Of a DNA stretch of 64,000 nucleotides, positions 1-64,000 are shown in pieces. Positions within the stretch are counted from its first letter, which is position 1; every line of letters begins with the position of its first letter. The stretch is taken from the sequence record NC_103192.1; one strand, given 5' to 3'. Position numbers and translations under genes: made by a program. The notes beneath the pieces are model-generated. The model searched no databases, had not been told where the DNA came from, and saw only the letters and a list, made by a program, of their open reading frames with translations. Source of the DNA: a phage.

Positions 1-339
1 CGTGAGTTCCCTCAAGCATTGGCAGCTGACAAAGAGACCAGATATGGTTGCCTAAGTAAACTGGGTGCGTTCTCCCGCTGGGAGCACTTATCTCCGAGAG
101 GTATTGTCTACGGAATCAATCTGTATACTCAGTTCTACCCAGGACCTAATGCTGAATATTTCTCAATCCTGAAAGGCTTTGAGCTAGTCAATAAGGTATT
201 CAGTGGATCGACTTTACCATTCTACATCCCTAAGATCGGGTGCGGCATAGGCGGTTTGAAGTGGGAGCACGTAGAGGACGTTATTAACCTTGCCACTTTT
301 GATATAGATATTATCGTGGTGGAGTACAAAGAGTGTTGA
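1..339 (+). CDS. Macrodomain protein, TARG1/DarG-like (5' end lies outside window)
   Basis: Frame is open to the window edge; C-terminal motif YIPKIGCGIGGLKWEHV...DIDIIVVEY resembles, from memory, the TARG1/OARD1 macrodomain signature PRIGCGLDRLQWENV...ITVYTL. Confidence 0.45.
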   Translation, partial: REFPQALAADKETRYGCLSKLGAFSRWEHLSPRGIVYGINLYTQFYPGPNAEYFSILKGFELVNKVFSGSTLPFYIPKIGCGIGGLKWEHVEDVINLATFDIDIIVVEYKEC

Positions 340-590
340 CAGATATATTTTAAGGTGGTATAGTCACCACAACGATTAAGACAGAGGAGCACTATGGAGA
401 CTAAAATCTTAATTCTAGCTGTGATAGATACAACAGAAGGAGCCATGTTTGAATCTGCAGGAGGGTATTTCTACCTGCCCTACGGAAAAAGAACTTCCGA
501 GCCGAGTAAAGATTCAATCCTCAAAGTGTTCCCGTGTGCTTTCTGGCTGGAGATTCTGGTAGAAGATTGCAGAGGACTAGGGAGATAATT

Positions 591-785
591 ATGAGAAACA
601 AGAAAGAGCTTTACTCTGGTGAGTGGATAAACGATCAACAGGTAGGAGAGGTAACCTGCTTCCGGTGCTTTACTCGGTACAATCTTAAAACTGCACCAAA
701 AAGTGTTCCAAAGACTGATGGTTATTACATAAAAGAACCTCATTGCCCAAAATGTAAATGCCGATTGTACTGGAGCAATCTGTAA
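591..785 (+). CDS. Small zinc-ribbon protein (64 aa)
   Basis: ATG preceded by ggagataatt; two Cys pairs CFRC...CPKCKC; start moved inward from the 534 ORF. Confidence 0.5.
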   Translation: MRNKKELYSGEWINDQQVGEVTCFRCFTRYNLKTAPKSVPKTDGYYIKEPHCPKCKCRLYWSNL

Positions 786-848
786 GAGGTTGACATCTGA
801 AAACTGTAGTGTATAATATACGCATAAACTAACAGAGAGTGATGTATT

Positions 849-1040
849 ATGGTAATTTTTAACCGAGATGGTATCATAGTTAGACAGCACCCGTTCCTTG
901 AATACTATCAAATTGAGCAATGGTGTTATGGTGATTGCAGCCATTCTTATGGGCAAAGTTGGGGATATCGTACAGTTTTTGAATCAACAGACATTGATAA
1001 GGTAAGACAGAAAGTTTTAGAACTTATTAACAACAAGTGA
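849..1040 (+). CDS. Hypothetical early protein
   Basis: ORF with upstream gagagtga SD-like sequence; first gene of a tightly packed run. Confidence 0.45.
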   Translation: MVIFNRDGIIVRQHPFLEYYQIEQWCYGDCSHSYGQSWGYRTVFESTDIDKVRQKVLELINNK

Positions 1041-1047
1041 GTATGAT

Positions 1048-1380
1048 ATGGTAACATTAGAAAGACGTAAAGCTATCGCCGCCACACTGGCAGACATCTT
1101 TTGGGATTGCAACTTAAAAGATACCCGAAATTGTGGCGCATCTGTAGATGTATTATTCCCACGGCCCACCATTGTTGCAATGGGAAACCTGTTAAACGTG
1201 GTGTACGGAGCATGGGACAAAGAAGGTGGATTCTATATCTGGCAACCTGACTACGGGGCCTGGAAAGAGGTAAGGGGTGCGGATGACTTTGGGCCTACAG
1301 TTGCTAAGATGGATGGCTGGGAAATTTATGTTGGAAATGACATGAAGCTGAAAGGCGAGATTGTTTACTGGCTACCTTAA
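1048..1380 (+). CDS. Hypothetical early protein
   Basis: ORF 7 nt after the previous stop; no recognisable motif. Confidence 0.45.
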   Translation: MVTLERRKAIAATLADIFWDCNLKDTRNCGASVDVLFPRPTIVAMGNLLNVVYGAWDKEGGFYIWQPDYGAWKEVRGADDFGPTVAKMDGWEIYVGNDMKLKGEIVYWLP

Positions 1381-1389
1381 GGGTAAAGT

Positions 1390-1635
1390 ATGAACACAGA
1401 GTGGACATTTGTAGACGGCGTTAAAAACATGCCTCTTGGAAAGTATATCGTAGCCATGGCTGATAAGGATGGCAATGTGGATTTCGGAGCTTGCGAGGTT
1501 GTTCTTGCAGGATCTGGTAACTATGTGGACAAAACCGGGATAATTAACGGTCAGTTCTACTTTGATCACAACCCTGTTGTAGCGTATATGGCTATGCCAG
1601 AGTTTAAGTTCCCAAAGGAGGGTGCTGATGTTTAA
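1390..1635 (+). CDS. Hypothetical early protein
   Basis: ORF with aagggtaaag SD; no recognisable motif. Confidence 0.45.
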   Translation: MNTEWTFVDGVKNMPLGKYIVAMADKDGNVDFGACEVVLAGSGNYVDKTGIINGQFYFDHNPVVAYMAMPEFKFPKEGADV

Positions 1636-1825
1636 GCTTAAATCCGCATGGAACATTGCTGTGGGTGATGAGATCCGTATCCCAGGGGGAAAGACCATTA
1701 TGAAGATATCTCGTATCGAGTACGAAGGTGATCGTGTATTTCATATCTTTGCAGAAGATGGTCGAGAAATTTATATACAGGCAGGCTCTCACATCTATAT
1801 TCGTAAGAAAGGGGACGACAAATGA
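1622..1825 (+). CDS. Hypothetical early protein
   Basis: Start overlaps upstream gene; SD aaggaggg. Confidence 0.45.
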   Translation: MLMFKLKSAWNIAVGDEIRIPGGKTIMKISRIEYEGDRVFHIFAEDGREIYIQAGSHIYIRKKGDDK

Positions 1826-2151
1826 CAGAGATCATCGTTTCAACTGCAGGGTATGTATTCCTGACAATCATTGCACTGACTATTTTGGTGACAGTGTATG
1901 GGTTTGTTATCCTTCCTATCCTTGAGACATTTAGTTTGTGTCGGTGTTGGAGAAAAGCTTACGGTCCACAACCATGGAAGGACTGGCCCCACCTGGTGCG
2001 CTTAGCGTTCTCTTATGCTTACGATCACTCCAGCAGTGCATGCATAACCGGATACCACGCCCACAACTGGAGCTGGGAAGGGTTGAGGAAATGGAATGTT
2101 ACAAAGACCATACCTCTGCGCATGTACAAACCTAAAAACAAAGACAGCTGA
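1822..2151 (+). CDS. Hypothetical membrane protein
   Basis: ATGA start/stop overlap; N-terminal hydrophobic stretch VFLTIIALTILVTVYGFVILPIL. Confidence 0.45.
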   Translation: MTEIIVSTAGYVFLTIIALTILVTVYGFVILPILETFSLCRCWRKAYGPQPWKDWPHLVRLAFSYAYDHSSSACITGYHAHNWSWEGLRKWNVTKTIPLRMYKPKNKDS

Positions 2152-2454
2152 TACTTGAAAATTCCTGGCATATCAAGTATAAGGGGGATTTCTAAAATGG
2201 ATTTCCTCCTTTTGATATTTCACCAGGCTGGATATTTTAAAATCCTTAGAAAATCAGAAAATGGATCGAAAACTAAAATGGATTTTTTCAAGACAGGCAC
2301 GATAAGCTGCGCTGCTCATTCTATCATTCGCACCGTACTTCAAATCACAGTTCCAGATTTTCCACACACACTCTCGCCCATCTAACAGGACTTTCCCAAC
2401 TTACCTTCGACCTTTTATGACAATAAGTTAATTATTATCAGTAAGTTTTGATAC

Positions 2455-2650
2455 ATCTCTCTCAGTACTCGATCTGTTTTTCATTTCAAAGATTGGATTT
2501 TCTGAAAATTTTTCTCGATAAATTTCTCAGTACTCGATCTGTTTTTCGTTTTCTGAATTGGATTTTCTGGAAATCGTTCCAGCTCTCGACCTGAAATTTT
2601 TGGGGACGAAATCGATTTTTCGTTTTCAGAAATGGATTTTTAAAATTTCT
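2455..2650. repeat. Tandem direct repeats, about 65-bp unit (ctcagtactcgatctgtttttc...ttggattttctg), 2 good copies plus 1 degenerate
   Basis: Near-identical copies readable at about 2462-2520 and 2527-2585; non-coding. Confidence 0.7.
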
Positions 2651-2789
2651 ATATGGGAATATTTTAGTGGATACTATTTTATAGGAAATTGTTACGGAGG
2701 GTAATTAGCATGCTAACTAAATTTATTAAATGCGAAAAGTTCTCATTTAGAATTTTGAATGATAATCATTCTCGTTTGCAGAATAACGG

Positions 2790-3260
2790 GCACCCCCGGT
2801 GATTGTCTCCCGGCCCCTGTTGCCCCGGCTTGTTATTATAGTATCACACAGGACAAAGAAAGCAAAGACTTTTTGCATAAATTTTTAAATGATAATGATA
2901 ACCGTTCTCATTTTATGCAGCGCCCATCCCCGGTGGTTGTCTCCCCCGTCACCGGTGCCTGCCGTCCTTTCGATAGGTATATTGTGCCACCTGGCGGGGC
3001 CGCTGTCAACACTTTTCAAAAAAAAAAAATTCTAACCTGATGCGCTAACCGTTGCAACCTGGCGGGGCCAGCCTGGCAGGTCCGCGCTATAAAGTAAGCA
3101 GCTACAGAAGAGGTACAAAAATGAAAAGTAATATAATCCCCTGGAAAATGTAGCGATCAATGCCGCTGAAGTTATCGCCCTGGTTGAAAAGGCTATGGCG
3201 GGAGCGTTGGAACATAAAGAAGAGTACGAAAAAATGGTGGTTAACCTGGCGGGGGGCGGC
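2790..3260. repeat. GC-rich repeated motifs (CCGGTGRTTGTCTCCC x2; ACCTGGCGGGG x3) in a non-coding tract
   Basis: Motif copies at about 2796, 2929, 2988, 3055, 3243; GC content far above flanking sequence. Confidence 0.6.
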
Positions 3261-3297
3261 AGGTGGATTCTATCATAAAAATAATTTAAAATAGTCG

Positions 3298-3327
3298 TTG
3301 ACAACAAGGTTAATCATGGTATTATTA
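3298..3327 (+). promoter_or_regulatory. Sigma70-like promoter
   Basis: TTGACA, 17-nt spacer, TATTAT-like -10, about 50 nt upstream of the 3377 gene. Confidence 0.5.
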
Positions 3328-3376
3328 CCCTACAAGGTGAACAACACCACACTAATTAACAGAGAGGATAAAAATC

Positions 3377-3574
3377 ATGAACGCCTACGGAATTAAAGTA
3401 CGTCGCAACACTCGCCAGGTGGTCACCGATCAAATGGTTTGCCGGGTGGATGTAACCATCAACAACGGGCAAGGCCTTTATAAATTCTGTCGCGGTCAGA
3501 GCTATACCCTGCAACAGCTTAATCGTTGCGCCCTGACAAAAGGTCAGATCAACCACTGGTTTAATAAAAAATAA
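3377..3574 (+). CDS. Hypothetical early protein
   Basis: SD agagaggat upstream of ATG; own promoter. Confidence 0.5.
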   Translation: MNAYGIKVRRNTRQVVTDQMVCRVDVTINNGQGLYKFCRGQSYTLQQLNRCALTKGQINHWFNKK

Positions 3575-3577
3575 ATA

Positions 3578-3606
3578 TTGACATGTAGTCTGAAACAAAA
3601 CATACT
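3578..3606 (+). promoter_or_regulatory. Sigma70-like promoter
   Basis: TTGACA, 17 nt, CATACT upstream of the 3639 gene. Confidence 0.5.
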
Positions 3607-3638
3607 GAAAGCACAAAAGGCACTAAGAGGATAAAATC

Positions 3639-4037
3639 ATGAAAACCACAACCTTTAATTTTGACAATGCTGACTTCTCTTTTTCTGATGTTAAAAGCTG
3701 CCGCCGTGATCGCGGATTCTACAAGGCCTATAATCTGGTTGGCCTGGACGATGATAATAATTTGCACGAAGTAGCGGAGATCCGGTACTATGCCGCCGCC
3801 AGCGGTAACACTCACTACTGCGTTTTTTGGATACACGACAACAAGAACAATAAGTACGGTTATACTGGCGGCAAGGCGAGCGGTCACGGTTATGATAAAG
3901 CTAACGCAGCACTTGAGAGCGCATTAAATGCTATGGGGATCACTGCCGACGGCTGGATCTACGAAGAAGGGTTTTTGTCGGCACTTGCTGACCACCTAGG
4001 CTATAAAAAGCACATTGTAACATGTGCCCACGAATAA
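3639..4037 (+). CDS. Hypothetical early protein
   Basis: SD aagaggat; 132 aa. Confidence 0.5.
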   Translation: MKTTTFNFDNADFSFSDVKSCRRDRGFYKAYNLVGLDDDNNLHEVAEIRYYAAASGNTHYCVFWIHDNKNNKYGYTGGKASGHGYDKANAALESALNAMGITADGWIYEEGFLSALADHLGYKKHIVTCAHE

Positions 4038-4125
4038 AAAAAAAAATTATTGACACGCTGCAAAATTCAAGTAAACTATGCACAAAAGGCGGGAATGTTT
4101 CCCGCCAACACAAAGGAAAAAGATC

Positions 4126-4521
4126 ATGAATAAGAACGTACGCCGCATCATGAACGAACTGGCAAACGATGAAAAAATTATTGACATGCATTTAGTCAAC
4201 ATTTGCCGCCGTTGTGTAACATATAACAACCGCGCCGCAAAAGCGCGTGAGATGAACGCAAAAGGCACCTTAAAGCCCTTTCAGGTGGTTGTAAAATCTA
4301 TAACTAATGCAGCAGGCCAGGCGCATGACCACAACAACGAGAGCGCTAATATTGATCCGTCTTACGTAATGAAACGGATCCGGACTTGCAAGAATAAAGA
4401 GCAGGTGTATAACGTCATAGATTGGCTGGACTCCCTGGGCGATGTGGTTTACAATAGGTTTTCTGCAGCTATCGAGATCCAGCTTGACAGATTGGACGGG
4501 AAAGTACTAAAAACTTATTGA
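4126..4521 (+). CDS. Hypothetical early protein
   Basis: Start moved to the ATG after SD aaggaaaaag; leader has GC hairpin ggcgggaatgtttcccgcc. Confidence 0.5.
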   Translation: MNKNVRRIMNELANDEKIIDMHLVNICRRCVTYNNRAAKAREMNAKGTLKPFQVVVKSITNAAGQAHDHNNESANIDPSYVMKRIRTCKNKEQVYNVIDWLDSLGDVVYNRFSAAIEIQLDRLDGKVLKTY

Positions 4522-4568
4522 GTTTATTTTTAGATGGCCTTGACACCAGGGCCATCAATAAAGTAAAC
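4521..4568 (+). promoter_or_regulatory. Repeated promoter element with -35 TTGACA in the loop of a GATGGCC/GGCCATC hairpin (copy 1)
   Basis: 48-nt element aatttatttttagatggccttgacaccagggccatcaataaagtaaac; near-identical copies at 5151 and 8887. Confidence 0.55.
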
Positions 4569-4600
4569 TAATCTCAGTTAGGCTAAAAGGAGGCTTGAAG

Positions 4601-4720
4601 ATGAGCACTACACGCCAGCACACAAAGGTAACCATCATCGTTTGCATCATTGGTTACATCCTGGCGCAAATGTTGATGGGTAGCGCCAATGATTTCGCAA
4701 AATTTTTCTTAAACTTCTAA
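4601..4720 (+). CDS. Small hydrophobic peptide (39 aa)
   Basis: Strong SD aaaggagg; predicted single TM helix VTIIVCIIGYILAQMLM; below the ORF-track size cutoff. Confidence 0.4.
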   Translation: MSTTRQHTKVTIIVCIIGYILAQMLMGSANDFAKFFLNF

Positions 4721-4800
4721 TTGACAAGCTAACTTAAATCAGTATAATACTAAGCACATAAACGGGAAAACTTCCCAGAACACCAAAAGGAGAAAACATT

Positions 4801-5151
4801 ATGAATACTTCCATCACTATGACCGCCGAAGAAAAAGCCCTGCAGATCGCCGCTCTGAAAAAACAGATTGCAGAACTTGAAGACAAGATCGACAATTTTG
4901 AAATCGACGAAGACAAACACGACGATAAATATGATGAATGGTTAGACGAGATCTACGGCGAAATCATGATCGGAAACATTTCTTTTCTTCCGTCGCGTAT
5001 CCTCAAGGAGCTAGATCCTATCGCTTACCGCTGCGGATTTAGCGACTACATCGACAGCCTAGATATTGAGGACGATGAAGAATACCAGGAATTGCAGACA
5101 GAGCTCGAAGAAGTGAAAGAGGAGCTTTCAGAGCTGGAAGAAAACGAGTAA
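4801..5151 (+). CDS. Hypothetical acidic protein
   Basis: SD aaaaggagaaaac; leader hairpin; very acidic, heptad-like C-terminal half. Confidence 0.5.
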   Translation: MNTSITMTAEEKALQIAALKKQIAELEDKIDNFEIDEDKHDDKYDEWLDEIYGEIMIGNISFLPSRILKELDPIAYRCGFSDYIDSLDIEDDEEYQELQTELEEVKEELSELEENE

Positions 5152-5198
5152 ATTTATTTTTAGATGGCCTTGACACCAGGGCCATCAATAAAGTAAAC
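5151..5198 (+). promoter_or_regulatory. Repeated hairpin-promoter element (copy 2)
   Basis: Same 48-nt element as at 4521. Confidence 0.55.
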
Positions 5199-5240
5199 TT
5201 TATACTGTTAACACTTAACCAATACAGAGGAGTTAAAACC

Positions 5241-5486
5241 ATGGCCGCACTAATTACCAAATATTATGCCCCTACCAACACCAAAAGCGCCCGTATCATG
5301 GTAAAAGGCTTCGGACGTAAAAAGGTGTACACCTGGGATTATTCCCTAGACATGGAAGACAACTACACCAACGCGATGACAGATTTTATTAATGAGCTGA
5401 ACACGCGGATCTTGACAAATTATAAAATTACCGATATTGCCTATGTAGGGGAAGGCGGGATCTGTTTTGTCGGTATCGTCAAATAA
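5241..5486 (+). CDS. Hypothetical early protein
   Basis: SD agaggag upstream of ATG. Confidence 0.5.
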   Translation: MAALITKYYAPTNTKSARIMVKGFGRKKVYTWDYSLDMEDNYTNAMTDFINELNTRILTNYKITDIAYVGEGGICFVGIVK

Positions 5487-5562
5487 ACTGTTTTTTCGGT
5501 GGTCCTGGTAGCAGGGCCATCTATAAAGATAGTTTATCAACACAATGAAAGGAGAAAGTAAC

Positions 5563-5910
5563 ATGATCAGCGGGGCAAGTTTTATTATTGGCGCTATTGC
5601 TACGGCTTTAATTGTAAACAAGATCCAGGATAAAAAGGAAAGTACCGCCCTTGCAGAATATCCATTTTGGACATTCAACGATAATGAAGATTATATTGTA
5701 AAGTATAAAAATAAAGAAGGTGACCAAGTAACACCGCGACCGATCCCGGCTTACAAAATGCAGGAAACACTGTACCGCCTGGAAGCGGGGGGCGCAAAAA
5801 TTGTAGACTTTTGGGGATACGATCACACAGATCAGGAAGTTATAAAGCGCCGTATCCGGGCTATTCAGGCCAATATCGAAGTTAGTAAGGGGGGAATATA
5901 TGAAGATTAA
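5563..5910 (+). CDS. Hypothetical membrane protein
   Basis: Start moved to the ATG after SD aaaggagaaag; N-terminal TM segment ISGASFIIGAIATALIV. Confidence 0.45.
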   Translation: MISGASFIIGAIATALIVNKIQDKKESTALAEYPFWTFNDNEDYIVKYKNKEGDQVTPRPIPAYKMQETLYRLEAGGAKIVDFWGYDHTDQEVIKRRIRAIQANIEVSKGGIYED

Positions 5911-6097
5911 TTTTGAAAAGATTGTAAAGCGATCTCATGATTCCGAAGAGCTGCCGGAACGCCGCCAGCGTAACAATAAACTGAATAAGCCAAAAAGATT
6001 TGGGAAGATCTGGCGGAATCATTATGATCGCAAATTACCGGGCCTGCTTTTGGAACGTGAACGACAGGCGGAACGATACCGCCACAAAGGCAAATAA
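5900..6097 (+). CDS. Hypothetical basic protein
   Basis: Overlaps upstream gene; Arg/Lys-rich. Confidence 0.4.
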   Translation: MKINFEKIVKRSHDSEELPERRQRNNKLNKPKRFGKIWRNHYDRKLPGLLLERERQAERYRHKGK

Positions 6098-6105
6098 CAA
6101 CCAAC

Positions 6106-6133
6106 GCCCCGCCATTGTGCGGGGCTTTTTATT
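6106..6133 (+). terminator. Rho-independent terminator
   Basis: gccccgccattgtgcggggc hairpin followed by a T-run. Confidence 0.6.
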
Positions 6134-6278
6134 TCTATCCTACGAATAGCGCCCCTGGTTGGCCCCACAAACGCCACAAAAGCCCCTACCTATGCAATCC
6201 CCTTTCTTAATCTGAAAACATCACCCAGGGCCGTTTTATGGCGTTAAAAATATTATTGACAGTTATTTTATTTAAAGC

Positions 6279-6307
6279 TTGACACCTTGGAATAGTCCGG
6301 ATATACT
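6279..6307 (+). promoter_or_regulatory. Sigma70-like promoter
   Basis: TTGACA, 17 nt, TATACT. Confidence 0.5.
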
Positions 6308-6342
6308 AGCCACATCAAAGCAAGAAGGAAGGAGTAAACGCC

Positions 6343-6603
6343 ATGCGTAAATTGAAAAATTTTGATAAGGTCGATGCAGTACTAAATAATTTTTACTACT
6401 GCAATAATAAAGCCGTTTGGTGGCGTGATAGTTCCACCGATAAAGTTAAAGCGCGCTTTCTCCAGGGGCACTGGCAAGGCCGCCCAGTGATTAAAATCTT
6501 GGGGCAATTGGTAGCGTTTAAAAATTGCCGCCGTGTTGATGACGTTGAAGAGATTTTAAACATTTTGCGCCACAATAATTTAAAAAATAGTGTTGACAAG
6601 TAA
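6343..6603 (+). CDS. Hypothetical early protein
   Basis: SD aaggaaggag. Confidence 0.5.
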   Translation: MRKLKNFDKVDAVLNNFYYCNNKAVWWRDSSTDKVKARFLQGHWQGRPVIKILGQLVAFKNCRRVDDVEEILNILRHNNLKNSVDK

Positions 6604-6675
6604 GTATCAATAAGTATACTTAAACACAGGCGGGAAAACTTCCCGCCACTAACAAAGAAAATAGGAGAAAATATC

Positions 6676-7299
6676 ATGACCACCGTTAACATTACCACAG
6701 GTTACAATTTAGCTTTCGACGTGCTGACCGACGAACAAAAAGAAAAAGCCGTTGAAATGGTCCGAGAAAGAGAAGAACACAGCGGGGATAACTTTTTTGC
6801 AGAAAGTGTAATTGAAGACTATAAAGAATATGTCTTTCCAGAGTATGGCCTTGAAGATACCAAGGTACATTGGTCCGGCTTTTGGTGTCAGGGTGACGGC
6901 GCGTCAATCAGTGCGGAAAACGTGGATTTAGAAAAATTCTTGCGTAAAGTCAAGTCTCTGACTAAATTTCGCTCAATTCGTCACTTGTTCGGCACAATGC
7001 ACGATGGCGAACTATCCGCAAGTGTTGAGCGTGATCCATATAGCCGCTATAGCCACGAAAACACTGTAAACGGGTACATCGATACTACATGGCTAGACCT
7101 GACCGCCAAACAAGAAGATAAAGTGGAAGATTTGGAAGAACTGATCACCGAGACGGTACGGGAGCTATCCCGCAAGGTTTACGTAGACTTGGAAGCGGCC
7201 TATTTGGAGCAATTCACATCTGAAAACCTGATCAACCTTATTAAGGACAATGATTGGCGGTTTGATGTAGATGAACATGGCGAGATGACTTTTTCATAA
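6676..7299 (+). CDS. Hypothetical early protein (207 aa)
   Basis: SD aataggag; leader GC hairpin ggcgggaaaacttcccgcc. Confidence 0.5.
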   Translation: MTTVNITTGYNLAFDVLTDEQKEKAVEMVREREEHSGDNFFAESVIEDYKEYVFPEYGLEDTKVHWSGFWCQGDGASISAENVDLEKFLRKVKSLTKFRSIRHLFGTMHDGELSASVERDPYSRYSHENTVNGYIDTTWLDLTAKQEDKVEDLEELITETVRELSRKVYVDLEAAYLEQFTSENLINLIKDNDWRFDVDEHGEMTFS

Positions 7300-7388
7300 A
7301 TAAAGTGTTGCAATAACCTAAAAACCTGCTATATTAAAACTCAAGGGGGCAAGACGTTTGCCCCACACAAAACAAAGAGGAAAACATT

Positions 7389-7769
7389 ATGAAAAACACT
7401 ACTAAAGCTATTGACACCGTTATGTTTAACCTGGTTACCTTTCGCGAGGATATGAAAGATCTTCCACGTGAAACAGTGTGCGATCACATTGAAAACTATC
7501 GCAAACTAATCAAAGAGTTGCCTTTAAAACGTGACCAGTATGCGGCTAACGCTATGCTCAACGCCATGATCAAAAAGATGATTCAGTGTGATTTAACCCT
7601 GGCCTATGATTATGCAGGTGGTCGTTTTGCAGTATATAATCAGCCCGTGCCTGGTATGGGCACCACCGAAGAATTGCACGCGCTCAATCTAAAACAAGAC
7701 GTGTGGGATAGTATGCCTCGCGTGGTGGTGTGGGCAGAAAGCGGAAAGATTTACGGCGATAATTTTTAA
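7389..7769 (+). CDS. Hypothetical early protein
   Basis: SD aaagagg; leader hairpin gggggcaagacgtttgcccc. Confidence 0.5.
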   Translation: MKNTTKAIDTVMFNLVTFREDMKDLPRETVCDHIENYRKLIKELPLKRDQYAANAMLNAMIKKMIQCDLTLAYDYAGGRFAVYNQPVPGMGTTEELHALNLKQDVWDSMPRVVVWAESGKIYGDNF

Positions 7770-7780
7770 TCAAGAACAGA

Positions 7781-7806
7781 CGGCGGCATATTTGCCGCCT
7801 TATTGT
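7781..7806 (+). terminator. Rho-independent terminator
   Basis: cggcggcatatttgccgcc hairpin followed by ttatt. Confidence 0.55.
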
Positions 7807-7835
7807 TAAACAGAACTGCAAAAGAGGTACATAGA

Positions 7836-8207
7836 ATGGAATTTATTATTTTGGCTGTATTAGTTGCCTTGTTTAACGCCTGGATCGCTGGCAAGATGGG
7901 TAGATCCGCCTTTTTATGGTTTATTATATCTATTTTCCTGGGGGTGGTTGCAACTATTGTATTAGTTATCCTTGCAATTGTTGACAAGGGCGATAATAGA
8001 AAGGGTAAAGTATTTTCAGACCTGTACGACGCTCAAACGTTTGTCAACGCATATTATAGTGATCTTCCAGTCTCCCTACGCTGCAGCCTGGCACAACAAG
8101 TTTTCGATGAGGCTAAAACCAGAGATCAAGCCCATGAGATATGTTTAACTGAGGCGGATCGCCTATTTGAGAGGAATAGAAAATATGTGGGCCAACCGTT
8201 TAAATAA
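7836..8207 (+). CDS. Hypothetical membrane protein
   Basis: Two predicted TM segments (IILAVLVALFNAWIA; FLWFIISIFLGVVATIVLVILAIV). Confidence 0.45.
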   Translation: MEFIILAVLVALFNAWIAGKMGRSAFLWFIISIFLGVVATIVLVILAIVDKGDNRKGKVFSDLYDAQTFVNAYYSDLPVSLRCSLAQQVFDEAKTRDQAHEICLTEADRLFERNRKYVGQPFK

Positions 8208-8430
8208 TGCCACGTTAATTAATCCCTTTAGTGAAGATTTGAAGCCAGCCGCCTGGCGTGATGGATTCAATACCGAACGCTTTATTTTCAGGCCTGATCT
8301 TGAGGAATTTTATAACAATGGATCGAACAACGACAGAGATAATTTTTCTTGTGATGTGCGTAGTGATGGTACTCCTGGGGGCCATTGTAAACCACGTCAC
8401 TACTACCAGGAGGAAAGGGGGAGACGATGA
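8185..8430 (+). CDS. Hypothetical early protein
   Basis: ORF overlapping upstream gene; start is a guess. Confidence 0.35.
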   Translation: MWANRLNNATLINPFSEDLKPAAWRDGFNTERFIFRPDLEEFYNNGSNNDRDNFSCDVRSDGTPGGHCKPRHYYQEERGRR

Positions 8431-8546
8431 CACCCAAGGATAAGCCACGCACCGATAAGGCGCGCCGTGTTATGGTGTGGCTGGAGATCATCGCCCTTGA
8501 AATATTGTTAGGCGTAGGGATGTACTTTATCGCTATAAGTAACTAA
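8427..8546 (+). CDS. Small membrane peptide (39 aa)
   Basis: ATGA overlap with upstream gene; SD ggaggaaaggggg; C-terminal TM; terminator directly downstream. Confidence 0.4.
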   Translation: MTPKDKPRTDKARRVMVWLEIIALEILLGVGMYFIAISN

Positions 8547-8547
8547 G

Positions 8548-8580
8548 AACGGCCCCCGATCATGGGGCTTATCTTTTTAA
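8548..8580 (+). terminator. Rho-independent terminator
   Basis: ggcccccgatcatggggc hairpin followed by a T-run. Confidence 0.55.
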
Positions 8581-8685
8581 AAAATTTTTCTTCTAGGGTG
8601 TTGCAATCCGGTCCGAGATGTGGATAATGACAATCAACGGGGAGCCAATCCCCACCAACACAAAAAACCAGAAAGGAGAAACAAA

Positions 8686-8886
8686 ATGAGCAACAATATC
8701 CGCGTTATTAACTTCAAAAAAGAAGAAAAAATTGCCGTGCTGATTGACGGTCAAGAAATCTTCAAGGGCGATTATGAAGATCATCAAACGGCGATTAGTA
8801 TCACTCGCGTGATCGGTTACCATAATTTCTACCCCCAAGGCGCTGAGGCAGCAGTTAAACGAATCAAAGAGATTGTAGGCCTGTAA
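8686..8886 (+). CDS. Hypothetical early protein
   Basis: SD aaaggag; leader hairpin ggggagccaatcccc plus CA-rich linker. Confidence 0.5.
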   Translation: MSNNIRVINFKKEEKIAVLIDGQEIFKGDYEDHQTAISITRVIGYHNFYPQGAEAAVKRIKEIVGL

Positions 8887-8935
8887 AATTTATTTTTAGA
8901 TGGCCTTGACATCAGGGCCATCAATAAAGTAAATT
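8887..8935 (+). promoter_or_regulatory. Repeated hairpin-promoter element (copy 3)
   Basis: Same 48-nt element as at 4521 and 5151, with one C-to-T change in the loop. Confidence 0.55.
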
Positions 8936-8977
8936 TAAACCCTGTTAAAATAATCAGTGCAAAAAGGAGTAATGATC

Positions 8978-9277
8978 ATGTTTATACCCGCCAATAATCT
9001 TTATTTCTTTGATGGTCAGATCGTAGACGGTGTGGAAGTCGAGATCACTGGATGTCAAGGCGGTCAGGCAATGATCTTTCGCAATAGTGCCTTTAACGAT
9101 CAATTCATTACAATGACCATGGAAGTTAAAAAGCTGGACGATAAGAAAACGCTCATTGACTATTCCGTGAAAGATCATCCAGACTACCACATGATCTATG
9201 GTGATTTGTGCATTGTTGACCGTGACAAGGTGGGCGGCATTGTGATCGCTATTGTGAACGATGTTTTCTCAAACTAA
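8978..9277 (+). CDS. Hypothetical early protein
   Basis: SD aaaaggag; start moved to the third in-frame ATG. Confidence 0.45.
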   Translation: MFIPANNLYFFDGQIVDGVEVEITGCQGGQAMIFRNSAFNDQFITMTMEVKKLDDKKTLIDYSVKDHPDYHMIYGDLCIVDRDKVGGIVIAIVNDVFSN

Positions 9278-9294
9278 TTTCAGCAGGTGATTTT

Positions 9295-9645
9295 ATGAAA
9301 GTAAAACTATATTACCTTAATGAGCTTAACCCCCTTGCCCAGGTCCGCGCCCTGGCTAATACCTTGATTTGTGAGAAATCTGCATATTGTGTTGAGCTTA
9401 ACGCCATGCGTGAACGTCTTAAAGGGGGTTACTTTGACATCCATGCTGCAATCAACGGCCTGAATATGGGATTTATACGCTTACGTAACAGCCGCCGGAA
9501 TCTGGCAAGAATGGAACAAGATCCGGCCCACCTTCGTAAGCTGGTTATTGAAAACCATCTGATGTTTAATGCCGAGGGTGATTATTACCATTTTCACCGC
9601 AAACGCTGGTACCGTGGCGGCAATACAGGCAAGAGTGCAAAATAA
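9295..9645 (+). CDS. Hypothetical early protein
   Basis: ORF followed by GC hairpins. Confidence 0.45.
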   Translation: MKVKLYYLNELNPLAQVRALANTLICEKSAYCVELNAMRERLKGGYFDIHAAINGLNMGFIRLRNSRRNLARMEQDPAHLRKLVIENHLMFNAEGDYYHFHRKRWYRGGNTGKSAK

Positions 9646-9846
9646 GGCCCCAGGCAGGGCCTGCAGCGATATAATCACATAAAGGCTATGCGGTTGCATG
9701 GCCTTTATTATTTTAGCGTTACAGCGGCCTCCAAGGCGCTTAAAAATTTTTAAAGAAGTACTTGCATCAAGCCCTACAATATGGATAATAGGACGTGTCA
9801 GGGGGGCGGCCCCCAATCATTAACCAGATAGATAGGAGTTAAAACC

Positions 9847-10131
9847 ATGGCTATTGTTACCGCTGGCGATGTAGTAGAAATGGAAGCAAAATACTTAAAA
9901 GCTGGTATGCATATCATCCGCAATGATCTTGATCTGGTCCTCACTATGGTTGATTATAACCCTGGTCAAGATTATCCAAGCGTTGACTACTTTTTCCAGT
10001 ATGTTGATGAAGAATTAAAAGAGGATGAGGCTTATCGGGGTGAATTTTGTAATTTCTTTTGCCCTGATGAGGTTGTAAAAGTTATTTATCAACCTGGCGT
10101 ACCTTTCCCGTTGCACGCTATCAATAAATAA
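9847..10131 (+). CDS. Hypothetical early protein
   Basis: SD gataggag; terminator hairpin gggccgataaggccc downstream. Confidence 0.5.
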   Translation: MAIVTAGDVVEMEAKYLKAGMHIIRNDLDLVLTMVDYNPGQDYPSVDYFFQYVDEELKEDEAYRGEFCNFFCPDEVVKVIYQPGVPFPLHAINK

Positions 10132-10197
10132 ACCTGGAGGGGCCGATAAGGCCCCCACCCAACCTGAGATTATGAAAATAAAGAGAGACAAATCATC

Positions 10198-10431
10198 ATG
10201 ATGGAACAAATTAAACGCGCTGAGGCTATTAATGGCAATGTGATCTATTTTGTCAGCAAAAACGAAAAAGGCGTACCATATGCGGCGGTAATAGTACAGC
10301 CTGACGGCAATTATTGGTTTACTGTATACGGATCTTATTCTTTCGGGCGTCCGGTGCATGATAGAATTTTGAAAGTAGCGAACCCCACCGGGAAGAATAT
10401 CACGGCAGAAAAATTTTTTGAAAATAATTGA
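10198..10431 (+). CDS. Hypothetical early protein
   Basis: SD aagagaga. Confidence 0.45.
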   Translation: MMEQIKRAEAINGNVIYFVSKNEKGVPYAAVIVQPDGNYWFTVYGSYSFGRPVHDRILKVANPTGKNITAEKFFENN

Positions 10432-10509
10432 CAACGTTTTAAATTAGTTTAAGATGTATCACGTAGGGGCAAGCGCCCTATTAAACGCAACAAGAAGAGG
10501 ATAAACACC

Positions 10510-10749
10510 ATGAAAAGCAGTAAAGGTTATAACGGTTGGAAAAACTTTAATCAGTGGAACGTTGTTCTGTGGATCAATAATGACGAAAGTATGTACTTTT
10601 TCGCCCTGGGCCTGATTAATGAGTGTGGTAATAAAGGTGCGGCGGCTGATTTGATGTGCTACCGTTTGAAACAGGAAGGGATCACCCATACCCCTGACGG
10701 TGTGCCTTATACTAAAACCAATATCCGCGCCGCTATGGTTGGAATGTGA
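10510..10749 (+). CDS. Hypothetical early protein
   Basis: Promoter TTGACA at about 10426; conserved leader stem-loop; SD aagaggat. Confidence 0.5.
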   Translation: MKSSKGYNGWKNFNQWNVVLWINNDESMYFFALGLINECGNKGAAADLMCYRLKQEGITHTPDGVPYTKTNIRAAMVGM

Positions 10750-10838
10750 TAAAATAGCTTGACACTGTTTTTTATTCTGGTATAGTTTATCACATAGGGC
10801 GGCAATAGTGCCGCTCACAACTAAAAAGGGAAATCATC

Positions 10839-11033
10839 ATGGCGCTTAAAAAACTAACAAGCAATACTCGTTGGGATGAAATCGACGGGGAAGTTTACAT
10901 TTTTGCCCGTAAACCAGGGGATCAAAAATGGTCAAAGGCTTTTACTTGCCACCCTGCAACAATAGATCTAATAAAAAGTAAAGGTTTACGTGAAGCAGTA
11001 GCGAGAAGTTTACTGATCCCTTATAAAAAATAG
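10839..11033 (+). CDS. Hypothetical early protein
   Basis: Promoter TTGACA at about 10757; conserved leader stem-loop gcggcaatagtgccgc. Confidence 0.5.
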   Translation: MALKKLTSNTRWDEIDGEVYIFARKPGDQKWSKAFTCHPATIDLIKSKGLREAVARSLLIPYKK

Positions 11034-11093
11034 TTTGACAATATCGCACTAACCTTTAAAATGTTCTCTGTTACGTATCTTTAAAGGTGTAAC

Positions 11094-11273
11094 ATGTTCC
11101 AATCAATCATTGATGTTCTATCAGTCGCTAACAACGTGATGAACGTCATTACAATGATTAAACTTGTTGCGTGGTTTGTTTCTGGGGATTATCGCTATAC
11201 TAAGTGGCGCAAGCCAACCATAAAAGACGTAGCAAAGATCTTGTTTGAAGCAATGACAGAATATTATCTATAA
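11094..11273 (+). CDS. Hypothetical small protein (59 aa)
   Basis: Promoter TTGACA at about 11033; SD aaaggtg; below ORF-track cutoff. Confidence 0.35.
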   Translation: MFQSIIDVLSVANNVMNVITMIKLVAWFVSGDYRYTKWRKPTIKDVAKILFEAMTEYYL

Positions 11274-11369
11274 CGATTATTTTTTGTTGACATCTTGGGA
11301 TTGCTCTTTTACTATTAACGTGACTCGAAGGCCGTAACTGGTACGGCCTGATTCGAAAGGTGAATTAAT

Positions 11370-11570
11370 ATGAAACGTTTTACTTATGGCGTTGTTGGTG
11401 GGTATGTATCTAACCGTTTTTACAATACCGAGCGTGGTGCTAAAAATGCCGCTACCCGTGAACATGGCAATAGTGTGAATTTACAAATTGGTTATATTAG
11501 CAACATTAGTGGTATGTTTATTCCGGTTGCTCAACGCGGCATGTATTGCATAAACTGGATGCCAATGTAA
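11370..11570 (+). CDS. Hypothetical early protein
   Basis: Promoter TTGACA at about 11286; SD gaaaggtg. Confidence 0.45.
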   Translation: MKRFTYGVVGGYVSNRFYNTERGAKNAATREHGNSVNLQIGYISNISGMFIPVAQRGMYCINWMPM

Positions 11571-11585
11571 AAAGGAGTAATAAAA

Positions 11586-11777
11586 ATGAATGCCGAACAA
11601 GTTAGAAAGGTATTGGCGGTACTGCGTTATCATAATCATAGAAAGGTCATAGACGATCCTGATTATGTTGATTCAAGCCTGGAAGAAGGCACATTGCAAG
11701 CTATAAGCCATATGCAAGAATTGCTTAAGCGTATGACAGAGAAAAACAGATCTGATTATATAGGTGACGAGATCTAA
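11586..11777 (+). CDS. Hypothetical early protein
   Basis: SD aaaaggag. Confidence 0.45.
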   Translation: MNAEQVRKVLAVLRYHNHRKVIDDPDYVDSSLEEGTLQAISHMQELLKRMTEKNRSDYIGDEI

Positions 11778-11861
11778 AATAGCTTGCACAATGTATCTGA
11801 TAGTGTAAGATGTATCACGTAGGGCGGCAATGGTGCCGCTCACAACTGGAAGGAAAACACC

Positions 11862-12065
11862 ATGACTACAGCTAACCGCCTGATCGCCGTCCTGAACAAA
11901 GCAAAGGCTAACCGCCTGGATGTTCAAATCAAAGATCAAGCAAATGGCGAGATCCTTGCTACGGTGTCCGATGGCGGTTATGTATCGGAATCATTTTTAT
12001 CAGGGAGCTTAGATCATCTTGTTTGGAAATTAGAAATTATCGTGGAGGATATGCAGATCATCTAA
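11862..12065 (+). CDS. Hypothetical early protein
   Basis: Conserved leader stem-loop gcggcaatggtgccgc; SD ggaaggaaa. Confidence 0.5.
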   Translation: MTTANRLIAVLNKAKANRLDVQIKDQANGEILATVSDGGYVSESFLSGSLDHLVWKLEIIVEDMQII

Positions 12066-12117
12066 TCTTTACAAAACAGGGCTTGCAATGGTCCTGTTTT
12101 TTGTTATACTTATTCTA

Positions 12118-12165
12118 CGGCAGGCACCTGGCGACGGGGGGAGACAATCACCGGGCCTGCCTGTC
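12118..12165. repeat. GC-rich element, inverted copy of the motifs at about 2926-2970
   Basis: cggcaggcacctggcgacggggggagacaatcaccgggcctgcc matches the reverse complement of the 2.9-kb element at roughly 85 percent; self-complementary ends. Confidence 0.5.
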
Positions 12166-12269
12166 ATATAAGAACTATAAAAACCGTTGACATCTGCCAT
12201 GGGGTGGGGTAACATTTATCTTGAAGGGGCAAAAGTGCCCACACAACAACCAGGAGAGAGGAAAACATT

Positions 12270-12542
12270 ATGTCAAGCTGGATTAATCAAGAAGTCGAAT
12301 CACGTTTTAACGCTATTTGGGATCTCATCGAAAAAGAAGACGGAACATCAAGCCCCTACCTCAACAATTTGGAATTCCATTTTGTGGAAGCGATGAACGC
12401 AGAACATGATCACGAAGGTGGTGCGGATGAGTTCGCTAAAGGTTATGGCTTCAACAGCGCCAACGAAATGATCGAGGCGGTTGTACTCCAGGCTGAGGAA
12501 GATTATCAATTAAAAACGCTTGAATTTTGCCGCCGTAAGTAA
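12270..12542 (+). CDS. Hypothetical acidic early protein
   Basis: Promoter TTGACA at about 12186; SD aggagagagg. Confidence 0.5.
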   Translation: MSSWINQEVESRFNAIWDLIEKEDGTSSPYLNNLEFHFVEAMNAEHDHEGGADEFAKGYGFNSANEMIEAVVLQAEEDYQLKTLEFCRRK

Positions 12543-12601
12543 TAAGATAATGACACGGGCCAAAAGGCCCACCAAACCAGAACCGCATAGAGGTAAACAT
12601 C

Positions 12602-12865
12602 ATGAAACGTCTTGACCAGCTCAAACTAGTTCAATATATGGCTTATCGTGTTCTTGAAGTACAGAAAGGTAGCAAAAAAGAGGTTTGCGAAAAAGCGTAC
12701 AAGATCTTTACTCGTAAAAAAGATGATTGGATGTTACGCCAGACCAAAAAAGCCGATATCCTGGGGTACCTGGAAGAAGAGATCCGACTTGAAGAGCAAG
12801 AAGAGATCCGCCGTAGTGAGGCAGATTATCAGGCAGCTTGGGAAAACTGGATGAGCAACAAATAA
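12602..12865 (+). CDS. Hypothetical early protein
   Basis: SD agaggtaaa. Confidence 0.45.
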   Translation: MKRLDQLKLVQYMAYRVLEVQKGSKKEVCEKAYKIFTRKKDDWMLRQTKKADILGYLEEEIRLEEQEEIRRSEADYQAAWENWMSNK

Positions 12866-13008
12866 TACAACAAGTTACGGTCAGGGGGTAATAAAGCCCC
12901 TTGATCACATAAAAATTATGCTATCCCTGGTTGACAGGGATCGGCAGTTTTGCTATATTCTTTTTTGAAGGGAAGTTGTAAGAAAATTAACTAAGAGGTA
13001 AAAACACC

Positions 13009-13428
13009 ATGAACATTAAATCTAATAATCCGGCATATAGCTTTGATAACGCTTTTTGTCACGGTCCGGCGGCGAAAGGATTCGAAATCGATGGTAAACT
13101 AATTATTGTCAATGTTGACGGGGAAGAGGTTGCAGTATATCCGGTGGCAGACGTTAAAAGCCGTTTGCAATGCCGCATGGATGTTACCGCCTACCAGCTT
13201 GATCCGGTCCGCATAGTTGCCCTGGTCCTGGAGGAAGAGATCAAAGCAATGCACCACAGCAACAAGTTTATTGGTGACGCTCAAGATAATATGAAGGTGT
13301 GCCGCCATAAAGTTAATGAAGTGCTTAAAGAATATGGCTTTAAAGATCTGATGATCAAACGTGAGGAAAAATTCCGCTACCGTAACGACCTGGCAAATCG
13401 GATTTTTGAAATATACGAATCATTATAA
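13009..13428 (+). CDS. Hypothetical early protein (139 aa)
   Basis: Promoter TTGACA at about 12932; SD aagaggtaaaaa. Confidence 0.5.
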   Translation: MNIKSNNPAYSFDNAFCHGPAAKGFEIDGKLIIVNVDGEEVAVYPVADVKSRLQCRMDVTAYQLDPVRIVALVLEEEIKAMHHSNKFIGDAQDNMKVCRHKVNEVLKEYGFKDLMIKREEKFRYRNDLANRIFEIYESL

Positions 13429-13446
13429 TTTCTTAACTGAATTATC

Positions 13447-13475
13447 AAGGGGCTTAAAGGCCCCTTTCTTTTTGT
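13447..13475 (+). terminator. Rho-independent terminator
   Basis: aaggggcttaaaggcccctt hairpin plus T-run; ends the plus-strand early block. Confidence 0.65.
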
Positions 13476-14079
13476 CTGCTCTTCTCCTACCATAAACGGC
13501 CCCACCCGGCAAGTGGAATAATTGACTAGCCAGCAATTGCCTGCACTGTACAAACATACAGGTAAAATAGTTATTGCATAACCTTTCATTGTGTGGTAGC
13601 AGTGCCATTTTTACACGTTTTTCCTTCCAAAATTGCACGTAATGCCGCTATTGCATAAATTTTAACCTGATGCATATCTTCAATATCTTGTCAACAACTA
13701 AAAATCTTTATAAGTCATACACTTACACCACCACAAAAGCGTGTTCTACGTGAAAAATCGGGTGTAACTATAGCCGCCAGATCTCAGAATTTACGTACGC
13801 TCACCAGTCTATAGCCTGCTAAGTATTTATTCCAACCATAGAATAACGGAATAGTCAATACCTGCATAAAATAATTATTCGTGTAAACTGCATAACATAA
13901 ATCAGCCAGGGTGTCAACATTTTTCGTAAACATCTCGAAATTATCACGATGAGTTATCATAAACAGAGAAATCTTTAGTCGTCTAATGTTTACTGTACAT
14001 TACTATACTGGCTGGAATCATTAGATGACTAAGAGAAAGATAAGAAATAGTTAACAATGTAATTGTTTTACCTGTAACA

Positions 14080-14310
14080 ATAAGGCAACTATGCAAACGA
14101 ATGGCATGGCGCGACGGAGTCGCGACATAATATAAAAGCAGTAACCATCACCCCCGTGATAGTTTGTCTGCAAACTATTAATCAGATCATAGTTGCCTTG
14201 TAGTTAGTTAATCATGACACAATAAGCAAGGCAACTATAGATCTGCTAATAGTTGCCCTGCTTTTATATTATGTCATAGAAACACCCGAAGGGGTGACCG
14301 AAGGTCACCT
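14080..14310. repeat. Nested inverted repeats (18-bp gacataatataaaagcag / ctgcttttatattatgtc; four copies of CAAGGCAACT in alternating orientation)
   Basis: Read directly: 14124-14141 versus 14258-14275; motif copies at about 14082, 14189, 14229, 14249. Confidence 0.7.
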
Positions 14311-14329
14311 GGCCTAGCCAGTGAAAGAT

Positions 14330-14530
14330 TATTAACTTGTTAATTGTTAACTTGCTAATTGTTTTCATGCAAACGAATGTCATGGCTTATCATATCTGCG
14401 TGAACAGTGAAACATGGAAATGATAAATATGTGAACAGTTATCCATGTAAACTATTAGACATGCAAACAATCAGGTGTGCAAAAGTGACATAGTATGTCA
14501 CCAGTATGTCATAGTATGTCAGACAAGTTT
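14330..14530. repeat. Direct repeats and overlapping palindromes (ATGCAAACRAAT x3, GTGAACAG x3, TGACATAGTATGTCA array)
   Basis: Read directly in a non-coding tract. Confidence 0.65.
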
Positions 14531-16006
14531 TTCTCCTCTTTGTCAAGTGCTGCATGGAAAATTTACAAACTGGTATGGTAGCATTTTTGCGGCCCTGTTT
14601 ACATTCAGGAGTGTATGTATAATCCTTGTTGTGTGGGCGTTTAGACGTCTGGACGGTCAGAAGTCCGCAGGTTAATATCTAATCTATTGGTTGCTAACTA
14701 TATCCCACACAAATAGTAAGAAATATAATTGTTATATGCGTAAACAGTAACTCATGTTATCAATCCATGTATGGATCGCCAGTGGTGCGCATAATGGGTA
14801 TTATGTTAAATTGCCCGTAATGATAACCATTCCCACAATGATAGGTATTCTCATTCACCCCCACAAGATAGGTTGCAAATGTTGTGCCACTGTGTGAACG
14901 GCCTCACCTATTAATTTGCCCCACTGCCTCGATATTTGAGAATTGTTATAAGAATGAGAAGTATTCCCATTCCGTCCGCCTGGCAGCACTCCAGTCGCTA
15001 ACGCTCTCGGGCTGAGAGCTATGCTCGATGCTACCGGCTCCTGACAGGGAGGCACTCCTGTAGGACAGGTCAAAATCGGGGCATAACTGGACCCCCCTTC
15101 AGATATTTCTGGCTGACTCTTCAGGTCTGTGTGGGAAAAGCCAACCTCTCCGGCAGAGGGGAGGGGGTCAATTAAAAAATTTACGTGGTGTATGAAGCGC
15201 TCTTCAGGCAAGGTGTGTATTATGGGAGGAATCACTCTTCAGGTGATGATATTTGTGGGTGTGATATTTGCTGGAAAGCCAGATATGACGGGACTCCCGG
15301 CGGGGCAGGGGTAGTACAGACAGGGAAAATGTGGAGAATGTGGTGGGTAAATTGATCAGGCAGGTAGAGTATGAAATATGTTACAGGTATGTTAAATATG
15401 GAGGGTGAATATCTGTAAGATTTGTGTGTAAAATCAAAGACTTAAGTGGTGTTGTGGTATTTTCTATAAATAATTCAAGTTTAATAGGTAATATTTGTCT
15501 CTATCCACTTTGTGTGGTAACCAGATTCAGATGAAATTGGTTTACAAGTGTATACATAATATACAAATTAAAGATACAAGAAACCCCCCTCCCCCTTCGG
15601 CTACCATTCACCTTTTCCTCTGACTGGTACTTAAACACTTATTCAGACTCTTCAGGTTATCACCCATATATCATATGGCAGTGACTGGTGTCCTCCGGCC
15701 CCTCTTTCGTCACCCGTCCGCTTCGCCATGCTAATGCCATAGCCAAAGGTTCGGTTGTTCACCCTGTTCACTCAGGTGTATCTCCATACCCCTTCAAACC
15801 GAAGAGAACAGAAAACCCGAATTACTCGGTAAAAGAAAAGAGAAGAACTTAATTTTATCAGGATAGGCAAGAATGTCAAGGCATGACTGCTCACTAAACA
15901 AGCAAACAGTCATGTGTGGGAGGTAAGTGATTGTGGTGGTAGGAAATTTAGTTGAAAGATGTGTTATAGGTGCTTCCAGCACTTTAGCCGGGCAGCTAAT
16001 TGTGTG

Positions 16007-16222
16007 TCAGTCCAGCGGTTCATCTACTACTTCACTGAAATCAATGTTCAGAGTCTCTTCCCAACCATCGATCTCAGCACAAGAGTGGAGTTCTTTAGGG
16101 TTTACTCCCAAAGCCTCAGCAACAGAGTCTATATTTAACACCTCTGGCAGGTATGATTCATCGAATTCAAGGTAAATCAGGCCACGAGTGTTGTCAGCTC
16201 CACCAAATATTTCTATCTTCAT
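16007..16222 (-). CDS. Hypothetical acidic protein
   Basis: ORF at the distal end of the minus-strand gene array. Confidence 0.4.
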   Translation of the reverse strand: MKIEIFGGADNTRGLIYLEFDESYLPEVLNIDSVAEALGVNPKELHSCAEIDGWEETLNIDFSEVVDEPLD

Positions 16223-16342
16223 AAAATCTCCTCTGGAAATGAGAGTGTGAACAGGGTTATACGTTCCAATGCACTGGAATTTATATACGTTTGCCTCTTC
16301 AGGCCATGCTTTAGCATGATAAACTTGTGTGGGCTCGGTACT

Positions 16343-16756
16343 TCATAGTCTGCCACCTCTGAACTCTTCGTTCTCAGGCATGATAGAGAACCAGATGGCT
16401 ATGATGTCCTCCCACGTCAGGTCATCAGCCTCAGGATCTACCTGGAGCGAAGATGGAGAATCTTCAGAATTGAAGTTTTTCTCTTTCACTGTCTCAGCCA
16501 AGGGACATATAGTCACTCCTTTGGATGCCTCTTCAGATGCATGTGTGTTTATCATGTTCCACCCGTGAGTATTCCGGCAACAACTGCTATGGACGTAATG
16601 ATCATCAGGATCACCACCAAAACCTCTGACAATGTTTTCATTGTGCGCTCCATATTCTCCAAATGATGTGTGGATACTATCACAGGAGCGGTAATGTGTC
16701 AACAGAAACGCCGCGAGGGTTTGGTTAAAATCCGAGCGTATGGTGATTTGGGTCAA
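16343..16756 (-). CDS. Hypothetical protein
   Basis: ORF in the minus-strand array. Confidence 0.4.
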   Translation of the reverse strand: MTQITIRSDFNQTLAAFLLTHYRSCDSIHTSFGEYGAHNENIVRGFGGDPDDHYVHSSCCRNTHGWNMINTHASEEASKGVTICPLAETVKEKNFNSEDSPSSLQVDPEADDLTWEDIIAIWFSIMPENEEFRGGRL

Positions 16757-16915
16757 AACGGACGTGCGTTCTCGCTACGCTCGAAAGAGAGATTTGTTCG
16801 TAGGAAGCTCTTAAACGCTCTGTAATGAGATTAACTGCCCAAGGTATGCAATCGTGCACCAGATAAAGAAAAGGACGCCACAGAGCGTCCTAGGTGTCTT
16901 AAATTTGATATTTTG

Positions 16916-17227
16916 CTATACCCATGAGGGCTTATCAAGGTTGGAGTAGCTGAAAGGTGTCAAAAGGTGACTGTCAAAATCCCTCAAACTATCCAAATCT
17001 TTTTCCTCGTCCTGACACCATCTGTGCCTACATTTATTGTTGTAGTGCATGGAATGCATAGCGTTCTGCAACTTAACAGGCACAAGTGATTCAGGAGTAG
17101 ATAGTATTGTAGGGTATGCCAGAACCACCTCAAACAGTGGAAATACATCGAAACTAAAGTCTACCTCTGCAGAGGTTGATGGCATATAGGAGTATTTAGC
17201 CGCCTTTGTAGACATAATCCACCTCAC
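16916..17227 (-). CDS. Hypothetical protein
   Basis: ORF, 4-nt overlap with upstream gene. Confidence 0.4.
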   Translation of the reverse strand: MRWIMSTKAAKYSYMPSTSAEVDFSFDVFPLFEVVLAYPTILSTPESLVPVKLQNAMHSMHYNNKCRHRWCQDEEKDLDSLRDFDSHLLTPFSYSNLDKPSWV

Positions 17228-17589
17228 ACAGGTTTGATAATACCTTCACCGAATAACTCTTCATATTTAATCTTATCAGGATCCCACTCCTGGATAATTT
17301 CGAAGACAATGTCCAGCCCAGGAATAATCACTTCTCCAGTATCCAGTCTGGCAAGAACAAAACCGGAAGGTTGAATGGTTTCCCAGTTGCGACGATTAGA
17401 ATAGAGAACTTCGAAAATATCACCAACCGCAATCTGTTGATCAAGGTGCTCAAGATTCTCTTTCATATAAACGCAGCGTATTTTCCGTGCAGGCCACAGG
17501 CCCCCTGCATCACGTTCATTTAGCTCTTTTACAGTAATCGGCATTAGCATTTCTGATCTCCTCCATAGATAGTAAAAAAGAGGGGCCAA
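17224..17589 (-). CDS. Hypothetical protein
   Basis: ORF; true start may be an internal Met. Confidence 0.4.
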   Translation of the reverse strand: MAPLFYYLWRRSEMLMPITVKELNERDAGGLWPARKIRCVYMKENLEHLDQQIAVGDIFEVLYSNRRNWETIQPSGFVLARLDTGEVIIPGLDIVFEIIQEWDPDKIKYEELFGEGIIKPV

Positions 17590-17604
17590 GACCCCTCTTC
17601 GTTG

Positions 17605-17910
17605 TTATTCTGCAGAGCGTTTGAACAGAATGTCTGCTTCAGACATGTGCTCAACCTCTTCTTCGATTTTAGCTCGACGTTTTTCAGCTTCGTAGCGGAT
17701 ATCGAATTCAGTAGCCACCAATGACTTGATAAACTTAGGAGAATACAGGTGATCCTGTTTCTCGACAATAATAATATCCTTGATAGCGTCTTTCAGATCT
17801 TTAATCTGAAGCTGAAGTTCCACCAGCTCTTCAATTGTTTTACGGAGGCGATCACGCTCTGCAGTGTCAGAAGGAAGAGAGGTGAACAGTTCAACTTTAG
17901 ATTTAGCCAT
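17605..17910 (-). CDS. Hypothetical coiled-coil protein
   Basis: Charged, heptad-like sequence. Confidence 0.45.
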   Translation of the reverse strand: MAKSKVELFTSLPSDTAERDRLRKTIEELVELQLQIKDLKDAIKDIIIVEKQDHLYSPKFIKSLVATEFDIRYEAEKRRAKIEEEVEHMSEADILFKRSAE

Positions 17911-17938
17911 AGTAAGAGTCTCCTTATGTTGTTTTAAA

Positions 17939-18256
17939 TTAACGTTCTACAAAAATACCGTTCAGTTCAATAACCAGGAATTTCTGGTCTTCACTATCGT
18001 CACGTGCCAGCACCTCACAGACGTAACGGTCATCTCCGTCATCATCACAGTCAAATACAAGGCTGAGGACTTTATCATGATAAACCTTCGCCACCACTGC
18101 CTCGTAAGTATTGCCGATTGTGAATCCAAGATAATCCCCGATGCATTTGACAACAACATGGTCGCCAGCATTTAAGTCAATCTTCGTCATTACTGTGCCC
18201 CTTGGGTGAGAATATGGTATGTAAAACTTTAACCAGAGATGTGAATAACGCCCCAA
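17939..18256 (-). CDS. Hypothetical protein
   Basis: ORF; start likely at internal MTKIDL. Confidence 0.4.
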   Translation of the reverse strand: MGRYSHLWLKFYIPYSHPRGTVMTKIDLNAGDHVVVKCIGDYLGFTIGNTYEAVVAKVYHDKVLSLVFDCDDDGDDRYVCEVLARDDSEDQKFLVIELNGIFVER

Positions 18257-18345
18257 AACACACCGATAGCGCTAAAACGGATAAGGCCATCATTAAAGCT
18301 TCAGTAAAATCAGTCATTCCTCACCTCTTGTTAGTCACTATACTA

Positions 18346-18609
18346 TCATTTATCCTTGTCGTCAAGAACTTTTTTAAATCTTTCAGGGATATCTCCCGTT
18401 CTTAGATAGTTCATGACCTCGCAAGGTTCCCACTTGAATTTCTTACAGAGCAGGGCGGCTGAGATTGTTTCATTGCGAAAAGAAAGGATATTAATATCCC
18501 ACTCTGAGAACCCCAACTTCCGAAGGGTAGCTACAGAAATCCTCACCGCAACCCAGCAGCAAAAACATGCAACAAACGCCACTGCTATAACCCACATCAG
18601 GATGTTCAT
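18346..18609 (-). CDS. Hypothetical membrane protein
   Basis: N-terminal TM segment ILMWVIAVAFVACFCCWVAV. Confidence 0.45.
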   Translation of the reverse strand: MNILMWVIAVAFVACFCCWVAVRISVATLRKLGFSEWDINILSFRNETISAALLCKKFKWEPCEVMNYLRTGDIPERFKKVLDDKDK

Positions 18610-18698
18610 ACAAGCACCTCACTGAAATACAAGGCATAGTGTCAAGGTTACTGACCAGCAAATAATTAACAGTGCCGTTGCAACCTTGGCAAGATTTA

Positions 18699-18986
18699 TC
18701 ATAGTGCCTCTAAGATTTCATATCCTTCGGGTCGGAATACAAGCCACTCTGTGGCTCCGTTTGGTCGATACGCTTTATACAGAACAACCTGGTCTCGGCA
18801 CATGCACATGGCTACATAGTTTTCATCCACACCTGCAGCCTGCATTGCATCTTCTTCTCCGGCAACTGCTTTGCTTACAACTTCCTTGGTAGGCAGGTGT
18901 GCGATCAGCTCGTCACCATCATTAATTCCAAAATGGCTGAGTTCGCCGTTGGTATCTTTAATCTTAATCTTAACCAAATCTTTCAT
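18699..18986 (-). CDS. Small acidic protein, family A-like
   Basis: Abuts the next gene; acidic; MK.L.KIK start as in paralogs. Confidence 0.45.
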   Translation of the reverse strand: MKDLVKIKIKDTNGELSHFGINDGDELIAHLPTKEVVSKAVAGEEDAMQAAGVDENYVAMCMCRDQVVLYKAYRPNGATEWLVFRPEGYEILEAL

Positions 18987-19315
18987 TAGTCTTCCCCCAG
19001 GTTCAAAGGTCCTAAGATTTCATATGCCAGATTAGAAGTTACAAGAGGGTCTTCTGCGTCTTTAGTATTATACCACCCGTGAATAACCAGAGTCCCACTT
19101 TGTTTCATGTCCAACTGGAACTCTTCTGCCGTTTCCTCATCCAGCTCCAAGATTTCCATAAGGTATTTGATGTTAGGGAGGTATGCAGCTGTTACAGTCC
19201 CCTCTACCAGACCTTCAGGCCAACCTACATCCGGATGACAAGTAGGAACCAAGTTGGTCAACTTAATGGTGTACGCTTTTTCTGCACGAGCCTTCAGTAA
19301 CGGGTCAATCTTCAT
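18986..19315 (-). CDS. Small acidic protein, family A-like
   Basis: 1-nt stop/start overlap; acidic. Confidence 0.45.
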   Translation of the reverse strand: MKIDPLLKARAEKAYTIKLTNLVPTCHPDVGWPEGLVEGTVTAAYLPNIKYLMEILELDEETAEEFQLDMKQSGTLVIHGWYNTKDAEDPLVTSNLAYEILGPLNLGED

Positions 19316-19665
19316 TATTCGTCCTCCTCTTCGGTGCCTGCTTCCAGTAATAAGTTAAGAATATCTTCTGCACAAGGCTCATAGAACTCTTGGCCTTCAT
19401 TATCGATGATTTTGTAGTCATCTCCACGAATAATCAGGGGATCACTCTCAAAATTATCGAGACCTTTAACAACGACAACACGATCGATTGCCATCATTGT
19501 AAGAACTTTATCGACATCTTCCTCTGCTACACCATACTGCAGCAGAATGTCTTTGGTAGGAGGAACAGCATCCACCACAACGCCGTTACCAAAACCTTCT
19601 GGAAGTTTAGCTAAAATATCTTCCGGAACCACATTCACATCAAAACCGGTAATTTCTACTTTCAT
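19315..19665 (-). CDS. Small acidic protein, family A
   Basis: MKVEITG start; acidic C-terminus; 1-nt overlaps on both sides. Confidence 0.5.
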   Translation of the reverse strand: MKVEITGFDVNVVPEDILAKLPEGFGNGVVVDAVPPTKDILLQYGVAEEDVDKVLTMMAIDRVVVVKGLDNFESDPLIIRGDDYKIIDNEGQEFYEPCAEDILNLLLEAGTEEEDE

Positions 19666-19926
19666 TTACAGCACCTCTTCGTCAACTACTTCATAAAAAT
19701 GGCCTGGGATTGCAATAGCGTTCTCACCTTCACCTACAAACACAGTTCCGTCAAGAATCAACATCATAAGAATTTCTGTAATATCCTCTTCCGGAACGTT
19801 GCCAAAACCTTTAATCAACTTATAGGTCGGGATATCCGCCTCTAGGATGTCTCCATCTTTAGAACGGAAATCAACACCTTCCTGAATCTCTGCCGTTTCA
19901 AGGTTTTTCAATTTAATCTTCATCAA
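19666..19926 (-). CDS. Small acidic protein, family A
   Basis: MMKIKLKNL start; shares the family pattern. Confidence 0.5.
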   Translation of the reverse strand: MMKIKLKNLETAEIQEGVDFRSKDGDILEADIPTYKLIKGFGNVPEEDITEILMMLILDGTVFVGEGENAIAIPGHFYEVVDEEVL

Positions 19927-20002
19927 TCGGTCTCCTATCTTGTTAAGATGAAGGTATTATTGCACACAGGGTTGGTGTTGTCAACACCTGTGTGGCATAA
20001 AA

Positions 20003-20398
20003 TTACTGAAACAGTGCAGATAAATTACCTTCTGGTGGAAACTTATCTGCCAAGAACGGAGTCAGAACAGTGGCCTTCTGGAGATCTGGAGTCCACTCGT
20101 TGTTCAGAACATCCCAGTAGTACGCAATGTTACTGTGTGGGTGCCGCATTACGAACTTTTTCCCTTCGTAGTCATCTGAAACCTCTACAGAAGAAATAAC
20201 AACAGAATCTTCAAGGGTTTCTTCATAGAAAGATCCGCCTTCAAATTTCCAACGAGATGCAAGAGCCCCTGCCTTGAACGCTGCAGATAACGGACTGTCG
20301 GCAAGAACATACATTTCTTGCATTCTGTCGCTGCGATCTTTGCTTCTTACGTTGTATACAGTATCTGAGCTATACTCAACACGGTATAGGCTTACCAT
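20003..20398 (-). CDS. Paralog family B protein
   Basis: Shares HP.S...YW......WTP block with the 22205..22603 product. Confidence 0.5.
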   Translation of the reverse strand: MVSLYRVEYSSDTVYNVRSKDRSDRMQEMYVLADSPLSAAFKAGALASRWKFEGGSFYEETLEDSVVISSVEVSDDYEGKKFVMRHPHSNIAYYWDVLNNEWTPDLQKATVLTPFLADKFPPEGNLSALFQ

Positions 20399-20757
20399 TA
20401 CCGCACCTCCTCAATAACTTCCACATCTGAACCCACCACAAATGCAAAAGGACAGGTTTCATGAAAGACATCCGGATCTCCACCAAGCTTGCTAACTATC
20501 TCTCCACCACTGATAAACACAAGCTCACCAATATTCATCAGATTGCTAAAATAGTAGCCATAATGATTGAAGAATGCAGCTGGGTCAGGTAGACTGGTGG
20601 CCTCAAGCTCTACATTGCTTGAGATCACTTTCTTATCATACCCTCTCGCCTTTTGAGATGCAAGATCTGCAGAATCCTCAGGCGACCGAAGATGCACAGG
20701 AATTGTTTCACCAATAAAGCGTACTTTCATATTATCACCCAACAACCATAGCTTCAA
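20398..20757 (-). CDS. Small acidic protein, family A-like
   Basis: Sits upstream of a family B gene, the same arrangement as 22616/22205. Confidence 0.45.
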   Translation of the reverse strand: MKLWLLGDNMKVRFIGETIPVHLRSPEDSADLASQKARGYDKKVISSNVELEATSLPDPAAFFNHYGYYFSNLMNIGELVFISGGEIVSKLGGDPDVFHETCPFAFVVGSDVEVIEEVR

Positions 20758-20998
20758 AAGGAGTCATAAACGAATAAACAGCATCATCATCTGCTTCAGG
20801 AAATGCCCCCAAAGCCTTCATGTCTGAGCCTTTAACAAATACAAGGTTTTGATCAAAAGCTTCTTGTGGATCAATCCGGTACATATTTCGTAGGGTATCA
20901 CTTACCTCATCATCGAGAGGCGAGTATGCTGTGCACGTTTTTCCAATCAAGCTTTGAGAATCAGGGTATCCACCTGAAGTTTTAAAATAAACAATCAT
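20735..20998 (-). CDS. Small acidic protein, family A-like
   Basis: VFVKGSDMKALGAFPEADDD resembles the family G.DL.AAGA block. Confidence 0.4.
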   Translation of the reverse strand: MIVYFKTSGGYPDSQSLIGKTCTAYSPLDDEVSDTLRNMYRIDPQEAFDQNLVFVKGSDMKALGAFPEADDDAVYSFMTPFEAMVVG

Positions 20999-21090
20999 AT
21001 AGTCTCACCTTTGGTAAGAGATGGGGATTCCTTTCCCACAAATAATTACAAACCTTTCTTGTAGAGGAAAGTATGCTAACCCAAGCAGGA

Positions 21091-21360
21091 TTACTCTTCT
21101 ACAATCTCATACACATCCGGAGTTACAATCAACTCTTCCCCGTTACCTGGTGCAACAAACACTACCAAACCTTCAGGTGTGTGCTTTTTAGCCATCTCGA
21201 TGACATCTTCTCGCAGAGCTGGCTCCATCAGATCAAAACCTTCACCCAGGGCATCACGAACCACCTTCATGTAGTCAACTGGTTGTGCTTCAACGATCAT
21301 GCCTTCAACCAGTCCACAGTTTTTGTCTGCCAGTTCAGTTTGGAATAATTTAATTTTCAT
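21091..21360 (-). CDS. Small acidic protein, family A
   Basis: MKIKLFQTEL start; acidic. Confidence 0.45.
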   Translation of the reverse strand: MKIKLFQTELADKNCGLVEGMIVEAQPVDYMKVVRDALGEGFDLMEPALREDVIEMAKKHTPEGLVVFVAPGNGEELIVTPDVYEIVEE

Positions 21361-21503
21361 TTAGAGGTCTCCTCAATTATTTGATATTAATAGCCGTAAC
21401 CTAACACATTAACTACAACTGCGATTGCAAACATAATTCCAAAGCATGCAATCTCTACATTTGGGATTAATTTCTTAATCGTGCCCATTGTAGCACCTCA
21501 ATC

Positions 21504-21815
21504 TCAAAAGTCAATCTTTACTTTACCTTTTCCCTTACCTTTCTTTCCACCGCATTTAGCCAACTGGCGTGCTGCAACATCCACCATACGGTCAGTTGCC
21601 TCGTAAGCATCACTACCTTTAGCTTTGGCGATAACTTCTTTTCCAGAAGTGTCAAAAATGAAAGCCATAACTTCCTGGTGATCATTTTCAACTTTTACAC
21701 TCACACGTGCATAGTTGGCAGAGGGGTGCAAACGCTCCAGCTTGGACATTTTGTTGGAAATGAAAGACACCATACCTTCAGTGATCTCTACGTTGCCAGT
21801 GATTTCAATTTGCAT
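21504..21815 (-). CDS. hpf: Ribosome hibernation promoting factor / RaiA-family protein
   Basis: MQIEITGNVEITEGMVSFISNKMSKLERL...DAYEATDRMVDVAARQLAK aligns by eye with E. coli HPF (MQLNITGNNVEITEALREFVTAKFAKLEQY...DMYAAIDGLIDKLARQLTK). Confidence 0.8.
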   Translation of the reverse strand: MQIEITGNVEITEGMVSFISNKMSKLERLHPSANYARVSVKVENDHQEVMAFIFDTSGKEVIAKAKGSDAYEATDRMVDVAARQLAKCGGKKGKGKGKVKIDF

Positions 21816-21896
21816 AATGTGTTCCTTTTAAAGAAGAGGGACCAACCCCTCTTTGAAAACAATGATACTAAATCTGAAGCGTTGTGTCAACAGTTT

Positions 21897-22187
21897 TTAC
21901 AGCTTGTTGTCAATAGTATCTAAAATATCTACAGCAAGATCTGCCATTTTTCGAACATACTCTGCAAACTCAACAGGATCCTTGATCAAAGAATTCACAG
22001 GGTCGTACCCTAGAGCGTTCAAAATGGCTGCAGCATCTACAACCTTCTCATCATTTGCGAAGATCTCTCCGTCAAACTTGTAGGTCCATTTTGAGTCAAC
22101 CTTAGCAGAGCAGGGTTTGTCCATGCTTGTTACACCATCATCTTTAAACTCTCTTGAGTTATCAGTATCCAAAACTAAATCCATCAT
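21897..22187 (-). CDS. Hypothetical protein
   Basis: ORF in array. Confidence 0.4.
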   Translation of the reverse strand: MMDLVLDTDNSREFKDDGVTSMDKPCSAKVDSKWTYKFDGEIFANDEKVVDAAAILNALGYDPVNSLIKDPVEFAEYVRKMADLAVDILDTIDNKL

Positions 22188-22204
22188 GTAAGTACCCCAC
22201 TATT

Positions 22205-22603
22205 TCAGCTTATCTTTTCTTCAACAACCCCATAGCTTGGGGCAGAGTCAAGAGCTTTCTGGTTCAAAAGTGGTGTAGCAGAATCTGCAAACGGTGTCCA
22301 GGTTTTTGTTCTGGCATTCCAGTAATGCTTCACTCTGGAATCAGGATGCACTATAACAAAAACTTTTTCACTTGTCAACACATTAATTTCTTCCACACCC
22401 TTACTGACAATTTCTCCGTCATAGCCCCCAGTCTGGTATCCTTCGTACCAGGTTCTTGCATAGGCATAGCCAGCCTGCCAGCATGCAGCCTCCTCCGAGG
22501 TGGAGACTACGTAGAAGTCTTTCTCAAATTCTGGGATACGCCCTTGCTTTACGCTCCAAGCTCCGCGAATTTTCATTGTAACTTTGAACAGTTTATTTTT
22601 CAC
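22205..22603 (-). CDS. Paralog family B protein
   Basis: VIVHPDSRVKHYWNARTKTWTP matches VMRHPHSNIAYYWDVLNNEWTP in the 20003 gene. Confidence 0.5.
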   Translation of the reverse strand: MKNKLFKVTMKIRGAWSVKQGRIPEFEKDFYVVSTSEEAACWQAGYAYARTWYEGYQTGGYDGEIVSKGVEEINVLTSEKVFVIVHPDSRVKHYWNARTKTWTPFADSATPLLNQKALDSAPSYGVVEEKIS

Positions 22604-22615
22604 AACGGTTACCCA

Positions 22616-22870
22616 TCACAGCTCTACAATATCTGCATCTGACCCTACCCCAAAGGCATAATAGGACTCTTCCCCGAAATAATATTCAGGTGCACCAGCG
22701 GTGATCAGGTCTGATCCTAAAATAAACACCACGTTGTGGCCTACATAACTGTGATGTTGCCGCACAGGATCATCCCACGGCAACCCTTCAAAGTATACCG
22801 CAGGGACGACCTTTCCTTTCAGGAAGGATTGCCCCAAGTAGACGTTAGAATCAAGAATTTTAACCTTCAT
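22616..22870 (-). CDS. Small acidic protein, family A
   Basis: MKVKILDSNVYLGQ...GSDLITAGA; paralog of 22860 and 26410. Confidence 0.55.
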   Translation of the reverse strand: MKVKILDSNVYLGQSFLKGKVVPAVYFEGLPWDDPVRQHHSYVGHNVVFILGSDLITAGAPEYYFGEESYYAFGVGSDADIVEL

Positions 22871-23087
22871 GATCGTCCTCCACTATCTCTACATCCTCAC
22901 CTAGGGCAAAGTTGTAGTCCCACTGGCTGTCAAAGCAGTCCTGAGATGCACCAGCGGCAATAAGATCTGCCCCTTTTATTTTTAAAAGGTCAGGGTAATC
23001 TTCGTTAGGGACAGCAGTAAACACTTTTCCTACTAAAGGCTCCTGACCAATATAGAAGCTTGAATCTAAAACTTTAACTTTCATCAA
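22860..23087 (-). CDS. Small acidic protein, family A
   Basis: MMKVKVLDSSFYIGQ...KGADLIAAGA. Confidence 0.55.
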   Translation of the reverse strand: MMKVKVLDSSFYIGQEPLVGKVFTAVPNEDYPDLLKIKGADLIAAGASQDCFDSQWDYNFALGEDVEIVEDDHEG

Positions 23088-23365
23088 CGGTCTCCATCAG
23101 GTGGTTGTGGGACGTAAACACTGTTACGAATATCGTCAGCAGTGTAGTAATAAGTGGTTCCAACCCTGTCTCGGGCTGCAATGTACTCTGCTATACCAAT
23201 AAGTGCCATTGATTTGGTGGCATATCTTCCCAACTCGTTAGCTCCCCAGTAGAATTTAGACCAATATGGGATAAGTCCAAACAAATATACCTTTTGTCTC
23301 ACTTCCCAATAGGTCTCCTTACTACACACCTTGAACTCCACATCTGTATCGCAAATCTTTTTCAT
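23084..23365 (-). CDS. Hypothetical protein
   Basis: ORF; start set at internal MKKICD to avoid the long overlap. Confidence 0.35.
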   Translation of the reverse strand: MKKICDTDVEFKVCSKETYWEVRQKVYLFGLIPYWSKFYWGANELGRYATKSMALIGIAEYIAARDRVGTTYYYTADDIRNSVYVPQPPDGDR

Positions 23366-23367
23366 TA

Positions 23368-23661
23368 CTAGTCCTCTTCTGTGGTTGGATTGGTAGTAAG
23401 ATATTGTGCATTGGCCGGAGGTACACCAGACATCTTCCACACAATCATACATTTATACCCAGGAATTCTCCTAAAAGATGCTCCTGAGGTATCCGTGCAG
23501 GAATATTTCCGTTTACCGAACCCGTTCTCAAGCATGATCCAGTATCCCGTGTCTTTATCACCTGGAATTGGTGATCCATCATCGTCCACCCACTGAATGG
23601 ACCACGGCACGATGGCTACAGCTTTATATTTAAACTTTTTAAACCACTCAAAAAGTTTCAT
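23368..23661 (-). CDS. Hypothetical protein
   Basis: ORF in array. Confidence 0.4.
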   Translation of the reverse strand: MKLFEWFKKFKYKAVAIVPWSIQWVDDDGSPIPGDKDTGYWIMLENGFGKRKYSCTDTSGASFRRIPGYKCMIVWKMSGVPPANAQYLTTNPTTEED

Positions 23662-23846
23662 AATTCAGCCTCGCTTGGCAACTCTTCTACCTTAACATGC
23701 CGAAAAGTGTTACCGTAATGGTTGATCCATGACATCAGCTCGCTTTCTTGCTCTTCCTCTGGGATGAACTCTCGAATGCTGACAAGTTTTAAGAAAACCC
23801 AATCACAATCTGCACCCATTCTACCAGACAGACAATAGTGCTTCAT
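23658..23846 (-). CDS. Hypothetical protein
   Basis: 4-nt overlap with downstream gene. Confidence 0.35.
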   Translation of the reverse strand: MKHYCLSGRMGADCDWVFLKLVSIREFIPEEEQESELMSWINHYGNTFRHVKVEELPSEAEL

Positions 23847-23864
23847 AAAACCCTCCCGCCTGGT

Positions 23865-24059
23865 TTAGAATATTGCTTCTTCCATTGCACCTGAGAGCAA
23901 CAAAGAGGTAATCTGGCTAACATTCATCTCAGACTCCACTTCCTCTCCTTTGAAAGGTTCGCGGCAGAATAGGACTGTTTCAGGACTTTTACTTCGAACA
24001 ATATAATACAAATCATTCAATGTGTTGTAGTAATAAGTGTTAAAACGTAAGTTTTTCAT
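23865..24059 (-). CDS. Hypothetical protein
   Basis: ORF in array. Confidence 0.35.
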   Translation of the reverse strand: MKNLRFNTYYYNTLNDLYYIVRSKSPETVLFCREPFKGEEVESEMNVSQITSLLLSGAMEEAIF

Positions 24060-24343
24060 TTTCTAGTCCTCTTCTTAGATTTTTGGGGAGAAACGCTTTC
24101 TGCAATACGAGACAGACGTTCTTCTGAAGCCTTACCTACTCCAGGTTTTTTGAGTGGATTATCTTTATGACCACAATCCAACTGGATATTGGATACCTCT
24201 CCAACTTTGTAAGTCAATTCTAGCAAAAGGTTGTCGTCCTTGTCAAATGTTTTTACGATAAATTTTTTATCGTTCTCCTGAACTTCATATCTGGTACCTG
24301 CAGTATACAGCATGGTGCCATCAGCATAGGATATCCAGATCAT
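24056..24343 (-). CDS. Hypothetical protein
   Basis: 4-nt overlap; basic C-terminus. Confidence 0.4.
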   Translation of the reverse strand: MIWISYADGTMLYTAGTRYEVQENDKKFIVKTFDKDDNLLLELTYKVGEVSNIQLDCGHKDNPLKKPGVGKASEERLSRIAESVSPQKSKKRTRK

Positions 24344-24687
24344 TGAGCCTCCTTTTGCTGCAACAGCATTAACTCTTTGTTAGAGATCTTTACTGCTGTT
24401 TTTATTGTTCCATCTTCACGAAACCACGACCAGAACTCTACAGTGTCACCACTATCAAGTAAAGCATGCCCATGGTAAAAATCTTTGTCCTTAGACAGTT
24501 TCTCATCTATATCTGCATCAACACATTCGTGATCCATAGCATTTTGCCTGAACGCATCGGTTATGCCAATGCACGCCTTGCTCTCAAGACTGGTATATCC
24601 GATATCTTTTAATTCAGTTTCCCAAGTCCAGTACCCTATAAAAGCTAAAACAGCTACCCACAGTAATAACGTTTTAATCTTTGGCAT
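24340..24687 (-). CDS. Hypothetical secreted or membrane protein
   Basis: N-terminal signal/TM segment LLLWVAVLAFIGYWTW. Confidence 0.45.
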   Translation of the reverse strand: MPKIKTLLLWVAVLAFIGYWTWETELKDIGYTSLESKACIGITDAFRQNAMDHECVDADIDEKLSKDKDFYHGHALLDSGDTVEFWSWFREDGTIKTAVKISNKELMLLQQKEAQ

Positions 24688-24749
24688 TCTCTCTACCTCT
24701 TTCTTAGTTTATTTCACTATGGCACATCCTTTGTGCCATATCTCAACTA

Positions 24750-25220
24750 CTACTTAAATAGTAGTTCAAAATAGTGCAAAATTAACAGAAGTTGAACTAC
24801 ACCTAGTGCAACGGCGAGTATGTTAATCTTAGAATCGAAAAACTTCTTAACTTTTACTCTAAAAGGTTCCTTAATGTCCTTTACGATCCTATCTATAGAT
24901 GACCTCATATCTCTGATTACCATCCTGAACATTAAAGACGGATGCTCCCCCATCTCTGTAACGGAATCGAAAACATACTCTCTTCGGTCATAAGGGCCGC
25001 CAGCTCTGCGTATTAACCTCTCCACAGAGACCTCGAACGTCACACCTGTAACGTAATCATCTATAACAAGTCGTGACGGGTCTTTACCTTTACTATCAAG
25101 AGGTATCAAAGTTATCTTTCCAGATTTTGTTAAAATTTCCCCTTTTTCAAGCAAGGTGTACCAATGCTCTCTGCCAAGACTGTTGAGGCACGTTTTTACA
25201 TATTTAACAAACATCGTCAC
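24750..25220 (-). CDS. Hypothetical membrane-anchored protein
   Basis: C-terminal TM segment ILAVALGVVQLLLILHYF. Confidence 0.45.
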   Translation of the reverse strand: MTMFVKYVKTCLNSLGREHWYTLLEKGEILTKSGKITLIPLDSKGKDPSRLVIDDYVTGVTFEVSVERLIRRAGGPYDRREYVFDSVTEMGEHPSLMFRMVIRDMRSSIDRIVKDIKEPFRVKVKKFFDSKINILAVALGVVQLLLILHYFELLFK

Positions 25221-25420
25221 CCCTCATCGCACGTCTGATATAACCACTCTATAAAATCTTGATACCATTCGCCCTCTGAGCGCTCCGTAGGCCAATAATC
25301 TTCACCCTCTCGTGCATTAAAATCTGAGTATTCAACTTTCCACTCCTTTACCAGCTCGTGGAGAAGGTTTTCAGCCTGCTCTAAAGATTTATTTTTTACC
25401 ATTGCTGTCTCCTTTTTCAA
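25217..25420 (-). CDS. Hypothetical protein
   Basis: 4-nt overlap; SD aaaggagac. Confidence 0.45.
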   Translation of the reverse strand: MKKETAMVKNKSLEQAENLLHELVKEWKVEYSDFNAREGEDYWPTERSEGEWYQDFIEWLYQTCDEG

Positions 25421-25496
25421 GATAGTTATACATCAGAACTGCACCACCTAAGATGGCTACCAGTAACAATATCCCAGATAGCATCTCAATAAACAT
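25389..25496 (-). CDS. Small membrane peptide (35 aa)
   Basis: MFIEMLSGILLLVAILGGAVLMYNYLEKGDSNGKK; overlaps the start of the downstream gene; not in ORF track. Confidence 0.3.
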   Translation of the reverse strand: MFIEMLSGILLLVAILGGAVLMYNYLEKGDSNGKK

Positions 25497-25621
25497 GGCT
25501 TGAAACACTGGAAGGTCTCCCTAAATTAACGCACCATTTTAAATACATGCTCTTTTCCCATAAAGGTGCCTGGCTAAGATCTGCGTAGAACGCAATCTCT
25601 TTAAGAACAGTATAGATAGTT

Positions 25622-25849
25622 TTAGGTGCGGTCTCCATCCCTACTCTCCTTCCTGATATTCTTGTAGTAATCAACTAGGCACATTATTACGATGAAGATA
25701 ACAACAGGCCAAAAAGGTGCAGCAGTGATGATGGTGATAAAATCATCAAACTTCACCCTTCGTCTGGACACGATGCATACACCTGTCAAGAATACCGCTG
25801 TTATAACGGACATTACCAGGTAACCTATTAGCACAACATTTATACTCAT
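25622..25849 (-). CDS. Hypothetical membrane protein
   Basis: Two hydrophobic segments. Confidence 0.4.
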   Translation of the reverse strand: MSINVVLIGYLVMSVITAVFLTGVCIVSRRRVKFDDFITIITAAPFWPVVIFIVIMCLVDYYKNIRKESRDGDRT

Positions 25850-25879
25850 TGGTCCTCCCTTTGTAGGTTAAATTGTATA

Positions 25880-26413
25880 CTACAAATGGTCGCTGAGGGT
25901 GTCAAGAAAATTATCCCGTTCTTTCTCAGAGTTTTCATGTGTGTAGCTGAAAAACATATCGAGAATAACCTTATTGATATATTCCAGCTCCTCTGTGTTC
26001 AGATGCTTAGCAGGATCTACAATGACATCCCAAATATCATACAGACCACACTCATGATACCCATAACGCCACTCAATTGTCAAGCTGAGCGGCAAATCTT
26101 TACCTTCACAAACAACCTTCCATCTACATATGTTGGTATCTGGTCGTACCTGTGCACGGTACACCTGCACAAAATCCAATTTGAATTTGAGGTACTCGTC
26201 ATACAATTTAAGCACAAAGCTCTCGATTTGTGGAGACACTTTTGCAGCAAACTGTGCGTATTTGTACTTGCACTGGATGATCTTTCTGCGTTTTGCAGTT
26301 AAATTTTTTGCCGCCAGTTGTTCTTCAGTGTATCTCCACCTACGATCAACAAACGCAACAGGGTCTTTGTCCCCATAGAGGTCTTCCCAGTTAATCAGAA
26401 GCATACCTGTCAC
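25880..26413 (-). CDS. Hypothetical protein (177 aa)
   Basis: ORF in array. Confidence 0.45.
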   Translation of the reverse strand: MTGMLLINWEDLYGDKDPVAFVDRRWRYTEEQLAAKNLTAKRRKIIQCKYKYAQFAAKVSPQIESFVLKLYDEYLKFKLDFVQVYRAQVRPDTNICRWKVVCEGKDLPLSLTIEWRYGYHECGLYDIWDVIVDPAKHLNTEELEYINKVILDMFFSYTHENSEKERDNFLDTLSDHL

Positions 26414-26643
26414 TCCTCCACAACTTCAAGGCCTTTACCGCCTCGCTCTGGCAGATTACTTAAAGATAGGTAATACATATAATCAGGAGAGATCCTGCCA
26501 GACTCTGCACCTGCAGCTAGTAAATCCTTCCCTTTAACCAGGACAACATTCTCGTTTGCAGATAGCCGTTTTGCTTCCACAATTTTACCAACACAGTCAA
26601 CCAAGGAAGGGTACCCTAAATCTGTAAGAAATTTAACTTTCAT
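26410..26643 (-). CDS. Small acidic protein, family A
   Basis: MKVKFLTDLGYPSLVDCVGKIV...KGKDLLAAGA. Confidence 0.55.
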   Translation of the reverse strand: MKVKFLTDLGYPSLVDCVGKIVEAKRLSANENVVLVKGKDLLAAGAESGRISPDYMYYLSLSNLPERGGKGLEVVEE

Positions 26644-26680
26644 GCTACCTCCTACCTACCGTCCCTGGTAAGATAAATTA

Positions 26681-27079
26681 TTACTGAACAGAGCGCGGTG
26701 CTGGGAAGGATAACTCTTCTAAAGAGAAGATTTCATTTCCTACCACCCAAGTTGCTGGGTCATCTGGATCAACAGGTTGGACAATCATTACCTCATCCGC
26801 CTCGCACACACGTTTCCCACCCATAGTAGCGTCAGCCACTAACATACGCGGCTCTTCAGAAATGCACAGGTAGCCACCTCGGCCCACTGTTCCTTCCACG
26901 GGATCCTGCCCTTTGACCACAATGAATACCTTCTCTCCTGTGGAGATATTACTTTTCACACTAACAGTTTGACCAACTTTAGATGTACCGATCTTGGTGG
27001 CTTCAAACATTAAATCCCGAATTACTGTTGCATAGTTGCCGGACACTTTCTTACCTTCTTTAGTAATCTCAATCTTCAT
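26681..27079 (-). CDS. Hypothetical protein
   Basis: MKIEITKEG start. Confidence 0.45.
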   Translation of the reverse strand: MKIEITKEGKKVSGNYATVIRDLMFEATKIGTSKVGQTVSVKSNISTGEKVFIVVKGQDPVEGTVGRGGYLCISEEPRMLVADATMGGKRVCEADEVMIVQPVDPDDPATWVVGNEIFSLEELSFPAPRSVQ

Positions 27080-27351
27080 AATCTAGGCTCCTTAAATGAA
27101 TCTATGTAATCAATTAAATCCCAAGCATCGCGATGGGCTGTCAGAGGGTATACTTCTCCGAGAGGGATCATAGCAATAAGTCTATCAAAAACCCAGTCTG
27201 GACGCAACATTTTATGGTGATATTCCCACTCACCTTCTACAGATTTTTTCTGAGTGATCAGGATCTCTGTGTAGTGTTTCGCCTGTCTTGAGTAGATTGA
27301 AAATGACTTGTACATAAATGACCCCCTCTTGTTGAAAACAACAATACACAA
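27076..27351 (-). CDS. Hypothetical protein
   Basis: 4-nt overlap. Confidence 0.4.
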   Translation of the reverse strand: MCIVVFNKRGSFMYKSFSIYSRQAKHYTEILITQKKSVEGEWEYHHKMLRPDWVFDRLIAMIPLGEVYPLTAHRDAWDLIDYIDSFKEPRL

Positions 27352-27666
27352 CTACCAGGTTACTGTCAAGTAGGCAACCGTATTATTTTTCTCTGGGGAG
27401 ATGCCAACAACATCTACCTGCAGACCTCCTGCCCTTAAATCTCCAACAATGTGCGGGAAGTAATCTGAGAAATGCGAGGGTAGATTTATCGAAAATCCGC
27501 ACCCCAGAAAGCCTGCTAACGCTTTATTTTGTATCTCCCCTACAATCGCATCATAAATGGAGTTAAGCTCGTCAGGGAGCGTTACAGGGCGTTTTAGCGC
27601 CAGCTGGTGTAATTTGTCCTTAGCACTCATTTTCATTTCAGGTCTACCTCTGGGGGTGCCAACCAC
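27352..27666 (-). CDS. Hypothetical protein
   Basis: ORF in array. Confidence 0.4.
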   Translation of the reverse strand: MVGTPRGRPEMKMSAKDKLHQLALKRPVTLPDELNSIYDAIVGEIQNKALAGFLGCGFSINLPSHFSDYFPHIVGDLRAGGLQVDVVGISPEKNNTVAYLTVTW

Positions 27667-28166
27667 ATAAACGGCGGCAAGTCTAAACGGTTTTTCTTAT
27701 CCCACACAAAATATGCATATGCTTGCCCGTCAGTTCTGCCGTTTGATTGAAATGATGGACGCTTAGATATTGTGATCACAGTAGTAGGTGCATTATCAAG
27801 CCACCATTCAAATCTGGCTTTGCTTTCCAGAAAATTAAGACGTAAAAGCATAATAACTACGTCAGCATCTTTCAACGCCTTGTCTACAAACTCACGAGCC
27901 AGGCTGTATGGTGGGTTGGTGATAATACAGTCAACATGGTTGTATTCTGTATTCAGATAGTCAACACCTTCTTGTATTTCTCCCCATGCAGATCCTAACG
28001 GCATACGGGAGTAGAACACACCTGAGGCACTATTCCTGCAAGGCTCTAAGTAGGTCCAGTCTTCTGGGAACGGAATAAGGTCATACAGCCCTTCTGCACA
28101 CCACTCCGGTGTCACATACTCATCGTAGGCGTTACGTTGTTCATCAGGTTTTCTAGCACAAGTCAT
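27633..28166 (-). CDS. Phage-type DNA N6-adenine methyltransferase
   Basis: Catalytic motif IV CIITNPPYS; small size typical of phage Dam-like MTases. Confidence 0.65.
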   Translation of the reverse strand: MTCARKPDEQRNAYDEYVTPEWCAEGLYDLIPFPEDWTYLEPCRNSASGVFYSRMPLGSAWGEIQEGVDYLNTEYNHVDCIITNPPYSLAREFVDKALKDADVVIMLLRLNFLESKARFEWWLDNAPTTVITISKRPSFQSNGRTDGQAYAYFVWDKKNRLDLPPFMWLAPPEVDLK

Positions 28167-28217
28167 GCAAATCTCCAGATCGTAAAAGCCCTCCGAAGAG
28201 GGCTTTAGAATTAATGT

Positions 28218-29267
28218 TTAAGCTTCTTCGACAATTCCTGCACCCAGGATTTTTTCATTGAGCTCTTTTGCTGTTTTAATAATATTGTCCACCAGACGCT
28301 TGCGCGTCTTATCTTTCACCTTAACCTCTTCACCGCCGTTCAGAGTAGTCTTCAATTGAGACAGAATATCCTGAAGTTCAACGACAGAGAATCTCTGCAG
28401 ATCTTCTGAAGTAATCTCACCCAGGGCAATTCTGACGGTCTCGCCACTCTCCATCTGCAGATTCAGGAACACAGTGTGAACATCACCTTTCGAACCACCC
28501 GCTTTTGCAGATTCAACAGCATGAACTAACTCATCTAAAGATGTGCACTGGTGAATCTCCGGAAGACCTGCTTCACCTAACACGCCTTCTTCATCACCTT
28601 TTGCCAGAAGCTTTTTCGGTTTTTGTCCGTTCTGGATGCGTTGTATGTTGCCTTCATCCAGAATAATAGCTCCAGTGCGTGCTGCCAGCTCTTCTCCGTC
28701 CAACCACACTTCGCCACCAGCTGTGATGGATGCGATCTCATCTTCTGTTAGCACCCCACCGTAGTATTTTTCGATCAGGCGTTCAAAACGTTTTTTCCAG
28801 TAGCTGACCTGAGTATTCATGTTCACACCGTTACCATAAGTGCCACCTTGATAGTAGTGGAACATAAACTCTGTGTCCGGAGCCACAGTACGTTCTTTAC
28901 AACCAAGCCATAAGATTGTTCCAGCAGAGCAGCACATCCCTTCAGCATGTGCAACAACGCTTGCCTGAGACTCGCGGAATGCCTGCAGATAGGCCATTGC
29001 AATGTGCACGCAACCCCCAGGGCTATTGATGATCACCCGAATGCTTTCTTCCGGCTGAGCCATACGGATCGTCTGCAGACGAGACATATGATCTTGTAAG
29101 TCTTCCAAATCGTCGATATAAAGAACGTGGTCAACAACAGGTGTTGGGTAGCTGTATGTTTCCATAATACCACCCGGCATACCAAACATTTTATTACTCA
29201 TAGGTTCGAAACCGTTCTGTTTTTCTTTCATGCCGTGTACCATGGTGCTGCGAGGTGTTAAATTCAT
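28218..29267 (-). CDS. ClpP-family serine peptidase with C-terminal extension
   Basis: INSPGG and GMCCSAG match ClpP/S14 oxyanion and active-site Ser motifs; about 130 extra charged C-terminal residues. Confidence 0.6.
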   Translation of the reverse strand: MNLTPRSTMVHGMKEKQNGFEPMSNKMFGMPGGIMETYSYPTPVVDHVLYIDDLEDLQDHMSRLQTIRMAQPEESIRVIINSPGGCVHIAMAYLQAFRESQASVVAHAEGMCCSAGTILWLGCKERTVAPDTEFMFHYYQGGTYGNGVNMNTQVSYWKKRFERLIEKYYGGVLTEDEIASITAGGEVWLDGEELAARTGAIILDEGNIQRIQNGQKPKKLLAKGDEEGVLGEAGLPEIHQCTSLDELVHAVESAKAGGSKGDVHTVFLNLQMESGETVRIALGEITSEDLQRFSVVELQDILSQLKTTLNGGEEVKVKDKTRKRLVDNIIKTAKELNEKILGAGIVEEA

Positions 29268-29327
29268 GAGAAATCCTTAATATTGGAAGTTGAAAGCTAT
29301 TTATTTAAACCTGATTCACATTTACCT

Positions 29328-29639
29328 TTATTTAGCAATCACTAGGGAGTACTTACGATTGTCAGAAGCATCACAGCTCAATGATTGCCAGTCTACCACA
29401 TACCAAGTATCATTGTCAACAATTACTTTATCGCCTGTTCTGTAGCAGGTGCTGCTTTCAATAATCCGAGACTCGATAAAGAATCTGTGTCGGCGCTCAC
29501 GTAGCAACGCTAAGTTGATTATATTACCACCACTGTCCTTGATCCACACATTCTTGGATCCTTTATTTGCCAAAATTGTCTCGCCGTTATAGACAAACAG
29601 GCAGTATATTTTATTCAGTCTCTCTTGTATTGTAGCCAT
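29328..29639 (-). CDS. Hypothetical protein
   Basis: ORF in array. Confidence 0.4.
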   Translation of the reverse strand: MATIQERLNKIYCLFVYNGETILANKGSKNVWIKDSGGNIINLALLRERRHRFFIESRIIESSTCYRTGDKVIVDNDTWYVVDWQSLSCDASDNRKYSLVIAK

Positions 29640-29742
29640 ACTATCTCCTTCTCCTTGTCTTGTCCGGTAATAATATCTAAATCTTACCTGTTTGTCAACA
29701 ACTGTTTTAGATATCTAAGGGTGGAATAACCACCCTTCTGTA

Positions 29743-30531
29743 TTACTCGGAAACAGGGGTCCAAATATGATTTGCACGATCCTCAATAAGATTGAGTGCA
29801 ATCTGACGACCCAACCCGGAACGAACAACATCGTCTGGACTATCAAAGCTGATCATTCCAACCTCAGGATCTGGATGACGAGTAAAGAAATCCGTCACCC
29901 ATGCAAGGCCAGATTTACCAGGGATGTCACGTTGGCTATTATCGCCCATAATTACAAGGGTGGCCTGATCAGAGATCCTTGTGATAATTGACAACATTTC
30001 TTCAGGGTTAGTTTGCTGTGCCTCGTCAATCAGGACAAAGCATCGCTCATCGAAACTACGACCACGAATGCTTTCAACCTCACAAATCTCGATACGGCTG
30101 TTCTGACCGTCTCCCAGCATTGCGGCAAAAGCACCTTTGCCAACACGACGACAAATCGTGTCCATCATGCTTCGAAGATAGGGCCACAGTTTCTGCATTG
30201 CATTTCCAGGTTTAAATCCTGAAGTCTTTCCTGTCTGAACGTAAGGACGTGCAACAATGATCTTATCAATCTCGTTCTTACGCAGAAGATCACCTGCATA
30301 TGCAGATGCCATAAACGTCTTACCGGATCCAAACACACCGTTTACAATAATAATCTTACGTGACCCTAGATAATCAAGATACTTTTGCTGCTTTTTATTC
30401 ATTGGTCGGAGAGCTGGAGCGGTGTGCTCTCGTTCGTCAGCAAATTTCTCAGCAGCCTTACGCAGGCGATCAGATTTGCGAGCCTCTCTAGCTTCATCCC
30501 GCATGCGTTTTGTTTCTTTAGCTCGACCCAT
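29743..30531 (-). CDS. phoH: PhoH-like ATPase
   Basis: Walker A GVFGSGKT, Walker B-like VLIDEAQ, charged N-terminal extension. Confidence 0.75.
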   Translation of the reverse strand: MGRAKETKRMRDEAREARKSDRLRKAAEKFADEREHTAPALRPMNKKQQKYLDYLGSRKIIIVNGVFGSGKTFMASAYAGDLLRKNEIDKIIVARPYVQTGKTSGFKPGNAMQKLWPYLRSMMDTICRRVGKGAFAAMLGDGQNSRIEICEVESIRGRSFDERCFVLIDEAQQTNPEEMLSIITRISDQATLVIMGDNSQRDIPGKSGLAWVTDFFTRHPDPEVGMISFDSPDDVVRSGLGRQIALNLIEDRANHIWTPVSE

Positions 30532-30569
30532 GTTGGGACTCCTTTCAGATTGAGATGTGCCAAGTACTT

Positions 30570-30920
30570 TTACTGCAACAGTTTTTCAATAGCCGCTTCC
30601 ATGCTGCTTGCAACAGCCTGAACTCGGATATTCATCTCTTCTTGGTGGATCAGCTCCTTAAGCTCTTTAATGGTAAATTCTTTAGAGAAACCCTCCACCA
30701 TAATCTTGTGCAAGGCTTCTTGCGTGTCTACTTGCAAGAACTTTTCCAGTTTGTTGGCAGAGGCTTCTAAATCAGCCCGAATACGAGGGTCATCTGTGCG
30801 ATTAAGCATTAGGCGTAAGCCATCAAGATTAGTAGAAATAGCGTCTGCATGTTGAGTAACTAACCGTGGCAAAATGAGATCTACAAACTTATTAGCTAAA
30901 TCGATACGTTCTTGTGTCAC
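30570..30920 (-). CDS. Hypothetical protein
   Basis: ORF in array. Confidence 0.4.
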   Translation of the reverse strand: MTQERIDLANKFVDLILPRLVTQHADAISTNLDGLRLMLNRTDDPRIRADLEASANKLEKFLQVDTQEALHKIMVEGFSKEFTIKELKELIHQEEMNIRVQAVASSMEAAIEKLLQ

Positions 30921-31030
30921 TGTTGCACCCCCTCTTCATCCTCATGATGTTTCTTTTCACGCTTGTGTTTTTTCTTAAGCTCAAGCGCAATCTCTTTTTT
31001 GTACGCCTTCTTCAAGGCCTTTTTAGCCAT
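30917..31030 (-). CDS. Small lysine-rich peptide (37 aa)
   Basis: MAKKALKKAYKKEIALELKKKHKREKKHHEDEEGVQQ with strong SD aggagg; not in ORF track. Confidence 0.3.
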   Translation of the reverse strand: MAKKALKKAYKKEIALELKKKHKREKKHHEDEEGVQQ

Positions 31031-31092
31031 TTGGCACCTCCTCTGCTTTCATTACGCTAATTATAACCAACTTAACAAGACTTTGTCAACAA

Positions 31093-31584
31093 TTAGTCAA
31101 CCTGAACCCAACCGCCTGCTACCTTTTTAAACATTCTTTGGTTATCACTGCCTCGGAATGGTTTCTTGGTTGGTAAATCTTTTACATACTTTCCATCAAT
31201 GACGATATCAGCCAGTTTAAGAACATCACTAGAGATATGCTCAAATGTGAACCCAGTATACACAAGAATAGTTTTCTTGTCACCAAACTTTTCCTTAATT
31301 CTCCTCATAAGGTTGATAATATCTGGCTCATTATAAGTAGCCAAAGGCTCTCCACCAAGTAAAGAAATACCGCATACAGATTCATTGTCTAAATCCAACA
31401 AAATTTTCTGCAAATCTTCTTCGGTGAACTCTCTTCCTTTATCTTTTGACCAAAATGCTTGATTAAAGCAACCAGGACAAGCGTGTGGGCACCCAGATAC
31501 CCACAAAGCTGTCCTAATACCTGGCCCCTCGGTGTAAGATATCTCTGTATACCCGACAATATTCATACATACTCCGCATCGCAT
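31093..31584 (-). CDS. nrdG: Anaerobic ribonucleotide reductase activating protein (radical SAM)
   Basis: Cys cluster CPHACPGC near N-terminus; size and position next to nrdD. Confidence 0.75.
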   Translation of the reverse strand: MRCGVCMNIVGYTEISYTEGPGIRTALWVSGCPHACPGCFNQAFWSKDKGREFTEEDLQKILLDLDNESVCGISLLGGEPLATYNEPDIINLMRRIKEKFGDKKTILVYTGFTFEHISSDVLKLADIVIDGKYVKDLPTKKPFRGSDNQRMFKKVAGGWVQVD

Positions 31585-31731
31585 TTAGGACAATGCCAAA
31601 TAAAATCGTCCAGTGCCTTACACCAACGAAGATTGCAATGACAACCACACTTGCAGATTTTATAGATACCCGATGACATACTGCACCTCCTTAGTTAATA
31701 GCATATTTAAAATATGCATATCTTTCTACGA

Positions 31732-32667
31732 TCATTTACCGCAGATCTCTTTATACGCTGCTTCCACTATGCTGAACACCTCAGGCCTGTAGTAGAAGAA
31801 TTCGGTGCTACCATTAAATTTTACAGGAAAGTTTATTTTACACTTGTTGAAAATCTCGTGCACAGATTTTTCTACACTTAGCATGTTTTTAGTCGATCCG
31901 CTCCATGTTTTCAATATATGTAAATCATGTAGACCCGCGCCAGATGTATGTGCGCTTTTTAATATCTCATCCTTTCTATTATCAACACGGACGCTCACAC
32001 CTATCTTCATGAGTGTAGGCAATTCTAGATCATCAACCATGATGTAAAGTTTACCACAATCGTGGGATAAAAATCCACTTTTGGTGCATTTAGGACATCC
32101 TCTCCCTCCTAAATGCTTGGTAGGGGATTGACAGAAATCTCCATGGTCTGTGCAAACAATTGTAACCTTGATGTGTGAATTCACATACCTAACTTTAGAG
32201 TAATCATACTTGTTCCCGTGGACAGCCACAGCGTCCTGGATAAACTCTTCAGTGGTCTTTTTCATAGATCCGCCACATCCTGGACAGCCGTGACCACGCT
32301 TAAGGCTACCAGGAGTAGCTGACCATTCGTGGTTGCAAACTTTGCAACGACATAATACTTTATTACACCCTGTAGTGATCTCTTCTAATATTTCAATATA
32401 AGTATTTTTCTTCCCTATGTCCTCAACCCACTTTTCATGAGGTTTGGTTTTACTTTGTGCTATTTTTAGCTTCCTGCATTCAGGACACCCGCATTTTTGA
32501 TTTAGATGTATATCAGGTGTTTGGGCAAAGTGGGTGCCGCAGTGCTTACATATTATCTCCACTTTATCTTTACAGGTTTTATAGTCCACAAGAGAGTAGT
32601 CGTATTTATCACCATGTTTCTCTCTAGCCCTCCCTATAAATTCCTCCGTTGTCAGTCGTCTGGTCAC
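31732..32667 (-). CDS. Free-standing homing-endonuclease-like protein (tandem Zn-ribbon modules, T5orf172/GIY-YIG-like C-terminus)
   Basis: Two repeats of TTEEFI...HG.KYDYS.V.Y...C..HG; C-terminal KLYIMVD...KIGVS block; inserted between nrdG and nrdD. Confidence 0.4.
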   Translation of the reverse strand: MTRRLTTEEFIGRAREKHGDKYDYSLVDYKTCKDKVEIICKHCGTHFAQTPDIHLNQKCGCPECRKLKIAQSKTKPHEKWVEDIGKKNTYIEILEEITTGCNKVLCRCKVCNHEWSATPGSLKRGHGCPGCGGSMKKTTEEFIQDAVAVHGNKYDYSKVRYVNSHIKVTIVCTDHGDFCQSPTKHLGGRGCPKCTKSGFLSHDCGKLYIMVDDLELPTLMKIGVSVRVDNRKDEILKSAHTSGAGLHDLHILKTWSGSTKNMLSVEKSVHEIFNKCKINFPVKFNGSTEFFYYRPEVFSIVEAAYKEICGK

Positions 32668-32734
32668 CGCTAAATCCTCTTGGTTGCTAATCTATGTACT
32701 AAGTGTGCCACATCCTTGTGGCTTTTGTCAAGTA

Positions 32735-33697
32735 TCAGCAACTACAACTTCCATAGTGCTTCACTCGCTCGATAACTTCCGCTTGCTTACCTGTGTTATA
32801 CGGCCTACTGTTCGGGCTGGAGAGATAGCCAGACACTCTTCGGATCACTGAGATATATTGTTCATCGTGGCATCCGCACGCAGGGCAGCAGAACCCTTTA
32901 GCTGTTGCACTGAACTCACCAGAGAAACCACACTTGAGACATTTATCCACAGGTTGGTTAATACCAAAATACATAATATGTTTATACCCGAAGTCAACAA
33001 GAGCCTCTAAAGCATCTAAGTTGTTTTTCAGATTTGGTGTCTCTATGTACCCAATGTTGCCACCAGAGGAGATCATAGCAAAACCTTCCTCATACTTCCA
33101 CTTATCAAAAGGTGAGCTATTGATCCATACTGGCTGGTGGAAACTGTTGGTGAGGTATTCATGCTCGTGCTTCAACACTTCAGGATATTCACGATCCAGG
33201 CAGGTTGCAGCCTTATAGCATAAACTCTCAGAAGGGGTGCCGTACAAGCTAAATGCTAGTCCACTTTCCTTCTTATATCGCTCACAAGCATCCTTCATGT
33301 GCTGAAGGATTCCAAGAGCTAAAGCCTTGTCACCCTCTCTGCCCAAAATCTGACAGGTTTCATACACACCAATATACCCAATACTGATGGAAGCGTACCC
33401 GTCATAGAAGAGTTTATCGATACTCTCTTCAGGATCCAGGCGAGCAAGAGCTCCTTCACACCACATGATAGGATTCTGCCCGGCCTTGGTGCCTTTCAGA
33501 CGGTTAACCCTTACAAGGTGAGATTCATATGCCAAATCCAGATACTCGTCAAGAACGGCAAAGAAATCAACACCTTCCGTCTTAGCTTTTGCCGCAATCA
33601 TTGGTAGGTTAAGGCTAACAACACCCAAGTTGAATCTGCCAAGGTATTTCTCCTCGCCTGTTACAGGGTCGCTATATTTCGATAAGAAACTTCTACA
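32735..33697 (-). CDS. nrdD: Anaerobic ribonucleotide reductase NrdD, exon 3 (glycyl radical domain)
   Basis: CRSFLS..NLGVVSLNLP and C-terminal RRVSGYL glycyl-radical motif plus Zn-ribbon cysteines align with E. coli NrdD C-terminus. Confidence 0.8.
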   Translation of the reverse strand, partial: CRSFLSKYSDPVTGEEKYLGRFNLGVVSLNLPMIAAKAKTEGVDFFAVLDEYLDLAYESHLVRVNRLKGTKAGQNPIMWCEGALARLDPEESIDKLFYDGYASISIGYIGVYETCQILGREGDKALALGILQHMKDACERYKKESGLAFSLYGTPSESLCYKAATCLDREYPEVLKHEHEYLTNSFHQPVWINSSPFDKWKYEEGFAMISSGGNIGYIETPNLKNNLDALEALVDFGYKHIMYFGINQPVDKCLKCGFSGEFSATAKGFCCPACGCHDEQYISVIRRVSGYLSSPNSRPYNTGKQAEVIERVKHYGSCSC

Positions 33698-34459
33698 CAT
33701 TATGTTCAAGGTGGTTCGCAAGGCCACCCCCGCACCTTTACGTGCTGCTGCATGTCCCCATGCAGATCAGACTATATCTTCACACTTAGTGTGTCTACCA
33801 TTTCGAGTGTCATCAGCTTACACCCTACACCGCTACATTCATCACGGTTAGTCGTTAGGCATTTCGTAACAGAACTCGTAATCATAGTTATTAGGTGCAC
33901 CACGTTTCAGGATAGCAGATATTCTTTTTCTATCTATTCCTAAAACATCAGCACAACATCTCAGACTCTTAAAGTGAATAACCACACCAGTTAATTTGTG
34001 GGTGGCTTTCACCCCGTGACATCTTGTGTAAAAAGCATAACAGTTGTTGTCGTATCCTTCTTGAGTATTGTCTGGGCAAGCTCCCCACTCAAGGTTGTAT
34101 ACGCTGTTATCTTTCCTGTTGTCACCTTTGTGCTTAACATATGGTAAATTGTCTGGATTTGGTAAAAACGCTTCAGCAACAAGTCTGTGAACCCTTAGGC
34201 AAACAGTCTTTTTGTTCTTGCGTATCCTGACAAGACGGTAACCTGTGTTTATCTCTTCCCACGAATGAATAATTCTTTCATTTTCGTATCGGGTGCAATA
34301 AACATTGCCCATCTCGTCAATTTCATAACCTTCAAAATCACGAATTTGTTTTCTCATTTCAGGACTCCTCTTAGTCAGGAGTTCTGTTACGTTTAGCACG
34401 GGATTGTCCGTTCTGGAGTTTCCCCGTTTAGATAGATTTTACATGAGCAGTTATAGTTT
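33698..34459 (-). mobile_element. Group I intron 2 in nrdD (contains HNH endonuclease ORF)
   Basis: Exon 2 ends ...SMG (codon ggt, terminal U), exon 3 resumes CRSF, restoring the conserved PMGCRSF block; 3' end carries AAGATATAGTC P7-like element and a P9 hairpin. Confidence 0.65.
33848..34399 (-). CDS. HNH homing endonuclease (intron-encoded)
   Basis: VKHKGDNRKDNSVYNLEWG HNH_3-type motif; N-terminal FEGYEIDEMGNVY module. Confidence 0.7.
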   Translation of the reverse strand: MLNVTELLTKRSPEMRKQIRDFEGYEIDEMGNVYCTRYENERIIHSWEEINTGYRLVRIRKNKKTVCLRVHRLVAEAFLPNPDNLPYVKHKGDNRKDNSVYNLEWGACPDNTQEGYDNNCYAFYTRCHGVKATHKLTGVVIHFKSLRCCADVLGIDRKRISAILKRGAPNNYDYEFCYEMPND

Positions 34460-34759
34460 ACCCATGCTTGTTACTTTGCCGTCTGTTGAACCTGTCACTT
34501 TTCTATTTAGCGGTACAGATACGAAGTCGGGATAAATCCGCTCTGCAGAGCATTCCAGAGCCAACCGTTTCAAATCATAGTTAGGATCCCCAGGATTCAT
34601 GTTGACACCCTCTTCTAGGAAGAACAGCACTTTAGGGAACACAGGTGTGATACGTTCTTCACCAAGACCCATTTTGTGGACTTTCAAGTAATTTTTGGTA
34701 ATCATTCTACCAAAGACCGAGGTATCCAGTCCTAAACTTAATGTGATGAATGGAGTCTG
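34460..34759 (-). CDS. nrdD: NrdD, exon 2
   Basis: QTPFITLSLGLDTS...ITPVFPKVLFFLEEGVNMNPGDPNYDLKRLALECSAERIYPD aligns with E. coli QTPFVTFGFGLGTS...AVFPKLVFAIRDGLNLKKGDPNYDIKQLALECASKRMYPD. Confidence 0.75.
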
Positions 34760-35556
34760 CTGTCTCCTCCCTGTGTTTCCACAGGGCCAGACTATCTCTT
34801 ACTCTACTTCAATAAGATAATAACCCTTTATTGTGAGATGCTTACCTTCGGCATTTCCTTCGATAGCCCTATGAACGTTACCTACGTTCAAATTTAAGGC
34901 TTTTGCACAGGCATAGAGTGAAGGATATTCACCAACCAAGGTTTTCCCTTTGTATGCCTGCACTTTCCTATAGCACTTACCTGGACAAAGTCCTGTTCGG
35001 AAAGCATGTCTCTTATTATCTTCCGGCAAAACCCACTCTAGGTTAGACGGATGATCATTCAATGTATTGCCATCTTTATGATTCACTTCCCAGTTTTCAG
35101 GGTCTTCTGGGACATCTGGCAAACAATACAAGGCAACAACCCTTGAGGTTTGGATTCGAATCTTTTTACCTTTGTGGTTGAAAGAGTACATATAACGGCG
35201 TTTAACATGCTTGTTACCTTTTCCATAACCTCCCCACAATATTGGGTGTAGCATTCCACGTTTTCCGTATACGTTTCCAACCTCATCAATCACATAGTTT
35301 GACTCTTCACCATTAAGAATGATCTTTTTCATAGAGCCTCTCCATTTCGAAGTTAGTATTTCAACTAACCCCTACACTACTTGGTTCAGAAATGTTTGTC
35401 AAGCATCTCTGCCTTTCGTTAGTCGTTACAACCGTTCCAACTCCTGTAAGAACTAGTCACGGGATTGGCGTAGCTTTCGCCTTAGCGTTCCCCGTTAGCC
35501 GGATTTACCGACCCCTCTTATGAGGTTAGGAGAGTTTTACAACGGCCAGTTTGTTA
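34760..35556 (-). mobile_element. Group I intron 1 in nrdD (contains HNH endonuclease ORF)
   Basis: Exon 1 ends ...SVNG then in-frame stop; exon 2 starts QTPF; intron 3' end has GAGATAGTCTGG plus hairpin; 5' part has GTTGTAACGACTAACG core-like element. Confidence 0.65.
34799..35332 (-). CDS. HNH homing endonuclease (intron-encoded)
   Basis: VNHKDGNTLNDHPSNLEWV HNH_3-type motif. Confidence 0.7.
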   Translation of the reverse strand: MKKIILNGEESNYVIDEVGNVYGKRGMLHPILWGGYGKGNKHVKRRYMYSFNHKGKKIRIQTSRVVALYCLPDVPEDPENWEVNHKDGNTLNDHPSNLEWVLPEDNKRHAFRTGLCPGKCYRKVQAYKGKTLVGEYPSLYACAKALNLNVGNVHRAIEGNAEGKHLTIKGYYLIEVE

Positions 35557-36417
35557 ACCGTTGACAGAAGTTAACGTATTGATTTGATAGAGCAAAGTCT
35601 GCATGCTGTCAAATACGTCTTTATCTGTCATTTGCATTGCAACAGTCTCAGCATCTGGCAACCAATGTTCCTGGCAAAATTTAAGGTTCTTCTCATAGGT
35701 CGCTTCAGCATACTGTGCCAGATAATGATCAATATGACTCATGGTCTGACCGCCATATTGAGCACTAGCTACTGCACTAGAGATTTGGCTAAGGATTGTT
35801 GTTGCAACCCCTATTGACTTCGGCTTACTGACATGGGCGTTACCAATGTTGAATCCGTTTTCCAACATATCTGGATAATTTACCAAACAACAGTTTGTTA
35901 ACGGACTGATCAAATAGTCAAGATCATGCACATGGATGAAGCCTTTGTTGTGCTCTTCGGAGACACGGTCTGGCAGGATCTGTGTTGATGCAAGGTGTTT
36001 GCTAAGGATGCCTGCAAGCAGGTCACGATGAGTATGCACATGATTAGTAGGCTTATTTGCGTTTTCTTTTGTAAATTCATCACAAGTACGATCCAAGAAG
36101 CCACTAATATCGGCAAGCAGTTTTCCACCTGCCTCTCTGTTATTATCTCTTGTCTGTCTATACTGGATGTATTCTCTGGCTGCACATTTTAAACCCATAT
36201 CCATAAGAGCATCTTCAACAAGGATATGGATATTTTTTACAGAGATCGTGCACTGGTCAGTTGGCAGATTGTTGGCAACAACTTCATTAACCGCACAGGC
36301 AATCCGGTAAGCTTCTTCTTCAGTATGTCCAGACTCAAGTAAGGCGGACTCTGCCGCCTTGATCACCTTAATTCCGTTATAGACCTCTTCTCTACCGTCC
36401 CGTTTTACAACTTTCAC
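35557..36417 (-). CDS. nrdD: NrdD, exon 1 (ATP-cone and N-terminal core)
   Basis: MKVVKRDGREEVYNGIKVIKAAE ATP-cone start; NENANK...RDLLAGI, HDLDY, PKSIGVAT blocks match E. coli NrdD. Confidence 0.8.
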
Positions 36418-36692
36418 TTTTTCTCTCCAAAACCATTCTTAACAAAAGAGATGAAATCATCGGCACCGCCTATATGGGCACTTTCAAGATTACTTTCTAA
36501 GAAGATCTGCGGCAACGTTCTGGGTACGATTGGACTGCACTTCTCAATAAGCTCTTCTTTTGTGTAACCCTCGCCAAGTGTCTTATATACAAAAGGCAGA
36601 CCTTTACTGACTGCAAATTCTTTTGCTCTTACACAATGTGGGCAGTTATCTTTACCGTAAATAATAAAGAAAAAAGATTTTTCACAACTCAT
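36414..36692 (-). CDS. Glutaredoxin/NrdH-like redoxin
   Basis: CPHC active-site motif near N-terminus, 92 aa, directly downstream of nrdB. Confidence 0.65.
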   Translation of the reverse strand: MSCEKSFFFIIYGKDNCPHCVRAKEFAVSKGLPFVYKTLGEGYTKEELIEKCSPIVPRTLPQIFLESNLESAHIGGADDFISFVKNGFGEKK

Positions 36693-36695
36693 GTA

Positions 36696-37784
36696 TTAAA
36701 ACTCCCAAATTTCTTCTTCAGCGTCGTTAACAGTTGTGTTGACTCGGTAGTCAGTGTTCGACATTTCTTGGTTCGCCGTCTGTTGCAATGAAGGTTTCAT
36801 CCACACCTGCATAAACGGTAGCGGGTCCTTTGTTGGCGGCACAAAGTCTTTGTCGATGTTGTAGTAATCATAAATCGGTGAGCAGTTATAATCAACCCAT
36901 TCTTTAAGTAATGGTGAGTTAAGACCTATAATTGCTCTTCCTTCGCTGAAAATATAGTCACTCCAACCGTACTCCTTGGTCCGCACTTCATCAAGAATTT
37001 CTTTTAACTCACTTTTAATCTCAAGAAAGCTTTGCTCCCATGCAGGATCATCAAGCAGGATATCGATGATAGCAAAATCACCTTTCGAATGCAGCATTTC
37101 ATCAAGCATAATTTTTTGAACAAGTTGTGCCACTTGAACAAAAATACCTTGCTCAGCTACTGCAAACGTACATGCAAAACTTGCAATAAACTCAATGCTT
37201 TCTAGAGCTAAAAGTGCAAAAAGTGCTCTAAGGATACATTTCCGTACAACATCTTCTTCAACACTGGAAGGATCCAGTCGGTATTTTGCACCAATAACCT
37301 CAAGCTCTTGCATATATTTGACAATAACTCCAGACCTGCTCAGCACGTTCTGGTTTTCCTGAATCTCTTCTATAATCTCACGAGCATTAGGAAGGCATTG
37401 TCTAACAATCTCTGAGTAAGTTAGTGCATGAAGAACCTCAATCTCAGACTGCTTCATCAACAAGGTGAAAAGCTCACTATTGGTGATAAATGGTGAAAAC
37501 AGACAAATGATAGATCTTGCTGCAACACTGTCTGCCTCCCATTGCCACATCAGTGTCTGCACCATTACATCGTAAGTTGACTTTGAGCATGTTACGAAAT
37601 CCGAAATAGACTGTGACAAATCTACTTCGTCCTCTGCCCAATCTTGTTCTTTTTGTTTTTTGTATAGTTCAAACAGCTGTGGGTACTTTTTGTTAATAGA
37701 GTCGTACATCCCCATCTGCTGTCCTAAAAACAGCGGATAATCACCAGTTTTATGAGCAGTGTTCTCAGTATTAAATACAGCCAT
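36696..37784 (-). CDS. nrdB: Ribonucleotide reductase class I beta subunit
   Basis: Size, position after nrdA, ferritin-like helical sequence with conserved Glu/His-containing blocks. Confidence 0.75.
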   Translation of the reverse strand: MAVFNTENTAHKTGDYPLFLGQQMGMYDSINKKYPQLFELYKKQKEQDWAEDEVDLSQSISDFVTCSKSTYDVMVQTLMWQWEADSVAARSIICLFSPFITNSELFTLLMKQSEIEVLHALTYSEIVRQCLPNAREIIEEIQENQNVLSRSGVIVKYMQELEVIGAKYRLDPSSVEEDVVRKCILRALFALLALESIEFIASFACTFAVAEQGIFVQVAQLVQKIMLDEMLHSKGDFAIIDILLDDPAWEQSFLEIKSELKEILDEVRTKEYGWSDYIFSEGRAIIGLNSPLLKEWVDYNCSPIYDYYNIDKDFVPPTKDPLPFMQVWMKPSLQQTANQEMSNTDYRVNTTVNDAEEEIWEF

Positions 37785-37823
37785 TATTCTACCTCTAAAA
37801 TGGGGCCGAAGCCCCTTTTTAAA

Positions 37824-40139
37824 TTACAGTGCACAACTTTCGCAATATGGATCTTCAACTGAACTATCTGCAATCAAAGGATAGTTCTTTCTGGTTTCAT
37901 CTTCAGCCTGTTTCTTCGCGTGAAGCTCCTCTGTCAAAGAGTCACCAGCACCAACCCGAGAGTTTAAGTAATACCATGTCTTCATCCCGAATTTAGTAGC
38001 ACGGATAAGATACCCAAGCTGCTCCTTCATTGAAATTTTACCATCTTTCAACTTGGTGTAATCAATATATAGGTCAGCACTGATTGCCTGTCCTGTGAAT
38101 TTTTGAATCACAGCATACATATCAATCATGTCGTTAGTATCAACGTCCCAAGCCGAGGTATAATACTCTTTCAGTTCATCATATTCAGGAACGATAAACA
38201 GCACCTGCCCTTGTGGTGACTTTTTAAAGATAATGTGTTCACGGACAGGATAAACCCCGTTAGTGGTGTTTGTTGCCAACGAAGAGCTTTCATTAGGCAT
38301 GTATGCTTCAAGAACGCTATTACGTAGTCCACCGTTTTCAATAATTTCTTTACGTAACCCTTCCCAATCCTGCTTAAGAGAAGGATCTTTCACCACACTA
38401 TCGACCTCTTTGTTATAAGTGTCGATTGGTAACCAACCATCTGGGTATTTTGTTTTATGCATCCACTCGCAGACACCACGCTCTTTTGCCAATCGTAAAC
38501 TTGCCTTATGCAAGCTGTAGCTGTGGAGCTCTGCAAGATCGTGAACAAGCTGTTTACTTTCAGGAGATCCGTAAGCAACCTTGTGGCTGGCAATAAAATG
38601 TGCAACATTGGTAAGGCCAACCCCGATGGATCTGCGTTTTTTAACAGTGCTCTCCATATTTTCATACGGATATGTCATGATTTCCATAACATTGTCAATC
38701 ATAAGCACAGTGTAGTATGCAACATCCTCATACTCCTCTGGGGTAACCCTTCCCGCTACAAGAGATGACAGGAAGCACAATGCAACTTCGCCATCATCAA
38801 CATCGTACTTGAAGATATTACGCATATCTGAATAGCCTTTTGTCGGGAGGGCTATTTCTGCACACAGGTTACTTGAATAGATTACATCTTTAAAAGGTGT
38901 ATGTCTATTCATCTCATCTGTCCAGTACACATACAGTCTGCCTACCTCGGTACGCTGCGTGATCAGTTCAACAGCAAGGTCTCTAGCACGGATCCATGTT
39001 TTAGGAATGCTGTCATCTTTAGCGATACGATCAACCTCTGCATCAAACTCCTCCATAGACATGGTGAAGATACCCTCGTGCAGTTGAGGTGCGTGCTTAT
39101 AAGAAACAAGCATCCAATCTAAATTCTTAGCCACACGGTTGATAAATGATCTATTAATACCTATAGAGTAGTCCATGGTGTTGATTCTTTTTGAAGCAAC
39201 AGTCATAGGGTTTCTCAAACGGATTAGCTCATCAATCTGCGGGTCTAGTGCAAGGAATGATACCGTTGCCGAACCTCCGCGTGATTGTTGTCTATTCTCC
39301 TTAACCCCGGCATCAATGCCTCGATAATATGGAATCTTACCCATGTGTTTAATAGTGTTACCACGAACACCATCGCCTGCAGATCTTGAGGATAAGTAGT
39401 AGCCGATACCTGCCTGGTTAACCGTCATTGTGTACGCAACTTCACGTGCCACACCAATGGATTTTGCTGTATCGTCAGCTTTTATTACACAACAAGATGC
39501 ATACCCTGTCTTACCTGTGCGCAGCCCGTTTAAGTACGGTGTCGGGGCATTGATCTTTAAGTCGGACAGATAAGTGTATAATTTTACAACATCGTTGATA
39601 CGACGTTCTTTCGGCATATTCTTCATGACAGCCATTGCTATCCCCATAAACATCATCTGGGGAGATTCAAACAAGGTGTCTTTAAGAGTATCCTTGATCC
39701 CGTATTTGTCGCGAAACTGTTTAAGGACTGCATAGCCATAACCGAGATCTTTACTGTGGTCAATAACAGCGTCTAAAGTGTTTAGCTCGGTAAAGCTATA
39801 ACCCATATCCTCCCAATAACCTTTCTCAACCATGTCATTGTAAAATGATGGTAAGGAAGGGATCTTTGTAAACCCTCCAAAAGCCTCTTTATAGATCTGA
39901 CCAATAAGAACACGACCAGCCATACGGGAATGTGCTTCGTCTTTACGGCTAACACAAGAGTCTATAATAGCTTGGTTAACTTCTTTGGTTGTACATCCAT
40001 CATACAACCGCTTGTAGGCATCCAGTGCAATATGTGACCAATTGCCGTTACCATCGTCACCGAAAATAGCTGCCTTATTTAAACGTTCTGGATCGAATGC
40101 CACTTCACATCCGTTGCTTTTAATTACCTTGGTGATCAA
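37824..40139 (-). CDS. nrdA: Ribonucleotide reductase class I alpha subunit
   Basis: 771 aa; N-terminal ATP-cone; active-site SSNLCAEIALP; C-terminal CESCAL cysteine pair. Confidence 0.9.
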   Translation of the reverse strand: MITKVIKSNGCEVAFDPERLNKAAIFGDDGNGNWSHIALDAYKRLYDGCTTKEVNQAIIDSCVSRKDEAHSRMAGRVLIGQIYKEAFGGFTKIPSLPSFYNDMVEKGYWEDMGYSFTELNTLDAVIDHSKDLGYGYAVLKQFRDKYGIKDTLKDTLFESPQMMFMGIAMAVMKNMPKERRINDVVKLYTYLSDLKINAPTPYLNGLRTGKTGYASCCVIKADDTAKSIGVAREVAYTMTVNQAGIGYYLSSRSAGDGVRGNTIKHMGKIPYYRGIDAGVKENRQQSRGGSATVSFLALDPQIDELIRLRNPMTVASKRINTMDYSIGINRSFINRVAKNLDWMLVSYKHAPQLHEGIFTMSMEEFDAEVDRIAKDDSIPKTWIRARDLAVELITQRTEVGRLYVYWTDEMNRHTPFKDVIYSSNLCAEIALPTKGYSDMRNIFKYDVDDGEVALCFLSSLVAGRVTPEEYEDVAYYTVLMIDNVMEIMTYPYENMESTVKKRRSIGVGLTNVAHFIASHKVAYGSPESKQLVHDLAELHSYSLHKASLRLAKERGVCEWMHKTKYPDGWLPIDTYNKEVDSVVKDPSLKQDWEGLRKEIIENGGLRNSVLEAYMPNESSSLATNTTNGVYPVREHIIFKKSPQGQVLFIVPEYDELKEYYTSAWDVDTNDMIDMYAVIQKFTGQAISADLYIDYTKLKDGKISMKEQLGYLIRATKFGMKTWYYLNSRVGAGDSLTEELHAKKQAEDETRKNYPLIADSSVEDPYCESCAL

Positions 40140-40387
40140 TTTGCTTCCTCCACTTCACTAACGTATTTATCAAGGCAGGTATCAGTATCTTGCTGGATAA
40201 AAGTATCCTCTTCTACAGAGATATTTATAATTTTACCTGTATACTCGTCATAATAAACATCATCATACATTTTAATATCGTTTGTCAGGCCGTTGAACCA
40301 AAGCCAACCAACATATTCTGCCCGACTTGCAAAACCAAGATCCTTCCACTTGGAGTTATGGCTCATCTTCACCACCTTAGCTTTCAA
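40136..40387 (-). CDS. Hypothetical protein
   Basis: 4-nt overlap with nrdA start. Confidence 0.4.
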   Translation of the reverse strand: MKAKVVKMSHNSKWKDLGFASRAEYVGWLWFNGLTNDIKMYDDVYYDEYTGKIINISVEEDTFIQQDTDTCLDKYVSEVEEAN

Positions 40388-40877
40388 TACCGAATAATTT
40401 TTCTAGGCGATGCAGATCTTCAAAATTGAAAGGTTCATCAACAATATGAATATCTTCAGCCTTTTCAGATTGTTTTGTATACTTTCTTACATTAACACGA
40501 TCTTCTACTGGGATATCATACGGAAGATCTTGCACAAGCATTGCCTCACCAGGTGCTTTATCTACATCTAAAATATCTACACCGTTATACATTTGTGGGT
40601 ATCTAAAGTCTGCACGCATGACACCAGCAAATACATCTGCCTTTCGATAATGGGTTGGCTTATTTTTGCATCGAACGTTTTTTCCACGGAGAACATCAAT
40701 ATTTTTTAAATCAAACCCTACGGCAAAGAGTGCAGCTCGGAGACCGTTTCGTGTGCGAACGTTAAACCCAGGGACGGTAGCTAGGAAATCTAAAGTAACT
40801 GAAATAAATGTCTTTTTAGGAATCATAACATTACTCATATCTGTCTCCATTTCTGGCTCACCAACAAAGTGAGCCAT
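40377..40877 (-). CDS. Hypothetical protein
   Basis: ORF in array. Confidence 0.4.
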   Translation of the reverse strand: MAHFVGEPEMETDMSNVMIPKKTFISVTLDFLATVPGFNVRTRNGLRAALFAVGFDLKNIDVLRGKNVRCKNKPTHYRKADVFAGVMRADFRYPQMYNGVDILDVDKAPGEAMLVQDLPYDIPVEDRVNVRKYTKQSEKAEDIHIVDEPFNFEDLHRLEKLFGIES

Positions 40878-40936
40878 TATTATAGATTATCTGATACTAT
40901 TAGTCAACACAAAAGTTACCTATCGCTGTGATAGGA

Positions 40937-41920
40937 TTAACCTTTCACGAAGTGGTTATTAAGCAGTTGTCTGTGCTGAACCCACCCACAAAAGTTGGCA
41001 GACCAGAATTTACCATCACGGTCTTGATGGGTTACACCTTCCTGCCAAACACAGCTGTCTTGTGTGATTTCACATGAAGACAGGTAGTAGTTTAAACGTT
41101 CCATTGCGTTATCGTGATCCATAGGTGTTGCCTGGTGCTCGTAAGGGCTTGCATGGATACGATCCCCACCAATCAATTTTTTAGCCACACTGTCTGCCTT
41201 TTCAAACGTGCTGTCAATATTTCGATAAGATACTTGTGCACAGCAACTAGCACTGATAGACAGAGCTTCTTTAGTATCGAGAATGCAGAGCTTTCCTTCT
41301 GTGTCACGTACAGCGTAGTTAAACTCTCCGTCCAAATAAACGTGCTCTACATATGGAGTGTGCCATTGCCCTGGTTTAAGGATTTCAGGAGTGCTATTCA
41401 CAAGAGCTTCCCACATACAATTAGCCAACATCTGAATCGTAGGATCCGCATCGTGCCAGCAACGGAGATGGAAAAAATTATTCCACTCTGTGCTTGTTAC
41501 AACTGTTTTCATGCGCTGAAACGGCTCCACTAAGCGGTTACATACTTGTTTATGGTAACCAGCAAGGGCGAACTTCTCTGCATGCCAAGCGGCGTTTTTT
41601 GCAGCTTCTTTCCAAAACTCTTCAGGGGTTAGCTCCATGTCAGTGTACTCTACACGGATCTTTTGATCGTGTTCTCCACCATCTTCCATACCTCGCTTAT
41701 TTACACCGAAGCGAACTGGCATTGCCGGATTCTCCACAATCTGCTGCAGCATCTTGCCGACAGGAACTGCACGGGAAGACATGGCGTTTCGGCTGAACAC
41801 TCGGTGCGTCATAAGCTCTGAGTGAATAATTCGAGGATACTCTAGCTCAAAAGTGGTGATACGCTTACCTTTCTCGGAAATGCTGTCAGCAATGATCTTT
41901 GCAGTGCACAGTTTTAGCAT
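40937..41920 (-). CDS. thyX: Flavin-dependent thymidylate synthase-like protein (ThyX family)
   Basis: ELMTHRVFSRNAMSSRA resembles the ThyX RHR-x7-S signature; longer than typical ThyX. Confidence 0.5.
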   Translation of the reverse strand: MLKLCTAKIIADSISEKGKRITTFELEYPRIIHSELMTHRVFSRNAMSSRAVPVGKMLQQIVENPAMPVRFGVNKRGMEDGGEHDQKIRVEYTDMELTPEEFWKEAAKNAAWHAEKFALAGYHKQVCNRLVEPFQRMKTVVTSTEWNNFFHLRCWHDADPTIQMLANCMWEALVNSTPEILKPGQWHTPYVEHVYLDGEFNYAVRDTEGKLCILDTKEALSISASCCAQVSYRNIDSTFEKADSVAKKLIGGDRIHASPYEHQATPMDHDNAMERLNYYLSSCEITQDSCVWQEGVTHQDRDGKFWSANFCGWVQHRQLLNNHFVKG

Positions 41921-42120
41921 TATTTAGCTCTCCTTGTTTTAATTTTGGAAATTTCGTCTGGGTTTATGTTGGCCTTAAATGCAAGGTATCTGTTAAACAT
42001 ATCAGAGCACATGTCTTGGGTGATCCTGGAGGCATACACCAGCTTACCGCCCAGATCATACACCTCTATCCAGTCACCGTATCTGACTACAGGATCGCCA
42101 CCTTTAGAACATCTGCCCAT
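41920..42120 (-). CDS. Hypothetical protein
   Basis: 1-nt overlap with thyX. Confidence 0.35.
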   Translation of the reverse strand: MGRCSKGGDPVVRYGDWIEVYDLGGKLVYASRITQDMCSDMFNRYLAFKANINPDEISKIKTRRAK

Positions 42121-42121
42121 T

Positions 42122-42715
42122 TCAAATACCTTCTAAAAACTTCCCTATTTTGTACCAGCTGTTAGCGGTATAGTCAACACTAACCTTCAACTCCTCGAAT
42201 TGCTCGTAAGGAGTGTCTTTTAAGATTTTAATAACTTCAGGACGTGAAGCGAATTGATTCAGGTATTCATGCCTGTCGTCAATTATAACATCTACAGCCA
42301 CATTACCTTTGAAATGTGTGGCGTAGAAGCCGTGACCCTGGGTGTGATCGTCCAGATCCATAAAATCGCTGGTCCAACGCTTTAAGAACCTTGATTTAGA
42401 TGCAAGGTGACCTTTCTTACATACAGAGATAAATGCAAGCTTGTGACCACGAGCCACCAAATCTTTCATAACCTCAATAGCCCCCTCTTCAGGCTTAAGA
42501 AAGTCGTAGAGGAACGGGTCACTCCAGAAATCAAAAGGCCCTATGATGTTTTCTTTGGGGCGATCAGGCCAATACTTTGACAGATCGTAATACATCAGTC
42601 CGTTAGAAGGTTTAGCGACTGTCTTGCTGGCTGGACCATACAAACGCTCTAGCCATTCCCACCATGCTGTTCCTGAGTCTACCAGTGTTAAATCTACATC
42701 AATTCCGATCAGCAT
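42122..42715 (-). CDS. HAD-family 5'(3')-deoxyribonucleotidase
   Basis: N-terminal DxDxT motif GIDVDLTLVD. Confidence 0.55.
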   Translation of the reverse strand: MLIGIDVDLTLVDSGTAWWEWLERLYGPASKTVAKPSNGLMYYDLSKYWPDRPKENIIGPFDFWSDPFLYDFLKPEEGAIEVMKDLVARGHKLAFISVCKKGHLASKSRFLKRWTSDFMDLDDHTQGHGFYATHFKGNVAVDVIIDDRHEYLNQFASRPEVIKILKDTPYEQFEELKVSVDYTANSWYKIGKFLEGI

Positions 42716-42720
42716 TGTTC

Positions 42721-44280
42721 TCAGCCCTCTTTAGCATCAATATACTTGCACACAATCTCAGATGCGCACTCCCAAGGAGCTCCCTCGGGGTTAACAACAT
42801 CAAACTCGATACCTTTTATCCCGTTCTTCTCTAAGCTAAGGTAAGTTCTGGAATCATTTCCCCAATCATATCCTGCACGGTGGATACGGAACAGTAGAAG
42901 ATCGCCACCTGTGCTGTATGCGTACTCGCCAAGGCATGCCAGCTCCTCTTTGAAGCCACCGTCGGAGTAAACAACAACCCCTTTACCTTCAGGGAAATCT
43001 TTCTTCAAGGATGCGACTGCGGCCTTACCGAAAGCATCTTCACCAAAGATAGGTTTAATCAGATTTTCACTACAATGGATCATCCATTCTCGCGGAGAAA
43101 CATGCTTGCCGTCTATCATTAAGAACGGGCACGGTTCTTCTTTGTAGCGGCGATCATAAAGTGCATTCCACAACTGTGGTGAAATACCCGCTGCCTTAAT
43201 TGCCACACTGAATAGCATTTCCTTTACCTCGCGGTGATGCGAGTTTGGAATGGCTTCCAACAAAAGATCTGCGATATGGTCTTTTCCACTGTTACCTGTT
43301 AAAAACACCATACCGTTTTGTCTTGCCACCCAAAATCCGGTTGTTGTGGTAAAGCAGTAACACTTACCCCCAGGTAACTCCTCTTTGTAAGGTTGAAAAG
43401 CTTTATCTGGATTATCATATCCGCCACTTTTACGCATCGAATAAGAGTCTGACTTTAGAATTTTTACCGCATAGCAAACGCTACGAGTTCTGCTCTCTTT
43501 ATCACACTCCCTTTTGTAGTTATCTATTTCAATTTTGGCCTTTCTTCCACATTTTGCTGCTAAAAGCTGAAACAGATCTGCCTCCTCTTTAGAAGTGGTT
43601 GAGAAAGATTTGTATTTCTCGCACCCATCCCATTTCAGCATCTCGTTTAGTAGTTTTTCACTAGCATTAGAAGAGAGATTCCACCAATGGCTAGGTATAC
43701 CATCTTTCTTCATGAAAGGGCTGTTGTAAATGAAAAAACGGGTGTAGCCAGGCATACTATCAAACTCTTTTTCGGAAAAGGTTACTCCAGTTCTTTTAAA
43801 TAAGTATCGTAGCCTCTCCTTTTTACGGTCCTTTTTAATATTAAACATCAAAACACCCTCCCGATTTTTAACCTCAGAGGAGTCTGCTAAGATTGCAACT
43901 CTAAGCAGGTCAAAATCGTCAACATCCTCTCCAGATTCTTGATGGAAGGTGGCAGGTATATATCCATCGTAGCCAGTTTTGGATTCCAAAGTTATCTCTG
44001 ACCACTCTCTAGCAATTCTTGATCCTCTTCTGTTTTCATACAGAACTTTGTGGTTAGGTGTTAAAACCATGGACCATGTGGCAAAAACGCCCTTTTCAAA
44101 AACTGGAGTATTGCCTTCAATAAATTCAGGTATCTCCCAATGCATTGCCCCAAATTTATCGCACACTGCCACGAAATCATTATCAAAATCTTCTATACTT
44201 TTCCACCCAGATTTGGTGAGGAACTCTGTACCACTCGGGACGCAGCACGGTGGAGCGTTAAGAACAATAATATCCATCAA
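42721..44280 (-). CDS. P-loop nucleotide kinase-like protein interrupted by an intein
   Basis: N-extein MMDIIVLNAPP(C) and C-extein SGKDHIADLL reconstitute a Walker-A-like loop; insert starts CVPSGTEF, has TPNH block and ends FLTGN before Ser. Confidence 0.5.
   Translation of the reverse strand: MMDIIVLNAPPCCVPSGTEFLTKSGWKSIEDFDNDFVAVCDKFGAMHWEIPEFIEGNTPVFEKGVFATWSMVLTPNHKVLYENRRGSRIAREWSEITLESKTGYDGYIPATFHQESGEDVDDFDLLRVAILADSSEVKNREGVLMFNIKKDRKKERLRYLFKRTGVTFSEKEFDSMPGYTRFFIYNSPFMKKDGIPSHWWNLSSNASEKLLNEMLKWDGCEKYKSFSTTSKEEADLFQLLAAKCGRKAKIEIDNYKRECDKESRTRSVCYAVKILKSDSYSMRKSGGYDNPDKAFQPYKEELPGGKCYCFTTTTGFWVARQNGMVFLTGNSGKDHIADLLLEAIPNSHHREVKEMLFSVAIKAAGISPQLWNALYDRRYKEEPCPFLMIDGKHVSPREWMIHCSENLIKPIFGEDAFGKAAVASLKKDFPEGKGVVVYSDGGFKEELACLGEYAYSTGGDLLLFRIHRAGYDWGNDSRTYLSLEKNGIKGIEFDVVNPEGAPWECASEIVCKYIDAKEG
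43291..44244 (-). mobile_element. Intein (Hint domain with degenerate LAGLIDADG-like region)
   Basis: Hint blocks A (C-x-x-x-G-T), B (TPNH), terminal ...GN then S; internal LLRVAILADSS resembles a LAGLIDADG motif. Confidence 0.5.
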
Positions 44281-44480
44281 AAACCTCCGTGGTATTCTTC
44301 AACTGCATCAATAATACTTTTACACTTATCTACCAGCTCGTTAGCCACTACAGCATCGTCTTCCCAAACAGCCTCCTCAATCTGATCAAGCAGTGATCGC
44401 ATCTTACCCATCATTTCTGGGATAAAGTCTTCTGAAAAGCTGTCTGGAATTGTTAACTTTAGTGTCATTGTGGCCTCCAA
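44277..44480 (-). CDS. Hypothetical protein
   Basis: 4-nt overlap. Confidence 0.35.
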   Translation of the reverse strand: MEATMTLKLTIPDSFSEDFIPEMMGKMRSLLDQIEEAVWEDDAVVANELVDKCKSIIDAVEEYHGGF

Positions 44481-44495
44481 TCATACTATGCGTTA

Positions 44496-44954
44496 TTAGA
44501 AGTTTGTTTTTACACGTCCCTTTTCATCAACCTCGTTGTTAGCTAAAAGCGTTACAAAGTCTGTGAAACGGACATGAAGAACTTTTTTCTTATCAAGGTA
44601 TCCTAAAGCCACCCCTGAGAAATTTAGCATCAAAGGGGCTAAAGAAGCTCTGGCACTGAAATGCCGTTGTTCTACCCTTCCAACACCCTTAGTGTAGGAT
44701 GGGTTAAGATTGTAAGTTCTGAATCCTAGTTTTGTTGGAGCTTTAGAATTAAAAACAACTTTATAGCGTTTCTTACTCAACTTATGCTCCAGGATAAGCA
44801 TTCCCTTATCACCTTTGATAAGTTGAAAATCTGTAAAGTGCTCTTTTAAGACGAAAGGTAGTGCCAGTCCCATCGCCTGTCCTCTTTGTACCGCTGTCTC
44901 ACCAAAAGCTTTTGCATCAGTAAGTTCTTTGGTCAAGTCTATGCTTTTGATCAT
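44496..44954 (-). CDS. Hypothetical protein
   Basis: ORF; start may be internal. Confidence 0.4.
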   Translation of the reverse strand: MIKSIDLTKELTDAKAFGETAVQRGQAMGLALPFVLKEHFTDFQLIKGDKGMLILEHKLSKKRYKVVFNSKAPTKLGFRTYNLNPSYTKGVGRVEQRHFSARASLAPLMLNFSGVALGYLDKKKVLHVRFTDFVTLLANNEVDEKGRVKTNF

Positions 44955-45765
44955 ACCTGGTCTCCAAAATGTATTGTAGTTCTTTCTTACCTATACTCTT
45001 CATTCCAGCAGTCTTACCTGCTTCTTCTTGAAAAGAAGAATAGCATTCAGCAAACACTCTGTCAACACCGTCAACTAAAGATTTTATGAAATATGTTGAT
45101 TCTTCAGATTTTGGGTCATCATCCCCCAATACTTTTCCAGCATTATACCCAACACGTCTTACACAGAAGTCGTAGTCATCTGGTGTGCTAAAAGAAAATA
45201 ACTTATTCTCTCCAATCTCTACAGGATCCCTATTGCACGCCTTTTTCTCCCAAATTTGGAAAACACATGGCACGTCATAAGGTTTACCATTAAGTAAAAA
45301 CGAGTTCTTAGGGCACCTTTCGCTGTAGACAAGGTGCATAGACATGTCCAGTTTGTTTGCAAAAAATATTTTTTCAAATGTCCGTGGCAAGATGAAGGCT
45401 ATAGCCCCGCCAAGCTCTAGCAATGATGCACAATGGTTAAAGAATTTGCAAGCTAAAGATGAATTCTTGCCAAATGGTGGGTTACCTATGAAGACATCTG
45501 CCTTGGGATGCACCTCCAAGAAGTTTGCCTGAATGCACTGTGTTGGTCCTTCAAATTCAGGATCTGGTACTAGATCGTACGACAGTATCTTTGAAAATAG
45601 TTTTGAAAAAGAACCCCTTCCAGCAGAAGGCTCAACGTATGCACAATTCCCATACTTGTCTTTTACTTTACCAACAAGATATTCTGCATACTCAGGGTTT
45701 GTGTAATATTTGTCGTTGGACTCTTTCTTGCTCAAAGTGCCTCCAAAAGGAAAAGGGAGGCGCAA
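44917..45765 (-). CDS. DNA N6-adenine methyltransferase
   Basis: Motif I-like EPSAGRGSF, YYTNP, and catalytic motif IV GNPPF. Confidence 0.65.
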   Translation of the reverse strand: MRLPFPFGGTLSKKESNDKYYTNPEYAEYLVGKVKDKYGNCAYVEPSAGRGSFSKLFSKILSYDLVPDPEFEGPTQCIQANFLEVHPKADVFIGNPPFGKNSSLACKFFNHCASLLELGGAIAFILPRTFEKIFFANKLDMSMHLVYSERCPKNSFLLNGKPYDVPCVFQIWEKKACNRDPVEIGENKLFSFSTPDDYDFCVRRVGYNAGKVLGDDDPKSEESTYFIKSLVDGVDRVFAECYSSFQEEAGKTAGMKSIGKKELQYILETRYDQKHRLDQRTY

Positions 45766-45780
45766 GCCTCCCTATAATTG

Positions 45781-46764
45781 TTAGATTATCTGAATCAGGG
45801 TGTTTTTCATTTCTTCTCTGGTGCGGATGTTGTTACGGTCACGAACAACAGATCCACAACCTTCGCAGCGGTATGTTTTAAATGCACTCAGTTGAGTATA
45901 CGCCAAAGCTTCTTCCTCGTGAAGGTGTTCTCCACCACAGCGTGGGCAACGAACTTTTGGCTCCTCGTCTTGATAGTACAATGACATGTTTGGGTGCTGC
46001 TTAGCAAACGGGCGAGCCAGCAAATACAGGCCTTCCAGAGACAAGATATCACCAACATTGTACTCCCGCATCTGTTTAAACGCCTCAAGGTCACCGTGAA
46101 CACACTTGATCCACATTTCAAATGTGTGGTCAATCAGTTTCTGTCTGGCAAGTTGGAAGTATTTGCATGCATACTCCAAAGTGTTTGCATTCAAACGGAA
46201 TGCCTTCTTGATCATTTTAAGGGTGTCAACCTCTTTGTAGGGGCTTGTTGGAGGCAACCCGTGAAATGCAAATCGTTGGTTGGCCCACCCGCAGTCAAAA
46301 CCTGAATTGTGGGCTACTGCTACATCGCATTTATCCAGATAATACCACAAATCCTGAATCAATTCGAGATCATTGTGAATATCCTCATCCCACATTTTGT
46401 AATCTGGAAGAGCGCAGTCAACCACACTAGGGTTGTCTAACCACTTACCTGCGAAAGTTAGCATATAGGGCATAACTTCAATACCACAGGTTTGAATGTT
46501 GGTCTTATAGTGCCCAAAGAACCAGCCGTTTGTTGGGGATGTCTCTGTATCATACACCCAAACTTTAGCACCTTTGTGCTCTTCAAGGAAGCGCTCCGTT
46601 GCTTCTCCTACAATCTCTGACATATTCTCTTGTGCACGTTTAAGCTGTAGTCGGATCCAGCTCTCGCGTGACTCACGGCCTAAAAATTCACGAGCAATTT
46701 GTCTATTAGTGTATCCCTGTTGCTTTAGTGTTAAAATTTGCTCAAGAGTTAACTTTGTCATCAT
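45781..46764 (-). CDS. DnaQ-like 3'-5' exonuclease with N-terminal HTH
   Basis: Exo I VYDTETS, Exo II HNSGFDCGW; C-terminal CPRCGG...CEGCG zinc ribbon. Confidence 0.65.
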   Translation of the reverse strand: MMTKLTLEQILTLKQQGYTNRQIAREFLGRESRESWIRLQLKRAQENMSEIVGEATERFLEEHKGAKVWVYDTETSPTNGWFFGHYKTNIQTCGIEVMPYMLTFAGKWLDNPSVVDCALPDYKMWDEDIHNDLELIQDLWYYLDKCDVAVAHNSGFDCGWANQRFAFHGLPPTSPYKEVDTLKMIKKAFRLNANTLEYACKYFQLARQKLIDHTFEMWIKCVHGDLEAFKQMREYNVGDILSLEGLYLLARPFAKQHPNMSLYYQDEEPKVRCPRCGGEHLHEEEALAYTQLSAFKTYRCEGCGSVVRDRNNIRTREEMKNTLIQII

Positions 46765-46776
46765 CGTTAAGATTCC

Positions 46777-46998
46777 TTAGTAAAACTGAAGAATGTCTTT
46801 TAAAGCGAAGTCACGATATTCGCCCTTGTCTACATCGAAGGCACGCATCAACCACTGCTCTTCTTTATGATACTCTGTAGAGCCAAACCATAAATTAGGC
46901 TCAGTAACGCAGCGATCTGCAACAACACCTTTCCAGTTACGGTATTTCATCCTGATCAGGACTGAGTCGCAAGGATTGAATACCTTTTTCATCCCCAT
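46777..46998 (-). CDS. Hypothetical protein
   Basis: ORF in array. Confidence 0.35.
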   Translation of the reverse strand: MGMKKVFNPCDSVLIRMKYRNWKGVVADRCVTEPNLWFGSTEYHKEEQWLMRAFDVDKGEYRDFALKDILQFY

Positions 46999-47542
46999 AG
47001 AAATCTCTCTCCTCAGTTTTCTTTATAAACTCCTGCATGTAGAACTCAATAGCCTCATGCTTGGTGCACTCCGGATTAATGACAAGATTGAGATCTGATT
47101 CTGCTCGTGCAATAATCGTAGCTTTAGAGCATCTCCTCAAGAACTTTGTCATATCATCTCTGTAGTTTTTGTGGAGCGGGAAGTCGCTGTAGTCTTTCTC
47201 CAAATAGTCAGCCATCCGGCGCAACGCCTCTGATAAACTGCAATCTGTATACTCGTTACAGTATTTCATCCAGTATTTAAGCACATACCCCTCAAAGGTA
47301 TTAGTGCATTGAGACAAAACACCCCTGCAGCGACCAGTCAGATGATCATGATCTAAACAAGGCTTACGAAGTGGTTCACACAAGATCGGATCAAGACCAT
47401 CCTGCTCTTCTGACAATTCTTTCCGAAAGTTGGCTATGTCCTTAGAATCTTTTAGCCACCCGCTATGAACGGGGGCTTTGACAGCTTTCTTTCTTATTTT
47501 ACGCTTTGCGATAATCCCTCCAGATGCGCCCTGCCTATCCAA
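46937..47542 (-). CDS. Endonuclease VII-like junction resolvase
   Basis: CLDHDHLTGRCRGVLSQCTN matches the T4 endo VII DHDH.TG..RG.LC..CN signature. Confidence 0.65.
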   Translation of the reverse strand: MDRQGASGGIIAKRKIRKKAVKAPVHSGWLKDSKDIANFRKELSEEQDGLDPILCEPLRKPCLDHDHLTGRCRGVLSQCTNTFEGYVLKYWMKYCNEYTDCSLSEALRRMADYLEKDYSDFPLHKNYRDDMTKFLRRCSKATIIARAESDLNLVINPECTKHEAIEFYMQEFIKKTEERDFYGDEKGIQSLRLSPDQDEIP

Positions 47543-48123
47543 TAAGCATCTGCAAGATCGGCCTTACCTTGTGCCAAATTGATCCCATCCAGGAACCCAG
47601 GTTCAGATACTTCGCAGGCCTTAACCATCAACTTTTTATCCATTGTAACAGGTTTCTTCACAGTATGCTCTTTACCTGTCTTTTTGTCAAGCTTTTTCTT
47701 CTCCTCAAAAGCAAGTTCTTCAGGAAGATGACTACGAGCAAACTTTTTGGCAGTTGTTGGTGTCACTGTGTGGACCTTAAACAGGCCGTCATTTTCACAA
47801 TCAGCTAAGGCATCCCAAAGCATAATTTCAAGACCGTAAAACAACCCAGCCAGTTCACGTGTGGCATCCCCGCGTGATCCAAAGGAAAGCCCTTCCATAA
47901 CCACGGTGTCAACGTGATGCGTGTGGATATAATATCTGACCTGTTTGCAGATCCAGTCAATACGCTCAGCAGCTGTTGCAAAAGAAACCGTCCCTGGTTT
48001 CTTCTCTTTTGCAGATGAGCTTTGAGTTCGTAACACAACCTTATGAACAGGCTTTCCATCGTCCCATACAACGCAGGCTGTGTGGGTAAGAGACTGATCT
48101 ATAGACAGCAGTCTTTCTCTCAT
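47494..48123 (-). CDS. RuvC-like Holliday junction resolvase
   Basis: LLSIDQSLTHTACVV (Asp1), VVMEGLSFG (Glu), KADLADAYWIG (C-terminal acidic pair) in RuvC order. Confidence 0.6.
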   Translation of the reverse strand: MRERLLSIDQSLTHTACVVWDDGKPVHKVVLRTQSSSAKEKKPGTVSFATAAERIDWICKQVRYYIHTHHVDTVVMEGLSFGSRGDATRELAGLFYGLEIMLWDALADCENDGLFKVHTVTPTTAKKFARSHLPEELAFEEKKKLDKKTGKEHTVKKPVTMDKKLMVKACEVSEPGFLDGINLAQGKADLADAYWIGRAHLEGLSQSVK

Positions 48124-48446
48124 ACTGTTTCCTCTTCATGTGGGGAATAAGCTTTGTCTTTGAACAGCACAAGAGAGCAAAGCTTAACGTCTGTTTCCAC
48201 GCTGGTAAACATGCATAGCCGCTCGCCCTCAATCAGCTCACAATCCTCTTTTAAAACAGCAGACCATACACGATCATCTGCGTAATCATCAGTATACAAG
48301 ATGTATGCAATAGTGTCATCTTCATACAACCGCCACATACCTGTGGCAACAATAAATGTATTTTTTGTTTTAATGGTCCCTGTTGTATGATCATCCTCAA
48401 AAACAGCTTCCATAATTGCACTATCTACAGAATTTTTAGTCATCAA
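48120..48446 (-). CDS. Hypothetical protein
   Basis: 4-nt overlaps both sides. Confidence 0.4.
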   Translation of the reverse strand: MMTKNSVDSAIMEAVFEDDHTTGTIKTKNTFIVATGMWRLYEDDTIAYILYTDDYADDRVWSAVLKEDCELIEGERLCMFTSVETDVKLCSLVLFKDKAYSPHEEETV

Positions 48447-49582
48447 ATTGCTCCAACATTTCTAAGAACGTTAACAAGTTTTGTTTGATCATTGAATGTT
48501 CGCTTCATATACAAACAGTCAAAAATTATACTCATCCACTGACCTACGGAAATTCTACGATCAATACCGTTGAAGTCAGTATACTTAACAACACCTTTCG
48601 GGAACCACTTCTTGTACTGATCAATAATAGCCACCCACATCTCTTTTGGAGTGCTGCACTGAGACAGCAGGTAGAATGCTGAGGCATCCCCGAACTTACC
48701 CTTACCGATAAGTCCTTGATACGGCTTGATATTGTCAGCAGAGTCACCACACAGCATTTGGTATCCGAAGAACAGCATTCCGTAACCACCAACCTCTCCA
48801 TTAGGCTTCATGAAGATGTTCCCCATACCATTATCGATCAGCATAGGGGTTTCCCTCACAAAATCTCCCTTATCGTTTCGCATGGGATCGAACACAAGCC
48901 CCGGTAGTGTTCTTTGGTCCTTATCAATAGAGATAATAAACTTGTTGAACTTACCTGTTTTTTGGTAGTGGTTCCAACCTTCAAATTGCTGGATAGCTAA
49001 CCAGTCGTCAGCCTCGATACCGTTGATCACTTGAGCATTATACTGCTTTTGGAGATACTGTCTTGCATCTCCAAGCAGCAGTGGTCGAAGAGTATTGTTA
49101 CGGTTGGCTTTGTATCTTTCCGGCATTGGAAGATCTAGTCTGAAGTTACCTGTGCCTCCCAACACCCCGACACATCGCTCTTCCGGAATACCAAGATAGT
49201 TAAGAACTGCATTTGCCTTACATTTTATTGTGTGCAAGCAGTTTTCTACAGGATCAGGGGTTTGGATATCCAAGACATCAAAATCTTCGCGTGTCCACGG
49301 AATAAACTCCTTGCCAGCTTTTTTACATGCAGCTTCACGGTTGGTGTTCTCAGCCTTTAACCAACCGCCAACTGCGTTCTTCTGCCTCCCCCAAAACTCT
49401 GTTCGTGTTTTAAACACCTTCTTACGTCCGGAGGCTTTATGTGTTACCTCAATTGTCCTTTTTTCACAACTTGCTGCAGCTTGATATGCAACCTGATCGA
49501 AGTCATAATAAACTATAGCGTCAGGTTCAAGAAGATCAGCTAGACAATCTATGGACTCAATAAGTGGATATTCTCTACTCAA
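48443..49582 (-). CDS. 5'-3' exonuclease / flap endonuclease (RNase H family)
   Basis: VINGIEADDWLAIQ matches the FEN G.EADD.IA metal-site motif. Confidence 0.65.
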   Translation of the reverse strand: MSREYPLIESIDCLADLLEPDAIVYYDFDQVAYQAAASCEKRTIEVTHKASGRKKVFKTRTEFWGRQKNAVGGWLKAENTNREAACKKAGKEFIPWTREDFDVLDIQTPDPVENCLHTIKCKANAVLNYLGIPEERCVGVLGGTGNFRLDLPMPERYKANRNNTLRPLLLGDARQYLQKQYNAQVINGIEADDWLAIQQFEGWNHYQKTGKFNKFIISIDKDQRTLPGLVFDPMRNDKGDFVRETPMLIDNGMGNIFMKPNGEVGGYGMLFFGYQMLCGDSADNIKPYQGLIGKGKFGDASAFYLLSQCSTPKEMWVAIIDQYKKWFPKGVVKYTDFNGIDRRISVGQWMSIIFDCLYMKRTFNDQTKLVNVLRNVGAI

Positions 49583-49901
49583 AGACCCTCCTGTTAGTTA
49601 CTCTGCAAGATGGTTGGATGCTGTAATGGAATGCATCATCACTCTCTGCAATAAGCGACTCAACATCCCAATATTTTTCAAAAAGGAACGGATTAGACCC
49701 CCAGTGGTGGGTTATTTTCATCAAGGAGTCTGGTATCAGATAGCCACAAATCTTAATTACATCGCCAGGTTGAATGGTGTTTTCATGAAGGTTGCTTGCC
49801 TTCTTCAGGATCATACCTTTATGATTCTCGTTTGCATACAACTGGACAATATCTTTATCTTCAACAATAAAAATTTTAAGCATATCTGGAAATTTAAGCA
49901 T
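49575..49901 (-). CDS. Hypothetical protein
   Basis: ORF in array. Confidence 0.4.
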   Translation of the reverse strand: MLKFPDMLKIFIVEDKDIVQLYANENHKGMILKKASNLHENTIQPGDVIKICGYLIPDSLMKITHHWGSNPFLFEKYWDVESLIAESDDAFHYSIQPSCRVTNRRVFE

Positions 49902-49960
49902 ATCTGGTTCTCCTAGTTTATAAATGTTTGACTGATAATATCAGACTAATAACACTTTTG

Positions 49961-50254
49961 TCAAGACTTTTTAGTCTTCCTTGGAGAGCTTTTTGTTGAT
50001 CTTTTCCTTTTGTGGTAGATTCCAAGTGCGGCGTTTTCTTGTGCGCACGTTTTAACAGTTCTCAGACAAGAACTTTCAGCTTTAGGCAGGTTTAACTCCC
50101 ACCAACCAAGCCAGTAAAGTTCTGATTCAGACAACTGCTCAGATTCAGCCTTCCGATACAATGATTGCATACCTCTAATAATGTCGTCCAGAGGCGTATC
50201 AAATACAAAAGCTGTCTTATCGAATTTCTCTTTTACAGGTTTCTTAGCCATCAA
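49961..50254 (-). CDS. Hypothetical basic protein
   Basis: Basic C-terminal tail. Confidence 0.4.
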   Translation of the reverse strand: MMAKKPVKEKFDKTAFVFDTPLDDIIRGMQSLYRKAESEQLSESELYWLGWWELNLPKAESSCLRTVKTCAQENAALGIYHKRKRSTKSSPRKTKKS

Positions 50255-50759
50255 GGTAACCCTCTATCCACGAAAAGTCAGTCTTCCATTCCGGAACTTT
50301 ACTAAGCTCACGCCACTCTGCAAAGCAGTCTCGGTAATACGCCTCTGCCATACCCTTGGTGATCTTATTCACCTTAGCCAACTGATTAACTGCCTGAGCA
50401 TACTTTCCACGGATATTTGCTAACCCCGGATGCACCGATGTGTGACAATCTGGGCACAATGCTATCAATCCGACAAGCCGGATCACGCCCTCTTCGAAAG
50501 TGTAAAGTTCATGACACTCCACTGGGTGTTTGCTGCCTTTACCGCCGCACACCTCACAAGTGTAGTTGGCTTCTCTGTAGCACTTCTTACGGATCTTATC
50601 CCACTCACTCTTCTTCACAGCGTTTCGGAGGTTATTATACCAAGCTGTTTCTGGGATCAGTTGCACAATAAGCCTGCGTTCAGACTTCATTAAACGTCCG
50701 TCTTCCACGTGTTCTCCCTCATTCAAAGAAATGGGTGCGAGGGCAGGAACCTGCCTCAC
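50244..50759 (-). CDS. HNH-type zinc-finger nuclease-like protein
   Basis: CEVCGG...HPVECHE...LCPDCH pattern. Confidence 0.45.
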   Translation of the reverse strand: MRQVPALAPISLNEGEHVEDGRLMKSERRLIVQLIPETAWYNNLRNAVKKSEWDKIRKKCYREANYTCEVCGGKGSKHPVECHELYTFEEGVIRLVGLIALCPDCHTSVHPGLANIRGKYAQAVNQLAKVNKITKGMAEAYYRDCFAEWRELSKVPEWKTDFSWIEGYLDG

Positions 50760-50925
50760 CTTGTTTCACAAGCTCGTAGAGCTCCCCTTGGCTTGTCTCA
50801 TAAAGGCAAATACGTTTACCATTGTCCCGATATACATCGACAAGGTATGCTGTTTCACCTGCAAATACGACACCACAGGCCAAACATGCCACCATGAACA
50901 AAATTGCCAACAGAAAATCTTTCAT
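50719..50925 (-). CDS. Small secreted protein (signal peptide)
   Basis: SD gggaggg; hydrophobic N-terminus LLAILFMVACLACGVVFA. Confidence 0.45.
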   Translation of the reverse strand: MKDFLLAILFMVACLACGVVFAGETAYLVDVYRDNGKRICLYETSQGELYELVKQGEAGSCPRTHFFE

Positions 50926-50988
50926 GGTTAAACCCTCCCAAACATTTTATGAGGTGACAATACCACGTCCGTGTGGTTATGTCAACCA

Positions 50989-51468
50989 TTAATCCAGTAC
51001 TGTGCCTCCGGCTTTTCGGAAGACGTCCAGCATCTTCTCTATGTTTTCTACACGCTGATCATACAGTTTACCAGCCCCCGGTGGTGGTGGGAAACTTGCC
51101 CAACGGCTACGGCATTTATAGATAGCTGAACGGATCCTTCCTTCATAAATGTCATCAAGGGCTTTACATTCGCGGATCAACTGTTTTGCTATGGCATCCT
51201 GACTTGCCGGACCAAAATCTCTTAAGCCAAGCTGCTTCATGTAATGCTTAGCGTATTTCTCCAGAATTTGGTATCTGCCAAATGCTGAAGAGGTAAGGCC
51301 TGGTCTTAATTTGACATAAATACCGGGATGCCTGCTGAGATCCTCTATGTATTTTCCACCAACAAGGATGTGGTACGAAGCATCTTCGCCACCATATCTG
51401 TCAGTACCTTCTGAGTGTGAAATCATCGAAAAAAATGCTCTCAATTGTACATTTTTATCTAGCTTCAT
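50989..51468 (-). CDS. Lambda-R-like endolysin (lytic transglycosylase)
   Basis: AFFSMISHSEGTD, AFGRYQIL, WASFPPPPGAG, FRKAGGTV align with lambda R blocks. Confidence 0.75.
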   Translation of the reverse strand: MKLDKNVQLRAFFSMISHSEGTDRYGGEDASYHILVGGKYIEDLSRHPGIYVKLRPGLTSSAFGRYQILEKYAKHYMKQLGLRDFGPASQDAIAKQLIRECKALDDIYEGRIRSAIYKCRSRWASFPPPPGAGKLYDQRVENIEKMLDVFRKAGGTVLD

Positions 51469-51755
51469 TTAAACCTCCGATTAAACCACTCTTCCAACGA
51501 ATCATCATGTTTTGCATATTCTGCGGATTTTCTGACGCATACAGCATCCCACCACTCCGTGTATTGCCCCAAATGATACCTTTTGCTGTTTTCAGCAATC
51601 TGAACTTGCCACTTGTCAGTATCGTGTCTCCATTTAACACCTGTACACCCAGATGTGTTATTAAGTTTTAGTATTTTGCCTTTATAAGTACCTGAAACTA
51701 GCTCCCCATCTTTGTACCAAAATGCAAAATTATCATTGAAGAAGAAATTAATCAT
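51465..51755 (-). CDS. AP2-like DNA-binding domain protein
   Basis: GVKWRHDTDKWQVQI...YHLGQYTEWWDAV resembles AP2 domains of homing-endonuclease families. Confidence 0.45.
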   Translation of the reverse strand: MINFFFNDNFAFWYKDGELVSGTYKGKILKLNNTSGCTGVKWRHDTDKWQVQIAENSKRYHLGQYTEWWDAVCVRKSAEYAKHDDSLEEWFNRRFK

Positions 51756-51906
51756 TTTTTACTCTTCAATCTACTTATAGCATATCCGATCAACAACACT
51801 GTACAGCATGGTTATATTGCACAGTGCGAATATCAGGGCATATGCAGGTGCCAATTGAAAAAACCCTCATTCAATTGGCTACCGTTACCTACTGAACCTT
51901 CCTACA

Positions 51907-53190
51907 TCATTCCAGCACCTCCCAAGTGTCTGGGTTAACATTTCGAACGCAGATACCGACAGGGAATTGGTAGTTGTTGTCTTCTGTCCTTGCTTGGTAT
52001 TTGAAGGTGATAAACTTGCCGATCATTTCCTGCATCCTGTCATAGCTACGCTCCTCGTGAGTGCCTTTCATCTTCATTTTAACAACAACACCTTCCTTGT
52101 CAACACAGATAAGAACACCTTCATCATTCTTATCTTTCTCAACGTCAATAACTTTCACCTCTGCGTCGTTGAACTTTTTCCATTTCAATGCTTCAGATGT
52201 TCGCTGACCATACTCATATTTACCACAGAAATTACGCATGATAGTACCTTCATATCCTTCGGACATGAATATACCAACAGATTCTTCGCAATGATCAACT
52301 GTGTACGCAAGCTCTGCGTCAACAACCTTGATATGGTCAAGCATCAGAGTGGTAACGGTATCCTCTGCATCCATAAGATCCTTGCAGCGTCCAGACTCTG
52401 TTTCTGGATCCCACCACACCTTGTCGCTAGGAATATCAAAAATGTGATACTCCAGATCGTAGCTACAGTACCCACCATAACGCAAATCATCACGAACAGG
52501 CTCAACATCGACAGGAATATCTACCTTGTTGAAGTTTTTGTATGTTGATAAGCCTGCCTTAATTGCGGCATGACGGCGTTTTTTATCTGCCTCATAGTCT
52601 TTATCGATCTCGGCCTGAATCTCTTCCTGTGTGCGCCACCGTTTAGCAAGAGACACTATTTTCTGCAAAGGAAGACCATGAATGTATAGTTCCCCATCAA
52701 GTTGTTTAATCCCAGTGGTGAAGTGGAAAGAACGAAGTTGCTCCAGAAGCTTTCCTTGAATAGGGTAGGACTTATTACCACGGGAAATAAATTTAGGCTC
52801 ACCATTCTGGAAAACAACAAGTAGACGAAGGCCATCTAACTTACGCAAGATCCAGCAAGGTAATTTAAGTGCCTTGCCACGCTTCAGGTAGTCATGCACC
52901 AACATGGGTAAAAGGTCAACACCCTGCTCGCAATCTTCCATATTTTCAACATACCCCAGACGGACTTGTTTTTCCCACTTACTGATCGCTTCCAGCTCAG
53001 CCTGTTGCTCAGCTGTAGTTTCATTGGCACGACCCACGTTCTTAGGTGTGCAGATCGTCTCTTTGTATTGCAGTTTACCATCAAGCTTGCCAAACTCTAC
53101 GATAACCTTATCACCATCCGTGAATACTTTCCACTGTTGGTAGCTGCCATCTTTGTTCAGTGCGTACAGTGTTGTTTTGATCTGATGCAT
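51907..53190 (-). CDS. ATP-dependent polynucleotide ligase (DNA ligase-like)
   Basis: Motif I RKLDGLR (KxDGxR), motif IV EGTIMR, motif V LKWKKF. Confidence 0.6.
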   Translation of the reverse strand: MHQIKTTLYALNKDGSYQQWKVFTDGDKVIVEFGKLDGKLQYKETICTPKNVGRANETTAEQQAELEAISKWEKQVRLGYVENMEDCEQGVDLLPMLVHDYLKRGKALKLPCWILRKLDGLRLLVVFQNGEPKFISRGNKSYPIQGKLLEQLRSFHFTTGIKQLDGELYIHGLPLQKIVSLAKRWRTQEEIQAEIDKDYEADKKRRHAAIKAGLSTYKNFNKVDIPVDVEPVRDDLRYGGYCSYDLEYHIFDIPSDKVWWDPETESGRCKDLMDAEDTVTTLMLDHIKVVDAELAYTVDHCEESVGIFMSEGYEGTIMRNFCGKYEYGQRTSEALKWKKFNDAEVKVIDVEKDKNDEGVLICVDKEGVVVKMKMKGTHEERSYDRMQEMIGKFITFKYQARTEDNNYQFPVGICVRNVNPDTWEVLE

Positions 53191-53459
53191 TACTCAGCCT
53201 CTTCCTTAAAAATTTTAAACATCTCTTCTTTACTCATTACCAACCAGTCTCCCATAAAGTCAACTAACCAATCCCCCTGGTATAATACCAGGTTACCAAA
53301 CGGCTCAACAAGCTCACACATGCGACGAATATCTCTGGTCCGAACAGGTGACCATGTAAACACGCCTGTATCAATCCACCGTTGCAGATCAGATACTGAT
53401 GAAGAGCTTCCGTCAAACTGGTGTGCTTCTACAGGTTTAGCAAGATTAAATAACGGCAT
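53190..53459 (-). CDS. Hypothetical protein
   Basis: 1-nt overlap with ligase. Confidence 0.4.
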   Translation of the reverse strand: MPLFNLAKPVEAHQFDGSSSSVSDLQRWIDTGVFTWSPVRTRDIRRMCELVEPFGNLVLYQGDWLVDFMGDWLVMSKEEMFKIFKEEAE

Positions 53460-53805
53460 TGCAGTCCTCCTTCTCTAATAGGTCTTTTATCGGGTAAACA
53501 AGCAGGTGTGGATCGTAATAATTTATAGTCTTATTCTGCCACACTATGAACTTAATTACAACTAAATTTACCACATCTTTATCTCCATGTAGTCCAACGC
53601 ACAAATTTGTCCATATTTTGTGGTTGAATACTTTGCTGTCGATGTAGATCTTAGTGTCAAACTTATCCTCTATCCTGCCTATGAGTTTAACCAACTCTTT
53701 CATCTGATCCCCAAACACAGCATCGTTTTCAAGATCTCTAGAGTGCTTGTACATAACTATCTGCCTCACTTGCATACTTTCCACAACAAGTAAAGCCGGG
53801 ATCAC
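53446..53805 (-). CDS. Hypothetical protein
   Basis: ORF in array. Confidence 0.4.
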   Translation of the reverse strand: MIPALLVVESMQVRQIVMYKHSRDLENDAVFGDQMKELVKLIGRIEDKFDTKIYIDSKVFNHKIWTNLCVGLHGDKDVVNLVVIKFIVWQNKTINYYDPHLLVYPIKDLLEKEDCNAVI

Positions 53806-53817
53806 CCGGCTATGTTG

Positions 53818-54531
53818 TTAAATATACTCTGTTACATCCTTGAAGCTTGAAGGCTTCATGATCTTACCTTTACTGTCAAGGAATATGATAACTTTATTAC
53901 CGTTGTAGAATTCTTCCTTAGCAACAAAACCTTCATATCGACCATCAAAGCGTCGCTCAAGATCTTTAATCTCCAACTCGATGAGTTGTTCAGCAGGCAT
54001 ATCTGCACTGGCACCGTGTGAATACCGTAGATGATTTACCCGTGCAAACTTGCTGTCATTCGATTTGAGAACCTTACGCATCATCCCGCACACATCGCCG
54101 CGAAGCTGGAACAGCAAAGCTGTTGACAACTCTGCTAAGCGGTAAGCGGATGCTCTTTGCTTAGAGGTGTTTTTCGCAGCGATCAGTGTATCATAGAACT
54201 CACCGATCTTGAACTTAAGACCCTGCGGATTATCAAACAGGTCTGACCACATTTTGTGATTATCATTAACAAGATAAGCGGCATAACTTGTGACAACGTG
54301 AAGATCGCAGGCCTCTTTTAGCAGGTGATCTCCGCCATCACCTTTCTCCAGCTCTTCCAAAACTTCATTGAACTCTTCCTCAATGAAGCTAAGCTGTAAT
54401 TCGAACGGTGTGTATGATTTTTTCACTTTAGCTGCCACACGGTTCCAATTTTCCACCCAGTTGGCAGACCAAAGGTAGTTTTCAGGCTGAGACAGTTTTT
54501 CCAGGTTGTCGATCAGTTTAGTATTCAGCAT
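53818..54531 (-). CDS. Hypothetical protein, possible MazG-like NTP pyrophosphohydrolase
   Basis: FIEEEFNEVLEELEKGD...LLKEACDL resembles the MazG EExxE...E..D metal site; weak. Confidence 0.3.
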   Translation of the reverse strand: MLNTKLIDNLEKLSQPENYLWSANWVENWNRVAAKVKKSYTPFELQLSFIEEEFNEVLEELEKGDGGDHLLKEACDLHVVTSYAAYLVNDNHKMWSDLFDNPQGLKFKIGEFYDTLIAAKNTSKQRASAYRLAELSTALLFQLRGDVCGMMRKVLKSNDSKFARVNHLRYSHGASADMPAEQLIELEIKDLERRFDGRYEGFVAKEEFYNGNKVIIFLDSKGKIMKPSSFKDVTEYI

Positions 54532-54545
54532 TAAAAGGCCTCCGC

Positions 54546-55307
54546 TTACAGTTCCATAAAGTTTTCTACGATGTCAATGAATGTTTTATCAGAGAAAGCG
54601 TCAACCGCCCCGTTAAACCAAACTGGGATGCCGCGATCCTCATACTGGTAAATGTCACTACGTGAAATGCCATTCTCCCCTAAATGCTGTGAGTCGTATT
54701 TGTTAACGATCAGTAGTTTAGTCCCCTTACTACAGGCAGGAAACAGCTCCCAGTTAAAATTGATAACTGTGTTGGAGCACCCTACAAGAATAACCATATC
54801 ATTGCTAGTCAGAGAAGTCAACAGGTCATACATGTCTGTATACTTTGGAGCTACTTCTCCGAAGAACACTACATTAGGCTTGACCCAAGTATACTTGCTT
54901 GCATCTACCTCAGAGTATCCAATGTCTTTAATGACGTCACTCCCCTCATCATCCTCATAGACTATTTCTGGCAAATATCCGTGGACATGTAAAATATCTT
55001 CATGTTTTACACCAGCACGCTCCAGCAAATCATCTACATTGGTGGTCAGGTTGATCACACGACCAGACCAGCGGGAATACCACTCAGCGATCCGAAGATG
55101 CGCAAGGTTAGGATCAACACTGCCCAGAGCTACACGTCGTGCATTGTAAAAGTCATGCACCTTATAGTAGTTCTTGGCAAAGGTGTGGATGTTACACACC
55201 TCATCGATGCTGAAATTCTCCCACATTGCAGTGCCACCAGACCGGAAAGTGGGGATACCAGATTCAGCGCTCAAACCAGCACCGGAGATAATGATCAGTC
55301 GTCGCAT
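54546..55307 (-). CDS. Sir2-family NAD-dependent deacylase/ADP-ribosyltransferase
   Basis: GAGLSAESGIPTFRSGG...MWENF, TTNVDDLLERAG, VHGYL catalytic His; no clear Zn-ribbon cysteines. Confidence 0.75.
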   Translation of the reverse strand: MRRLIIISGAGLSAESGIPTFRSGGTAMWENFSIDEVCNIHTFAKNYYKVHDFYNARRVALGSVDPNLAHLRIAEWYSRWSGRVINLTTNVDDLLERAGVKHEDILHVHGYLPEIVYEDDEGSDVIKDIGYSEVDASKYTWVKPNVVFFGEVAPKYTDMYDLLTSLTSNDMVILVGCSNTVINFNWELFPACSKGTKLLIVNKYDSQHLGENGISRSDIYQYEDRGIPVWFNGAVDAFSDKTFIDIVENFMEL

Positions 55308-55315
55308 AAGTGTCC

Positions 55316-55666
55316 TCAGTAGATGTTTTGTTTAATCTCTATTCCAAACTTTTTAAACGAGTCAGCTGCAAGCATGAATTTACGAGCAGCTGATGGGTTA
55401 GAAGTATGCACGAAAATCTTCACGTTGTCAACTACAGGAGGCTTACCAAATACAAATTTTTCCTCTAGGAGGCAGAAGCAATCGTATCCTTCAAGAATTT
55501 CTCCCAAGTCGCTGTCAAAATGCCACTCAGAAACGCGCCTGTAGAGCTTTCCCTTATCGTTAATAAAATCCATAAACTCAGAAGAATTCTTTAGCCACAG
55601 AGCGTCTGGGAGTCCATAATCTGACGGATCTCTAAAATCATCAAGCCACACAATCCACTTCTTCAT
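55316..55666 (-). CDS. Hypothetical protein
   Basis: 4-nt overlap with upstream ligase gene. Confidence 0.4.
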   Translation of the reverse strand: MKKWIVWLDDFRDPSDYGLPDALWLKNSSEFMDFINDKGKLYRRVSEWHFDSDLGEILEGYDCFCLLEEKFVFGKPPVVDNVKIFVHTSNPSAARKFMLAADSFKKFGIEIKQNIY

Positions 55667-56598
55667 TGCATATAGTCCTCGTTGTGGAAATAGTAGTCCA
55701 GTATCTCACGACGCTCCTGCTCTAATAAGCAATTCCACACATCTTCTGTATAGTTGCTACGAATAAATTTTACCATACCGTAAAACTCTTCGTCAACACG
55801 TTTAAAGATATCATCATCCCAAATCTTCCAAGCTTTACCCCTCATTACGGCCTTCCGTGCCAAATAGTATGGAGACTTGATCTTCAGCTGCAGATCATAA
55901 GGGTAGTAAGGCTTACGAATCATATACCCTTCACCTCTTGTTTCTGCAGCTAATTCTTTTGCATAGCTGAACGGAATTTCACGCACAGTGTGAGGACGTT
56001 TTGCACCAAGGTATTTGGCAATCCCATCTAAAGCTGCTTCTGGTAGCATTATTCCAGAATCATTATATCTGCAACCTATCAAATATGCGCCATGATCTTC
56101 CTGAACAATATGCGGATCTGAAGGGTGACAAATTTCAAACATGAATGTCATGTTTTCATGGCCCATAACCTTCTTGATAAGATCTAAATTACCACATTGC
56201 TCCTGGATGGTTTCCTTTGCAAGGTTACAATATGGAGAATCAAGAGACCCGGTTGTTGAAAACAATAGTTCACCTTTATGAGATGATACCACACCAAGGA
56301 ATCCGTTCTTTTTCTCTACCACCGTCACAAGTTTATTGTCAGGCAGGTTGGTGGAATTTTCTCCCAAGTTAAACACTTTTGTGAAGGGCCATGCCACAAC
56401 ATTTCCTTCATTACCGACAACAATGCCTCGGCACTCCAGCAAACGAGGAGACAAATGCCATAAATTGTTGTAGAATACTTTTCTGGCATATTTATAGATC
56501 TTTAACCCAAGATCCGGGTAATATCTGCTGGTTACAAGACCTTTGTCAACTAGGTCGTCTGCATTAAAATACTTCATCATACATTCCTCATTTGTCAT
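55663..56598 (-). CDS. RNA ligase-like nucleotidyltransferase
   Basis: Motif I VVEKKNGFLG, motif IV EGYMIRK, motif V LKIKSPYYL; context with kinase and phosphoesterase. Confidence 0.5.
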   Translation of the reverse strand: MTNEECMMKYFNADDLVDKGLVTSRYYPDLGLKIYKYARKVFYNNLWHLSPRLLECRGIVVGNEGNVVAWPFTKVFNLGENSTNLPDNKLVTVVEKKNGFLGVVSSHKGELLFSTTGSLDSPYCNLAKETIQEQCGNLDLIKKVMGHENMTFMFEICHPSDPHIVQEDHGAYLIGCRYNDSGIMLPEAALDGIAKYLGAKRPHTVREIPFSYAKELAAETRGEGYMIRKPYYPYDLQLKIKSPYYLARKAVMRGKAWKIWDDDIFKRVDEEFYGMVKFIRSNYTEDVWNCLLEQERREILDYYFHNEDYMQ

Positions 56599-56698
56599 TT
56601 TGTCCCTTTATTCTGCCACACAAATAACCCAGTGTCAACACTTGAAATTAACAAAACCGTTAGGTATACTATCATTCAAATTAAAACGGAGGGTTACT
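56599..56698. promoter_or_regulatory. Divergent promoter region between the minus-strand and plus-strand blocks
   Basis: Plus: TTGAAA, 17 nt, TATACT ahead of 56699; minus: TTGACA-containing sequence ahead of 56598. Confidence 0.5.
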
Positions 56699-57109
56699 AT
56701 GTCTAAAATGCTATATATCGTGCGTGGTCTACCAGGGTCTGGCAAATCAACACTGGCAAATGCGCTATCTTTAGAAGGTCTGTACCCACATTTTGAGAAC
56801 GACATGTTCTGGTACGACGATGACGGCAATTACAACTGGGATGCAAGTAAAGTAACACTTGCAGCAAAATGGTGCAAAGATAACGTAGAAGATATGATGC
56901 GTATGGGATACGACCGTATCGTGGTAAGTAATACGTTTACAAAAGAAAAATATGTTCAAGAATATATTGACATGGCGATCAGTCATGGATATAGTTATAC
57001 CGTGATCGTGGTTGAAAACCGCCATGGTAATAAAAGCATTCATGATGTTCCAGACAGGGTTGTGGATCGTATGGAACGCCAGCTTAAAAACTGCATTAAA
57101 CTTAAATGA
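56699..57109 (+). CDS. Polynucleotide kinase-like P-loop kinase
   Basis: Walker A GLPGSGKST at residues 10-18; SD ggaggg; 137 aa. Confidence 0.6.
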   Translation: MSKMLYIVRGLPGSGKSTLANALSLEGLYPHFENDMFWYDDDGNYNWDASKVTLAAKWCKDNVEDMMRMGYDRIVVSNTFTKEKYVQEYIDMAISHGYSYTVIVVENRHGNKSIHDVPDRVVDRMERQLKNCIKLK

Positions 57110-57116
57110 GGGATGT

Positions 57117-57671
57117 ATGAAATACTTTGTAACAAGCGACACACACTTTCTCCACCAGCGGGTAATGGAGTTCGACTCATGTCAAAAACACAGATCTCAG
57201 TATGATCACAATCTTGACAGTATGAATGCGGGAATCATCACCAAGTGGAACTCTGTTGTGTCACCTGCAGACACTGTGTTTCACTTGGGGGATATTGCGT
57301 GCACTAATGATAAGAATATCAACAAATTGCTTCCAGATGTTCTAAATATGTTGAACGGACATATTATTCTTGTTCGTGGTAACCATGACACAAGGACGAC
57401 TGTCAGAATTATGAAAGAGTTCGGTCATGAGGTTGTGGATTATTACGAGCTTCGCCACAACAAGAATTTGATCTGTATGAGCCATTACCAGTTTGCAACG
57501 TGGAACAGAAAGCATCACGGATCAGTCCAACTGTTCGGTCATGCTCACGGAACCACACAACAGTTGTTTGGCAGGCAGTTTGATGTCGGTTGGGATGTGT
57601 GGGGGAGACTCTTACCATTAGAAGAGGCATACCGTGTTGCAATGAGTTTTGCTATTGACAGCGGGGAGTAA
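57117..57671 (+). CDS. Calcineurin-like metallophosphoesterase
   Basis: SDTHF, GDIAC.ND, GNHD motifs in canonical order. Confidence 0.65.
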   Translation: MKYFVTSDTHFLHQRVMEFDSCQKHRSQYDHNLDSMNAGIITKWNSVVSPADTVFHLGDIACTNDKNINKLLPDVLNMLNGHIILVRGNHDTRTTVRIMKEFGHEVVDYYELRHNKNLICMSHYQFATWNRKHHGSVQLFGHAHGTTQQLFGRQFDVGWDVWGRLLPLEEAYRVAMSFAIDSGE

Positions 57672-57718
57672 TCTCCGCTATTTTAAAGAAAATTACCACA
57701 CAAGGAGAATCAGGAGAT

Positions 57719-58069
57719 ATGAAAGATGGGGATAAACTGCCATATCTTAAAGTCCCCCTTGGTATACTGTCTATGTCAAAAGTTTTGAATGACACAACTG
57801 GAGAGGTTGTTGTTCTTGACTTGTATGATAAGATCGTATACTGCTACCTGCACAACTGGTATAAGCTTGGAGGAAATTCACGCTTCACACCCAGCACAAG
57901 GAAAATTGCAGCAGATATTGGGATAAAGAAAACAAAAGCAGCAGCGTGCGTTAAAACTTTAGAATGTGCAGGGGTGGTTGAAACATCCACACAAGGGAGA
58001 GGCAAGAGATGCACATTTTCCAAAGTTTTGCCACCAGAAGAAGTTATTCGAATGTCAACAACTGGTTAG
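57719..58069 (+). CDS. Putative HTH DNA-binding protein (candidate initiator/regulator)
   Basis: RKIAADIGIKKTKAAACVKTLECAGVVE helix-turn-helix-like segment; iteron array immediately downstream. Confidence 0.4.
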   Translation: MKDGDKLPYLKVPLGILSMSKVLNDTTGEVVVLDLYDKIVYCYLHNWYKLGGNSRFTPSTRKIAADIGIKKTKAAACVKTLECAGVVETSTQGRGKRCTFSKVLPPEEVIRMSTTG

Positions 58070-58144
58070 ACCAGTAAAAACTTAAACATCTGTACTATAA
58101 GGATTTGTATGTTTTATGTTCGCTCTGGAACAGAGGTTAGTAAC

Positions 58145-58225
58145 TGTCCGTGATACGGACACTACTGTCCGTCACGCGGACACATCTGTCCGTAATACGG
58201 ACACTAACTGTCCGTGATACGGACA
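58145..58225. repeat. Four 17-bp palindromic iterons (TGTCCGTGATACGGACA and variants) at 21-22 bp spacing
   Basis: Copies at 58145, 58166, 58187, 58209. Confidence 0.85.
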
Positions 58226-58229
58226 CATA

Positions 58230-58345
58230 AAGAATATAACTAAAATAACTAAATAATAAAAAATAAAAGATCTAGTACTTATGGTACTAAAGTACATATA
58301 CTTAACTTATGTAGAATATACTAGATCCTAAGTACCATGTTTTAA
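58230..58345. other. AT-rich tract with short palindromes (candidate DNA unwinding element)
   Basis: Over 80 percent A+T immediately after the iterons; agtacttatggtact palindrome. Confidence 0.45.
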
Positions 58346-58374
58346 ATTTATTACTTATTATGGGTAGTGTCGGC

Positions 58375-58725
58375 CCTTCATTGGCACTCGCCTACGAGGG
58401 GCGAGATGCCGGGCCTCCATAGTGCACACAATAACAGAAGTGCATACATGCAGGACTGTTAACATGTGTGGGAGCGAAGCGATAGCGCAGGCCAAAGGCC
58501 GAGCACTAATGTGGACCACCGACGAAAGCTTGCCAGCGCCGGAAGGAGTCGGTTGAGAGCCTCCCGCGCGAGTTTGGTTAAAGTTTATGTGTGGAAACGG
58601 ACAGGAAGGCTCCTAAATCGCCACACAGCTGCGTAAACTATATCAAGTAAGGCAATCGCACCAGTTTGATAGAAAAGCTCGTTACAAAGCGATACAGTGA
58701 GTTTTTCTATAACTTGAAGAGGAGA
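58375..58725 (+). ncRNA. GC-rich structured non-coding segment (candidate structured RNA or long leader)
   Basis: About 350 nt with multiple complementary GC-rich stems (ctcgcc/ggcgag, ggcc aaa ggcc); no credible ORF. Confidence 0.3.
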
Positions 58726-58730
58726 CAGCT

Positions 58731-59309
58731 ATGAGTTCACGCAAAGATGACCGCGAAAAGATTGCAAAACGTTATCAGAATGAAGAACAGATGGAGAAAA
58801 CTTTCAAGTGGAAGCCGGGTTTCCAGCGTAATCATTCTAACGCTCGTGATCGTAAGCATCCGGATAAGTGGCTAACACCGCCAAAGGATGGCATGCAGGT
58901 TGGTGATGAGAAGGAGCTATCGCCCGGAAAAGATGGCAACTACATTCGCACTAAGGACGCTGGTCCAAAGGATGACAGCTATCTTGTAGATAAGGTTCTT
59001 GATGGTATTGATGTAGATGTTGACACTACACGGAACTTTTTTCTTGGGTGGTATCGCACAGGTTTTTTCGACATCAAGGCCATTCGTCGTGTTTGTGATA
59101 TTAAAAAGTCTGCATATGATGACGACTCGTTACATCGCACCCTGAGACAATATTCAGAAAGATATGGTCATCCGGTTATCACTCTTGACGATGTTAACGA
59201 AGTGATGTATCATGCAGAGGTTGTTGCAGGCAGATTTGGTGATGCATATCTTGATATCCTTTCTGCAAACGATGAGGTAATGTTGAATAAGATTTACTAC
59301 GAGCGTTGA
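58731..59309 (+). CDS. Hypothetical protein (192 aa)
   Basis: SD gaggagacag. Confidence 0.5.
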   Translation: MSSRKDDREKIAKRYQNEEQMEKTFKWKPGFQRNHSNARDRKHPDKWLTPPKDGMQVGDEKELSPGKDGNYIRTKDAGPKDDSYLVDKVLDGIDVDVDTTRNFFLGWYRTGFFDIKAIRRVCDIKKSAYDDDSLHRTLRQYSERYGHPVITLDDVNEVMYHAEVVAGRFGDAYLDILSANDEVMLNKIYYER

Positions 59310-59319
59310 GGAGAGCTTA

Positions 59320-59508
59320 ATGAACAATCCGGTAGCAAAGAATTGTAATAAGTTCAACAAGTCTGCAATTCACACTGACAGGAAAAAGAGCTGGTCACCG
59401 GACATTGACGAGGAGCTTGAGAATTACTTTGAAGATCTGGTTACCAATGCAGGTGAGGTTGCGATTAAAGAATACGCAGACAGGAGGGATAAGGCCGGAA
59501 TCTGTTGA
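59320..59508 (+). CDS. Hypothetical protein
   Basis: SD ggagag; 10 nt after upstream stop. Confidence 0.45.
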   Translation: MNNPVAKNCNKFNKSAIHTDRKKSWSPDIDEELENYFEDLVTNAGEVAIKEYADRRDKAGIC

Positions 59509-59584
59509 CAAAAATAATGTTACCTGATAAGATCTGCAATATGATGTGATACAATTTTAACTTACGAGGTCTACAGGTAATGCT

Positions 59585-59827
59585 ATGTTTAAGGTTAAGC
59601 TCGTTTTCCGTTCCATGAATGAGGATTATTTAGAAGATGAAGGTGAATTTCGTGCACTAGATGATGCAATAGATTTTGCCAACGACTTAGCTTGTATGAA
59701 TACTGGTTATGGTTTATGTTGTTGGGATGGTGGTGTTCAGATTGGTGATAGCAAGATCTTCTACTTCTACCCTGAGCCCGATAACAAACAAATTAAGTAT
59801 GTTTTATTTATTTGTGCTTTACAATGA
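59585..59827 (+). CDS. Hypothetical protein
   Basis: Promoter-like TTGACA at about 59505. Confidence 0.45.
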   Translation: MFKVKLVFRSMNEDYLEDEGEFRALDDAIDFANDLACMNTGYGLCCWDGGVQIGDSKIFYFYPEPDNKQIKYVLFICALQ

Positions 59828-59864
59828 GGTTGTTTTCGTGTATCATGATGAATATCCAATTTAA

Positions 59865-60125
59865 AGATGAGTTTGATGGCTTTATCTCCGGATGCTTTGA
59901 AACAGGGTTCGGAGAAGACTGAGTTCCCCTTAGAGGTCTTGATAGTGCACCACACTTAAAATGGTAGGGGCAGCCAGCACATGACGATGTGACCCCAGCC
60001 AACCTGTAATAAGGTCGAGCCTGAGAGCGGTAATGGGTATAGCTGGAAAACCCACTCGTTGGGTCTTGTTGGTCCAGGACGCTGGGCAAGTCGCAGGGAA
60101 TACCACCCTGCGGCGAACTTGACAA
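59865..60125 (+). ncRNA. Structured non-coding segment (candidate small RNA)
   Basis: GC-rich hairpins (gcaggg aatacca ccctgc; cccc...gggg); only low-complexity overlapping ORFs. Confidence 0.25.
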
Positions 60126-60175
60126 TCAGTATTTGCCGTGATAAAATCCACCTATCACGTGATAATGGAGGAAAC

Positions 60176-60514
60176 ATGGCGGATACAACTAAAAAGCGTC
60201 GCCGTAGAGGCAGACCTCTGAAAGAGGAGTCCAACGCCATTCAGCTAGAGAAGAACATTCTTGATATGAAGGAATCTTTTATAGCGATGGTTCCAGAAGC
60301 TCACAAAGTTTTAAGAGAGCTGATGTTGGACCCGAAAACCAAACAAAATATTCGTCAAAGCATTGCAGAGTATGTTCTTGATAAGGCAGACCGAATGCAG
60401 GAAGAATATGATGAGATGTTTGGTGAAGAGGAAGAGGTGGTAGTAGAAGAGGCTGAAAAACCAGCACCTTTTATGCCATTTACCACAGAAATACAGCCTG
60501 TTGGCAATAGTTAA
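60176..60514 (+). CDS. Hypothetical protein with basic N-terminus and acidic C-terminus
   Basis: Promoter TTGACA, 17 nt, GATAAAAT at about 60120-60150; SD ggaggaaac; KKRRRRGRP motif. Confidence 0.5.
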   Translation: MADTTKKRRRRGRPLKEESNAIQLEKNILDMKESFIAMVPEAHKVLRELMLDPKTKQNIRQSIAEYVLDKADRMQEEYDEMFGEEEEVVVEEAEKPAPFMPFTTEIQPVGNS

Positions 60515-60523
60515 AATATTTTC

Positions 60524-60552
60524 TTGACAAACTTTGCCTAACAGTGTAATAT
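60524..60552 (+). promoter_or_regulatory. Sigma70-like promoter for the tRNA cluster
   Basis: TTGACA, 17 nt, TAATAT. Confidence 0.55.
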
Positions 60553-60600
60553 TATAAACATGGTCTCCCACCTTTTCTGGCGGCTCAGGTGTAAAAGAAA

Positions 60601-60675
60601 GCCACCCAGTGCCCTGTTAGCTTAGTGGATAAAGCAGCGGCCTTCTAAGCCGTTGACACTGGTTCGAGTCCAGTA
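60601..60675 (+). tRNA. tRNA-Arg (anticodon TCT)
   Basis: Hand-folded cloverleaf: acceptor GCCCTGT/ACGGGGT, anticodon loop CTTCTAA, T-loop TTCGAGT, CCA encoded. Confidence 0.7.
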
Positions 60676-60815
60676 CGGGGTGCCAAGTTCTTTTTAATGT
60701 AGCTTACTTTAGCAGAGTAAATCTTCGGCAAGTGGCGGTAACCACTTTACCGATACCTCATAGTTAGTGGTGAGAACACTAGCTATTTTAAAAAGAATTT
60801 AAATATTAGTATTTA

Positions 60816-60903
60816 GGTGAGTTAATTCCGTAGGGGTAGCGGGGCAGACTGTAAATCTGTTATCATTGCGATTCGGGTGGTTCGACTCCATCACTCACCA
60901 CCA
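60816..60903 (+). tRNA. tRNA-Tyr (anticodon GTA), long variable arm
   Basis: Acceptor GGTGAGT/ACTCACC, anticodon arm CAGACTGTAAATCTG as in E. coli tRNA-Tyr, T-loop TTCGACT, CCA. Confidence 0.7.
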
Positions 60904-61017
60904 AATTTATATTTTTAAATGCATAAATCATACAGATAATGGCATTGATATTTATCGTCGTTTATACTAGTCACTAACTGCTCGAAAATCAGTGTCATTA
61001 TCAGTATTGTTTATAAA

Positions 61018-61108
61018 AGAGGGTAGGGAGCAATGGTGCTCAAGCGGTCTTGAAAACCGTCCCGTTGAGGATGACTCGATGATGGTTCGATTCCATTATC
61101 CTCTGCCA
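61018..61108 (+). tRNA. tRNA-Ser (anticodon TGA), long variable arm
   Basis: Acceptor AGAGGGT/ATCCTCT, anticodon arm CGGTCTTGAAAACCG, T-loop TTCGATT, CCA. Confidence 0.7.
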
Positions 61109-61206
61109 TATTGTTGACTATGTAATTAAGCGAAAGCCGGAAGCAGAACCGGATTATCAAATGTTACAGTCGTCATCGCCGACTAGCAACATGGTCAACA
61201 TACTGA

Positions 61207-61305
61207 GCTAGGTAAGCCCTTTGGCAAGGGCGAGGATTTTTAATCCTGAAAATAGACGAGGTAGTCGTTGAATACATAGGTGGTTCGATTCCATCACCTA
61301 GCACC
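61207..61305 (+). tRNA. Atypical tRNA-like element (type II shape, irregular anticodon arm)
   Basis: Acceptor GCTAGGT/ACCTAGC, D-arm GCCC/GGGC, T-loop TTCGATT, long variable arm; anticodon region is either a 5-nt loop or a 4-bp stem with TTTTTAA loop; no CCA. Confidence 0.35.
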
Positions 61306-61310
61306 TTTTT

Positions 61311-61386
61311 GCTGATGTAGCACAATTGGTAGTGCAATTGATTTGTAATCAATAGGTTGCAGGTTCAAGTCCTGCCATCAGCACCA
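61311..61386 (+). tRNA. tRNA-Thr (anticodon TGT)
   Basis: Acceptor GCTGATG/CATCAGC, anticodon loop TTTGTAA, T-loop TTCAAGT, CCA. Confidence 0.75.
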
Positions 61387-61387
61387 T

Positions 61388-61462
61388 GGCCCTGTAGCTG
61401 GAAGGTTCAAGCAAGCGACTCATAATCGCCAGACGGTGGTTCAATTCCACCCAGGGCCACCA
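61388..61462 (+). tRNA. tRNA-Met or Ile2 (anticodon CAT)
   Basis: Acceptor GGCCCTG/CAGGGCC, anticodon loop CTCATAA, T-loop TTCAATT, CCA. Confidence 0.75.
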
Positions 61463-61473
61463 AATAATAAATA

Positions 61474-61550
61474 CTCCGCGTAGCTCAGCTTGGTAGAGTG
61501 CCTGATTTGGGATCAGGAGGTCGAGTGTTCGAATCACTCCGTGGAGACCA
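61474..61550 (+). tRNA. tRNA-Pro (anticodon TGG)
   Basis: Acceptor CTCCGCG/CGTGGAG, anticodon loop TTTGGGA, T-loop TTCGAAT, CCA. Confidence 0.75.
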
Positions 61551-61596
61551 CTTTCAGTTATACTTTAAACATATACAAACAAAAGGAACCTTTAAA

Positions 61597-61866
61597 ATGT
61601 ATACACTTAAAATTGTAGAGCGTGTAAATCCAACCCATACTGTAGATTTTCGTGACGATTTCAATCCTCTGGCTGTAAATCTTCGAGAGTCATATCATGA
61701 ACTCAGCTGCGATGCAGTGGTGGTCTTTTTTGAAGACAACTCTGAAGGGGCGGTAGCTTGTGTTGTTGATAGTGAGCAGAAGTTTTATATTTACAGAGAT
61801 GTGGATGCTTACTTGATGAATGAGAATGCGGTTACTGTCAGAATCATCCACCGAGTGCCTCGATAA
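61597..61866 (+). CDS. Hypothetical protein (89 aa)
   Basis: SD aaaggaacc; start placed downstream of tRNA-Pro. Confidence 0.45.
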   Translation: MYTLKIVERVNPTHTVDFRDDFNPLAVNLRESYHELSCDAVVVFFEDNSEGAVACVVDSEQKFYIYRDVDAYLMNENAVTVRIIHRVPR

Positions 61867-61914
61867 GTATTAGTCTCCTTTTAGTTAGTTTCGATCTATT
61901 TAGGTTACTCAATT

Positions 61915-61952
61915 TTAACCCGCCCCGTTAGCTGTATAGCTGCGGGGTTTTT
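61915..61952 (+). terminator. Rho-independent terminator
   Basis: ccgccccgttagctgtatagctgcgggg hairpin followed by a T-run. Confidence 0.6.
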
Positions 61953-61971
61953 TCGTTTCTGGAGCCTTAAA

Positions 61972-62370
61972 ATGATTTCAGTTTTAACATGGCTGGGTAG
62001 GTATAGAGGGATCATAAAAGGTTTAGTTTTTGCAGCTGCTCTAGGCACAGCATACCTGGGGGCCGTGTATTGGTTTAACTCTAAGCTTAACGCTGCTTAT
62101 CAGGAAGGCGTAACAGCAACAGATTTGAAGTGGGAGCAGATCCTTGACCAGCAACAAAAGCGAGCCGACAGGATTAAAATGGGACATGCCGAGGAGGTGA
62201 AAAACCTTGAAAAATCCCTTTCTGACTTACAGGATAAGCTGGAGGCAGCTAAGATGGCAGGTAAAGAAAAGCAGATTATTTACCTCCAATCACCTGAAGG
62301 TAAGAAGTCAACACTCCCTGATCAGCTTATAGATATTTATAATGAGAGTATCAATCAGGAGGGTCGATGA
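61972..62370 (+). CDS. i-spanin-like protein (Rz-like)
   Basis: N-terminal TM segment plus coiled-coil periplasmic domain; overlaps downstream lipoprotein gene. Confidence 0.55.
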   Translation: MISVLTWLGRYRGIIKGLVFAAALGTAYLGAVYWFNSKLNAAYQEGVTATDLKWEQILDQQQKRADRIKMGHAEEVKNLEKSLSDLQDKLEAAKMAGKEKQIIYLQSPEGKKSTLPDQLIDIYNESINQEGR

Positions 62371-62654
62371 GAGTTGCTACACTATTTATTGTGTGCTTGT
62401 TATTATGTGGGTGTGCAACCAGTGTTGAGAAAGAATACAAGATTGACCCTCCAGATGTAGGAAGGTTGATTGTTAAACCCCCAGAAGGTGCTATGAAACC
62501 ACCTGCTAAAGCTATGCCTTTGAAGAAAGGTGCGCCAGATGCAGTAAATTCTGGCATTATGAGGGATAATAATCTGTCTTGTAGCAATGATAGAGCTAAA
62601 TTGATCATTTTGCAAGACTATATTAGAACACTTTTTCCAAAGGAGAGAGGTTAA
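62367..62654 (+). CDS. o-spanin-like lipoprotein (Rz1-like)
   Basis: Signal with lipobox-like LLCGCAT; proline-rich mature part. Confidence 0.55.
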   Translation: MRVATLFIVCLLLCGCATSVEKEYKIDPPDVGRLIVKPPEGAMKPPAKAMPLKKGAPDAVNSGIMRDNNLSCSNDRAKLIILQDYIRTLFPKERG

Positions 62655-63079
62655 TGTCTAAGATTTACGGACCGTGTTCTGAAAAGCAGAAGATGATCCT
62701 CGAAAACGATGCAGATATTTTGGTAATCGGCGGTGCCGCAGGGTCTGGCAAGTCGTTCCTCTTGCAGTTGATGCCACTTAAAATTATTGATGACCCCCAC
62801 AGCTCTGTGGTTATGTTCCGAAGAACAACCCCACAGTTGGAAGGTGAGGGTGGGCTATGGCCTAAAGCAGTAGCTATTTATAGCGATCTGCCTGAAAACA
62901 TTAAGCCAAAGTTCAGAGAGAAGGATCATAAGTTCATTTTCCCACGGTTTGATCCGGGCACTGGCAAGTGGGATAGAAGCAAAAAGGGAGCTGTTGTAAA
63001 ATACTGCCACATGGAGTATGTACAAGATAAGCTTAACCATCAAGGGCTTGAGTACACCATGGTTTGCTTTGATGAGGGT
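62654..63079 (+). CDS. terL: Terminase large subunit, exon 1 (ATPase N-terminal part)
   Basis: Walker A GGAAGSGKS, Walker B MVCFDEG; reading frame then hits a stop where the intron begins. Confidence 0.7.
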
Positions 63080-63398
63080 TAATTTGTAGCTCTCGTAAAA
63101 CCTCCCTAATTGCGGGGAAATCTTTATTATTGACACCACCAACCTGTCATGGTAACATGACAGAGGCTTCGAAGAGAGATCGAAGGTATGGTAACAGTGT
63201 GTTAATTTAGATAATCCGCAGCGAAGCATCCGAAAGGATGAACGTTCAACGACTAGTCGAAAGACGTAGAATCAAGCGATTCGAAACGGGAGGATAAGCG
63301 GTTGTTGTCGCTTATAAGATATAGTCTGGTCTGCATGGAGACATGCAGCTGCCTGAAAATGGCGGGGCAAGACTAGCGACCTTGCCCGAACATAAACG
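63080..63398 (+). mobile_element. Group I intron (ORF-less) in terminase large subunit gene
   Basis: GTTCAACGACTAGTC and AAGATATAGTC core elements (P7-like), P9-like hairpin; exon 1 ends on U of ggt; frame resumes TQFEWEQIDYLMSRL. Confidence 0.6.
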
Positions 63399-63716
63399 AC
63401 GCAATTCGAATGGGAGCAGATAGACTACCTAATGTCTCGTCTGCGATCTCAGTCAAAGTATCCATCAAGAATGGTTATCAGCTGTAACCCCGACTCAGAA
63501 CACATGCTTGCCAAACTGATTAGGTGGTGGTTGGACGATGAAGGGTATCCAGATCCGGAGAAATGTGGTAAGAAAAGATATTTTATCCGACGCGACGGTG
63601 AATTTATCTGGGGAGACTCTAAGGAAGAGTTAATAGAGAAATACACCACGGTTAACGGACTAGGTGTGGAGATCAAGCCAAGACCGTTGTCATTCTCGTT
63701 CATAGGCGCAACCATT
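63399..63716 (+). CDS. terL: Terminase large subunit, exon 2
   Basis: Continues the ATPase domain (RMVISCNPD region) in frame after the intron; ends at a stop followed by a second intron. Confidence 0.6.
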
Positions 63717-64000
63717 AAATGATAGTGGCTTCGTGCAGAAATGCACGTCGAATAACTTCGTTAATTGCTGGAAAATCCTTTATGAAAGGACAATCAGCAG
63801 CCAAGCCTGAATATTCAGGAAGGTTCAACGACTATCCTGAGAGGGAGTAGGGCGCAAGCTTATGGCGCTCGAAAAGCGAAGCACCCTGAGATGGGTGGTG
63901 ATATAGTCTACTCTGCATGGTAACATGCAGCGGCACGTAATGGTGCGGAGGGTGGTGTTGCGACCACCCTTGAATATAAGGATTCGATAATCCTGTCTGC
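63717..64000 (+). mobile_element. Second group I intron in terminase gene (3' end beyond window)
   Basis: GTTCAACGACTA and GATATAGTC elements and a P9 hairpin closely resembling intron 1 and the nrdD intron. Confidence 0.55.

Follow-up and report, generated by a model that had tools for sequence, protein, structure and literature searches.

The window, the whole 64,000-nucleotide stretch of phage DNA that was analyzed (NC_103192.1), is from an rV5-like Vequintavirus phage. It holds the gene order nrdA-nrdB-grx-nrdD, which is shared with rV5, and nrdD is divided into three exons by two inserts that each contain an HNH gene. The features of this locus are listed below.

36692–36414, minus strand: glutaredoxin gene, upstream of nrdD
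36417–35557, minus strand: nrdD exon 1, 287 codons; ATP-cone and N-terminal part of the NRDD domain
35556–34760, minus strand: intron 1 (group I, IA type), 797 nt; terminal G at 34760
35332–34799, minus strand: HNH gene 1, 177 aa, I-HmuI-like, in loop L8 of intron 1
34759–34460, minus strand: nrdD exon 2, exactly 100 codons, QTPF...VTSMG
34459–33698, minus strand: intron 2 (group I, IA2-like, core of T4 sunY/td type), 762 nt; terminal G at 33698
34357–33848, minus strand: HNH gene 2, 169 aa from ATG, I-HmuI-like, in loop L6a of intron 2
33697–32735, minus strand: nrdD exon 3, 320 codons plus stop; starts CRSF
32667–31732, minus strand: free-standing gene with DUF4379 (treble-clef zinc finger) and T5orf172, in the nrdD-nrdG interval
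31584–31093, minus strand: nrdG, the activating radical-SAM enzyme

A previous sequence-only reading had proposed that the three nrdD pieces are contiguous exons, and both their coordinates and the junction residues were confirmed here on the minus strand by using T4 and rV5 NrdD as references. Exon 1 starts with a GTG codon overlapping the glutaredoxin stop and ends with ...NTLTSVNG (AAC GGT). Joining the three exons gave a 2124-nt reading frame for a 707-aa product, which spans residues 1–562 of 562 of Pfam NRDD in a profile search (E 7e-160) and aligns end-to-end with T4 NrdD (1H78), unbroken across both junctions (E 3e-168). The joined gene is equal in length to the uninterrupted rV5 gp108, with zero gaps, 93.2% nucleotide identity, and 20 amino-acid differences. 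Furthermore, a comparison with the intron-less nrdD of related phages, which had been suggested as a check, was made by querying with 598 nt across the junctions expected after splicing, and a contiguous 598-nt match was obtained in many intron-less relatives, including rV5. Given these matches, the boundaries are exact and not a chance pattern. Intron 1 is located inside the conserved NGQTPF motif (NG|Q), and intron 2 (MG|CRSF) is located directly 5' of the first codon of exon 3 (Cys), which aligns with the catalytic Cys290 of T4 NrdD. Invariant sequence such as the NGQTPF motif or the Cys290 codon is a typical homing site.

The last base of the exon preceding each insert is U, as was noticed before, and it pairs with G in the 7-bp P1 of each intron; both inserts terminate in G. 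In-frame stop codons open both inserts, as GGT TAA in intron 1 and GGT AAA CTA TAA in intron 2. Inteins are often found in ribonucleotide reductase genes (PMC3653736), which raises the question of whether the inserts are inteins or, alternatively, group II introns. The stop codons, however, are located 1–4 codons past both 5' junctions; intein blocks, reverse transcriptase, and domain V are all absent from the inserts, which do contain the group I elements P7, J8/7, and P9. Both possibilities were hence discarded. The P7- and P9-like elements noticed earlier were found to be parts of complete P3–P9 group I cores, which could be mapped in both inserts. The elements of intron 1 were assigned as follows.

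35546–35540, minus strand: guide sequence GCCGUUG
35534–35529 (5' strand) and 35343–35338 (3' strand), minus strand: P3
35525–35514 and 35512–35498, minus strand: two extra hairpins
35495–35459, minus strand: P4–P5
35425–35420 (5' strand) and 34801–34788 (J8/7 plus 3' strand), minus strand: P7
35411–35387, minus strand: P7.1
35372–35349, minus strand: P7.2
35336–35331 with 34807–34802, minus strand: P8
34786–34769, minus strand: P9

P1 of intron 1 is formed between CAACGGU and GCCGUUG with U.G at the splice site, and it covaries between exon and intron, with a C-G pair here and an A-U pair in phage CM1 (AAACGGU/GCCGUUU). The helices P3, P5, P7.1, P7.2, P8, and P9 are held by differing sequences in six members of the intron 1 family from four lineages, among which P4 and P7 are invariant. 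These covarying members are from E. coli, Vibrio, and Bacillus phages; the family also includes uncultured viral contigs, and it occurs in nrdD at two sites as well as in a DnaE-like and a clamp-loader-like gene. Energy-only folding of ORF-less forms gave the same helices as the comparative model. A departure from the textbook arrangement is that two hairpins are located between the P3 5' strand and J3/4 throughout this family. An Rfam-style P3, whose 5' strand is placed directly before UAA-P4, was rejected because the strands are noncomplementary in the window. P3 was instead assigned to CUCUCC/GGAGAG, which is complementary, covaries in the six members of four lineages, and is also formed in the Vibrio phage F100 intron together with the extra hairpins. 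No useful account of these hairpins was obtained in a literature search ('P3.1/P3.2') or in the Bacillus cereus intron survey. For intron 2, the following elements were assigned.

34448–34442, minus strand: guide sequence GCUCAUG
34437–34431 with 33799–33794, minus strand: P3
34427–34398, minus strand: P4–P5
34391–34381 with 33875–33865, minus strand: P6a
33854–33849 (5' strand) and 33780–33768 (J8/7 plus 3' strand), minus strand: P7
33848–33829, minus strand: P7.1
33825–33805, minus strand: P7.2
33793–33781, minus strand: P8
33765–33748, minus strand: P9
33745–33732, minus strand: P9.1
33728–33710, minus strand: P9.2

P1 of intron 2 is CAUGGGU/GCUCAUG, again with U.G at the splice site, and minimum-free-energy folds gave the nested helices of both introns.

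The Rfam covariance search, which had also been suggested as a check, gave a divided result. A scan of the whole window at the curated gathering threshold of RF00028 (50 bits) reported zero introns in nrdD. Below this threshold both inserts align to the full model, with 32.9 bits for intron 2 and 27.7 bits for intron 1 (E 4.5e-6 and 1.6e-4, respectively). ORF-less homologues of intron 2 at the same site scored 70.4 and 70.5 bits and pass the cut-off, so that the low score of intron 2 is ascribed to the ORF inside it. The ORF-less homologues of intron 1 scored 29.3 and 27.4 bits and fail, while its core covaries; on this comparative evidence, the low score of intron 1 is that of an atypical family possessing a full covarying group I core. 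Splitting of RF00028 hits by endonuclease loops and a poor representation of phage introns in the model were reported (PMC11878797), and a locus of a T4-like Mosigvirus (L006) that matches the intron 2 core by BLAST has no Rfam hit at gathering. The gathering miss in nrdD, formally the covariance-model rejection that had been named as a refuting result, was not taken as a refutation, because it is explained by the lowered-threshold search and the ORF-less homologues. One might alternatively ascribe the 27–29-bit range of the intron 1 family, the non-standard insertion beside J3/4, and a P10 of only 3 bp to a ribozyme that has decayed and ceased to splice in one intron, most plausibly intron 1, leaving nrdD as a pseudogene in this phage. 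Aerobic cultures probably do not require nrdD, so that an intron unable to splice could be retained for some time. The core helices are nevertheless all intact and covarying, J8/7 and P7 fit the consensus, and intron 1 is 97–99% conserved across 27 records. In addition, the reading frames of exons 2 and 3 have stayed open, and they share 93% identity with rV5, most of the substitutions being synonymous. We consider such decay very unlikely.

An HNH_3-type ORF had been proposed for each insert. This was verified for ORF 1, which scored 29.4 bits against Pfam HNH_3 (cut-off 24.8), but not at the Pfam level for ORF 2, which fell below the cut-off with 20.1 bits. Both ORFs match PHROG 59 (3.5e-26 for ORF 1 and 4.5e-32 for ORF 2) and align over the whole enzyme with I-HmuI (PDB 1U3E, 174 aa; 3.9e-4 and 6e-8), which is encoded in the DNA polymerase intron of Bacillus phage SPO1. 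The N-terminal domain, the HNH motif, and a C-terminal NUMOD-like helix-turn-helix are common to the three proteins, although the sequence identity is low and the target gene differs. The Shine-Dalgarno sequence of HNH gene 1 (GGAGAGG) is the P3 3' strand of intron 1, its ATG lies within the P8 5' strand, and its final codons comprise the P8 3' strand. The ATG of HNH gene 2 is preceded by a strong Shine-Dalgarno sequence held in a hairpin (34382–34364; −12.4 kcal/mol, z −3.9), and at its 3' end this gene overlaps the 3' strands of P6a and P6, continues through J6/7, and reaches P7, with the stop TAA within GACUAA. As both ribosome-binding sites are buried in RNA helices, endonuclease translation and ribozyme folding probably exclude each other in both introns.

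The inserts could also be homing-endonuclease insertions that do not splice, such that the NrdD fragments reassemble or the gene is inactivated. In Aeromonas phage Aeh1, the NrdA gene is split by mobE and the protein is formed from reassembling fragments. The stop codon that opens each insert and the three nrdD pieces with possible internal starts given by ORF finders are consistent with such a case, and one HNH 'intron' of Certrevirus CB7 failed to splice (PMC7344957), whereas HNH-containing introns of this sister genus were observed to splice by RT-PCR (PMC7344957). The nrdD pieces, however, have no proper starts: the ORF for exon 2 opens 18 codons into the exon, and that for exon 3 starts at a GTG within the intron. 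Moreover, the endonuclease genes are surrounded by full ribozyme cores that are kept through compensatory changes, and introns without an ORF are present at the same sites. A non-splicing insertion has no reason to keep such cores, and we regard this explanation as very improbable, only slightly less so than ribozyme decay.

Comparison of about 118 relatives revealed empty sites, ORF-less introns, single-intron genomes, and double-intron genomes. The ORF-less forms are 257 nt for intron 1 and 251 nt for intron 2, and endonuclease-deleted intron 2 in relatives retains the last ~13 codons of the gene. A 3' exon tract, comprising the first ~38 nt of exon 3 and carrying ~14 substitutions, is linked to intron 2 in all 17 of 17 records, and the nrdD substitutions relative to rV5 cluster at site 2. 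The occupancy polymorphism and the co-converted exon tract support mobility of the introns, being patterns that would be expected as footprints of homing. Identical or near-identical introns are present in the Vequintavirus genomes of HMD-6, WalterGehring, EmilHeitz/Bas49, FFH2, FV3, phita32, and 'Campylobacter phage' C2; intron 2 of HMD-6 is 100% identical and intron 1 of WalterGehring is 99.4% identical. While most relatives have none or one, phita32 and C2 have both introns together, as here, and the best double-intron record shares 96.7% identity overall with the window. In the record of the BASEL phage Bas49, the same nrdD is annotated as a joined CDS that skips the endonuclease gene. Judging from these GenBank records, the two-intron arrangement of nrdD is not new. 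No description of nrdD introns of rV5-like phages was found in the literature searched, and no introns other than those of the terminase are mentioned in the rV5 paper.

Taken together, we are highly confident that nrdD contains two independent mobile group I introns that are predicted to splice, each with the gene for an I-HmuI-type HNH endonuclease predicted to serve in homing, as the sequence-only reading had proposed in its main point. Each intron is predicted to fold as a ribozyme after transcription, so that pairing of the guide with the final seven bases of the exon would place U.G where cleavage occurs. The 5' splice site would then be attacked by exogenous guanosine, and the 3' splice site would be set by the terminal G. 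Exon ligation, as deduced from these structures, would generate the mRNA for the normal 707-aa NrdD. If an intron-less relative infected the same cell, its empty nrdD site would be nicked or cut by the predicted endonuclease. Repair templated by the genome with the intron would then transfer the intron and the adjoining exon sequence, a process known as homing.

Among the closest known systems is the nrdD (sunY) intron of T4/U5, which occupies the same host gene. Its core is homologous to that of intron 2, with ~80% identity over P7–P9 and an identical guide-sequence stretch, GCUCAUGUAAAAUCU, and both possess P7.1 and P7.2 and lack P2. The assignment of intron 2 to the T4 nrdD intron site was rejected, since the translated U5 record places the T4/U5 site elsewhere, at AYEY|EVN (GAGT|AT), which matches neither site of the window. 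It lies 11 codons upstream of site 1, with intron 2 ~100 codons further on. The guide GCUCAUG is unaltered but pairs with different nrdD sites: in T-even phages the site is UAUGAGU, and in the window, in phAPEC8-like phages, and in Vibrio phage F100 it is CAUGGGU. The endonuclease gene is located in L6a in intron 2 but downstream of P9 in U5, whose ORF looks GIY-YIG-like, whereas that of intron 2 is I-HmuI-like. The nrdD of F100 is in three or more pieces with two HNH-containing introns, of which the second shares with intron 2 the MG|CRS site, the guide sequence, and the P6a endonuclease location. The first is structurally of the same family as intron 1, but it is inserted at QFG|G and has a 309-aa endonuclease in L6. 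It is conceivable, though we consider it unlikely on this comparative evidence, that intron 1 represents an undescribed IA-type structural subclass and that the site pattern of intron 2 arose as from reverse-splicing transposition. Multiple group I introns within a single gene of nucleotide metabolism or replication, in part containing HNH genes, were also reported for Twort nrdE and orf142 and for Certrevirus CB7 genes, at codons of conserved residues and with splicing experimentally shown (PMC7344957, PMC3653736); their genes, sites, and intron lineages all differ from those of the nrdD introns.

The nrdD introns leave the current understanding of group I introns and homing unchanged. The Vequintavirus nrdD locus brings together, in compact form, naturally occurring stages of the homing cycle, containing empty, ORF-less, endonuclease-bearing, and endonuclease-deleted states, co-converted tracts, and possible excision scars, in which the same ribozyme backbones were invaded by endonuclease genes in differing loops. 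Gene callers cut this nrdD into 'nrdD_1/2/3' fragments and 'hypothetical proteins', and Rfam defaults report nothing; the correct annotation is a single joined CDS with two introns.

The gene between nrdD and nrdG had been described as a third, free-standing endonuclease-like gene, which is a fair description. It contains DUF4379 (46.1 bits) and the GIY-YIG-related T5orf172 (27.2 bits; cut-off 20), and matches PHROG 681 'endonuclease' (6e-62); the homing role is putative. No remnants of this gene were found by tblastn in rV5 gp109-111. It is missing from rV5, phita32, EmilHeitz, and FV3, so that the double-intron phita32 differs from the window in this respect, while other relatives have it and CM1 has a 47% paralogue. 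Most likely it represents a mobile nuclease gene, the third at this locus and a free-standing one, putatively assigned from its domains and distribution.

The source of the window is a Vequintavirus, an rV5-like myovirus of E. coli, in which the gene order nrdA-nrdB-glutaredoxin-nrdD-...-nrdG is the same as in rV5. About 300 phage records matched the 3.9-kb nrdD region in a database sequence search, and the best full-length matches were "Campylobacter phage" C2 (96.7%) and Escherichia phage phita32 (95.8%). Approximately 25 unannotated records (MG0656xx; C2, A135, A142, and others) are labelled as Campylobacter jejuni phages; their nrdD is 95–97% identical to that of rV5-like E. coli phages, and this host label looks doubtful. 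The sequence-only reading had claimed that nrdD is split into three pieces by two introns, each with an HNH_3-type gene, and that a further endonuclease-like gene lies before nrdG; all of these features were found, as follows.

36417-35557, minus strand, nrdD exon 1, ending ...NTLTSVNG
35556-34760, minus strand, intron 1 (797 nt), containing ORF 1 (34799-35332)
34759-34460, minus strand, nrdD exon 2, QTPF...VTSMG (100 codons)
34459-33698, minus strand, intron 2 (762 nt), containing ORF 2 (33848-34357)
33697-32735, minus strand, nrdD exon 3, starting CRSF
31732-32667, minus strand, free-standing third gene with a DUF4379 treble-clef zinc finger and a T5orf172 domain, matching PHROG 681 "endonuclease"

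The joined exons comprise 2124 nt, equal in length to and colinear with the uninterrupted rV5 nrdD (gp108), to which they align gap-free with 93.2% nucleotide identity and 20 differences in 707 amino acids. The predicted spliced junctions, used as a 598-nt query, gave a contiguous 598-nt match in rV5 and numerous other relatives whose nrdD lacks introns. The joined product spans the whole Pfam NRDD model, together with an ATP-cone and a glycine-radical domain, and was aligned to the sequence of the T4 NrdD crystal structure through both junctions, which lie within the conserved NGQTPF and MGCRSFLS motifs. The predicted exon-intron boundaries are exact. Exon 3 opens with Cys388, which aligned with T4 Cys290, the proposed thiyl-radical cysteine. 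Homing sites usually lie in invariant coding sequence, and since the junctions fall at these motifs and at Cys388, both introns are located in such sequence.

The group I assignment, which had been partly inferred, was checked in Rfam: both inserts aligned to the full group I intron model (RF00028) on the correct strand at a relaxed threshold (32.9 bits, E 4.5e-6 for intron 2; 27.7 bits, E 1.6e-4 for intron 1), but a scan of the window at the curated threshold reported nothing in the nrdD locus. Each alignment must jump an ORF of approximately 500 nt. Covariance-model hits split by endonuclease loops, and the under-representation of phage introns in current models, were described in a 2025 survey of Bacillus phage introns (PMC11878797). 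An ORF-less 251-nt intron at site 2 (between exons 2 and 3) of an rV5-like IMG/VR contig scored 70.5 bits, the endonuclease-deleted intron 2 of the phAPEC8-like phage AMO3598 scored 70.4 bits, and the low score of intron 2 is an artefact of its ORF. Its core is of the T4 td/sunY type, composed of P1, P3, P4-P6a, P7, P7.1, P7.2, P8, P9, P9.1, and P9.2 without P2, and P3, P7.1, and P8 exhibit compensatory differences against AMO3598 and U5. In the rV5-like uncultured contig IMGVR_UViG_3300010279_000001, both introns occur ORF-less at the same two sites (257 nt, 1728-1984; 251 nt, 2285-2535), the second with a simple, sunY-like P6a. The intron 2 core also matched 190 contiguous nt downstream of gene 49 in the T4-like Mosigvirus KAW3E185 (MK373782, 2501-2690), where nrdD is unannotated; Rfam at the gathering threshold gave no match at that locus.

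Since the ORF-less 257-nt forms of intron 1 still score low against RF00028 (29.3 bits for phage CM1, 27.4 bits for IMGVR_UViG_3300010279_000001), its family was analysed directly, using the window intron, CM1/IMGVR_UViG_3300010279_000001, one intron from Bacillus phage S4-2 that interrupts a DnaE-like gene, two IMG/VR contigs, and, from Vibrio phage F100, the first of its two nrdD introns. All members share one layout: P1, the P3 5' strand, two short hairpins, UAA, P4-P5-P4', P6, AACGACUA (P7), P7.1, P7.2, GAAAY, the P3 3' strand, P8, AAGAGAUAGUC (J8/7 and P7'), a single P9, and a short tail with a terminal G. P3, both hairpins, P5, P7.1, P7.2, P8, and P9 are formed by different sequences in different lineages, and P1 covaries between exon and guide sequence (C-G in the window, A-U in CM1). 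P4 and P7 do not vary across the family and hence give no covariation evidence. Energy-only folding of the ORF-less forms gave the same nested helices. The shared layout, covarying helices, and these folds argue that intron 1 is a genuine group I intron, of predicted IA type. The hairpin pair that separates the P3 5' strand from J3/4 departs from the textbook arrangement and probably explains the poor Rfam score of this family, whose atypical and poorly modelled architecture may be mildly novel.

Both ORF products are I-HmuI-like and align to the full length of I-HmuI (PDB 1U3E); they match PHROG 59 "HNH endonuclease" and Pfam HNH_3 plus an I-HmuI NUMOD-like domain, and are 29% identical to each other. 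ORF 1 sits in loop L8, where its Shine-Dalgarno sequence GGAGAGG is the P3 3' strand, and its ATG lies within P8, whose other strand is made by the last codons of the ORF. ORF 2 sits in loop L6a, with its Shine-Dalgarno sequence inside a predicted 6-bp hairpin (−12.4 kcal/mol, z −3.9), and its 3' end provides the P6a and P6 3' strands, J6/7, and part of P7. Elsewhere, the sunY-type core of U5 carries its ORF downstream of P9, and the intron 1 family in S4-2 and F100 carries it in L6. That the same ribozyme backbones hold endonuclease genes in different loops points to independent invasions, a pattern already known.

Intron 2 shares its core type and guide sequence with the T4 sunY intron. The U5/T4 nrdD intron splits AYEY|EVN, 11 codons upstream of site 1 (between exons 1 and 2), whereas intron 2 lies elsewhere, at MG|CRS, a site common to phAPEC8-like phages and Vibrio phage F100 (OZ195714). 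F100 nrdD has two HNH-containing introns: the first, structurally a member of the intron 1 family, occupies a third site, QFG|G, and the second lies at MG|CRS. Phage nrdD therefore has no fewer than four different group I insertion sites. The annotation divides the downstream F100 exon in two (2629-3288 and 3289-3669), perhaps because of a frameshift. A 2013 survey (PMC3653736) had ranked nrdD as the ribonucleotide reductase gene most often split, Bas49 nrdD in the BASEL collection is annotated as a join around an endonuclease gene, and in Certrevirus, the sister genus, introns with HNH genes do splice (PMC7344957). The two-intron reading of nrdD is correct and well delimited but ordinary: it adds one more case to a familiar class, and GenBank already contains near-identical copies. 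Apart from the intron 1 architecture, the only mildly novel point is that a sunY-type ribozyme occupies a second nrdD site, where its guide sequence finds a matching target.

All occupancy states were present among approximately 118 Vequintavirus records containing this part of nrdD: empty sites (e.g., rV5 itself), intron 1 with its endonuclease (27 records), its ORF-less 257-nt variant (at least 12), intron 2 with its endonuclease (17 to 28, varying with the query), ORF-less intron 1 together with intron 2, and both endonuclease-bearing introns (C2 and phita32). At site 1, intron-bearing alleles have GGT|CAG against GGG|CAA in rV5, which provides the U.G pair with its U and P10 with a third base pair. 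Substitutions against rV5 peak in the first 38 nt of exon 3, where approximately 14 positions differ from the rV5-type sequence (NDLE to SDPV), and this tract accompanied intron 2 in 17/17 records found with the junction query. Judged from these alignments, it is a classical co-conversion footprint of homing. Escherichia phage V18 (NC_041937) has an unannotated, intron-free nrdD, yet with the intron-2-type exon tract; it lacks 2 nt precisely at site 1, has 2 extra nt precisely at site 2, and has lost one further nucleotide, changes that could represent imprecise intron loss, repair scars of endonuclease cutting, or sequencing errors.

The third gene is absent from rV5, phita32, EmilHeitz, and FV3; in CM1, its position is taken by a 47% paralogue. 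The adjoining last ~180 nt of nrdD (32759-32938, minus strand) carry 44 substitutions per 180 nt against rV5, compared with ~2–5 per 60 nt elsewhere, including several amino-acid changes in the C-terminal zinc-ribbon region. This diverged end may be a co-conversion tract of the T5orf172 gene as a putative free-standing homing nuclease. The nrdD-nrdG interval is mosaic among relatives: the 5' ~380 nt of nrdG (31093-31584, minus strand) match EmilHeitz at 88% without a blastn match to rV5, and its 3' end matches both.

Two further group I introns in the window, at 63070-63348 and 63706-63930 (plus strand), pass the Rfam gathering threshold (84.2 and 92.7 bits) and split a terminase large-subunit gene (exon 1 ORF, 62654-63082; middle ORF, 63432-63722); within the window, an endonuclease ORF is apparently absent from both inserts. 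The rV5 genome paper reported terL in three segments and described only the terminase introns. Six tRNA genes were detected by Rfam in a cluster at 60611-61547 (plus strand), upstream of the lysis/terminase region.

Follow-up and report, generated by a model that had tools for sequence, protein, structure and literature searches.

The resemblance between the 3' ends of introns in nrdD and in the terminase gene terL of an rV5-like coliphage (Vequintavirus) is, in all likelihood, a family signature: the introns concerned, referred to here as I2 (nrdD), IA and IB (terL), are old and widespread phage introns of the T4 type (subgroup IA2-like), each of which would have reached its site by independent homing. 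The same 3' end is found in T4 introns and in hundreds of phages and thus marks an old, known family instead of a recent jump. The window analysed, i.e. the whole stretch of 64,000 nucleotides, carries two group I introns in nrdD (I1 and I2) and two more in the part of terL that it includes (Table 1). Joining of the exons yields an uninterrupted NrdD of 707 amino acids and a continuous N-terminal part of TerL. The biology is ordinary and already known: the terminase introns of rV5 have been published (Kropinski et al. 2013, PMC3606486) and terL is annotated in its GenBank record (NC_011041) as a join of three pieces.

Table 1. Exons, introns, endonuclease genes and 3' modules of nrdD and terL in the window
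Feature	Position	Strand	Basis and remarks
nrdD exon 1	35557..36417	-	ORF list; ends ...TSVNG
nrdD exon 2	34460..34759	-	splice reconstruction; 100 codons, ends ...KVTSMG
nrdD exon 3	32735..33697	-	ORF list and splice reconstruction; starts CRSFLSKY...
nrdD intron I1 (797 nt)	34760..35556	-	RF00028 match, P1, terminal G
HNH homing-endonuclease gene in I1 (177 aa)	34799..35332	-	Pfam HNH_3
nrdD intron I2 (762 nt), T4 td/nrdD-like, ORF in P6 loop	33698..34459	-	RF00028 match, P1, FFH2 allele, VEcB same-site intron
HNH homing-endonuclease gene in I2 (169 aa from ATG)	33848..34357	-	Pfam HNH_3 below cut-off and NUMOD-like match
I2 3' module	33698..33780	-	sequence pattern, module alignment, family covariation
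terL exon 1	62654..63079	+	splice reconstruction; ends ...MVCFDEG, Walker B
terL intron IA (319 nt, without ORF)	63080..63398	+	RF00028, P1, rV5 same-site copy
IA 3' module	63316..63398	+	sequence pattern, module alignment
terL exon 2	63399..63715	+	splice reconstruction
terL intron IB (266 nt, without ORF)	63716..63981	+	RF00028, slur16 intron-less allele
IB 3' module	63898..63981	+	sequence pattern, module alignment
terL exon 3 (start)	63982..64000	+	splice reconstruction and slur16 allele; continues beyond the window

IB and IA match the Rfam model RF00028 over its full length (92.7 and 84.2 bits, respectively, above the gathering threshold of 50 bits), whereas I2 (32.9 bits, E 2e-5) and I1 (27.7 bits, E 7.5e-4 to 5e-3) score below this threshold; endonuclease ORFs of about 0.5 kb interrupt the model in these two. 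The nrdD introns are predicted to be group I introns on the basis of P1 with its U-G pair, the terminal G, the restoration of the frame and the alignment to T4 introns. As read from the sequence, the 5' splice site in all four introns follows a U that pairs with a G of the internal guide sequence in P1 (CAUGGGU^/GCUCAUG in I2, CAACGGU^/GCCGUUG in I1, GAGGGU^/GCUCUC in IA and CCAU^/GUGG in IB, with ^ marking the splice site), a terminal G is the last base of each intron and exact excision restores the host reading frame. Excision of I1, as placed by P1 and the terminal G, gives ...SVNG^QTPF..., and that of IA, with its terminal G at 63398, gives DEG^TQFEW. The I2 junction is confirmed to the base by the intron-less allele of FFH2 (AGCATGGGT^TGC), and so is the IB junction by the intron-less allele of slur16 (ACAAT^ATTCGAT, against the predicted ACCAT^ATTCGAT). 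These predicted group I introns are probably self-splicing.

The HNH protein of I1 matches Pfam HNH_3 (E 6e-7) and, weakly, an I-HmuI NUMOD-like domain. That of I2 has an HNH_3 match of 20 bits, below the cut-off of 24.8, together with a NUMOD-like match, and is 27-29% identical to the HNH proteins of I1 and of IB in rV5; the 3' end of its gene overlaps the 5' strand of P7 (ATGCCTAACGACTAA). I1 belongs to another sub-type with a short 3' tail devoid of P9.1 and P9.2, and is therefore not a member of the sub-type carrying the shared module.

The strings on which the earlier note based its claim of similarity between the nrdD and terminase introns are found exactly at 33780-33724 on the minus strand (I2) and at 63316-63353 (IA) and 63900-63955 (IB) on the plus strand; each forms the 3' part of a group I intron (P7', P9, P9.1, P9.2 and the terminal G), and the similarity is real. 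The pattern GATATAGTCTNNTCTGCATGG occurs three times, against 0.00 expected from 100 shuffles. In I2, P7' (AAGATATAGTCT) is followed by P9 with a GNRA loop, P9.1 (GCACGTAAAGGTGC), P9.2 (GGTGG..TTGCGAA..CCACC) and TTGAACATAATG, which ends in the terminal G. The same order of P7', P9, P9.1, P9.2 and 3' end is seen in IA (GCCTGAAAATGGC; GGCAAG..CTAGCGA..CTTGCC; GAACATAAACG, for the last three) and in IB (GCACGTAATGGTGC; GGGTGG..TGTTGCGA..CCACCC; TTGAATATAAGG). From P7' to the terminal G, I2 and IB are identical at 70 of 85 positions (82%), while the corresponding values are 74% for I2 and IA and 68% for IA and IB. Near-identity over about 55 nt, as originally described, hence applies to I2 and IB, and in IA extends only over the first 35 nt or so (P7'-P9). 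Confinement of the similarity to P7, which the earlier note had named as the observation that would speak against its claim, is not what is found, as the similarity continues past P7 across P9, P9.1 and P9.2 as far as the 3' splice site; such a criterion is, however, too weak, because the whole module beyond P7 is conserved across the family.

This family is characterised by a conserved catalytic core together with a conserved 3' domain, which consists of P7' (GATATAGTCT), P9 (CTGCATGG-NN-ACATGCAG, with a GNRA loop), the short hairpins P9.1 and P9.2 and a GAACAUAA-G end. A P9.2 with a (T)WRCGA loop, followed by a GAAYAU..G end, is present in I2, IA and IB as well as in the T4-like td, T4 nrdB and T4 and F2 nrdD introns, and the latter four share the same architecture of P7'-P9 and tail. 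The 163-nt 3' region of I2 matches 844 phage records, which include phages of Escherichia, Pseudomonas, Salmonella, Vibrio and Bacillus and others, with the matches located in td, nrdD, DNA polymerase and terminase genes; the exact P7'-P9 pattern (26 specified bases) occurs in more than 120 IMG/VR viral contigs, which is a lower bound. I2, IA and IB can be aligned with the T4 introns from end to end, including the segment of the putative extra hairpins P7.1/P7.2 between P7 and P3' (ACGACTA-hairpin-GTAG-hairpin-CGAAA). A homing-endonuclease ORF is optional in a peripheral loop, being an HNH gene in the P6 loop of I2 and missing from IA and IB of the window. The 3' module probably has a structural role and, going by the established biology of group I introns, would be retained by selection on ribozyme folding and on the choice of the 3' splice site. 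P9.1 and P9.2 do show covariation, with double changes in 9 of 17 pairs in an alignment of 47 sequences, as would be expected if unrelated introns had independently arrived at the same sequence under structural constraint; yet such convergence is extremely improbable, as nucleotides outside the helices and in loops are invariant, the elements follow one order and the cores are homologous and match RF00028, which goes far beyond what structure by itself requires, and the alignment with the T4 introns is complete in length. Of the claim that one intron lineage spread between nrdD and the terminase gene, the part that stands is that one homologous family occupies non-homologous genes, and new genes must therefore have been colonised at some point in deep time; that the spread was recent and took place within the genome finds no support.

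An intron recently copied within this genome, from nrdD to terL or in the reverse direction, by ectopic transposition, whether through reverse splicing or through illegitimate repair of a double-strand break, would account for the P7'-P9 shared exactly and the similar tails in three introns of one genome, and also for I2 and IB being each other's best non-same-site tail match among the matches listed. Such copying is nevertheless very improbable. The P7'-P9 core is invariant in the family, as seen in the T4 introns, the phage records and the viral contigs mentioned above. Pairwise alignment of the intron segments, which the earlier note had suggested, reveals no high identity along the whole ribozyme: I2 and IB are 48%, 69% and 82% identical in the 5' half, core and tail, respectively, far below the 96-99% observed between same-site copies in different Vequintavirus genomes; tail identity in this comparison is 70% for I2 and IA and 66% for IA and IB. 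Over the 5' half and the core, introns of other phages resemble each of the three more closely than its companions in the same genome do. For the 5' half of I2, identity is 66% with the F2 nrdD intron and 64% with that of T4 nrdD, against 42% with IA, and a BLAST search with this half gave matches to T-even nrdD and td introns and none to a terL intron; IB is nearest to T4 nrdB (61%), with 36% between IA and IB. Core values follow the same pattern for I2 (F2 nrdD 80%, T4 nrdD 76%, IA 55%), IA and IB being 54% identical, and the core of IB is nearest, among the matches listed, to that of contig L119 (84%), an intron which another phage carries at this terL site. IA and IB rank 75-79 of 81 among the matches listed. 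Bootstrapping gave L119 as the nearest neighbour of IB in 214 of 300 replicates and I2 in 18 of 300, among the matches listed, and IA was paired with I2 or IB in no replicate.

The variable columns were compared with a background of IMG/VR contigs carrying an exact P7'-P9 match; the sample being selected by that match and limited to 120 contigs, the background distributions are approximate. Among these, the I2-IA (57%) and IA-IB (49%) values lie around the family median of 52%, IA being no closer to I2 or IB than random family members are. IA is of a different sub-lineage, resembling td and nrdB: among the matches listed, the variable columns of its tail are nearest to contigs L022 (73%) and L064 (71%) and to T4-like td (67%), the tail being nearer to T4 td than to I2 or IB, and its whole module is 80% identical to that of td.

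I2 and IB, with 73% in the variable columns, fall in the top 1% of pairs among the matches listed, although I2 and an nrdA intron of an unrelated contig (L020), and IB and the unrelated L004, each reach 71%. In the tail beyond P9 they are reciprocal best non-same-site matches (84-86%, by a margin of 2-5 nt, among the matches listed), the only such pair within the genome. They also have in common a sub-type with a long P7.2 loop (AAGCTNATG), P9.1 (GCACGTAAWGGTGC) and the P9.2 stem GGTGG/CCACC, and are therefore somewhat closer relatives within the T4-type family. Given the reciprocal tail match, its rank and the shared P9.2 stem, some closer link is real, and it goes beyond family conservation alone, through membership of one sub-lineage or through a 3' domain exchanged long ago.

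An exchange in which the P9.1-P9.2 tail was swapped between I2-type and IB-type introns in an ancestral co-infection or genome, leaving mosaics, is unlikely, though it has several points in its favour. The tail of L119, the closest match to the IB core, is only 55% identical to that of IB, and the tail of IB has its best matches in I2 and VEcB (73%, among the matches listed), with only 69% identity in the core. I2, in turn, is most similar to T-even nrdD introns in its 5' half and core, and crossing over would be well served by the 31 invariant nucleotides of P7'-P9. Shuffling between T4 introns, comparable to such an exchange, was reportedly described by Bryk and Belfort in 1990. The P9.1 sequence GCACGTRAWGGTGC, however, is a recurrent type, found in two unrelated contigs (L046, L074) as well as in the terL intron of J2-1 at another site, so that the specific evidence shrinks to the 5-bp P9.2 stem. 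A change in the L119 tail, or unequal rates in a segment of about 50 nt, would explain the incongruence just as well, and the long P7.2 loop in the cores of both introns is consistent with simple common ancestry within a sub-family.

Independent homing of family members, the preferred reading, agrees with the distribution of the introns across genomes. I2 and IB are distributed independently: rV5 has IA and IB and lacks I2, and in the VEcB genome I2 is present and no terL-IB-like intron was found. FFH2 has I1 and lacks I2, slur16 lacks IB, and TH18 has IB and lacks IA; 241Ecol014PP carries I2, with a gap of about 308 nt and no annotated ORF at the I1 site. The presence/absence comparison among related genomes, likewise suggested earlier, thus reveals copies that fail to co-occur (rV5, VEcB, slur16, FFH2), and divergent hosts already carry the tail sub-type (that of IB in TH18, that of I2 in VEcB). 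An HNH gene lies inside IB in rV5, HdK5 and TH18, and HdK5 has ORFs in both IA and IB; in the window, the endonuclease genes of IA and IB may have been lost or never been present. Each intron would keep to its own site and spread or be lost independently; spread would occur when phages infect together and endonuclease-driven homing carries an intron from one copy of the gene to the other.

I2 itself bears the mark of such an event, its signature of acquisition pointing to an external nrdD donor, which speaks against copying within the genome. At this nrdD site VEcB, a Justusliebigvirus of another phage subfamily, carries an intron that is 85% identical to I2 in nucleotides, with an endonuclease 91% identical in amino acids, whereas the flanking nrdD exons are only 63-74% identical. 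Compared with the intron-less FFH2, exon identity is 78-85% beside the I2 site and 97-100% beyond about 250 nt. The higher identity of the intron than of the exons and this co-conversion gradient indicate that I2 arrived by homing between nrdD genes; a divergent nrdD donor would have delivered it to the Vequintavirus nrdD, with flanking exon sequence dragged along.

Among known systems, the rV5 terL introns occupy the same two sites as IA and IB and are about 96-98% identical to them, but IB of rV5 carries an HNH endonuclease gene, while IB of the window, as IA, has no ORF. The nrdD intron of the Justusliebigvirus/Phapecoctavirus group (e.g. VEcB) has the I2 site (AGCATGGGT^...^TGTAGAAGTTTC) and the same tail sub-type, in a phage that differs in subfamily and in its nrdD exons, as noted above. 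The T4 td intron (I-TevI; subgroup IA2) has the same order of elements as I2, and in both introns the ORF lies in the P6 loop, with its 3' end next to ...ATGCCTAACGACTA (P7); the 5' segment ATCTATCTAAACGGGGAA...GACAATCCCGTGCTAAA is common to both, and the td 3' module (GAGATATAGTCTGATCTGCATGGTGACATGCAG...P9.1...P9.2...CTGAACATAATG) is 74% identical to that of I2. It differs in its host gene (thymidylate synthase), in its endonuclease (GIY-YIG, against HNH in I2) and in the sequences of the P2 region, P9.1 and P9.2. The T-even nrdD (sunY) introns of the T4 and phage F2 type share the host gene with I2 and have an identical internal guide sequence and J1/2 (GCTCATG TAAAA), and the stretch TAACGACTAACCGTGATGAATGTAGCGGTGTAG is identical between the F2 intron and I2. 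Their insertion point follows AUGAGU and lies 12 codons upstream of the I1 site, whereas I2 follows AUGGGU at MG^CR, and their endonuclease ORF lies downstream of P9 (P9.1 region) instead of in the P6 loop.

Four group I introns (RF00028) were identified with Rfam in the window, namely I1 and I2 in nrdD and IA and IB in the large terminase gene terL, and a fifth was not found within the 64-kb window either at the gathering threshold or by E-value search. In BLAST comparisons with phage genomes, 33000-37000 (nrdD) and 61500-64000 (terminase) are 95-97% identical to the rV5-like coliphages (Vequintavirus). The gathering threshold returns the two terL introns only (92.7 bits for 63706-63930 and 84.2 bits for 63070-63348), while the nrdD introns, seen by E-value search, fall below it (32.9 bits, E 2e-5, and 27.7 bits, E 7.5e-4) because an endonuclease ORF interrupts each of them and depresses its score. 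Intron boundaries were placed on the basis of P1 pairings, terminal G residues and reading frames. Joining of the exons in silico gives an unbroken NrdD of 707 aa (...SVNG/QTPF... and ...SMG/CRSF..., the slash marking the junction) and a continuous N-terminal part of TerL (...CFDEG/TQFEW... and ...GATI/FDNP...). The junctions of I2 and IB are base-exact, as in sister phages the intron-less nrdD of phage FFH2 reads AGCATGGGT/TGC and the intron-less terL of phage slur16 reads ACAAT/ATTCGAT.

Table. Introns of nrdD and terL and other features located in the window
Feature	Coordinates	Strand	Length	Remarks
nrdD intron I1	35556..34760	-	797 nt	HNH ORF 35332..34799
nrdD intron I2	34459..33698	-	762 nt	HNH ORF 34357..33848
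Guide and J1/2 of I2	34441-34459	-		GCTCATGTAAAA
3' string in I2	33780-33724	-
Substitution cluster flanking I2	33598-33697 and 34460-34560	-		relative to FFH2
terL intron IA	63080..63398	+	319 nt	no ORF
Extension in P5 region of IA	63125-63205	+	~80 nt	two additional hairpins; insert in Rfam alignment
3' string in IA	63316-63353	+
terL intron IB	63716..63981	+	266 nt	no ORF
3' string in IB	63900-63955	+
ORF immediately 3' of nrdD	31732-32667	-	311 aa
tRNA-like gene in tRNA cluster	61207-61305	+	99 nt

I1 belongs to another sub-type, with its HNH ORF between P3' and P7' (P8 region) and its P9 (CCCTGTGGAAACACAGGG) followed by just 9 nt to the terminal G, without P9.1 and P9.2; it is inserted at SVNG/QTPF, 12 codons 3' of the T4 nrdD intron site. 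In phages WalterGehring and HdK5, IA is longer by ~560-590 bp and contains an endonuclease ORF.

The likeness of I2, IA and IB was brought up by an earlier note, which ascribed three near-identical 3' strings to recent spread of one intron lineage within the genome. All three strings match the window exactly (Table), each being the 3' domain of one of the introns I2, IB and IA. A 21-nt pattern that they have in common is present three times in the window and never in 100 shuffles. In each domain the P7' strand is followed by a GNRA-capped P9 hairpin and then by the small hairpins P9.1 and P9.2, and the terminal G lies in a GAACAUAA-G end. The presumed roles are docking for the GNRA loop of P9, peripheral stabilisation for P9.1 and P9.2, and positioning of the terminal G for the GAACAUAA-G end. 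Over the full length of this module, identity is 82% (70/85) for I2-IB, 74% for I2-IA and 68% for IA-IB. The likeness thus continues past P7 and through P9 to the splice site, and the observation itself holds.

The module was also found in all four T4-type introns fetched for comparison (T4-like td, T4 nrdB, T4 nrdD and phage F2 nrdD). It reads GAGATATAGTCTGATCTGCATGGTGACATGCAGCTGGATATAATTCCGGGGTAAGATTAACGACCTTATCTGAACATAATG in T4-like td and GTGATATAGTCTGGACTGCATGGTAACATGCAG...CGAACATACGG in T4 nrdB, and the T4 and F2 nrdD introns have P7'-P9 and the end as in the module, their endonuclease ORF being an insertion 3' of P9. In a search of phage records, the 163-nt 3' part of I2 matched 844 records from phages of Escherichia, Pseudomonas, Salmonella, Pectobacterium, Vibrio, Bacillus, Yersinia, Klebsiella and others, the annotated host genes among the matches listed including td, nrdD, DNA polymerase and terminase; helicase, nrdB and RNA polymerase beta come in addition from queries with IA and IB. 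Exact copies of the pattern GATATAGTCTNNNCTGCATGGNNACATGCAG turned up in more than 120 contigs of IMG/VR (4-310 kb in size), a number that is a lower bound, and in nearly all of these contigs the P9.1/P9.2/GAAYA architecture follows. In an alignment of 47 sequences, from which metagenomic tails wrongly cut by a simple regular expression for the intron 3' end were excluded, the P9.1 and P9.2 stems covary (double changes in 9 of 17 pairs), and nucleotides in the loops and joining segments are conserved. The module is a hallmark of the classical T4 introns. Since the T4-type P7'-P9 (~30 nt) and the overall P9.1/P9.2 tail are kept across hundreds of unrelated phages, near-identity over 40-55 nt is uninformative on recency; in T4-type introns such information is carried only by the variable stem positions and the remaining ribozyme, and the practical value of the present comparison is one of caution.

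Columns fixed by the family pattern were removed from the 47-sequence alignment and identity was calculated for all 1081 pairs (median 52%, 95th percentile 65%, 99th percentile 73%). I2-IA reaches 57%, a value equalled or exceeded by a quarter of all pairs, and IA-IB, with 49%, lies under the median; the tail of IA is closer to those of the comparison introns L022 (73%) and L064 (71%) and of T4-like td (67%). The pair I2-IB (73%) is in the top 1%, in the company of I2 with L020, an nrdA intron on a 142-kb contig (71%), and of IB with L004 (71%). I2 and IB have the P9.1 hairpin GCACGTAAWGGTGC in common, which was considered as a derived marker of recent kinship and rejected because it is combined with other P9.2 stems in the unrelated contigs L046 and L074 and is present, at another terL site, in the terL intron of Pseudoalteromonas phage J2-1. 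The T4-nrdB-type P9.1 GTTCATAAGAGAAC is likewise recurrent (at least 14 contigs). Ongoing gene conversion between I2 and IB inside genomes was rejected as well: same-site copies are 96-99% identical across genomes against 82-84% for I2-IB, and the IB tail of phage rV5, which lacks I2, matches I2 just as well (84%) as the IB tail of the window does.

The remaining ribozyme was compared by pairwise alignment of the 5' half (splice site to P6) and the core (P7 to P7'). The 5' half of I2 is nearest to the nrdD introns of F2 (66%) and T4 (64%), with 48% for IB and 42% for IA, and its core gives the same order (F2 80%, T4 nrdD 76%, IB 69%, IA 55%). The 5' half of IB is nearest to T4 nrdB (61%) and its core, within the metagenomic sample, to L119 (84%), an intron of another phage at the same terL site (3' exon ATACGATAACCC...). 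For the IA core the nearest relative in that sample is L098 (76%), and neither I2 nor IB is among its top 14. When core and tail of 82 unique family members were aligned with MAFFT, IA and IB ranked 75-79 of 81 with respect to each other. Among introns from other sites, the nearest neighbour of IB in 300 bootstrap replicates was L119 in 214 and I2 in 18, that of I2 was L074 in 101, and that of IA was I2 or IB in none. In BLAST, the 5' 102 nt of I2 match copies at the same site and introns of td and of T-even nrdD; terminase introns are absent from the matches, those of the near-identical genome HMD-6 included. Vequintavirus same-site copies are 96-99% identical between genomes. Separately, bases 7-52 of IB (P1-P2) have 87% matches in the Vequintavirus relatives HMD-6 (PQ505080.1, 134951-134995, no feature annotated) and HeinrichReichert (MZ501073.1, 71360-71404, annotated as DNA polymerase), which suggests another related intron elsewhere in these genomes, beyond the window.

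Most Vequintavirus genomes, such as FFH2, lack I2, which is present at the same site in Phapecoctavirus records and in VEcB, a Justusliebigvirus. A comparison of the window with VEcB gives 85% nucleotide identity for I2, 91% identity for its HNH protein and just 63-74% for the flanking nrdD exons. Relative to intron-less FFH2, the exons show 85% identity in the 60 nt upstream of the I2 site and 78% in the 60 nt downstream, climbing to 97-100% past ~250 nt from the site. The substitution cluster (Table) includes amino-acid changes, the window reading SKYSDPVT where the FFH2 sequence differs. The flanks of I2 thus carry the classical signature of co-conversion, as left by homing that an endonuclease drives from a divergent nrdD donor, and not the signature of transposition out of terL. 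A co-conversion signal was also sought at the IB site, where comparison with slur16 gives one adjacent silent change, too little to be informative. The introns are distributed independently among the phages compared: rV5 has IA and IB without I2, VEcB has I2 without an IB-like intron, slur16 has IA without IB, and TH18 has the IB site occupied without IA; 241Ecol014PP has I2 and, where I1 would lie, a ~308-nt gap without an annotated ORF, and HdK5 carries ORFs in IA and IB alike. The presence/absence polymorphism that the earlier note had proposed to look for is there, and its pattern, independent for each intron, speaks against recent intragenomic copying. As the IB of TH18 and the I2 of VEcB have the same tail sub-type, the link between the I2 and IB tails predates these phage lineages.

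Recent intragenomic spread is accordingly strongly disfavoured by the family-wide module, the greater closeness of the IA tail to td, L022 and L064 than to I2 or IB, the relatives of the 5' halves and cores in other phages, the homing of I2 from an nrdD donor and the independent distribution. I2, IA and IB all fall within the T4-type (IA2-like) family of phage introns, their likeness being its conserved 3' domain. I2 and IB represent one sub-type, with a long P7.2 loop AAGCTNATG and the GCACGTAAWGGTGC type of P9.1, to which the L020 nrdA intron and the F2-type nrdD intron of T-even phages also belong, and IA represents a sub-type resembling td/nrdB. Each intron would have been kept and spread site-specifically by homing, with loss of the endonuclease gene over time, as in IA and IB here.

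Two further readings are mechanistic. The guide sequence and J1/2 (GCTCATG-TAAAA; guide RNA form GCUCAUG) are identical in I2 and the T-even nrdD introns (1412-1450 in both T-even loci, L001 and L002). The insertion sites differ, after AUGAGU in the T-even introns and after AUGGGU for I2, and both 5' exons pair with the shared guide. This would fit guide-directed site switching by reverse splicing, not by endonuclease, but is no more than suggestive; about one such guide-pairing hexamer is expected by chance in a 2.1-kb gene. An old exchange of 3' domains at the invariant P7'-P9 could account for the incongruence between core and tail similarity among IB, L119 and I2. Taken jointly, a site change of the nrdD introns by reverse splicing and 3'-domain recombination in the I2/IB lineage seem rather unlikely; if true, the former would provide a natural case of a group I intron changing site by its own guide sequence, and the exchange between I2 and terL-IB would mean mosaic ribozymes in nature.

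Homology of the three T4 introns was reportedly described by Shub et al. in 1988 (reference B71 of PMC2988022) and has been textbook knowledge since. Both the kinship of the introns in T4 td, nrdB and nrdD and the patchy distribution of introns in T-even phages, driven by homing, are long established (PMC2988022). The rV5 terminase gene was published in 2013 as three segments with a homing endonuclease in one intron (PMC3606486), and the annotation of NC_011041 gives rV5 terL as a join of three pieces. Since the split rV5 terminase and the T4 intron homology were already in print, the earlier note correctly saw a known family signature and over-interpreted it. Current understanding is unchanged, the findings from T-even phages being repeated in rV5-like phages. 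For annotation, the analysis yields base-exact exon junctions of the four introns in nrdD and terL of a Vequintavirus, wide variation among relatives in intron presence and in possession of an ORF, and a clear co-conversion tract indicative of intron homing between phage subfamilies.

Other features were observed nearby. The 311-aa ORF next to nrdD combines treble-clef zinc-finger repeats (DUF4379, E 6e-12) with a T5orf172/MUG113 domain (GIY-YIG-related), and is probably a free-standing homing-endonuclease-like gene inserted beside nrdD. The tRNA-like gene is assigned a four-base anticodon 'atcc' (tRNA-???) by ARAGORN and scores 35.5 bits with the Rfam tRNA model; the same call is annotated in HdK5 and slur16, and the gene could encode an intron-containing or otherwise unusual tRNA. 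About 20 GenBank records (MG0656xx) under the name 'Campylobacter phage', with C. jejuni as host, match this rV5-like region at 96-97% identity and look like mislabelled or contaminant Vequintavirus genomes.

Follow-up and report, generated by a model that had tools for sequence, protein, structure and literature searches.

A putative bifunctional intein in the Walker A loop of a predicted deoxynucleoside monophosphate kinase of Escherichia phage JEP1

The stretch of phage DNA analysed here (sequence record NC_103192.1, 64,000 nucleotides, hereafter the window) contains a gene on its minus strand at 42721..44277, which encodes 518 aa plus a stop codon (42721-42723) according to the list of open reading frames and the sequence itself. 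An exact-sequence look-up showed the protein to be identical to GenBank QOC67814.1, the product of JEP1_188 of Escherichia phage JEP1, which propagates on E. coli MG1655 (PMC8425383). It is labelled hypothetical in GenBank and “DOD-type homing endonuclease domain-containing” in UniRef, and no experimental study of it was found in the searchable literature. The surrounding minus-strand open reading frame spans 42721..44280. All the intein-like marks listed in a sequence-only reading of this DNA (a start at CVPSGTEF, a TPNH block and GN before Ser) were present in this frame, together with SGKDH and a LAGLIDADG-like segment. That reading began the protein at a TTG codon (N-terminus MMDIIVLNAPP). 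Judged from the sequence, translation likely starts one codon later, at the ATG at 44277 (44275-44277), which is preferred because the Shine-Dalgarno motif GGAGG (44284..44288, minus strand) lies 6 nt upstream and because the TGA stop of the upstream open reading frame overlaps this ATG.

When window positions 42000-45000 (3001 bp) were used as a megablast query, 120 related Vequintavirinae phage genomes were found at 90-97% identity. All listed records aligned as two pieces totalling 2047 bp (3001 minus 954), and none covered 80% or more of the query. The stretch of 954 nt, equal to 318 codons, was missing from 120/120 of these genomes, a pattern far from what chance would give. Aligned with phage HMD-6, whose allele carries no intein, the protein showed a gap of exactly 318 codons and was otherwise 98% identical; at the nucleotide level, the part of the gene behind the gap (the C-extein) is 97.5% identical to that allele. 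The sequence without the insert is NAPP-S-SGKD, while JEP1 has NAPP-C-[C...N]-SGKD. This alignment places the first Cys of “CC” in the extein as residue -1 and assigns residues 12-329 to the intein.

The precursor can thus be divided into three parts, all on the minus strand: an N-extein of 11 aa (MDIIVLNAPPC, 44245..44277), defined by alignment with the intein-less allele and by the kinase model described below; an intein of 318 aa (CVPSG...FLTGN, 954 nt, 43291..44244), defined by the empty alleles, the family profile and the fold; and a C-extein of 189 aa starting from Ser+1 (SGKDH..., 42724..43290). The insertion point in the intein-less allele, for example that of FV3 or rV5-like phages, is ...AATGCTCCACCAAGT^TCTGGAAAAGAC..., and, as residue -1 is Cys in JEP1 and Ser in the intein-less alleles, the spliced P-loop would read APPCSGKD. 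Starting the intein at the first Cys of the pair was rejected, since the spliced loop would then be APPSGKD, whose seven residues are one fewer than in 25/25 intein-less homologs. The one Cys that the earlier division into 11, 318 and 189 residues left unassigned is extein residue -1.

The kinase part of JEP1_188 matched PHROG 139, “deoxynucleoside monophosphate kinase”, with an E value of 1.3e-42, and relatives carry dNMP kinase annotation. Searches of Pfam, NCBIfam and PDB sequences for a kinase gave no meaningful match. The fold was viewed through a model of P0173, an intein-less homolog with 96% identity, in which residues 2-7 form a strand and residues 14-24 a helix; the top fold match of this model was the T4 dNMP kinase (1DEK, E 1.2e-6, TM 0.65). 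In this model strand 1 and helix 1 are joined by the Walker A loop, and it is here that the insertion falls; the N-extein supplies strand 1 with the initial half of the loop, and the C-extein the rest of the loop and the kinase body. All 22 of the 22 family-invariant kinase residues are retained in the JEP1_188 extein. Insertion in the P-loop of a dNMP-kinase-like host, as first proposed from the letters alone, was thus borne out. The sequence profile and the model support the prediction that the host gene encodes a deoxynucleoside monophosphate kinase resembling T4 gp1. The JEP1 kinase shares with T4 gp1 (1DEK) a GKD-type Walker A motif and a location within a phage nucleotide-metabolism gene cluster, but the two are only about 14% identical, with no match at the sequence level in Pfam, NCBIfam or PDB.

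The JEP1 intein matched the profile of a family of 18,315 representative proteins with an E value of 1e-131. This was the sole such match in a six-frame scan of the window, in which no second intein of the same family was found. Conservation was read from 182 family copies in 172 proteins (150 best representatives plus earlier matches), and every family-conserved position is kept in JEP1, including K141, W205 and K219 of the endonuclease. The block A nucleophile Cys1 (44242..44244, minus strand) is Cys in 180/182 copies. The TPNH of block B (Thr62 to His65, 44050..44061, minus strand), whose His occurs in 182/182 copies, is followed by Lys66 at B:11 and Val67 at B:12; Trp at B:12 was seen in 0/182 copies. 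Blocks F and G (KCYCFTTTTGFWVARQNGMVFLTGN, 43291..43365, minus strand) provide Cys297 at F:4 (180/182), Arg308 (178/182), Thr316 at G:5 (152/182), Gly317 at G:6 (177/182) and Asn318 at G:7 (181/182). The splicing residues Cys1, T62-P-N-H65, Asn318 and Ser+1 are all present and are conserved across the 182 copies, while the penultimate His is absent (G:6 is Gly317) and block F has no His at F:13. Both histidines are frequent in inteins and not obligatory (PMC5050341, PMC7891396, PMC4031507), and inteins with a penultimate Gly splice well, such as Bethlehem RDF (PMC5050341) and AceL NrdHF (PMC7891396).

Two LAGLIDADG motifs lie between blocks B and F. Motif 1 (LLRVAILADS, 43879..43908, minus strand) includes the catalytic Asp121, with Asp or Glu in 179/182 copies, and ends in Ser in place of the usual Gly (6/182 copies). 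Motif 2 (LLNEMLKWDG, 43624..43653, minus strand) includes the catalytic Asp206, and W205, D206 and G207 are nearly invariant. The AlphaFold model of the intein (pLDDT 84, pTM 0.85) matched the solved structures of TliVMA (7.7e-12), PI-SceI, PhoVMA and PI-PfuI, followed by I-DmoI, and the endonuclease part, of two-lobed alpha-beta fold, matched I-DmoI as well as the corresponding domains of PI-SceI and PI-PfuI.

No Hint, intein or LAGLIDADG model of Pfam or NCBIfam directly matched the precursor or the intein, and phmmer searches against PDB returned nothing meaningful for the precursor, for the intein or for the spliced extein. Informative results came from PHROGs, family profiles and fold comparison only, and the Hint assignment is accordingly based on the profile, the family and the fold. 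The family profile matched 6ZGQ (E 2.9e-9), the BIL domain 2LWY (E 1.9e-4) and, weakly, hedgehog 1AT0 (E 0.033); these matches, the AlphaFold model and the fold search together uphold the Hint architecture. Among 17 aligned relatives, three hit PF14890 (Intein_splicing), three to four hit Intein_splicing or LAGLIDADG_3, and single ones hit Hint_2, Hom_end_hint and Hint. The lack of a Hint-domain hit had been named beforehand as a finding that would refute the intein. For Pfam and NCBIfam searched with the single sequence this is formally the result, and it is outweighed by the evidence of the empty site, the family and the fold.

Full-length relatives of the intein, at 28-31% identity, occurred in 157 phage records, where their hosts are RecD-like, PhoH-like, RtcB and helicase genes; other family members reside in terminase-like, DnaC-like, RNR, ThyX and PolA proteins. 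At 125/182 of the family copies examined, the insertion is at the Walker A position GxxG|[S/C/T]GK[S/T]. The inteins of Vibrio phage 277E43-1 and Acinetobacter phage AM24 (PHROG 32482), for example, align with the JEP1 intein over their full length of about 318 aa at 28-31% identity. Such same-family phage inteins share with it Cys1, TxxH, Cys at F:4, the TGN end and two LAGLIDADG motifs, as well as the site GxxG|[SCT]GK[ST] when the host is a P-loop protein. JEP1 differs from them in its dNMP kinase host, in the low identity and in the lack of any DNA-level match in 50,697 phage records (blastn, “distant” mode). Scans of IMG/VR and JGI metagenome contigs likewise gave no close relative of the intein, the sole match being one locus at 23% identity.

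Comparison with better known inteins places the JEP1 element among those that combine a Hint domain with a LAGLIDADG endonuclease. The VMA inteins TliVMA and PhoVMA (7QSU, 7QSS, 7QST) and PI-SceI (1VDE) have this combination and are its best fold matches (E 7.7e-12 to 1e-7), and the archaeal VMA-b inteins also occupy a P-loop site (PMC8966425); however, the VMA inteins are only 10-16% identical to it and are larger, with accessory DNA-recognition domains. PI-SceI was rejected as an example of insertion in the V-ATPase P-loop, because the intein of yeast is at VMA-a, about 20 residues away from VMA-b, which is the P-loop site that archaeal inteins use (PMC8966425). The mycobacteriophage inteins (TerL1-a/b in the P-loop, Bethlehem RDF; PMC5050341) are phage-borne class 1 inteins with LAGLIDADG domains, among which P-loop insertion is common, but their “classic” P-loop site separates Lys from Thr, three residues further downstream than in JEP1. 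The penultimate His is often replaced in them, and the Gly-bearing RDF intein splices completely (PMC5050341). A close relationship to the Bethlehem RDF intein was rejected, as the similarity is marginal (22% identity over 166 residues, pairwise E 8e-4), and this intein serves as a functional precedent only.

Given these results, we consider the insert of JEP1_188 to be a bifunctional intein at APPC|SGKD, between Walker A positions 4 and 5, whose Hint domain comprises residues ~1-105 and ~286-318 and encloses a two-motif LAGLIDADG endonuclease; the probability of this explanation as a whole is about 0.8. We infer that the intein splices and cuts DNA, by the following steps. The 518-aa precursor would be unable to form the ATP-binding loop. 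Following the canonical class 1 route, Cys1 would form a thioester at the N-junction, the N-extein would be handed to Ser+1, cyclisation of Asn318 would free the intein, and an O-N shift would yield the 200-aa kinase. The freed intein would then cut the intein-less allele (...AAT GCT CCA CCA AGT^TCT GGA AAA...) in co-infecting related phages, and, with the intein-bearing copy as the template for repair, the intein would spread along with a few codons next to it.

Indirect evidence on mobility came from a second phage lineage, whose intein is 82% identical to that of JEP1. The dN/dS between the two inteins is 0.09, with values of 0.077 for Hint-N, 0.108 for the endonuclease and 0.048 for Hint-C. 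The inteins are less diverged than the exteins (dN 0.108 vs 0.226, the dS of the extein being saturated), and intein-plus and intein-minus alleles exist within each lineage. The residues flanking the insertion shift with the intein (PS becomes PC in one lineage, MK becomes PC in the second), and Ser+1 is encoded by TCT in intein-less and by AGY in intein-bearing alleles; the flanking codons of JEP1 are CCG-TGC and AGT. A less-diverged intein, co-varying flanks and polymorphism in each lineage are the outcome expected of homing. The purifying selection, the presence/absence polymorphism in two lineages and the co-varying flanking codons indicate that the JEP1 intein is a functional and recently mobile element, although a dS of about 1.2 between the two intein-bearing lineages means that the transfer was not very recent.

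The foremost alternative, which we regard as possible and clearly the less probable, is that the intein splices while its endonuclease is dead, so that the element is immobile and inherited only vertically. Motif 1 reads ILADSS, with the unusual Ser, in both intein-bearing lineages, and the intein is rare, considering its absence from the 120 relatives, from the phage records at the DNA level and, as any close relative, from IMG/VR and JGI. However, both catalytic Asp residues and K141, W205 and K219 are kept, the endonuclease dN/dS of 0.108 points to constraint, and the two lineages, with exteins more diverged than their inteins, co-varying flanks and polymorphism in each, show the pattern that homing leaves. 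The segment that had been called a degenerate LAGLIDADG is such a domain but hardly a degenerate one, since both catalytic Asp are present and purifying selection acts on it.

It is also conceivable, albeit unlikely, that the intein is functional and splicing begins elsewhere than at Cys1, either at Cys297 (F:4) via a branched thioester or with both cysteines required (whether they form a relay or a Cys1-Cys297 pair that is redox-sensitive). With no penultimate or block F His and with Cys at F:4, efficient class 1 chemistry cannot simply be assumed. Position F:4 is mostly Asp in standard inteins (PMC2807308, PMC4031507), and the family conserves Cys at F:4, Thr at G:5 and Gly at G:6 (180, 152 and 177 of 182 copies). 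The closest sequence match of solved structure is the split intein AceL NrdHF (6ZGQ, E 2.9e-9), for which the class 3 pathway was shown (PMC7891396). Like JEP1 it has Cys at F:4, a Thr-Gly-Asn end, no His at F:13 or G:6, a basic B:11, a hydrophobic non-Trp B:12 and a probable phage origin; it differs in starting with Ala, in being naturally split, in having no nested LAGLIDADG domain, in its RNR NrdF host and in being class 3 by experiment, whereas the JEP1 intein has Cys1, is contiguous and bears an endonuclease. The match is significant over the N-terminal half only, and Cys297 aligns with the mutated Cys124 of 6ZGQ in a low-scoring stretch (-0.6 bits). Of the class 3 marks, Cys297 and Thr316 are present in JEP1 and B:12 is Val67 instead of Trp; an intein with an MCT variant of the WCT triplet is proven to be class 3 (PMC7891396). 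On the other hand, class 3 inteins by definition have Trp at B:12 and no nucleophile at their N-terminus, and JEP1 has Cys1 and Val67. Furthermore, Cys1 is as conserved as Cys F:4 (180/182), which is unexpected if it is dispensable, and no canonical class 3 DnaB intein structure was among the profile matches. A start at Cys1 remains our preferred reading.

That the insert no longer splices and has knocked out the kinase gene, a loss tolerated as host or other phage kinases supply dNDPs, could be suspected from the non-canonical residues at G:6, F:13 and F:4, the missing direct Pfam match and the change of residue -1 from Ser to Cys, but is very improbable, because the 954 nt are codon-exact and form an open frame, no family-conserved splicing residue is missing, dN/dS is 0.05-0.08 in the Hint parts, the extein keeps its 22/22 invariant kinase residues and is 97.5% identical to intein-less alleles, and these non-canonical residues are usual for a family with thousands of members and occur in an intein that splices within minutes (PMC7891396). 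The viability of the phage counts in favour of the intein reading but is no proof of splicing, since the phage may be able to do without the kinase on laboratory hosts.

The JEP1 intein thus seems to be a genuine selfish element of an ordinary kind in an apparently unreported host gene, as no dNMP kinase was found as an intein host in the searchable literature. Phage ATPases for replication and packaging are familiar hosts of P-loop inteins. The case also demonstrates that a very large intein family, with 18,315 representative proteins, can escape the Hint and intein models of Pfam, with the result that a 518-aa “hypothetical protein” conceals a 200-aa kinase. The non-canonical set of Cys F:4, TGN and no His in an intein with Cys1 is a modest mechanistic curiosity. 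A family that keeps Cys1, Cys F:4, Thr G:5 and Gly G:6 without both assisting histidines may bear on the origin of class 3 inteins, by divergence from class 1 in phages or by convergence; convergence has been argued (PMC7664689), and class 3 inteins have been described as monophyletic and arisen in a phage gene (PMC4031507). Natural controls are at hand in dozens of phages that are nearly identical but lack the intein, in a second lineage polymorphic for it and in the growth of JEP1 on MG1655, which would allow splicing, homing frequency and co-conversion tracts to be measured directly. Growth on E. coli K-12 and the large number of intein-less relatives would make JEP1 a convenient system for addressing the class 3 question and for following homing and co-conversion in phage crosses.

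The feature is a single minus-strand ORF (42721..44280), at the position given in a sequence-only reading of this DNA. The TTG start chosen there is probably one codon too early, since an ATG at 44275-44277 (minus strand), with GGAGG 6 nt upstream and an overlap with the TGA of the preceding ORF, is the likely start. The precursor translated from this ATG has 518 aa and was identified by exact-sequence look-up as GenBank QOC67814.1, "hypothetical protein JEP1_188", of Escherichia phage JEP1. The automatic UniRef name of JEP1_188, "DOD-type homing endonuclease domain-containing protein", already points to the endonuclease; the paper describing JEP1 mentions no intein, homing or kinase.

When the region 42000-45000 was compared with 50,697 phage records by megablast, 120 Vequintavirinae-type genomes matched at 90-97% identity, no record covered 80% of the query, and every record listed gave a two-piece match spanning 2047 bp (3001 minus 954). 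In the related phage HMD-6, the allele carries the annotation deoxynucleoside monophosphate kinase; it is 98% identical to the window protein apart from a gap of exactly 318 residues, with 97.5% DNA identity in the C-terminal part. The empty allele reads MDIIVLNAPP-S-SGKDH and the window allele MDIIVLNAPP-C-[CVPSG...FLTGN]-SGKDH; this comparison places the N-extein at 44245..44277, the intein at 43291..44244 (precursor residues 12-329) and the C-extein at 42724..43290, all on the minus strand. An insert of about 318 aa starting with Cys and ending with GN before Ser, as first described, was thus borne out, while the boundary of the N-terminal piece needed correction: the loop has eight residues, [A/G]xxxxGKD, in each of the 25 intein-less homologs, so the first Cys of the window is extein residue -1.

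The spliced sequence matched PHROG 139, "deoxynucleoside monophosphate kinase" (E 1.3e-42), with no sequence-level match in Pfam, NCBIfam or PDB. A model (pLDDT 91) of P0173, a 96%-identical intein-less homolog, best matched T4 dNMP kinase 1DEK in the PDB (E 1.2e-6, TM 0.65), followed by adenylate and thymidylate kinases, in agreement with the dNMP-kinase-like host originally suggested. Strand 1 of this model covers residues 2-7 and helix 1 residues 14-24; therefore, the insertion point 11|12 falls between them, within the Walker A loop, as had been claimed. Twenty-nine homologs share 22 invariant residues, and the window's extein retains every one of them. Neighbours of the kinase gene in its nucleotide-metabolism cluster are NrdG/D, NrdA/B, ThyX and a 5' nucleotidase.

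The insert had no direct match to any Pfam model, which formally speaks against a Hint domain but is outweighed by the family, profile and fold evidence. PHROG 32482 ("PhoH-like") aligned with its entire length (E 2.6e-21), and tblastn found full-length relatives at 28-31% identity in RecD-like, PhoH-like, RtcB and helicase genes of 157 phage records. Large protein collections added relatives within terminase-like, DnaC/IstB-like, RNR small subunit, ThyX, PolA, PhoH and amidase proteins; the same element in many unrelated hosts is an intein signature. An eight-member profile recovered 18,315 representative proteins with E<=1e-3, of which 2,370 reached E<=1e-30. Among 17 aligned members, Pfam matched Intein_splicing in 3, LAGLIDADG_3 in 4, and Hint_2, Hom_end_hint and Hint in a single member each. 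The family profile matched the AceL NrdHF intein structure 6ZGQ (E 2.9e-9) and the bacterial intein-like domain 2LWY (E 1.9e-4), with weak, sub-threshold matches to the Spl DnaX mini-intein (E 0.026) and hedgehog Hint 1AT0 (E 0.033). An AlphaFold model of the insert (pLDDT 84.3, pTM 0.85) first matched the endonuclease-bearing inteins TliVMA (7.7e-12), PI-SceI, PhoVMA and PI-PfuI, and then I-DmoI, a LAGLIDADG enzyme that is monomeric. These findings identify the insert as an intein enclosing a LAGLIDADG endonuclease, the architecture that the sequence-only reading had put forward.

Conservation was assessed over 182 full-length copies in 172 proteins (150 best-scoring representatives plus earlier-search matches). 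Cys1 (A:1) is Cys in 180 copies, His65 (B:10) is His in all 182, Cys297 (F:4) is Cys in 180, Arg308 in the block F/G region is Arg in 178, and Thr316 (G:5), Gly317 (G:6) and Asn318 (G:7) are conserved in 152, 177 and 181, respectively. B:12 (Val67) is Val, Ile, Met, Leu or Phe in the 182 copies and never Trp, the +1 extein residue is Ser in 87, Cys in 69 and Thr in 25, and the acids of LAGLIDADG motifs 1 (Asp121) and 2 (Asp206) are Asp or Glu in 179 and 177. At all these positions the window's intein agrees with the consensus; its sole oddity, Ser for Gly after Asp121, is common to 6/182 copies. The intein is followed by xGK in 125/182 copies, and the preferred family site, GxxG|[S/C/T]GK[S/T], separates Walker A position 4 from position 5; the "classic" P-loop site of mycobacteriophage terminases, Lys|Thr, is three residues further downstream (PMC5050341). 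Two other dNMP-kinase-like proteins, P0002 and P0003, carry an intein at the same site, with exteins only 29-35% identical to the window's.

Canonical class 1 splicing followed by endonuclease-driven homing is the most likely course. Cys1 would form the N-junction thioester, Ser+1 would receive the N-extein, Asn318 cyclisation would release the intein, and an O-N shift would yield a 200-aa kinase with an APPCSGKD loop. Both histidines that normally assist Asn cyclisation are absent in the family (182 copies from proteins P0001-P0172). The missing penultimate His is not a strong objection to class 1 splicing, because its absence is common among class 1 inteins of phages, and the Bethlehem RDF intein, only a distant relative of the window's, splices completely with Gly and accumulates precursor when this Gly is mutated to His (PMC5050341).

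F:4 is usually Asp in standard inteins (PMC2807308, PMC4031507). The AceL NrdHF intein shares with the window's intein Cys F:4, Thr G:5, Gly G:6, a basic B:11 and the lack of a block F His, but starts with Ala and was shown to splice by class 3 via the block F Cys (PMC7891396), whereas the window's intein starts with Cys1. A class 3-like or dual-cysteine mechanism is unlikely here. In formal terms the intein fits class 3 only in part: Cys F:4 and Thr G:5 are present, but so is a residue-1 nucleophile, and B:12 is not Trp. Since Cys1 and Cys F:4 are both ~99% conserved, sequence alone cannot tell which cysteine initiates. We know of no current splicing scheme that explains a need for both.

The nearest relative, P0001, has an intein at the same site, 82% identical to the window's, on a phage contig whose flanking genes show only ~72-80% nucleotide identity to known Vequintavirinae. 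Between the two, dN/dS over the whole intein was 0.09; by region, it was 0.077 in the N-terminal Hint part, 0.108 in the endonuclease and 0.048 in the C-terminal Hint part, so both activities have been under purifying selection. The intein is less diverged (80% nucleotide identity, dN 0.108) than the extein (69%, dN 0.226, dS saturated), which points to movement of the intein between the two lineages after their split. Both lineages contain intein-plus and intein-minus alleles. In the second, empty alleles read NAPMK|SGKD and occupied ones NAPPC|...|SGKD, with one NGCPS|...|SGKD; in the window's lineage, the junction is AAT GCT CCA CCA AGT|TCT when empty and AAC GCT CCA CCG TGC|...|AGT in the window, with the next 30 nucleotides identical. 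Such flanking markers, travelling with the insert, are what co-conversion in homing produces. The intein is rare: its DNA had no match in the 50,697 phage records, IMG/VR and the JGI metagenomes yielded no close relative, and in a collection of 15 billion proteins it fell into one cluster of 11 sequences, 6 of them intein-bearing.

Other features were also noted. The gene for anaerobic ribonucleotide reductase, nrdD, is divided (32738-36417, minus strand) into an N-terminal part (35557-36417; ATP-cone and NRDD profile positions 1-154) and a C-terminal part (32738-33727; NRDD 263-562 and glycyl-radical domain), with two HNH_3 endonuclease ORFs between them (33851-34399, 34802-35332); 34761-35557 is a 797-nt insertion not in the close relative VB-EcoM-WM. 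On the P0001 contig of the second intein-bearing lineage (SRR10499703_2354, L002:9250-12261), gene calling breaks nrdD into four separate ORFs that match NRDD or Gly_radical, and one HNH_3 and one Endonuclease_7 ORF lie upstream of the kinase, a region also rich in selfish elements. A 311-aa minus-strand ORF (31735-32667), which may encode another free-standing homing endonuclease, combines a DUF4379 treble-clef zinc finger with a T5orf172 domain; the ORF overlaps 664 nt (32093-32756) that show no homology to the corresponding 719 nt in VB-EcoM-WM. That phage has 417 nt of an annotated "putative homing endonuclease" (L005:19998-20414) missing at window 51695-51703; therefore, the difference in homing-endonuclease content between these close relatives runs both ways. 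Near the window's end, Rfam placed two group I catalytic introns on the plus strand (63070-63348 and 63706-63930; 84 and 93 bits, above the gathering threshold), and a plus-strand cluster of six tRNA matches (RF00005; two weak, 35-39 bits) lies at 60611-61547.

The Walker A loop of this phage dNMP kinase carries a genuine LAGLIDADG intein, which appears to be intact and to have been mobile recently. It is a new example of a well-known type of element. Inteins are known in helicase and RNR genes of other Vequintavirinae (PMC7344957); in the searchable literature we found no earlier report of one in a dNMP kinase host gene. The catalytic signature of the intein is unusual, and the case as a whole leaves current understanding in place; the natural intein-less controls, together with a K-12-propagated phage, make this a convenient experimental system.
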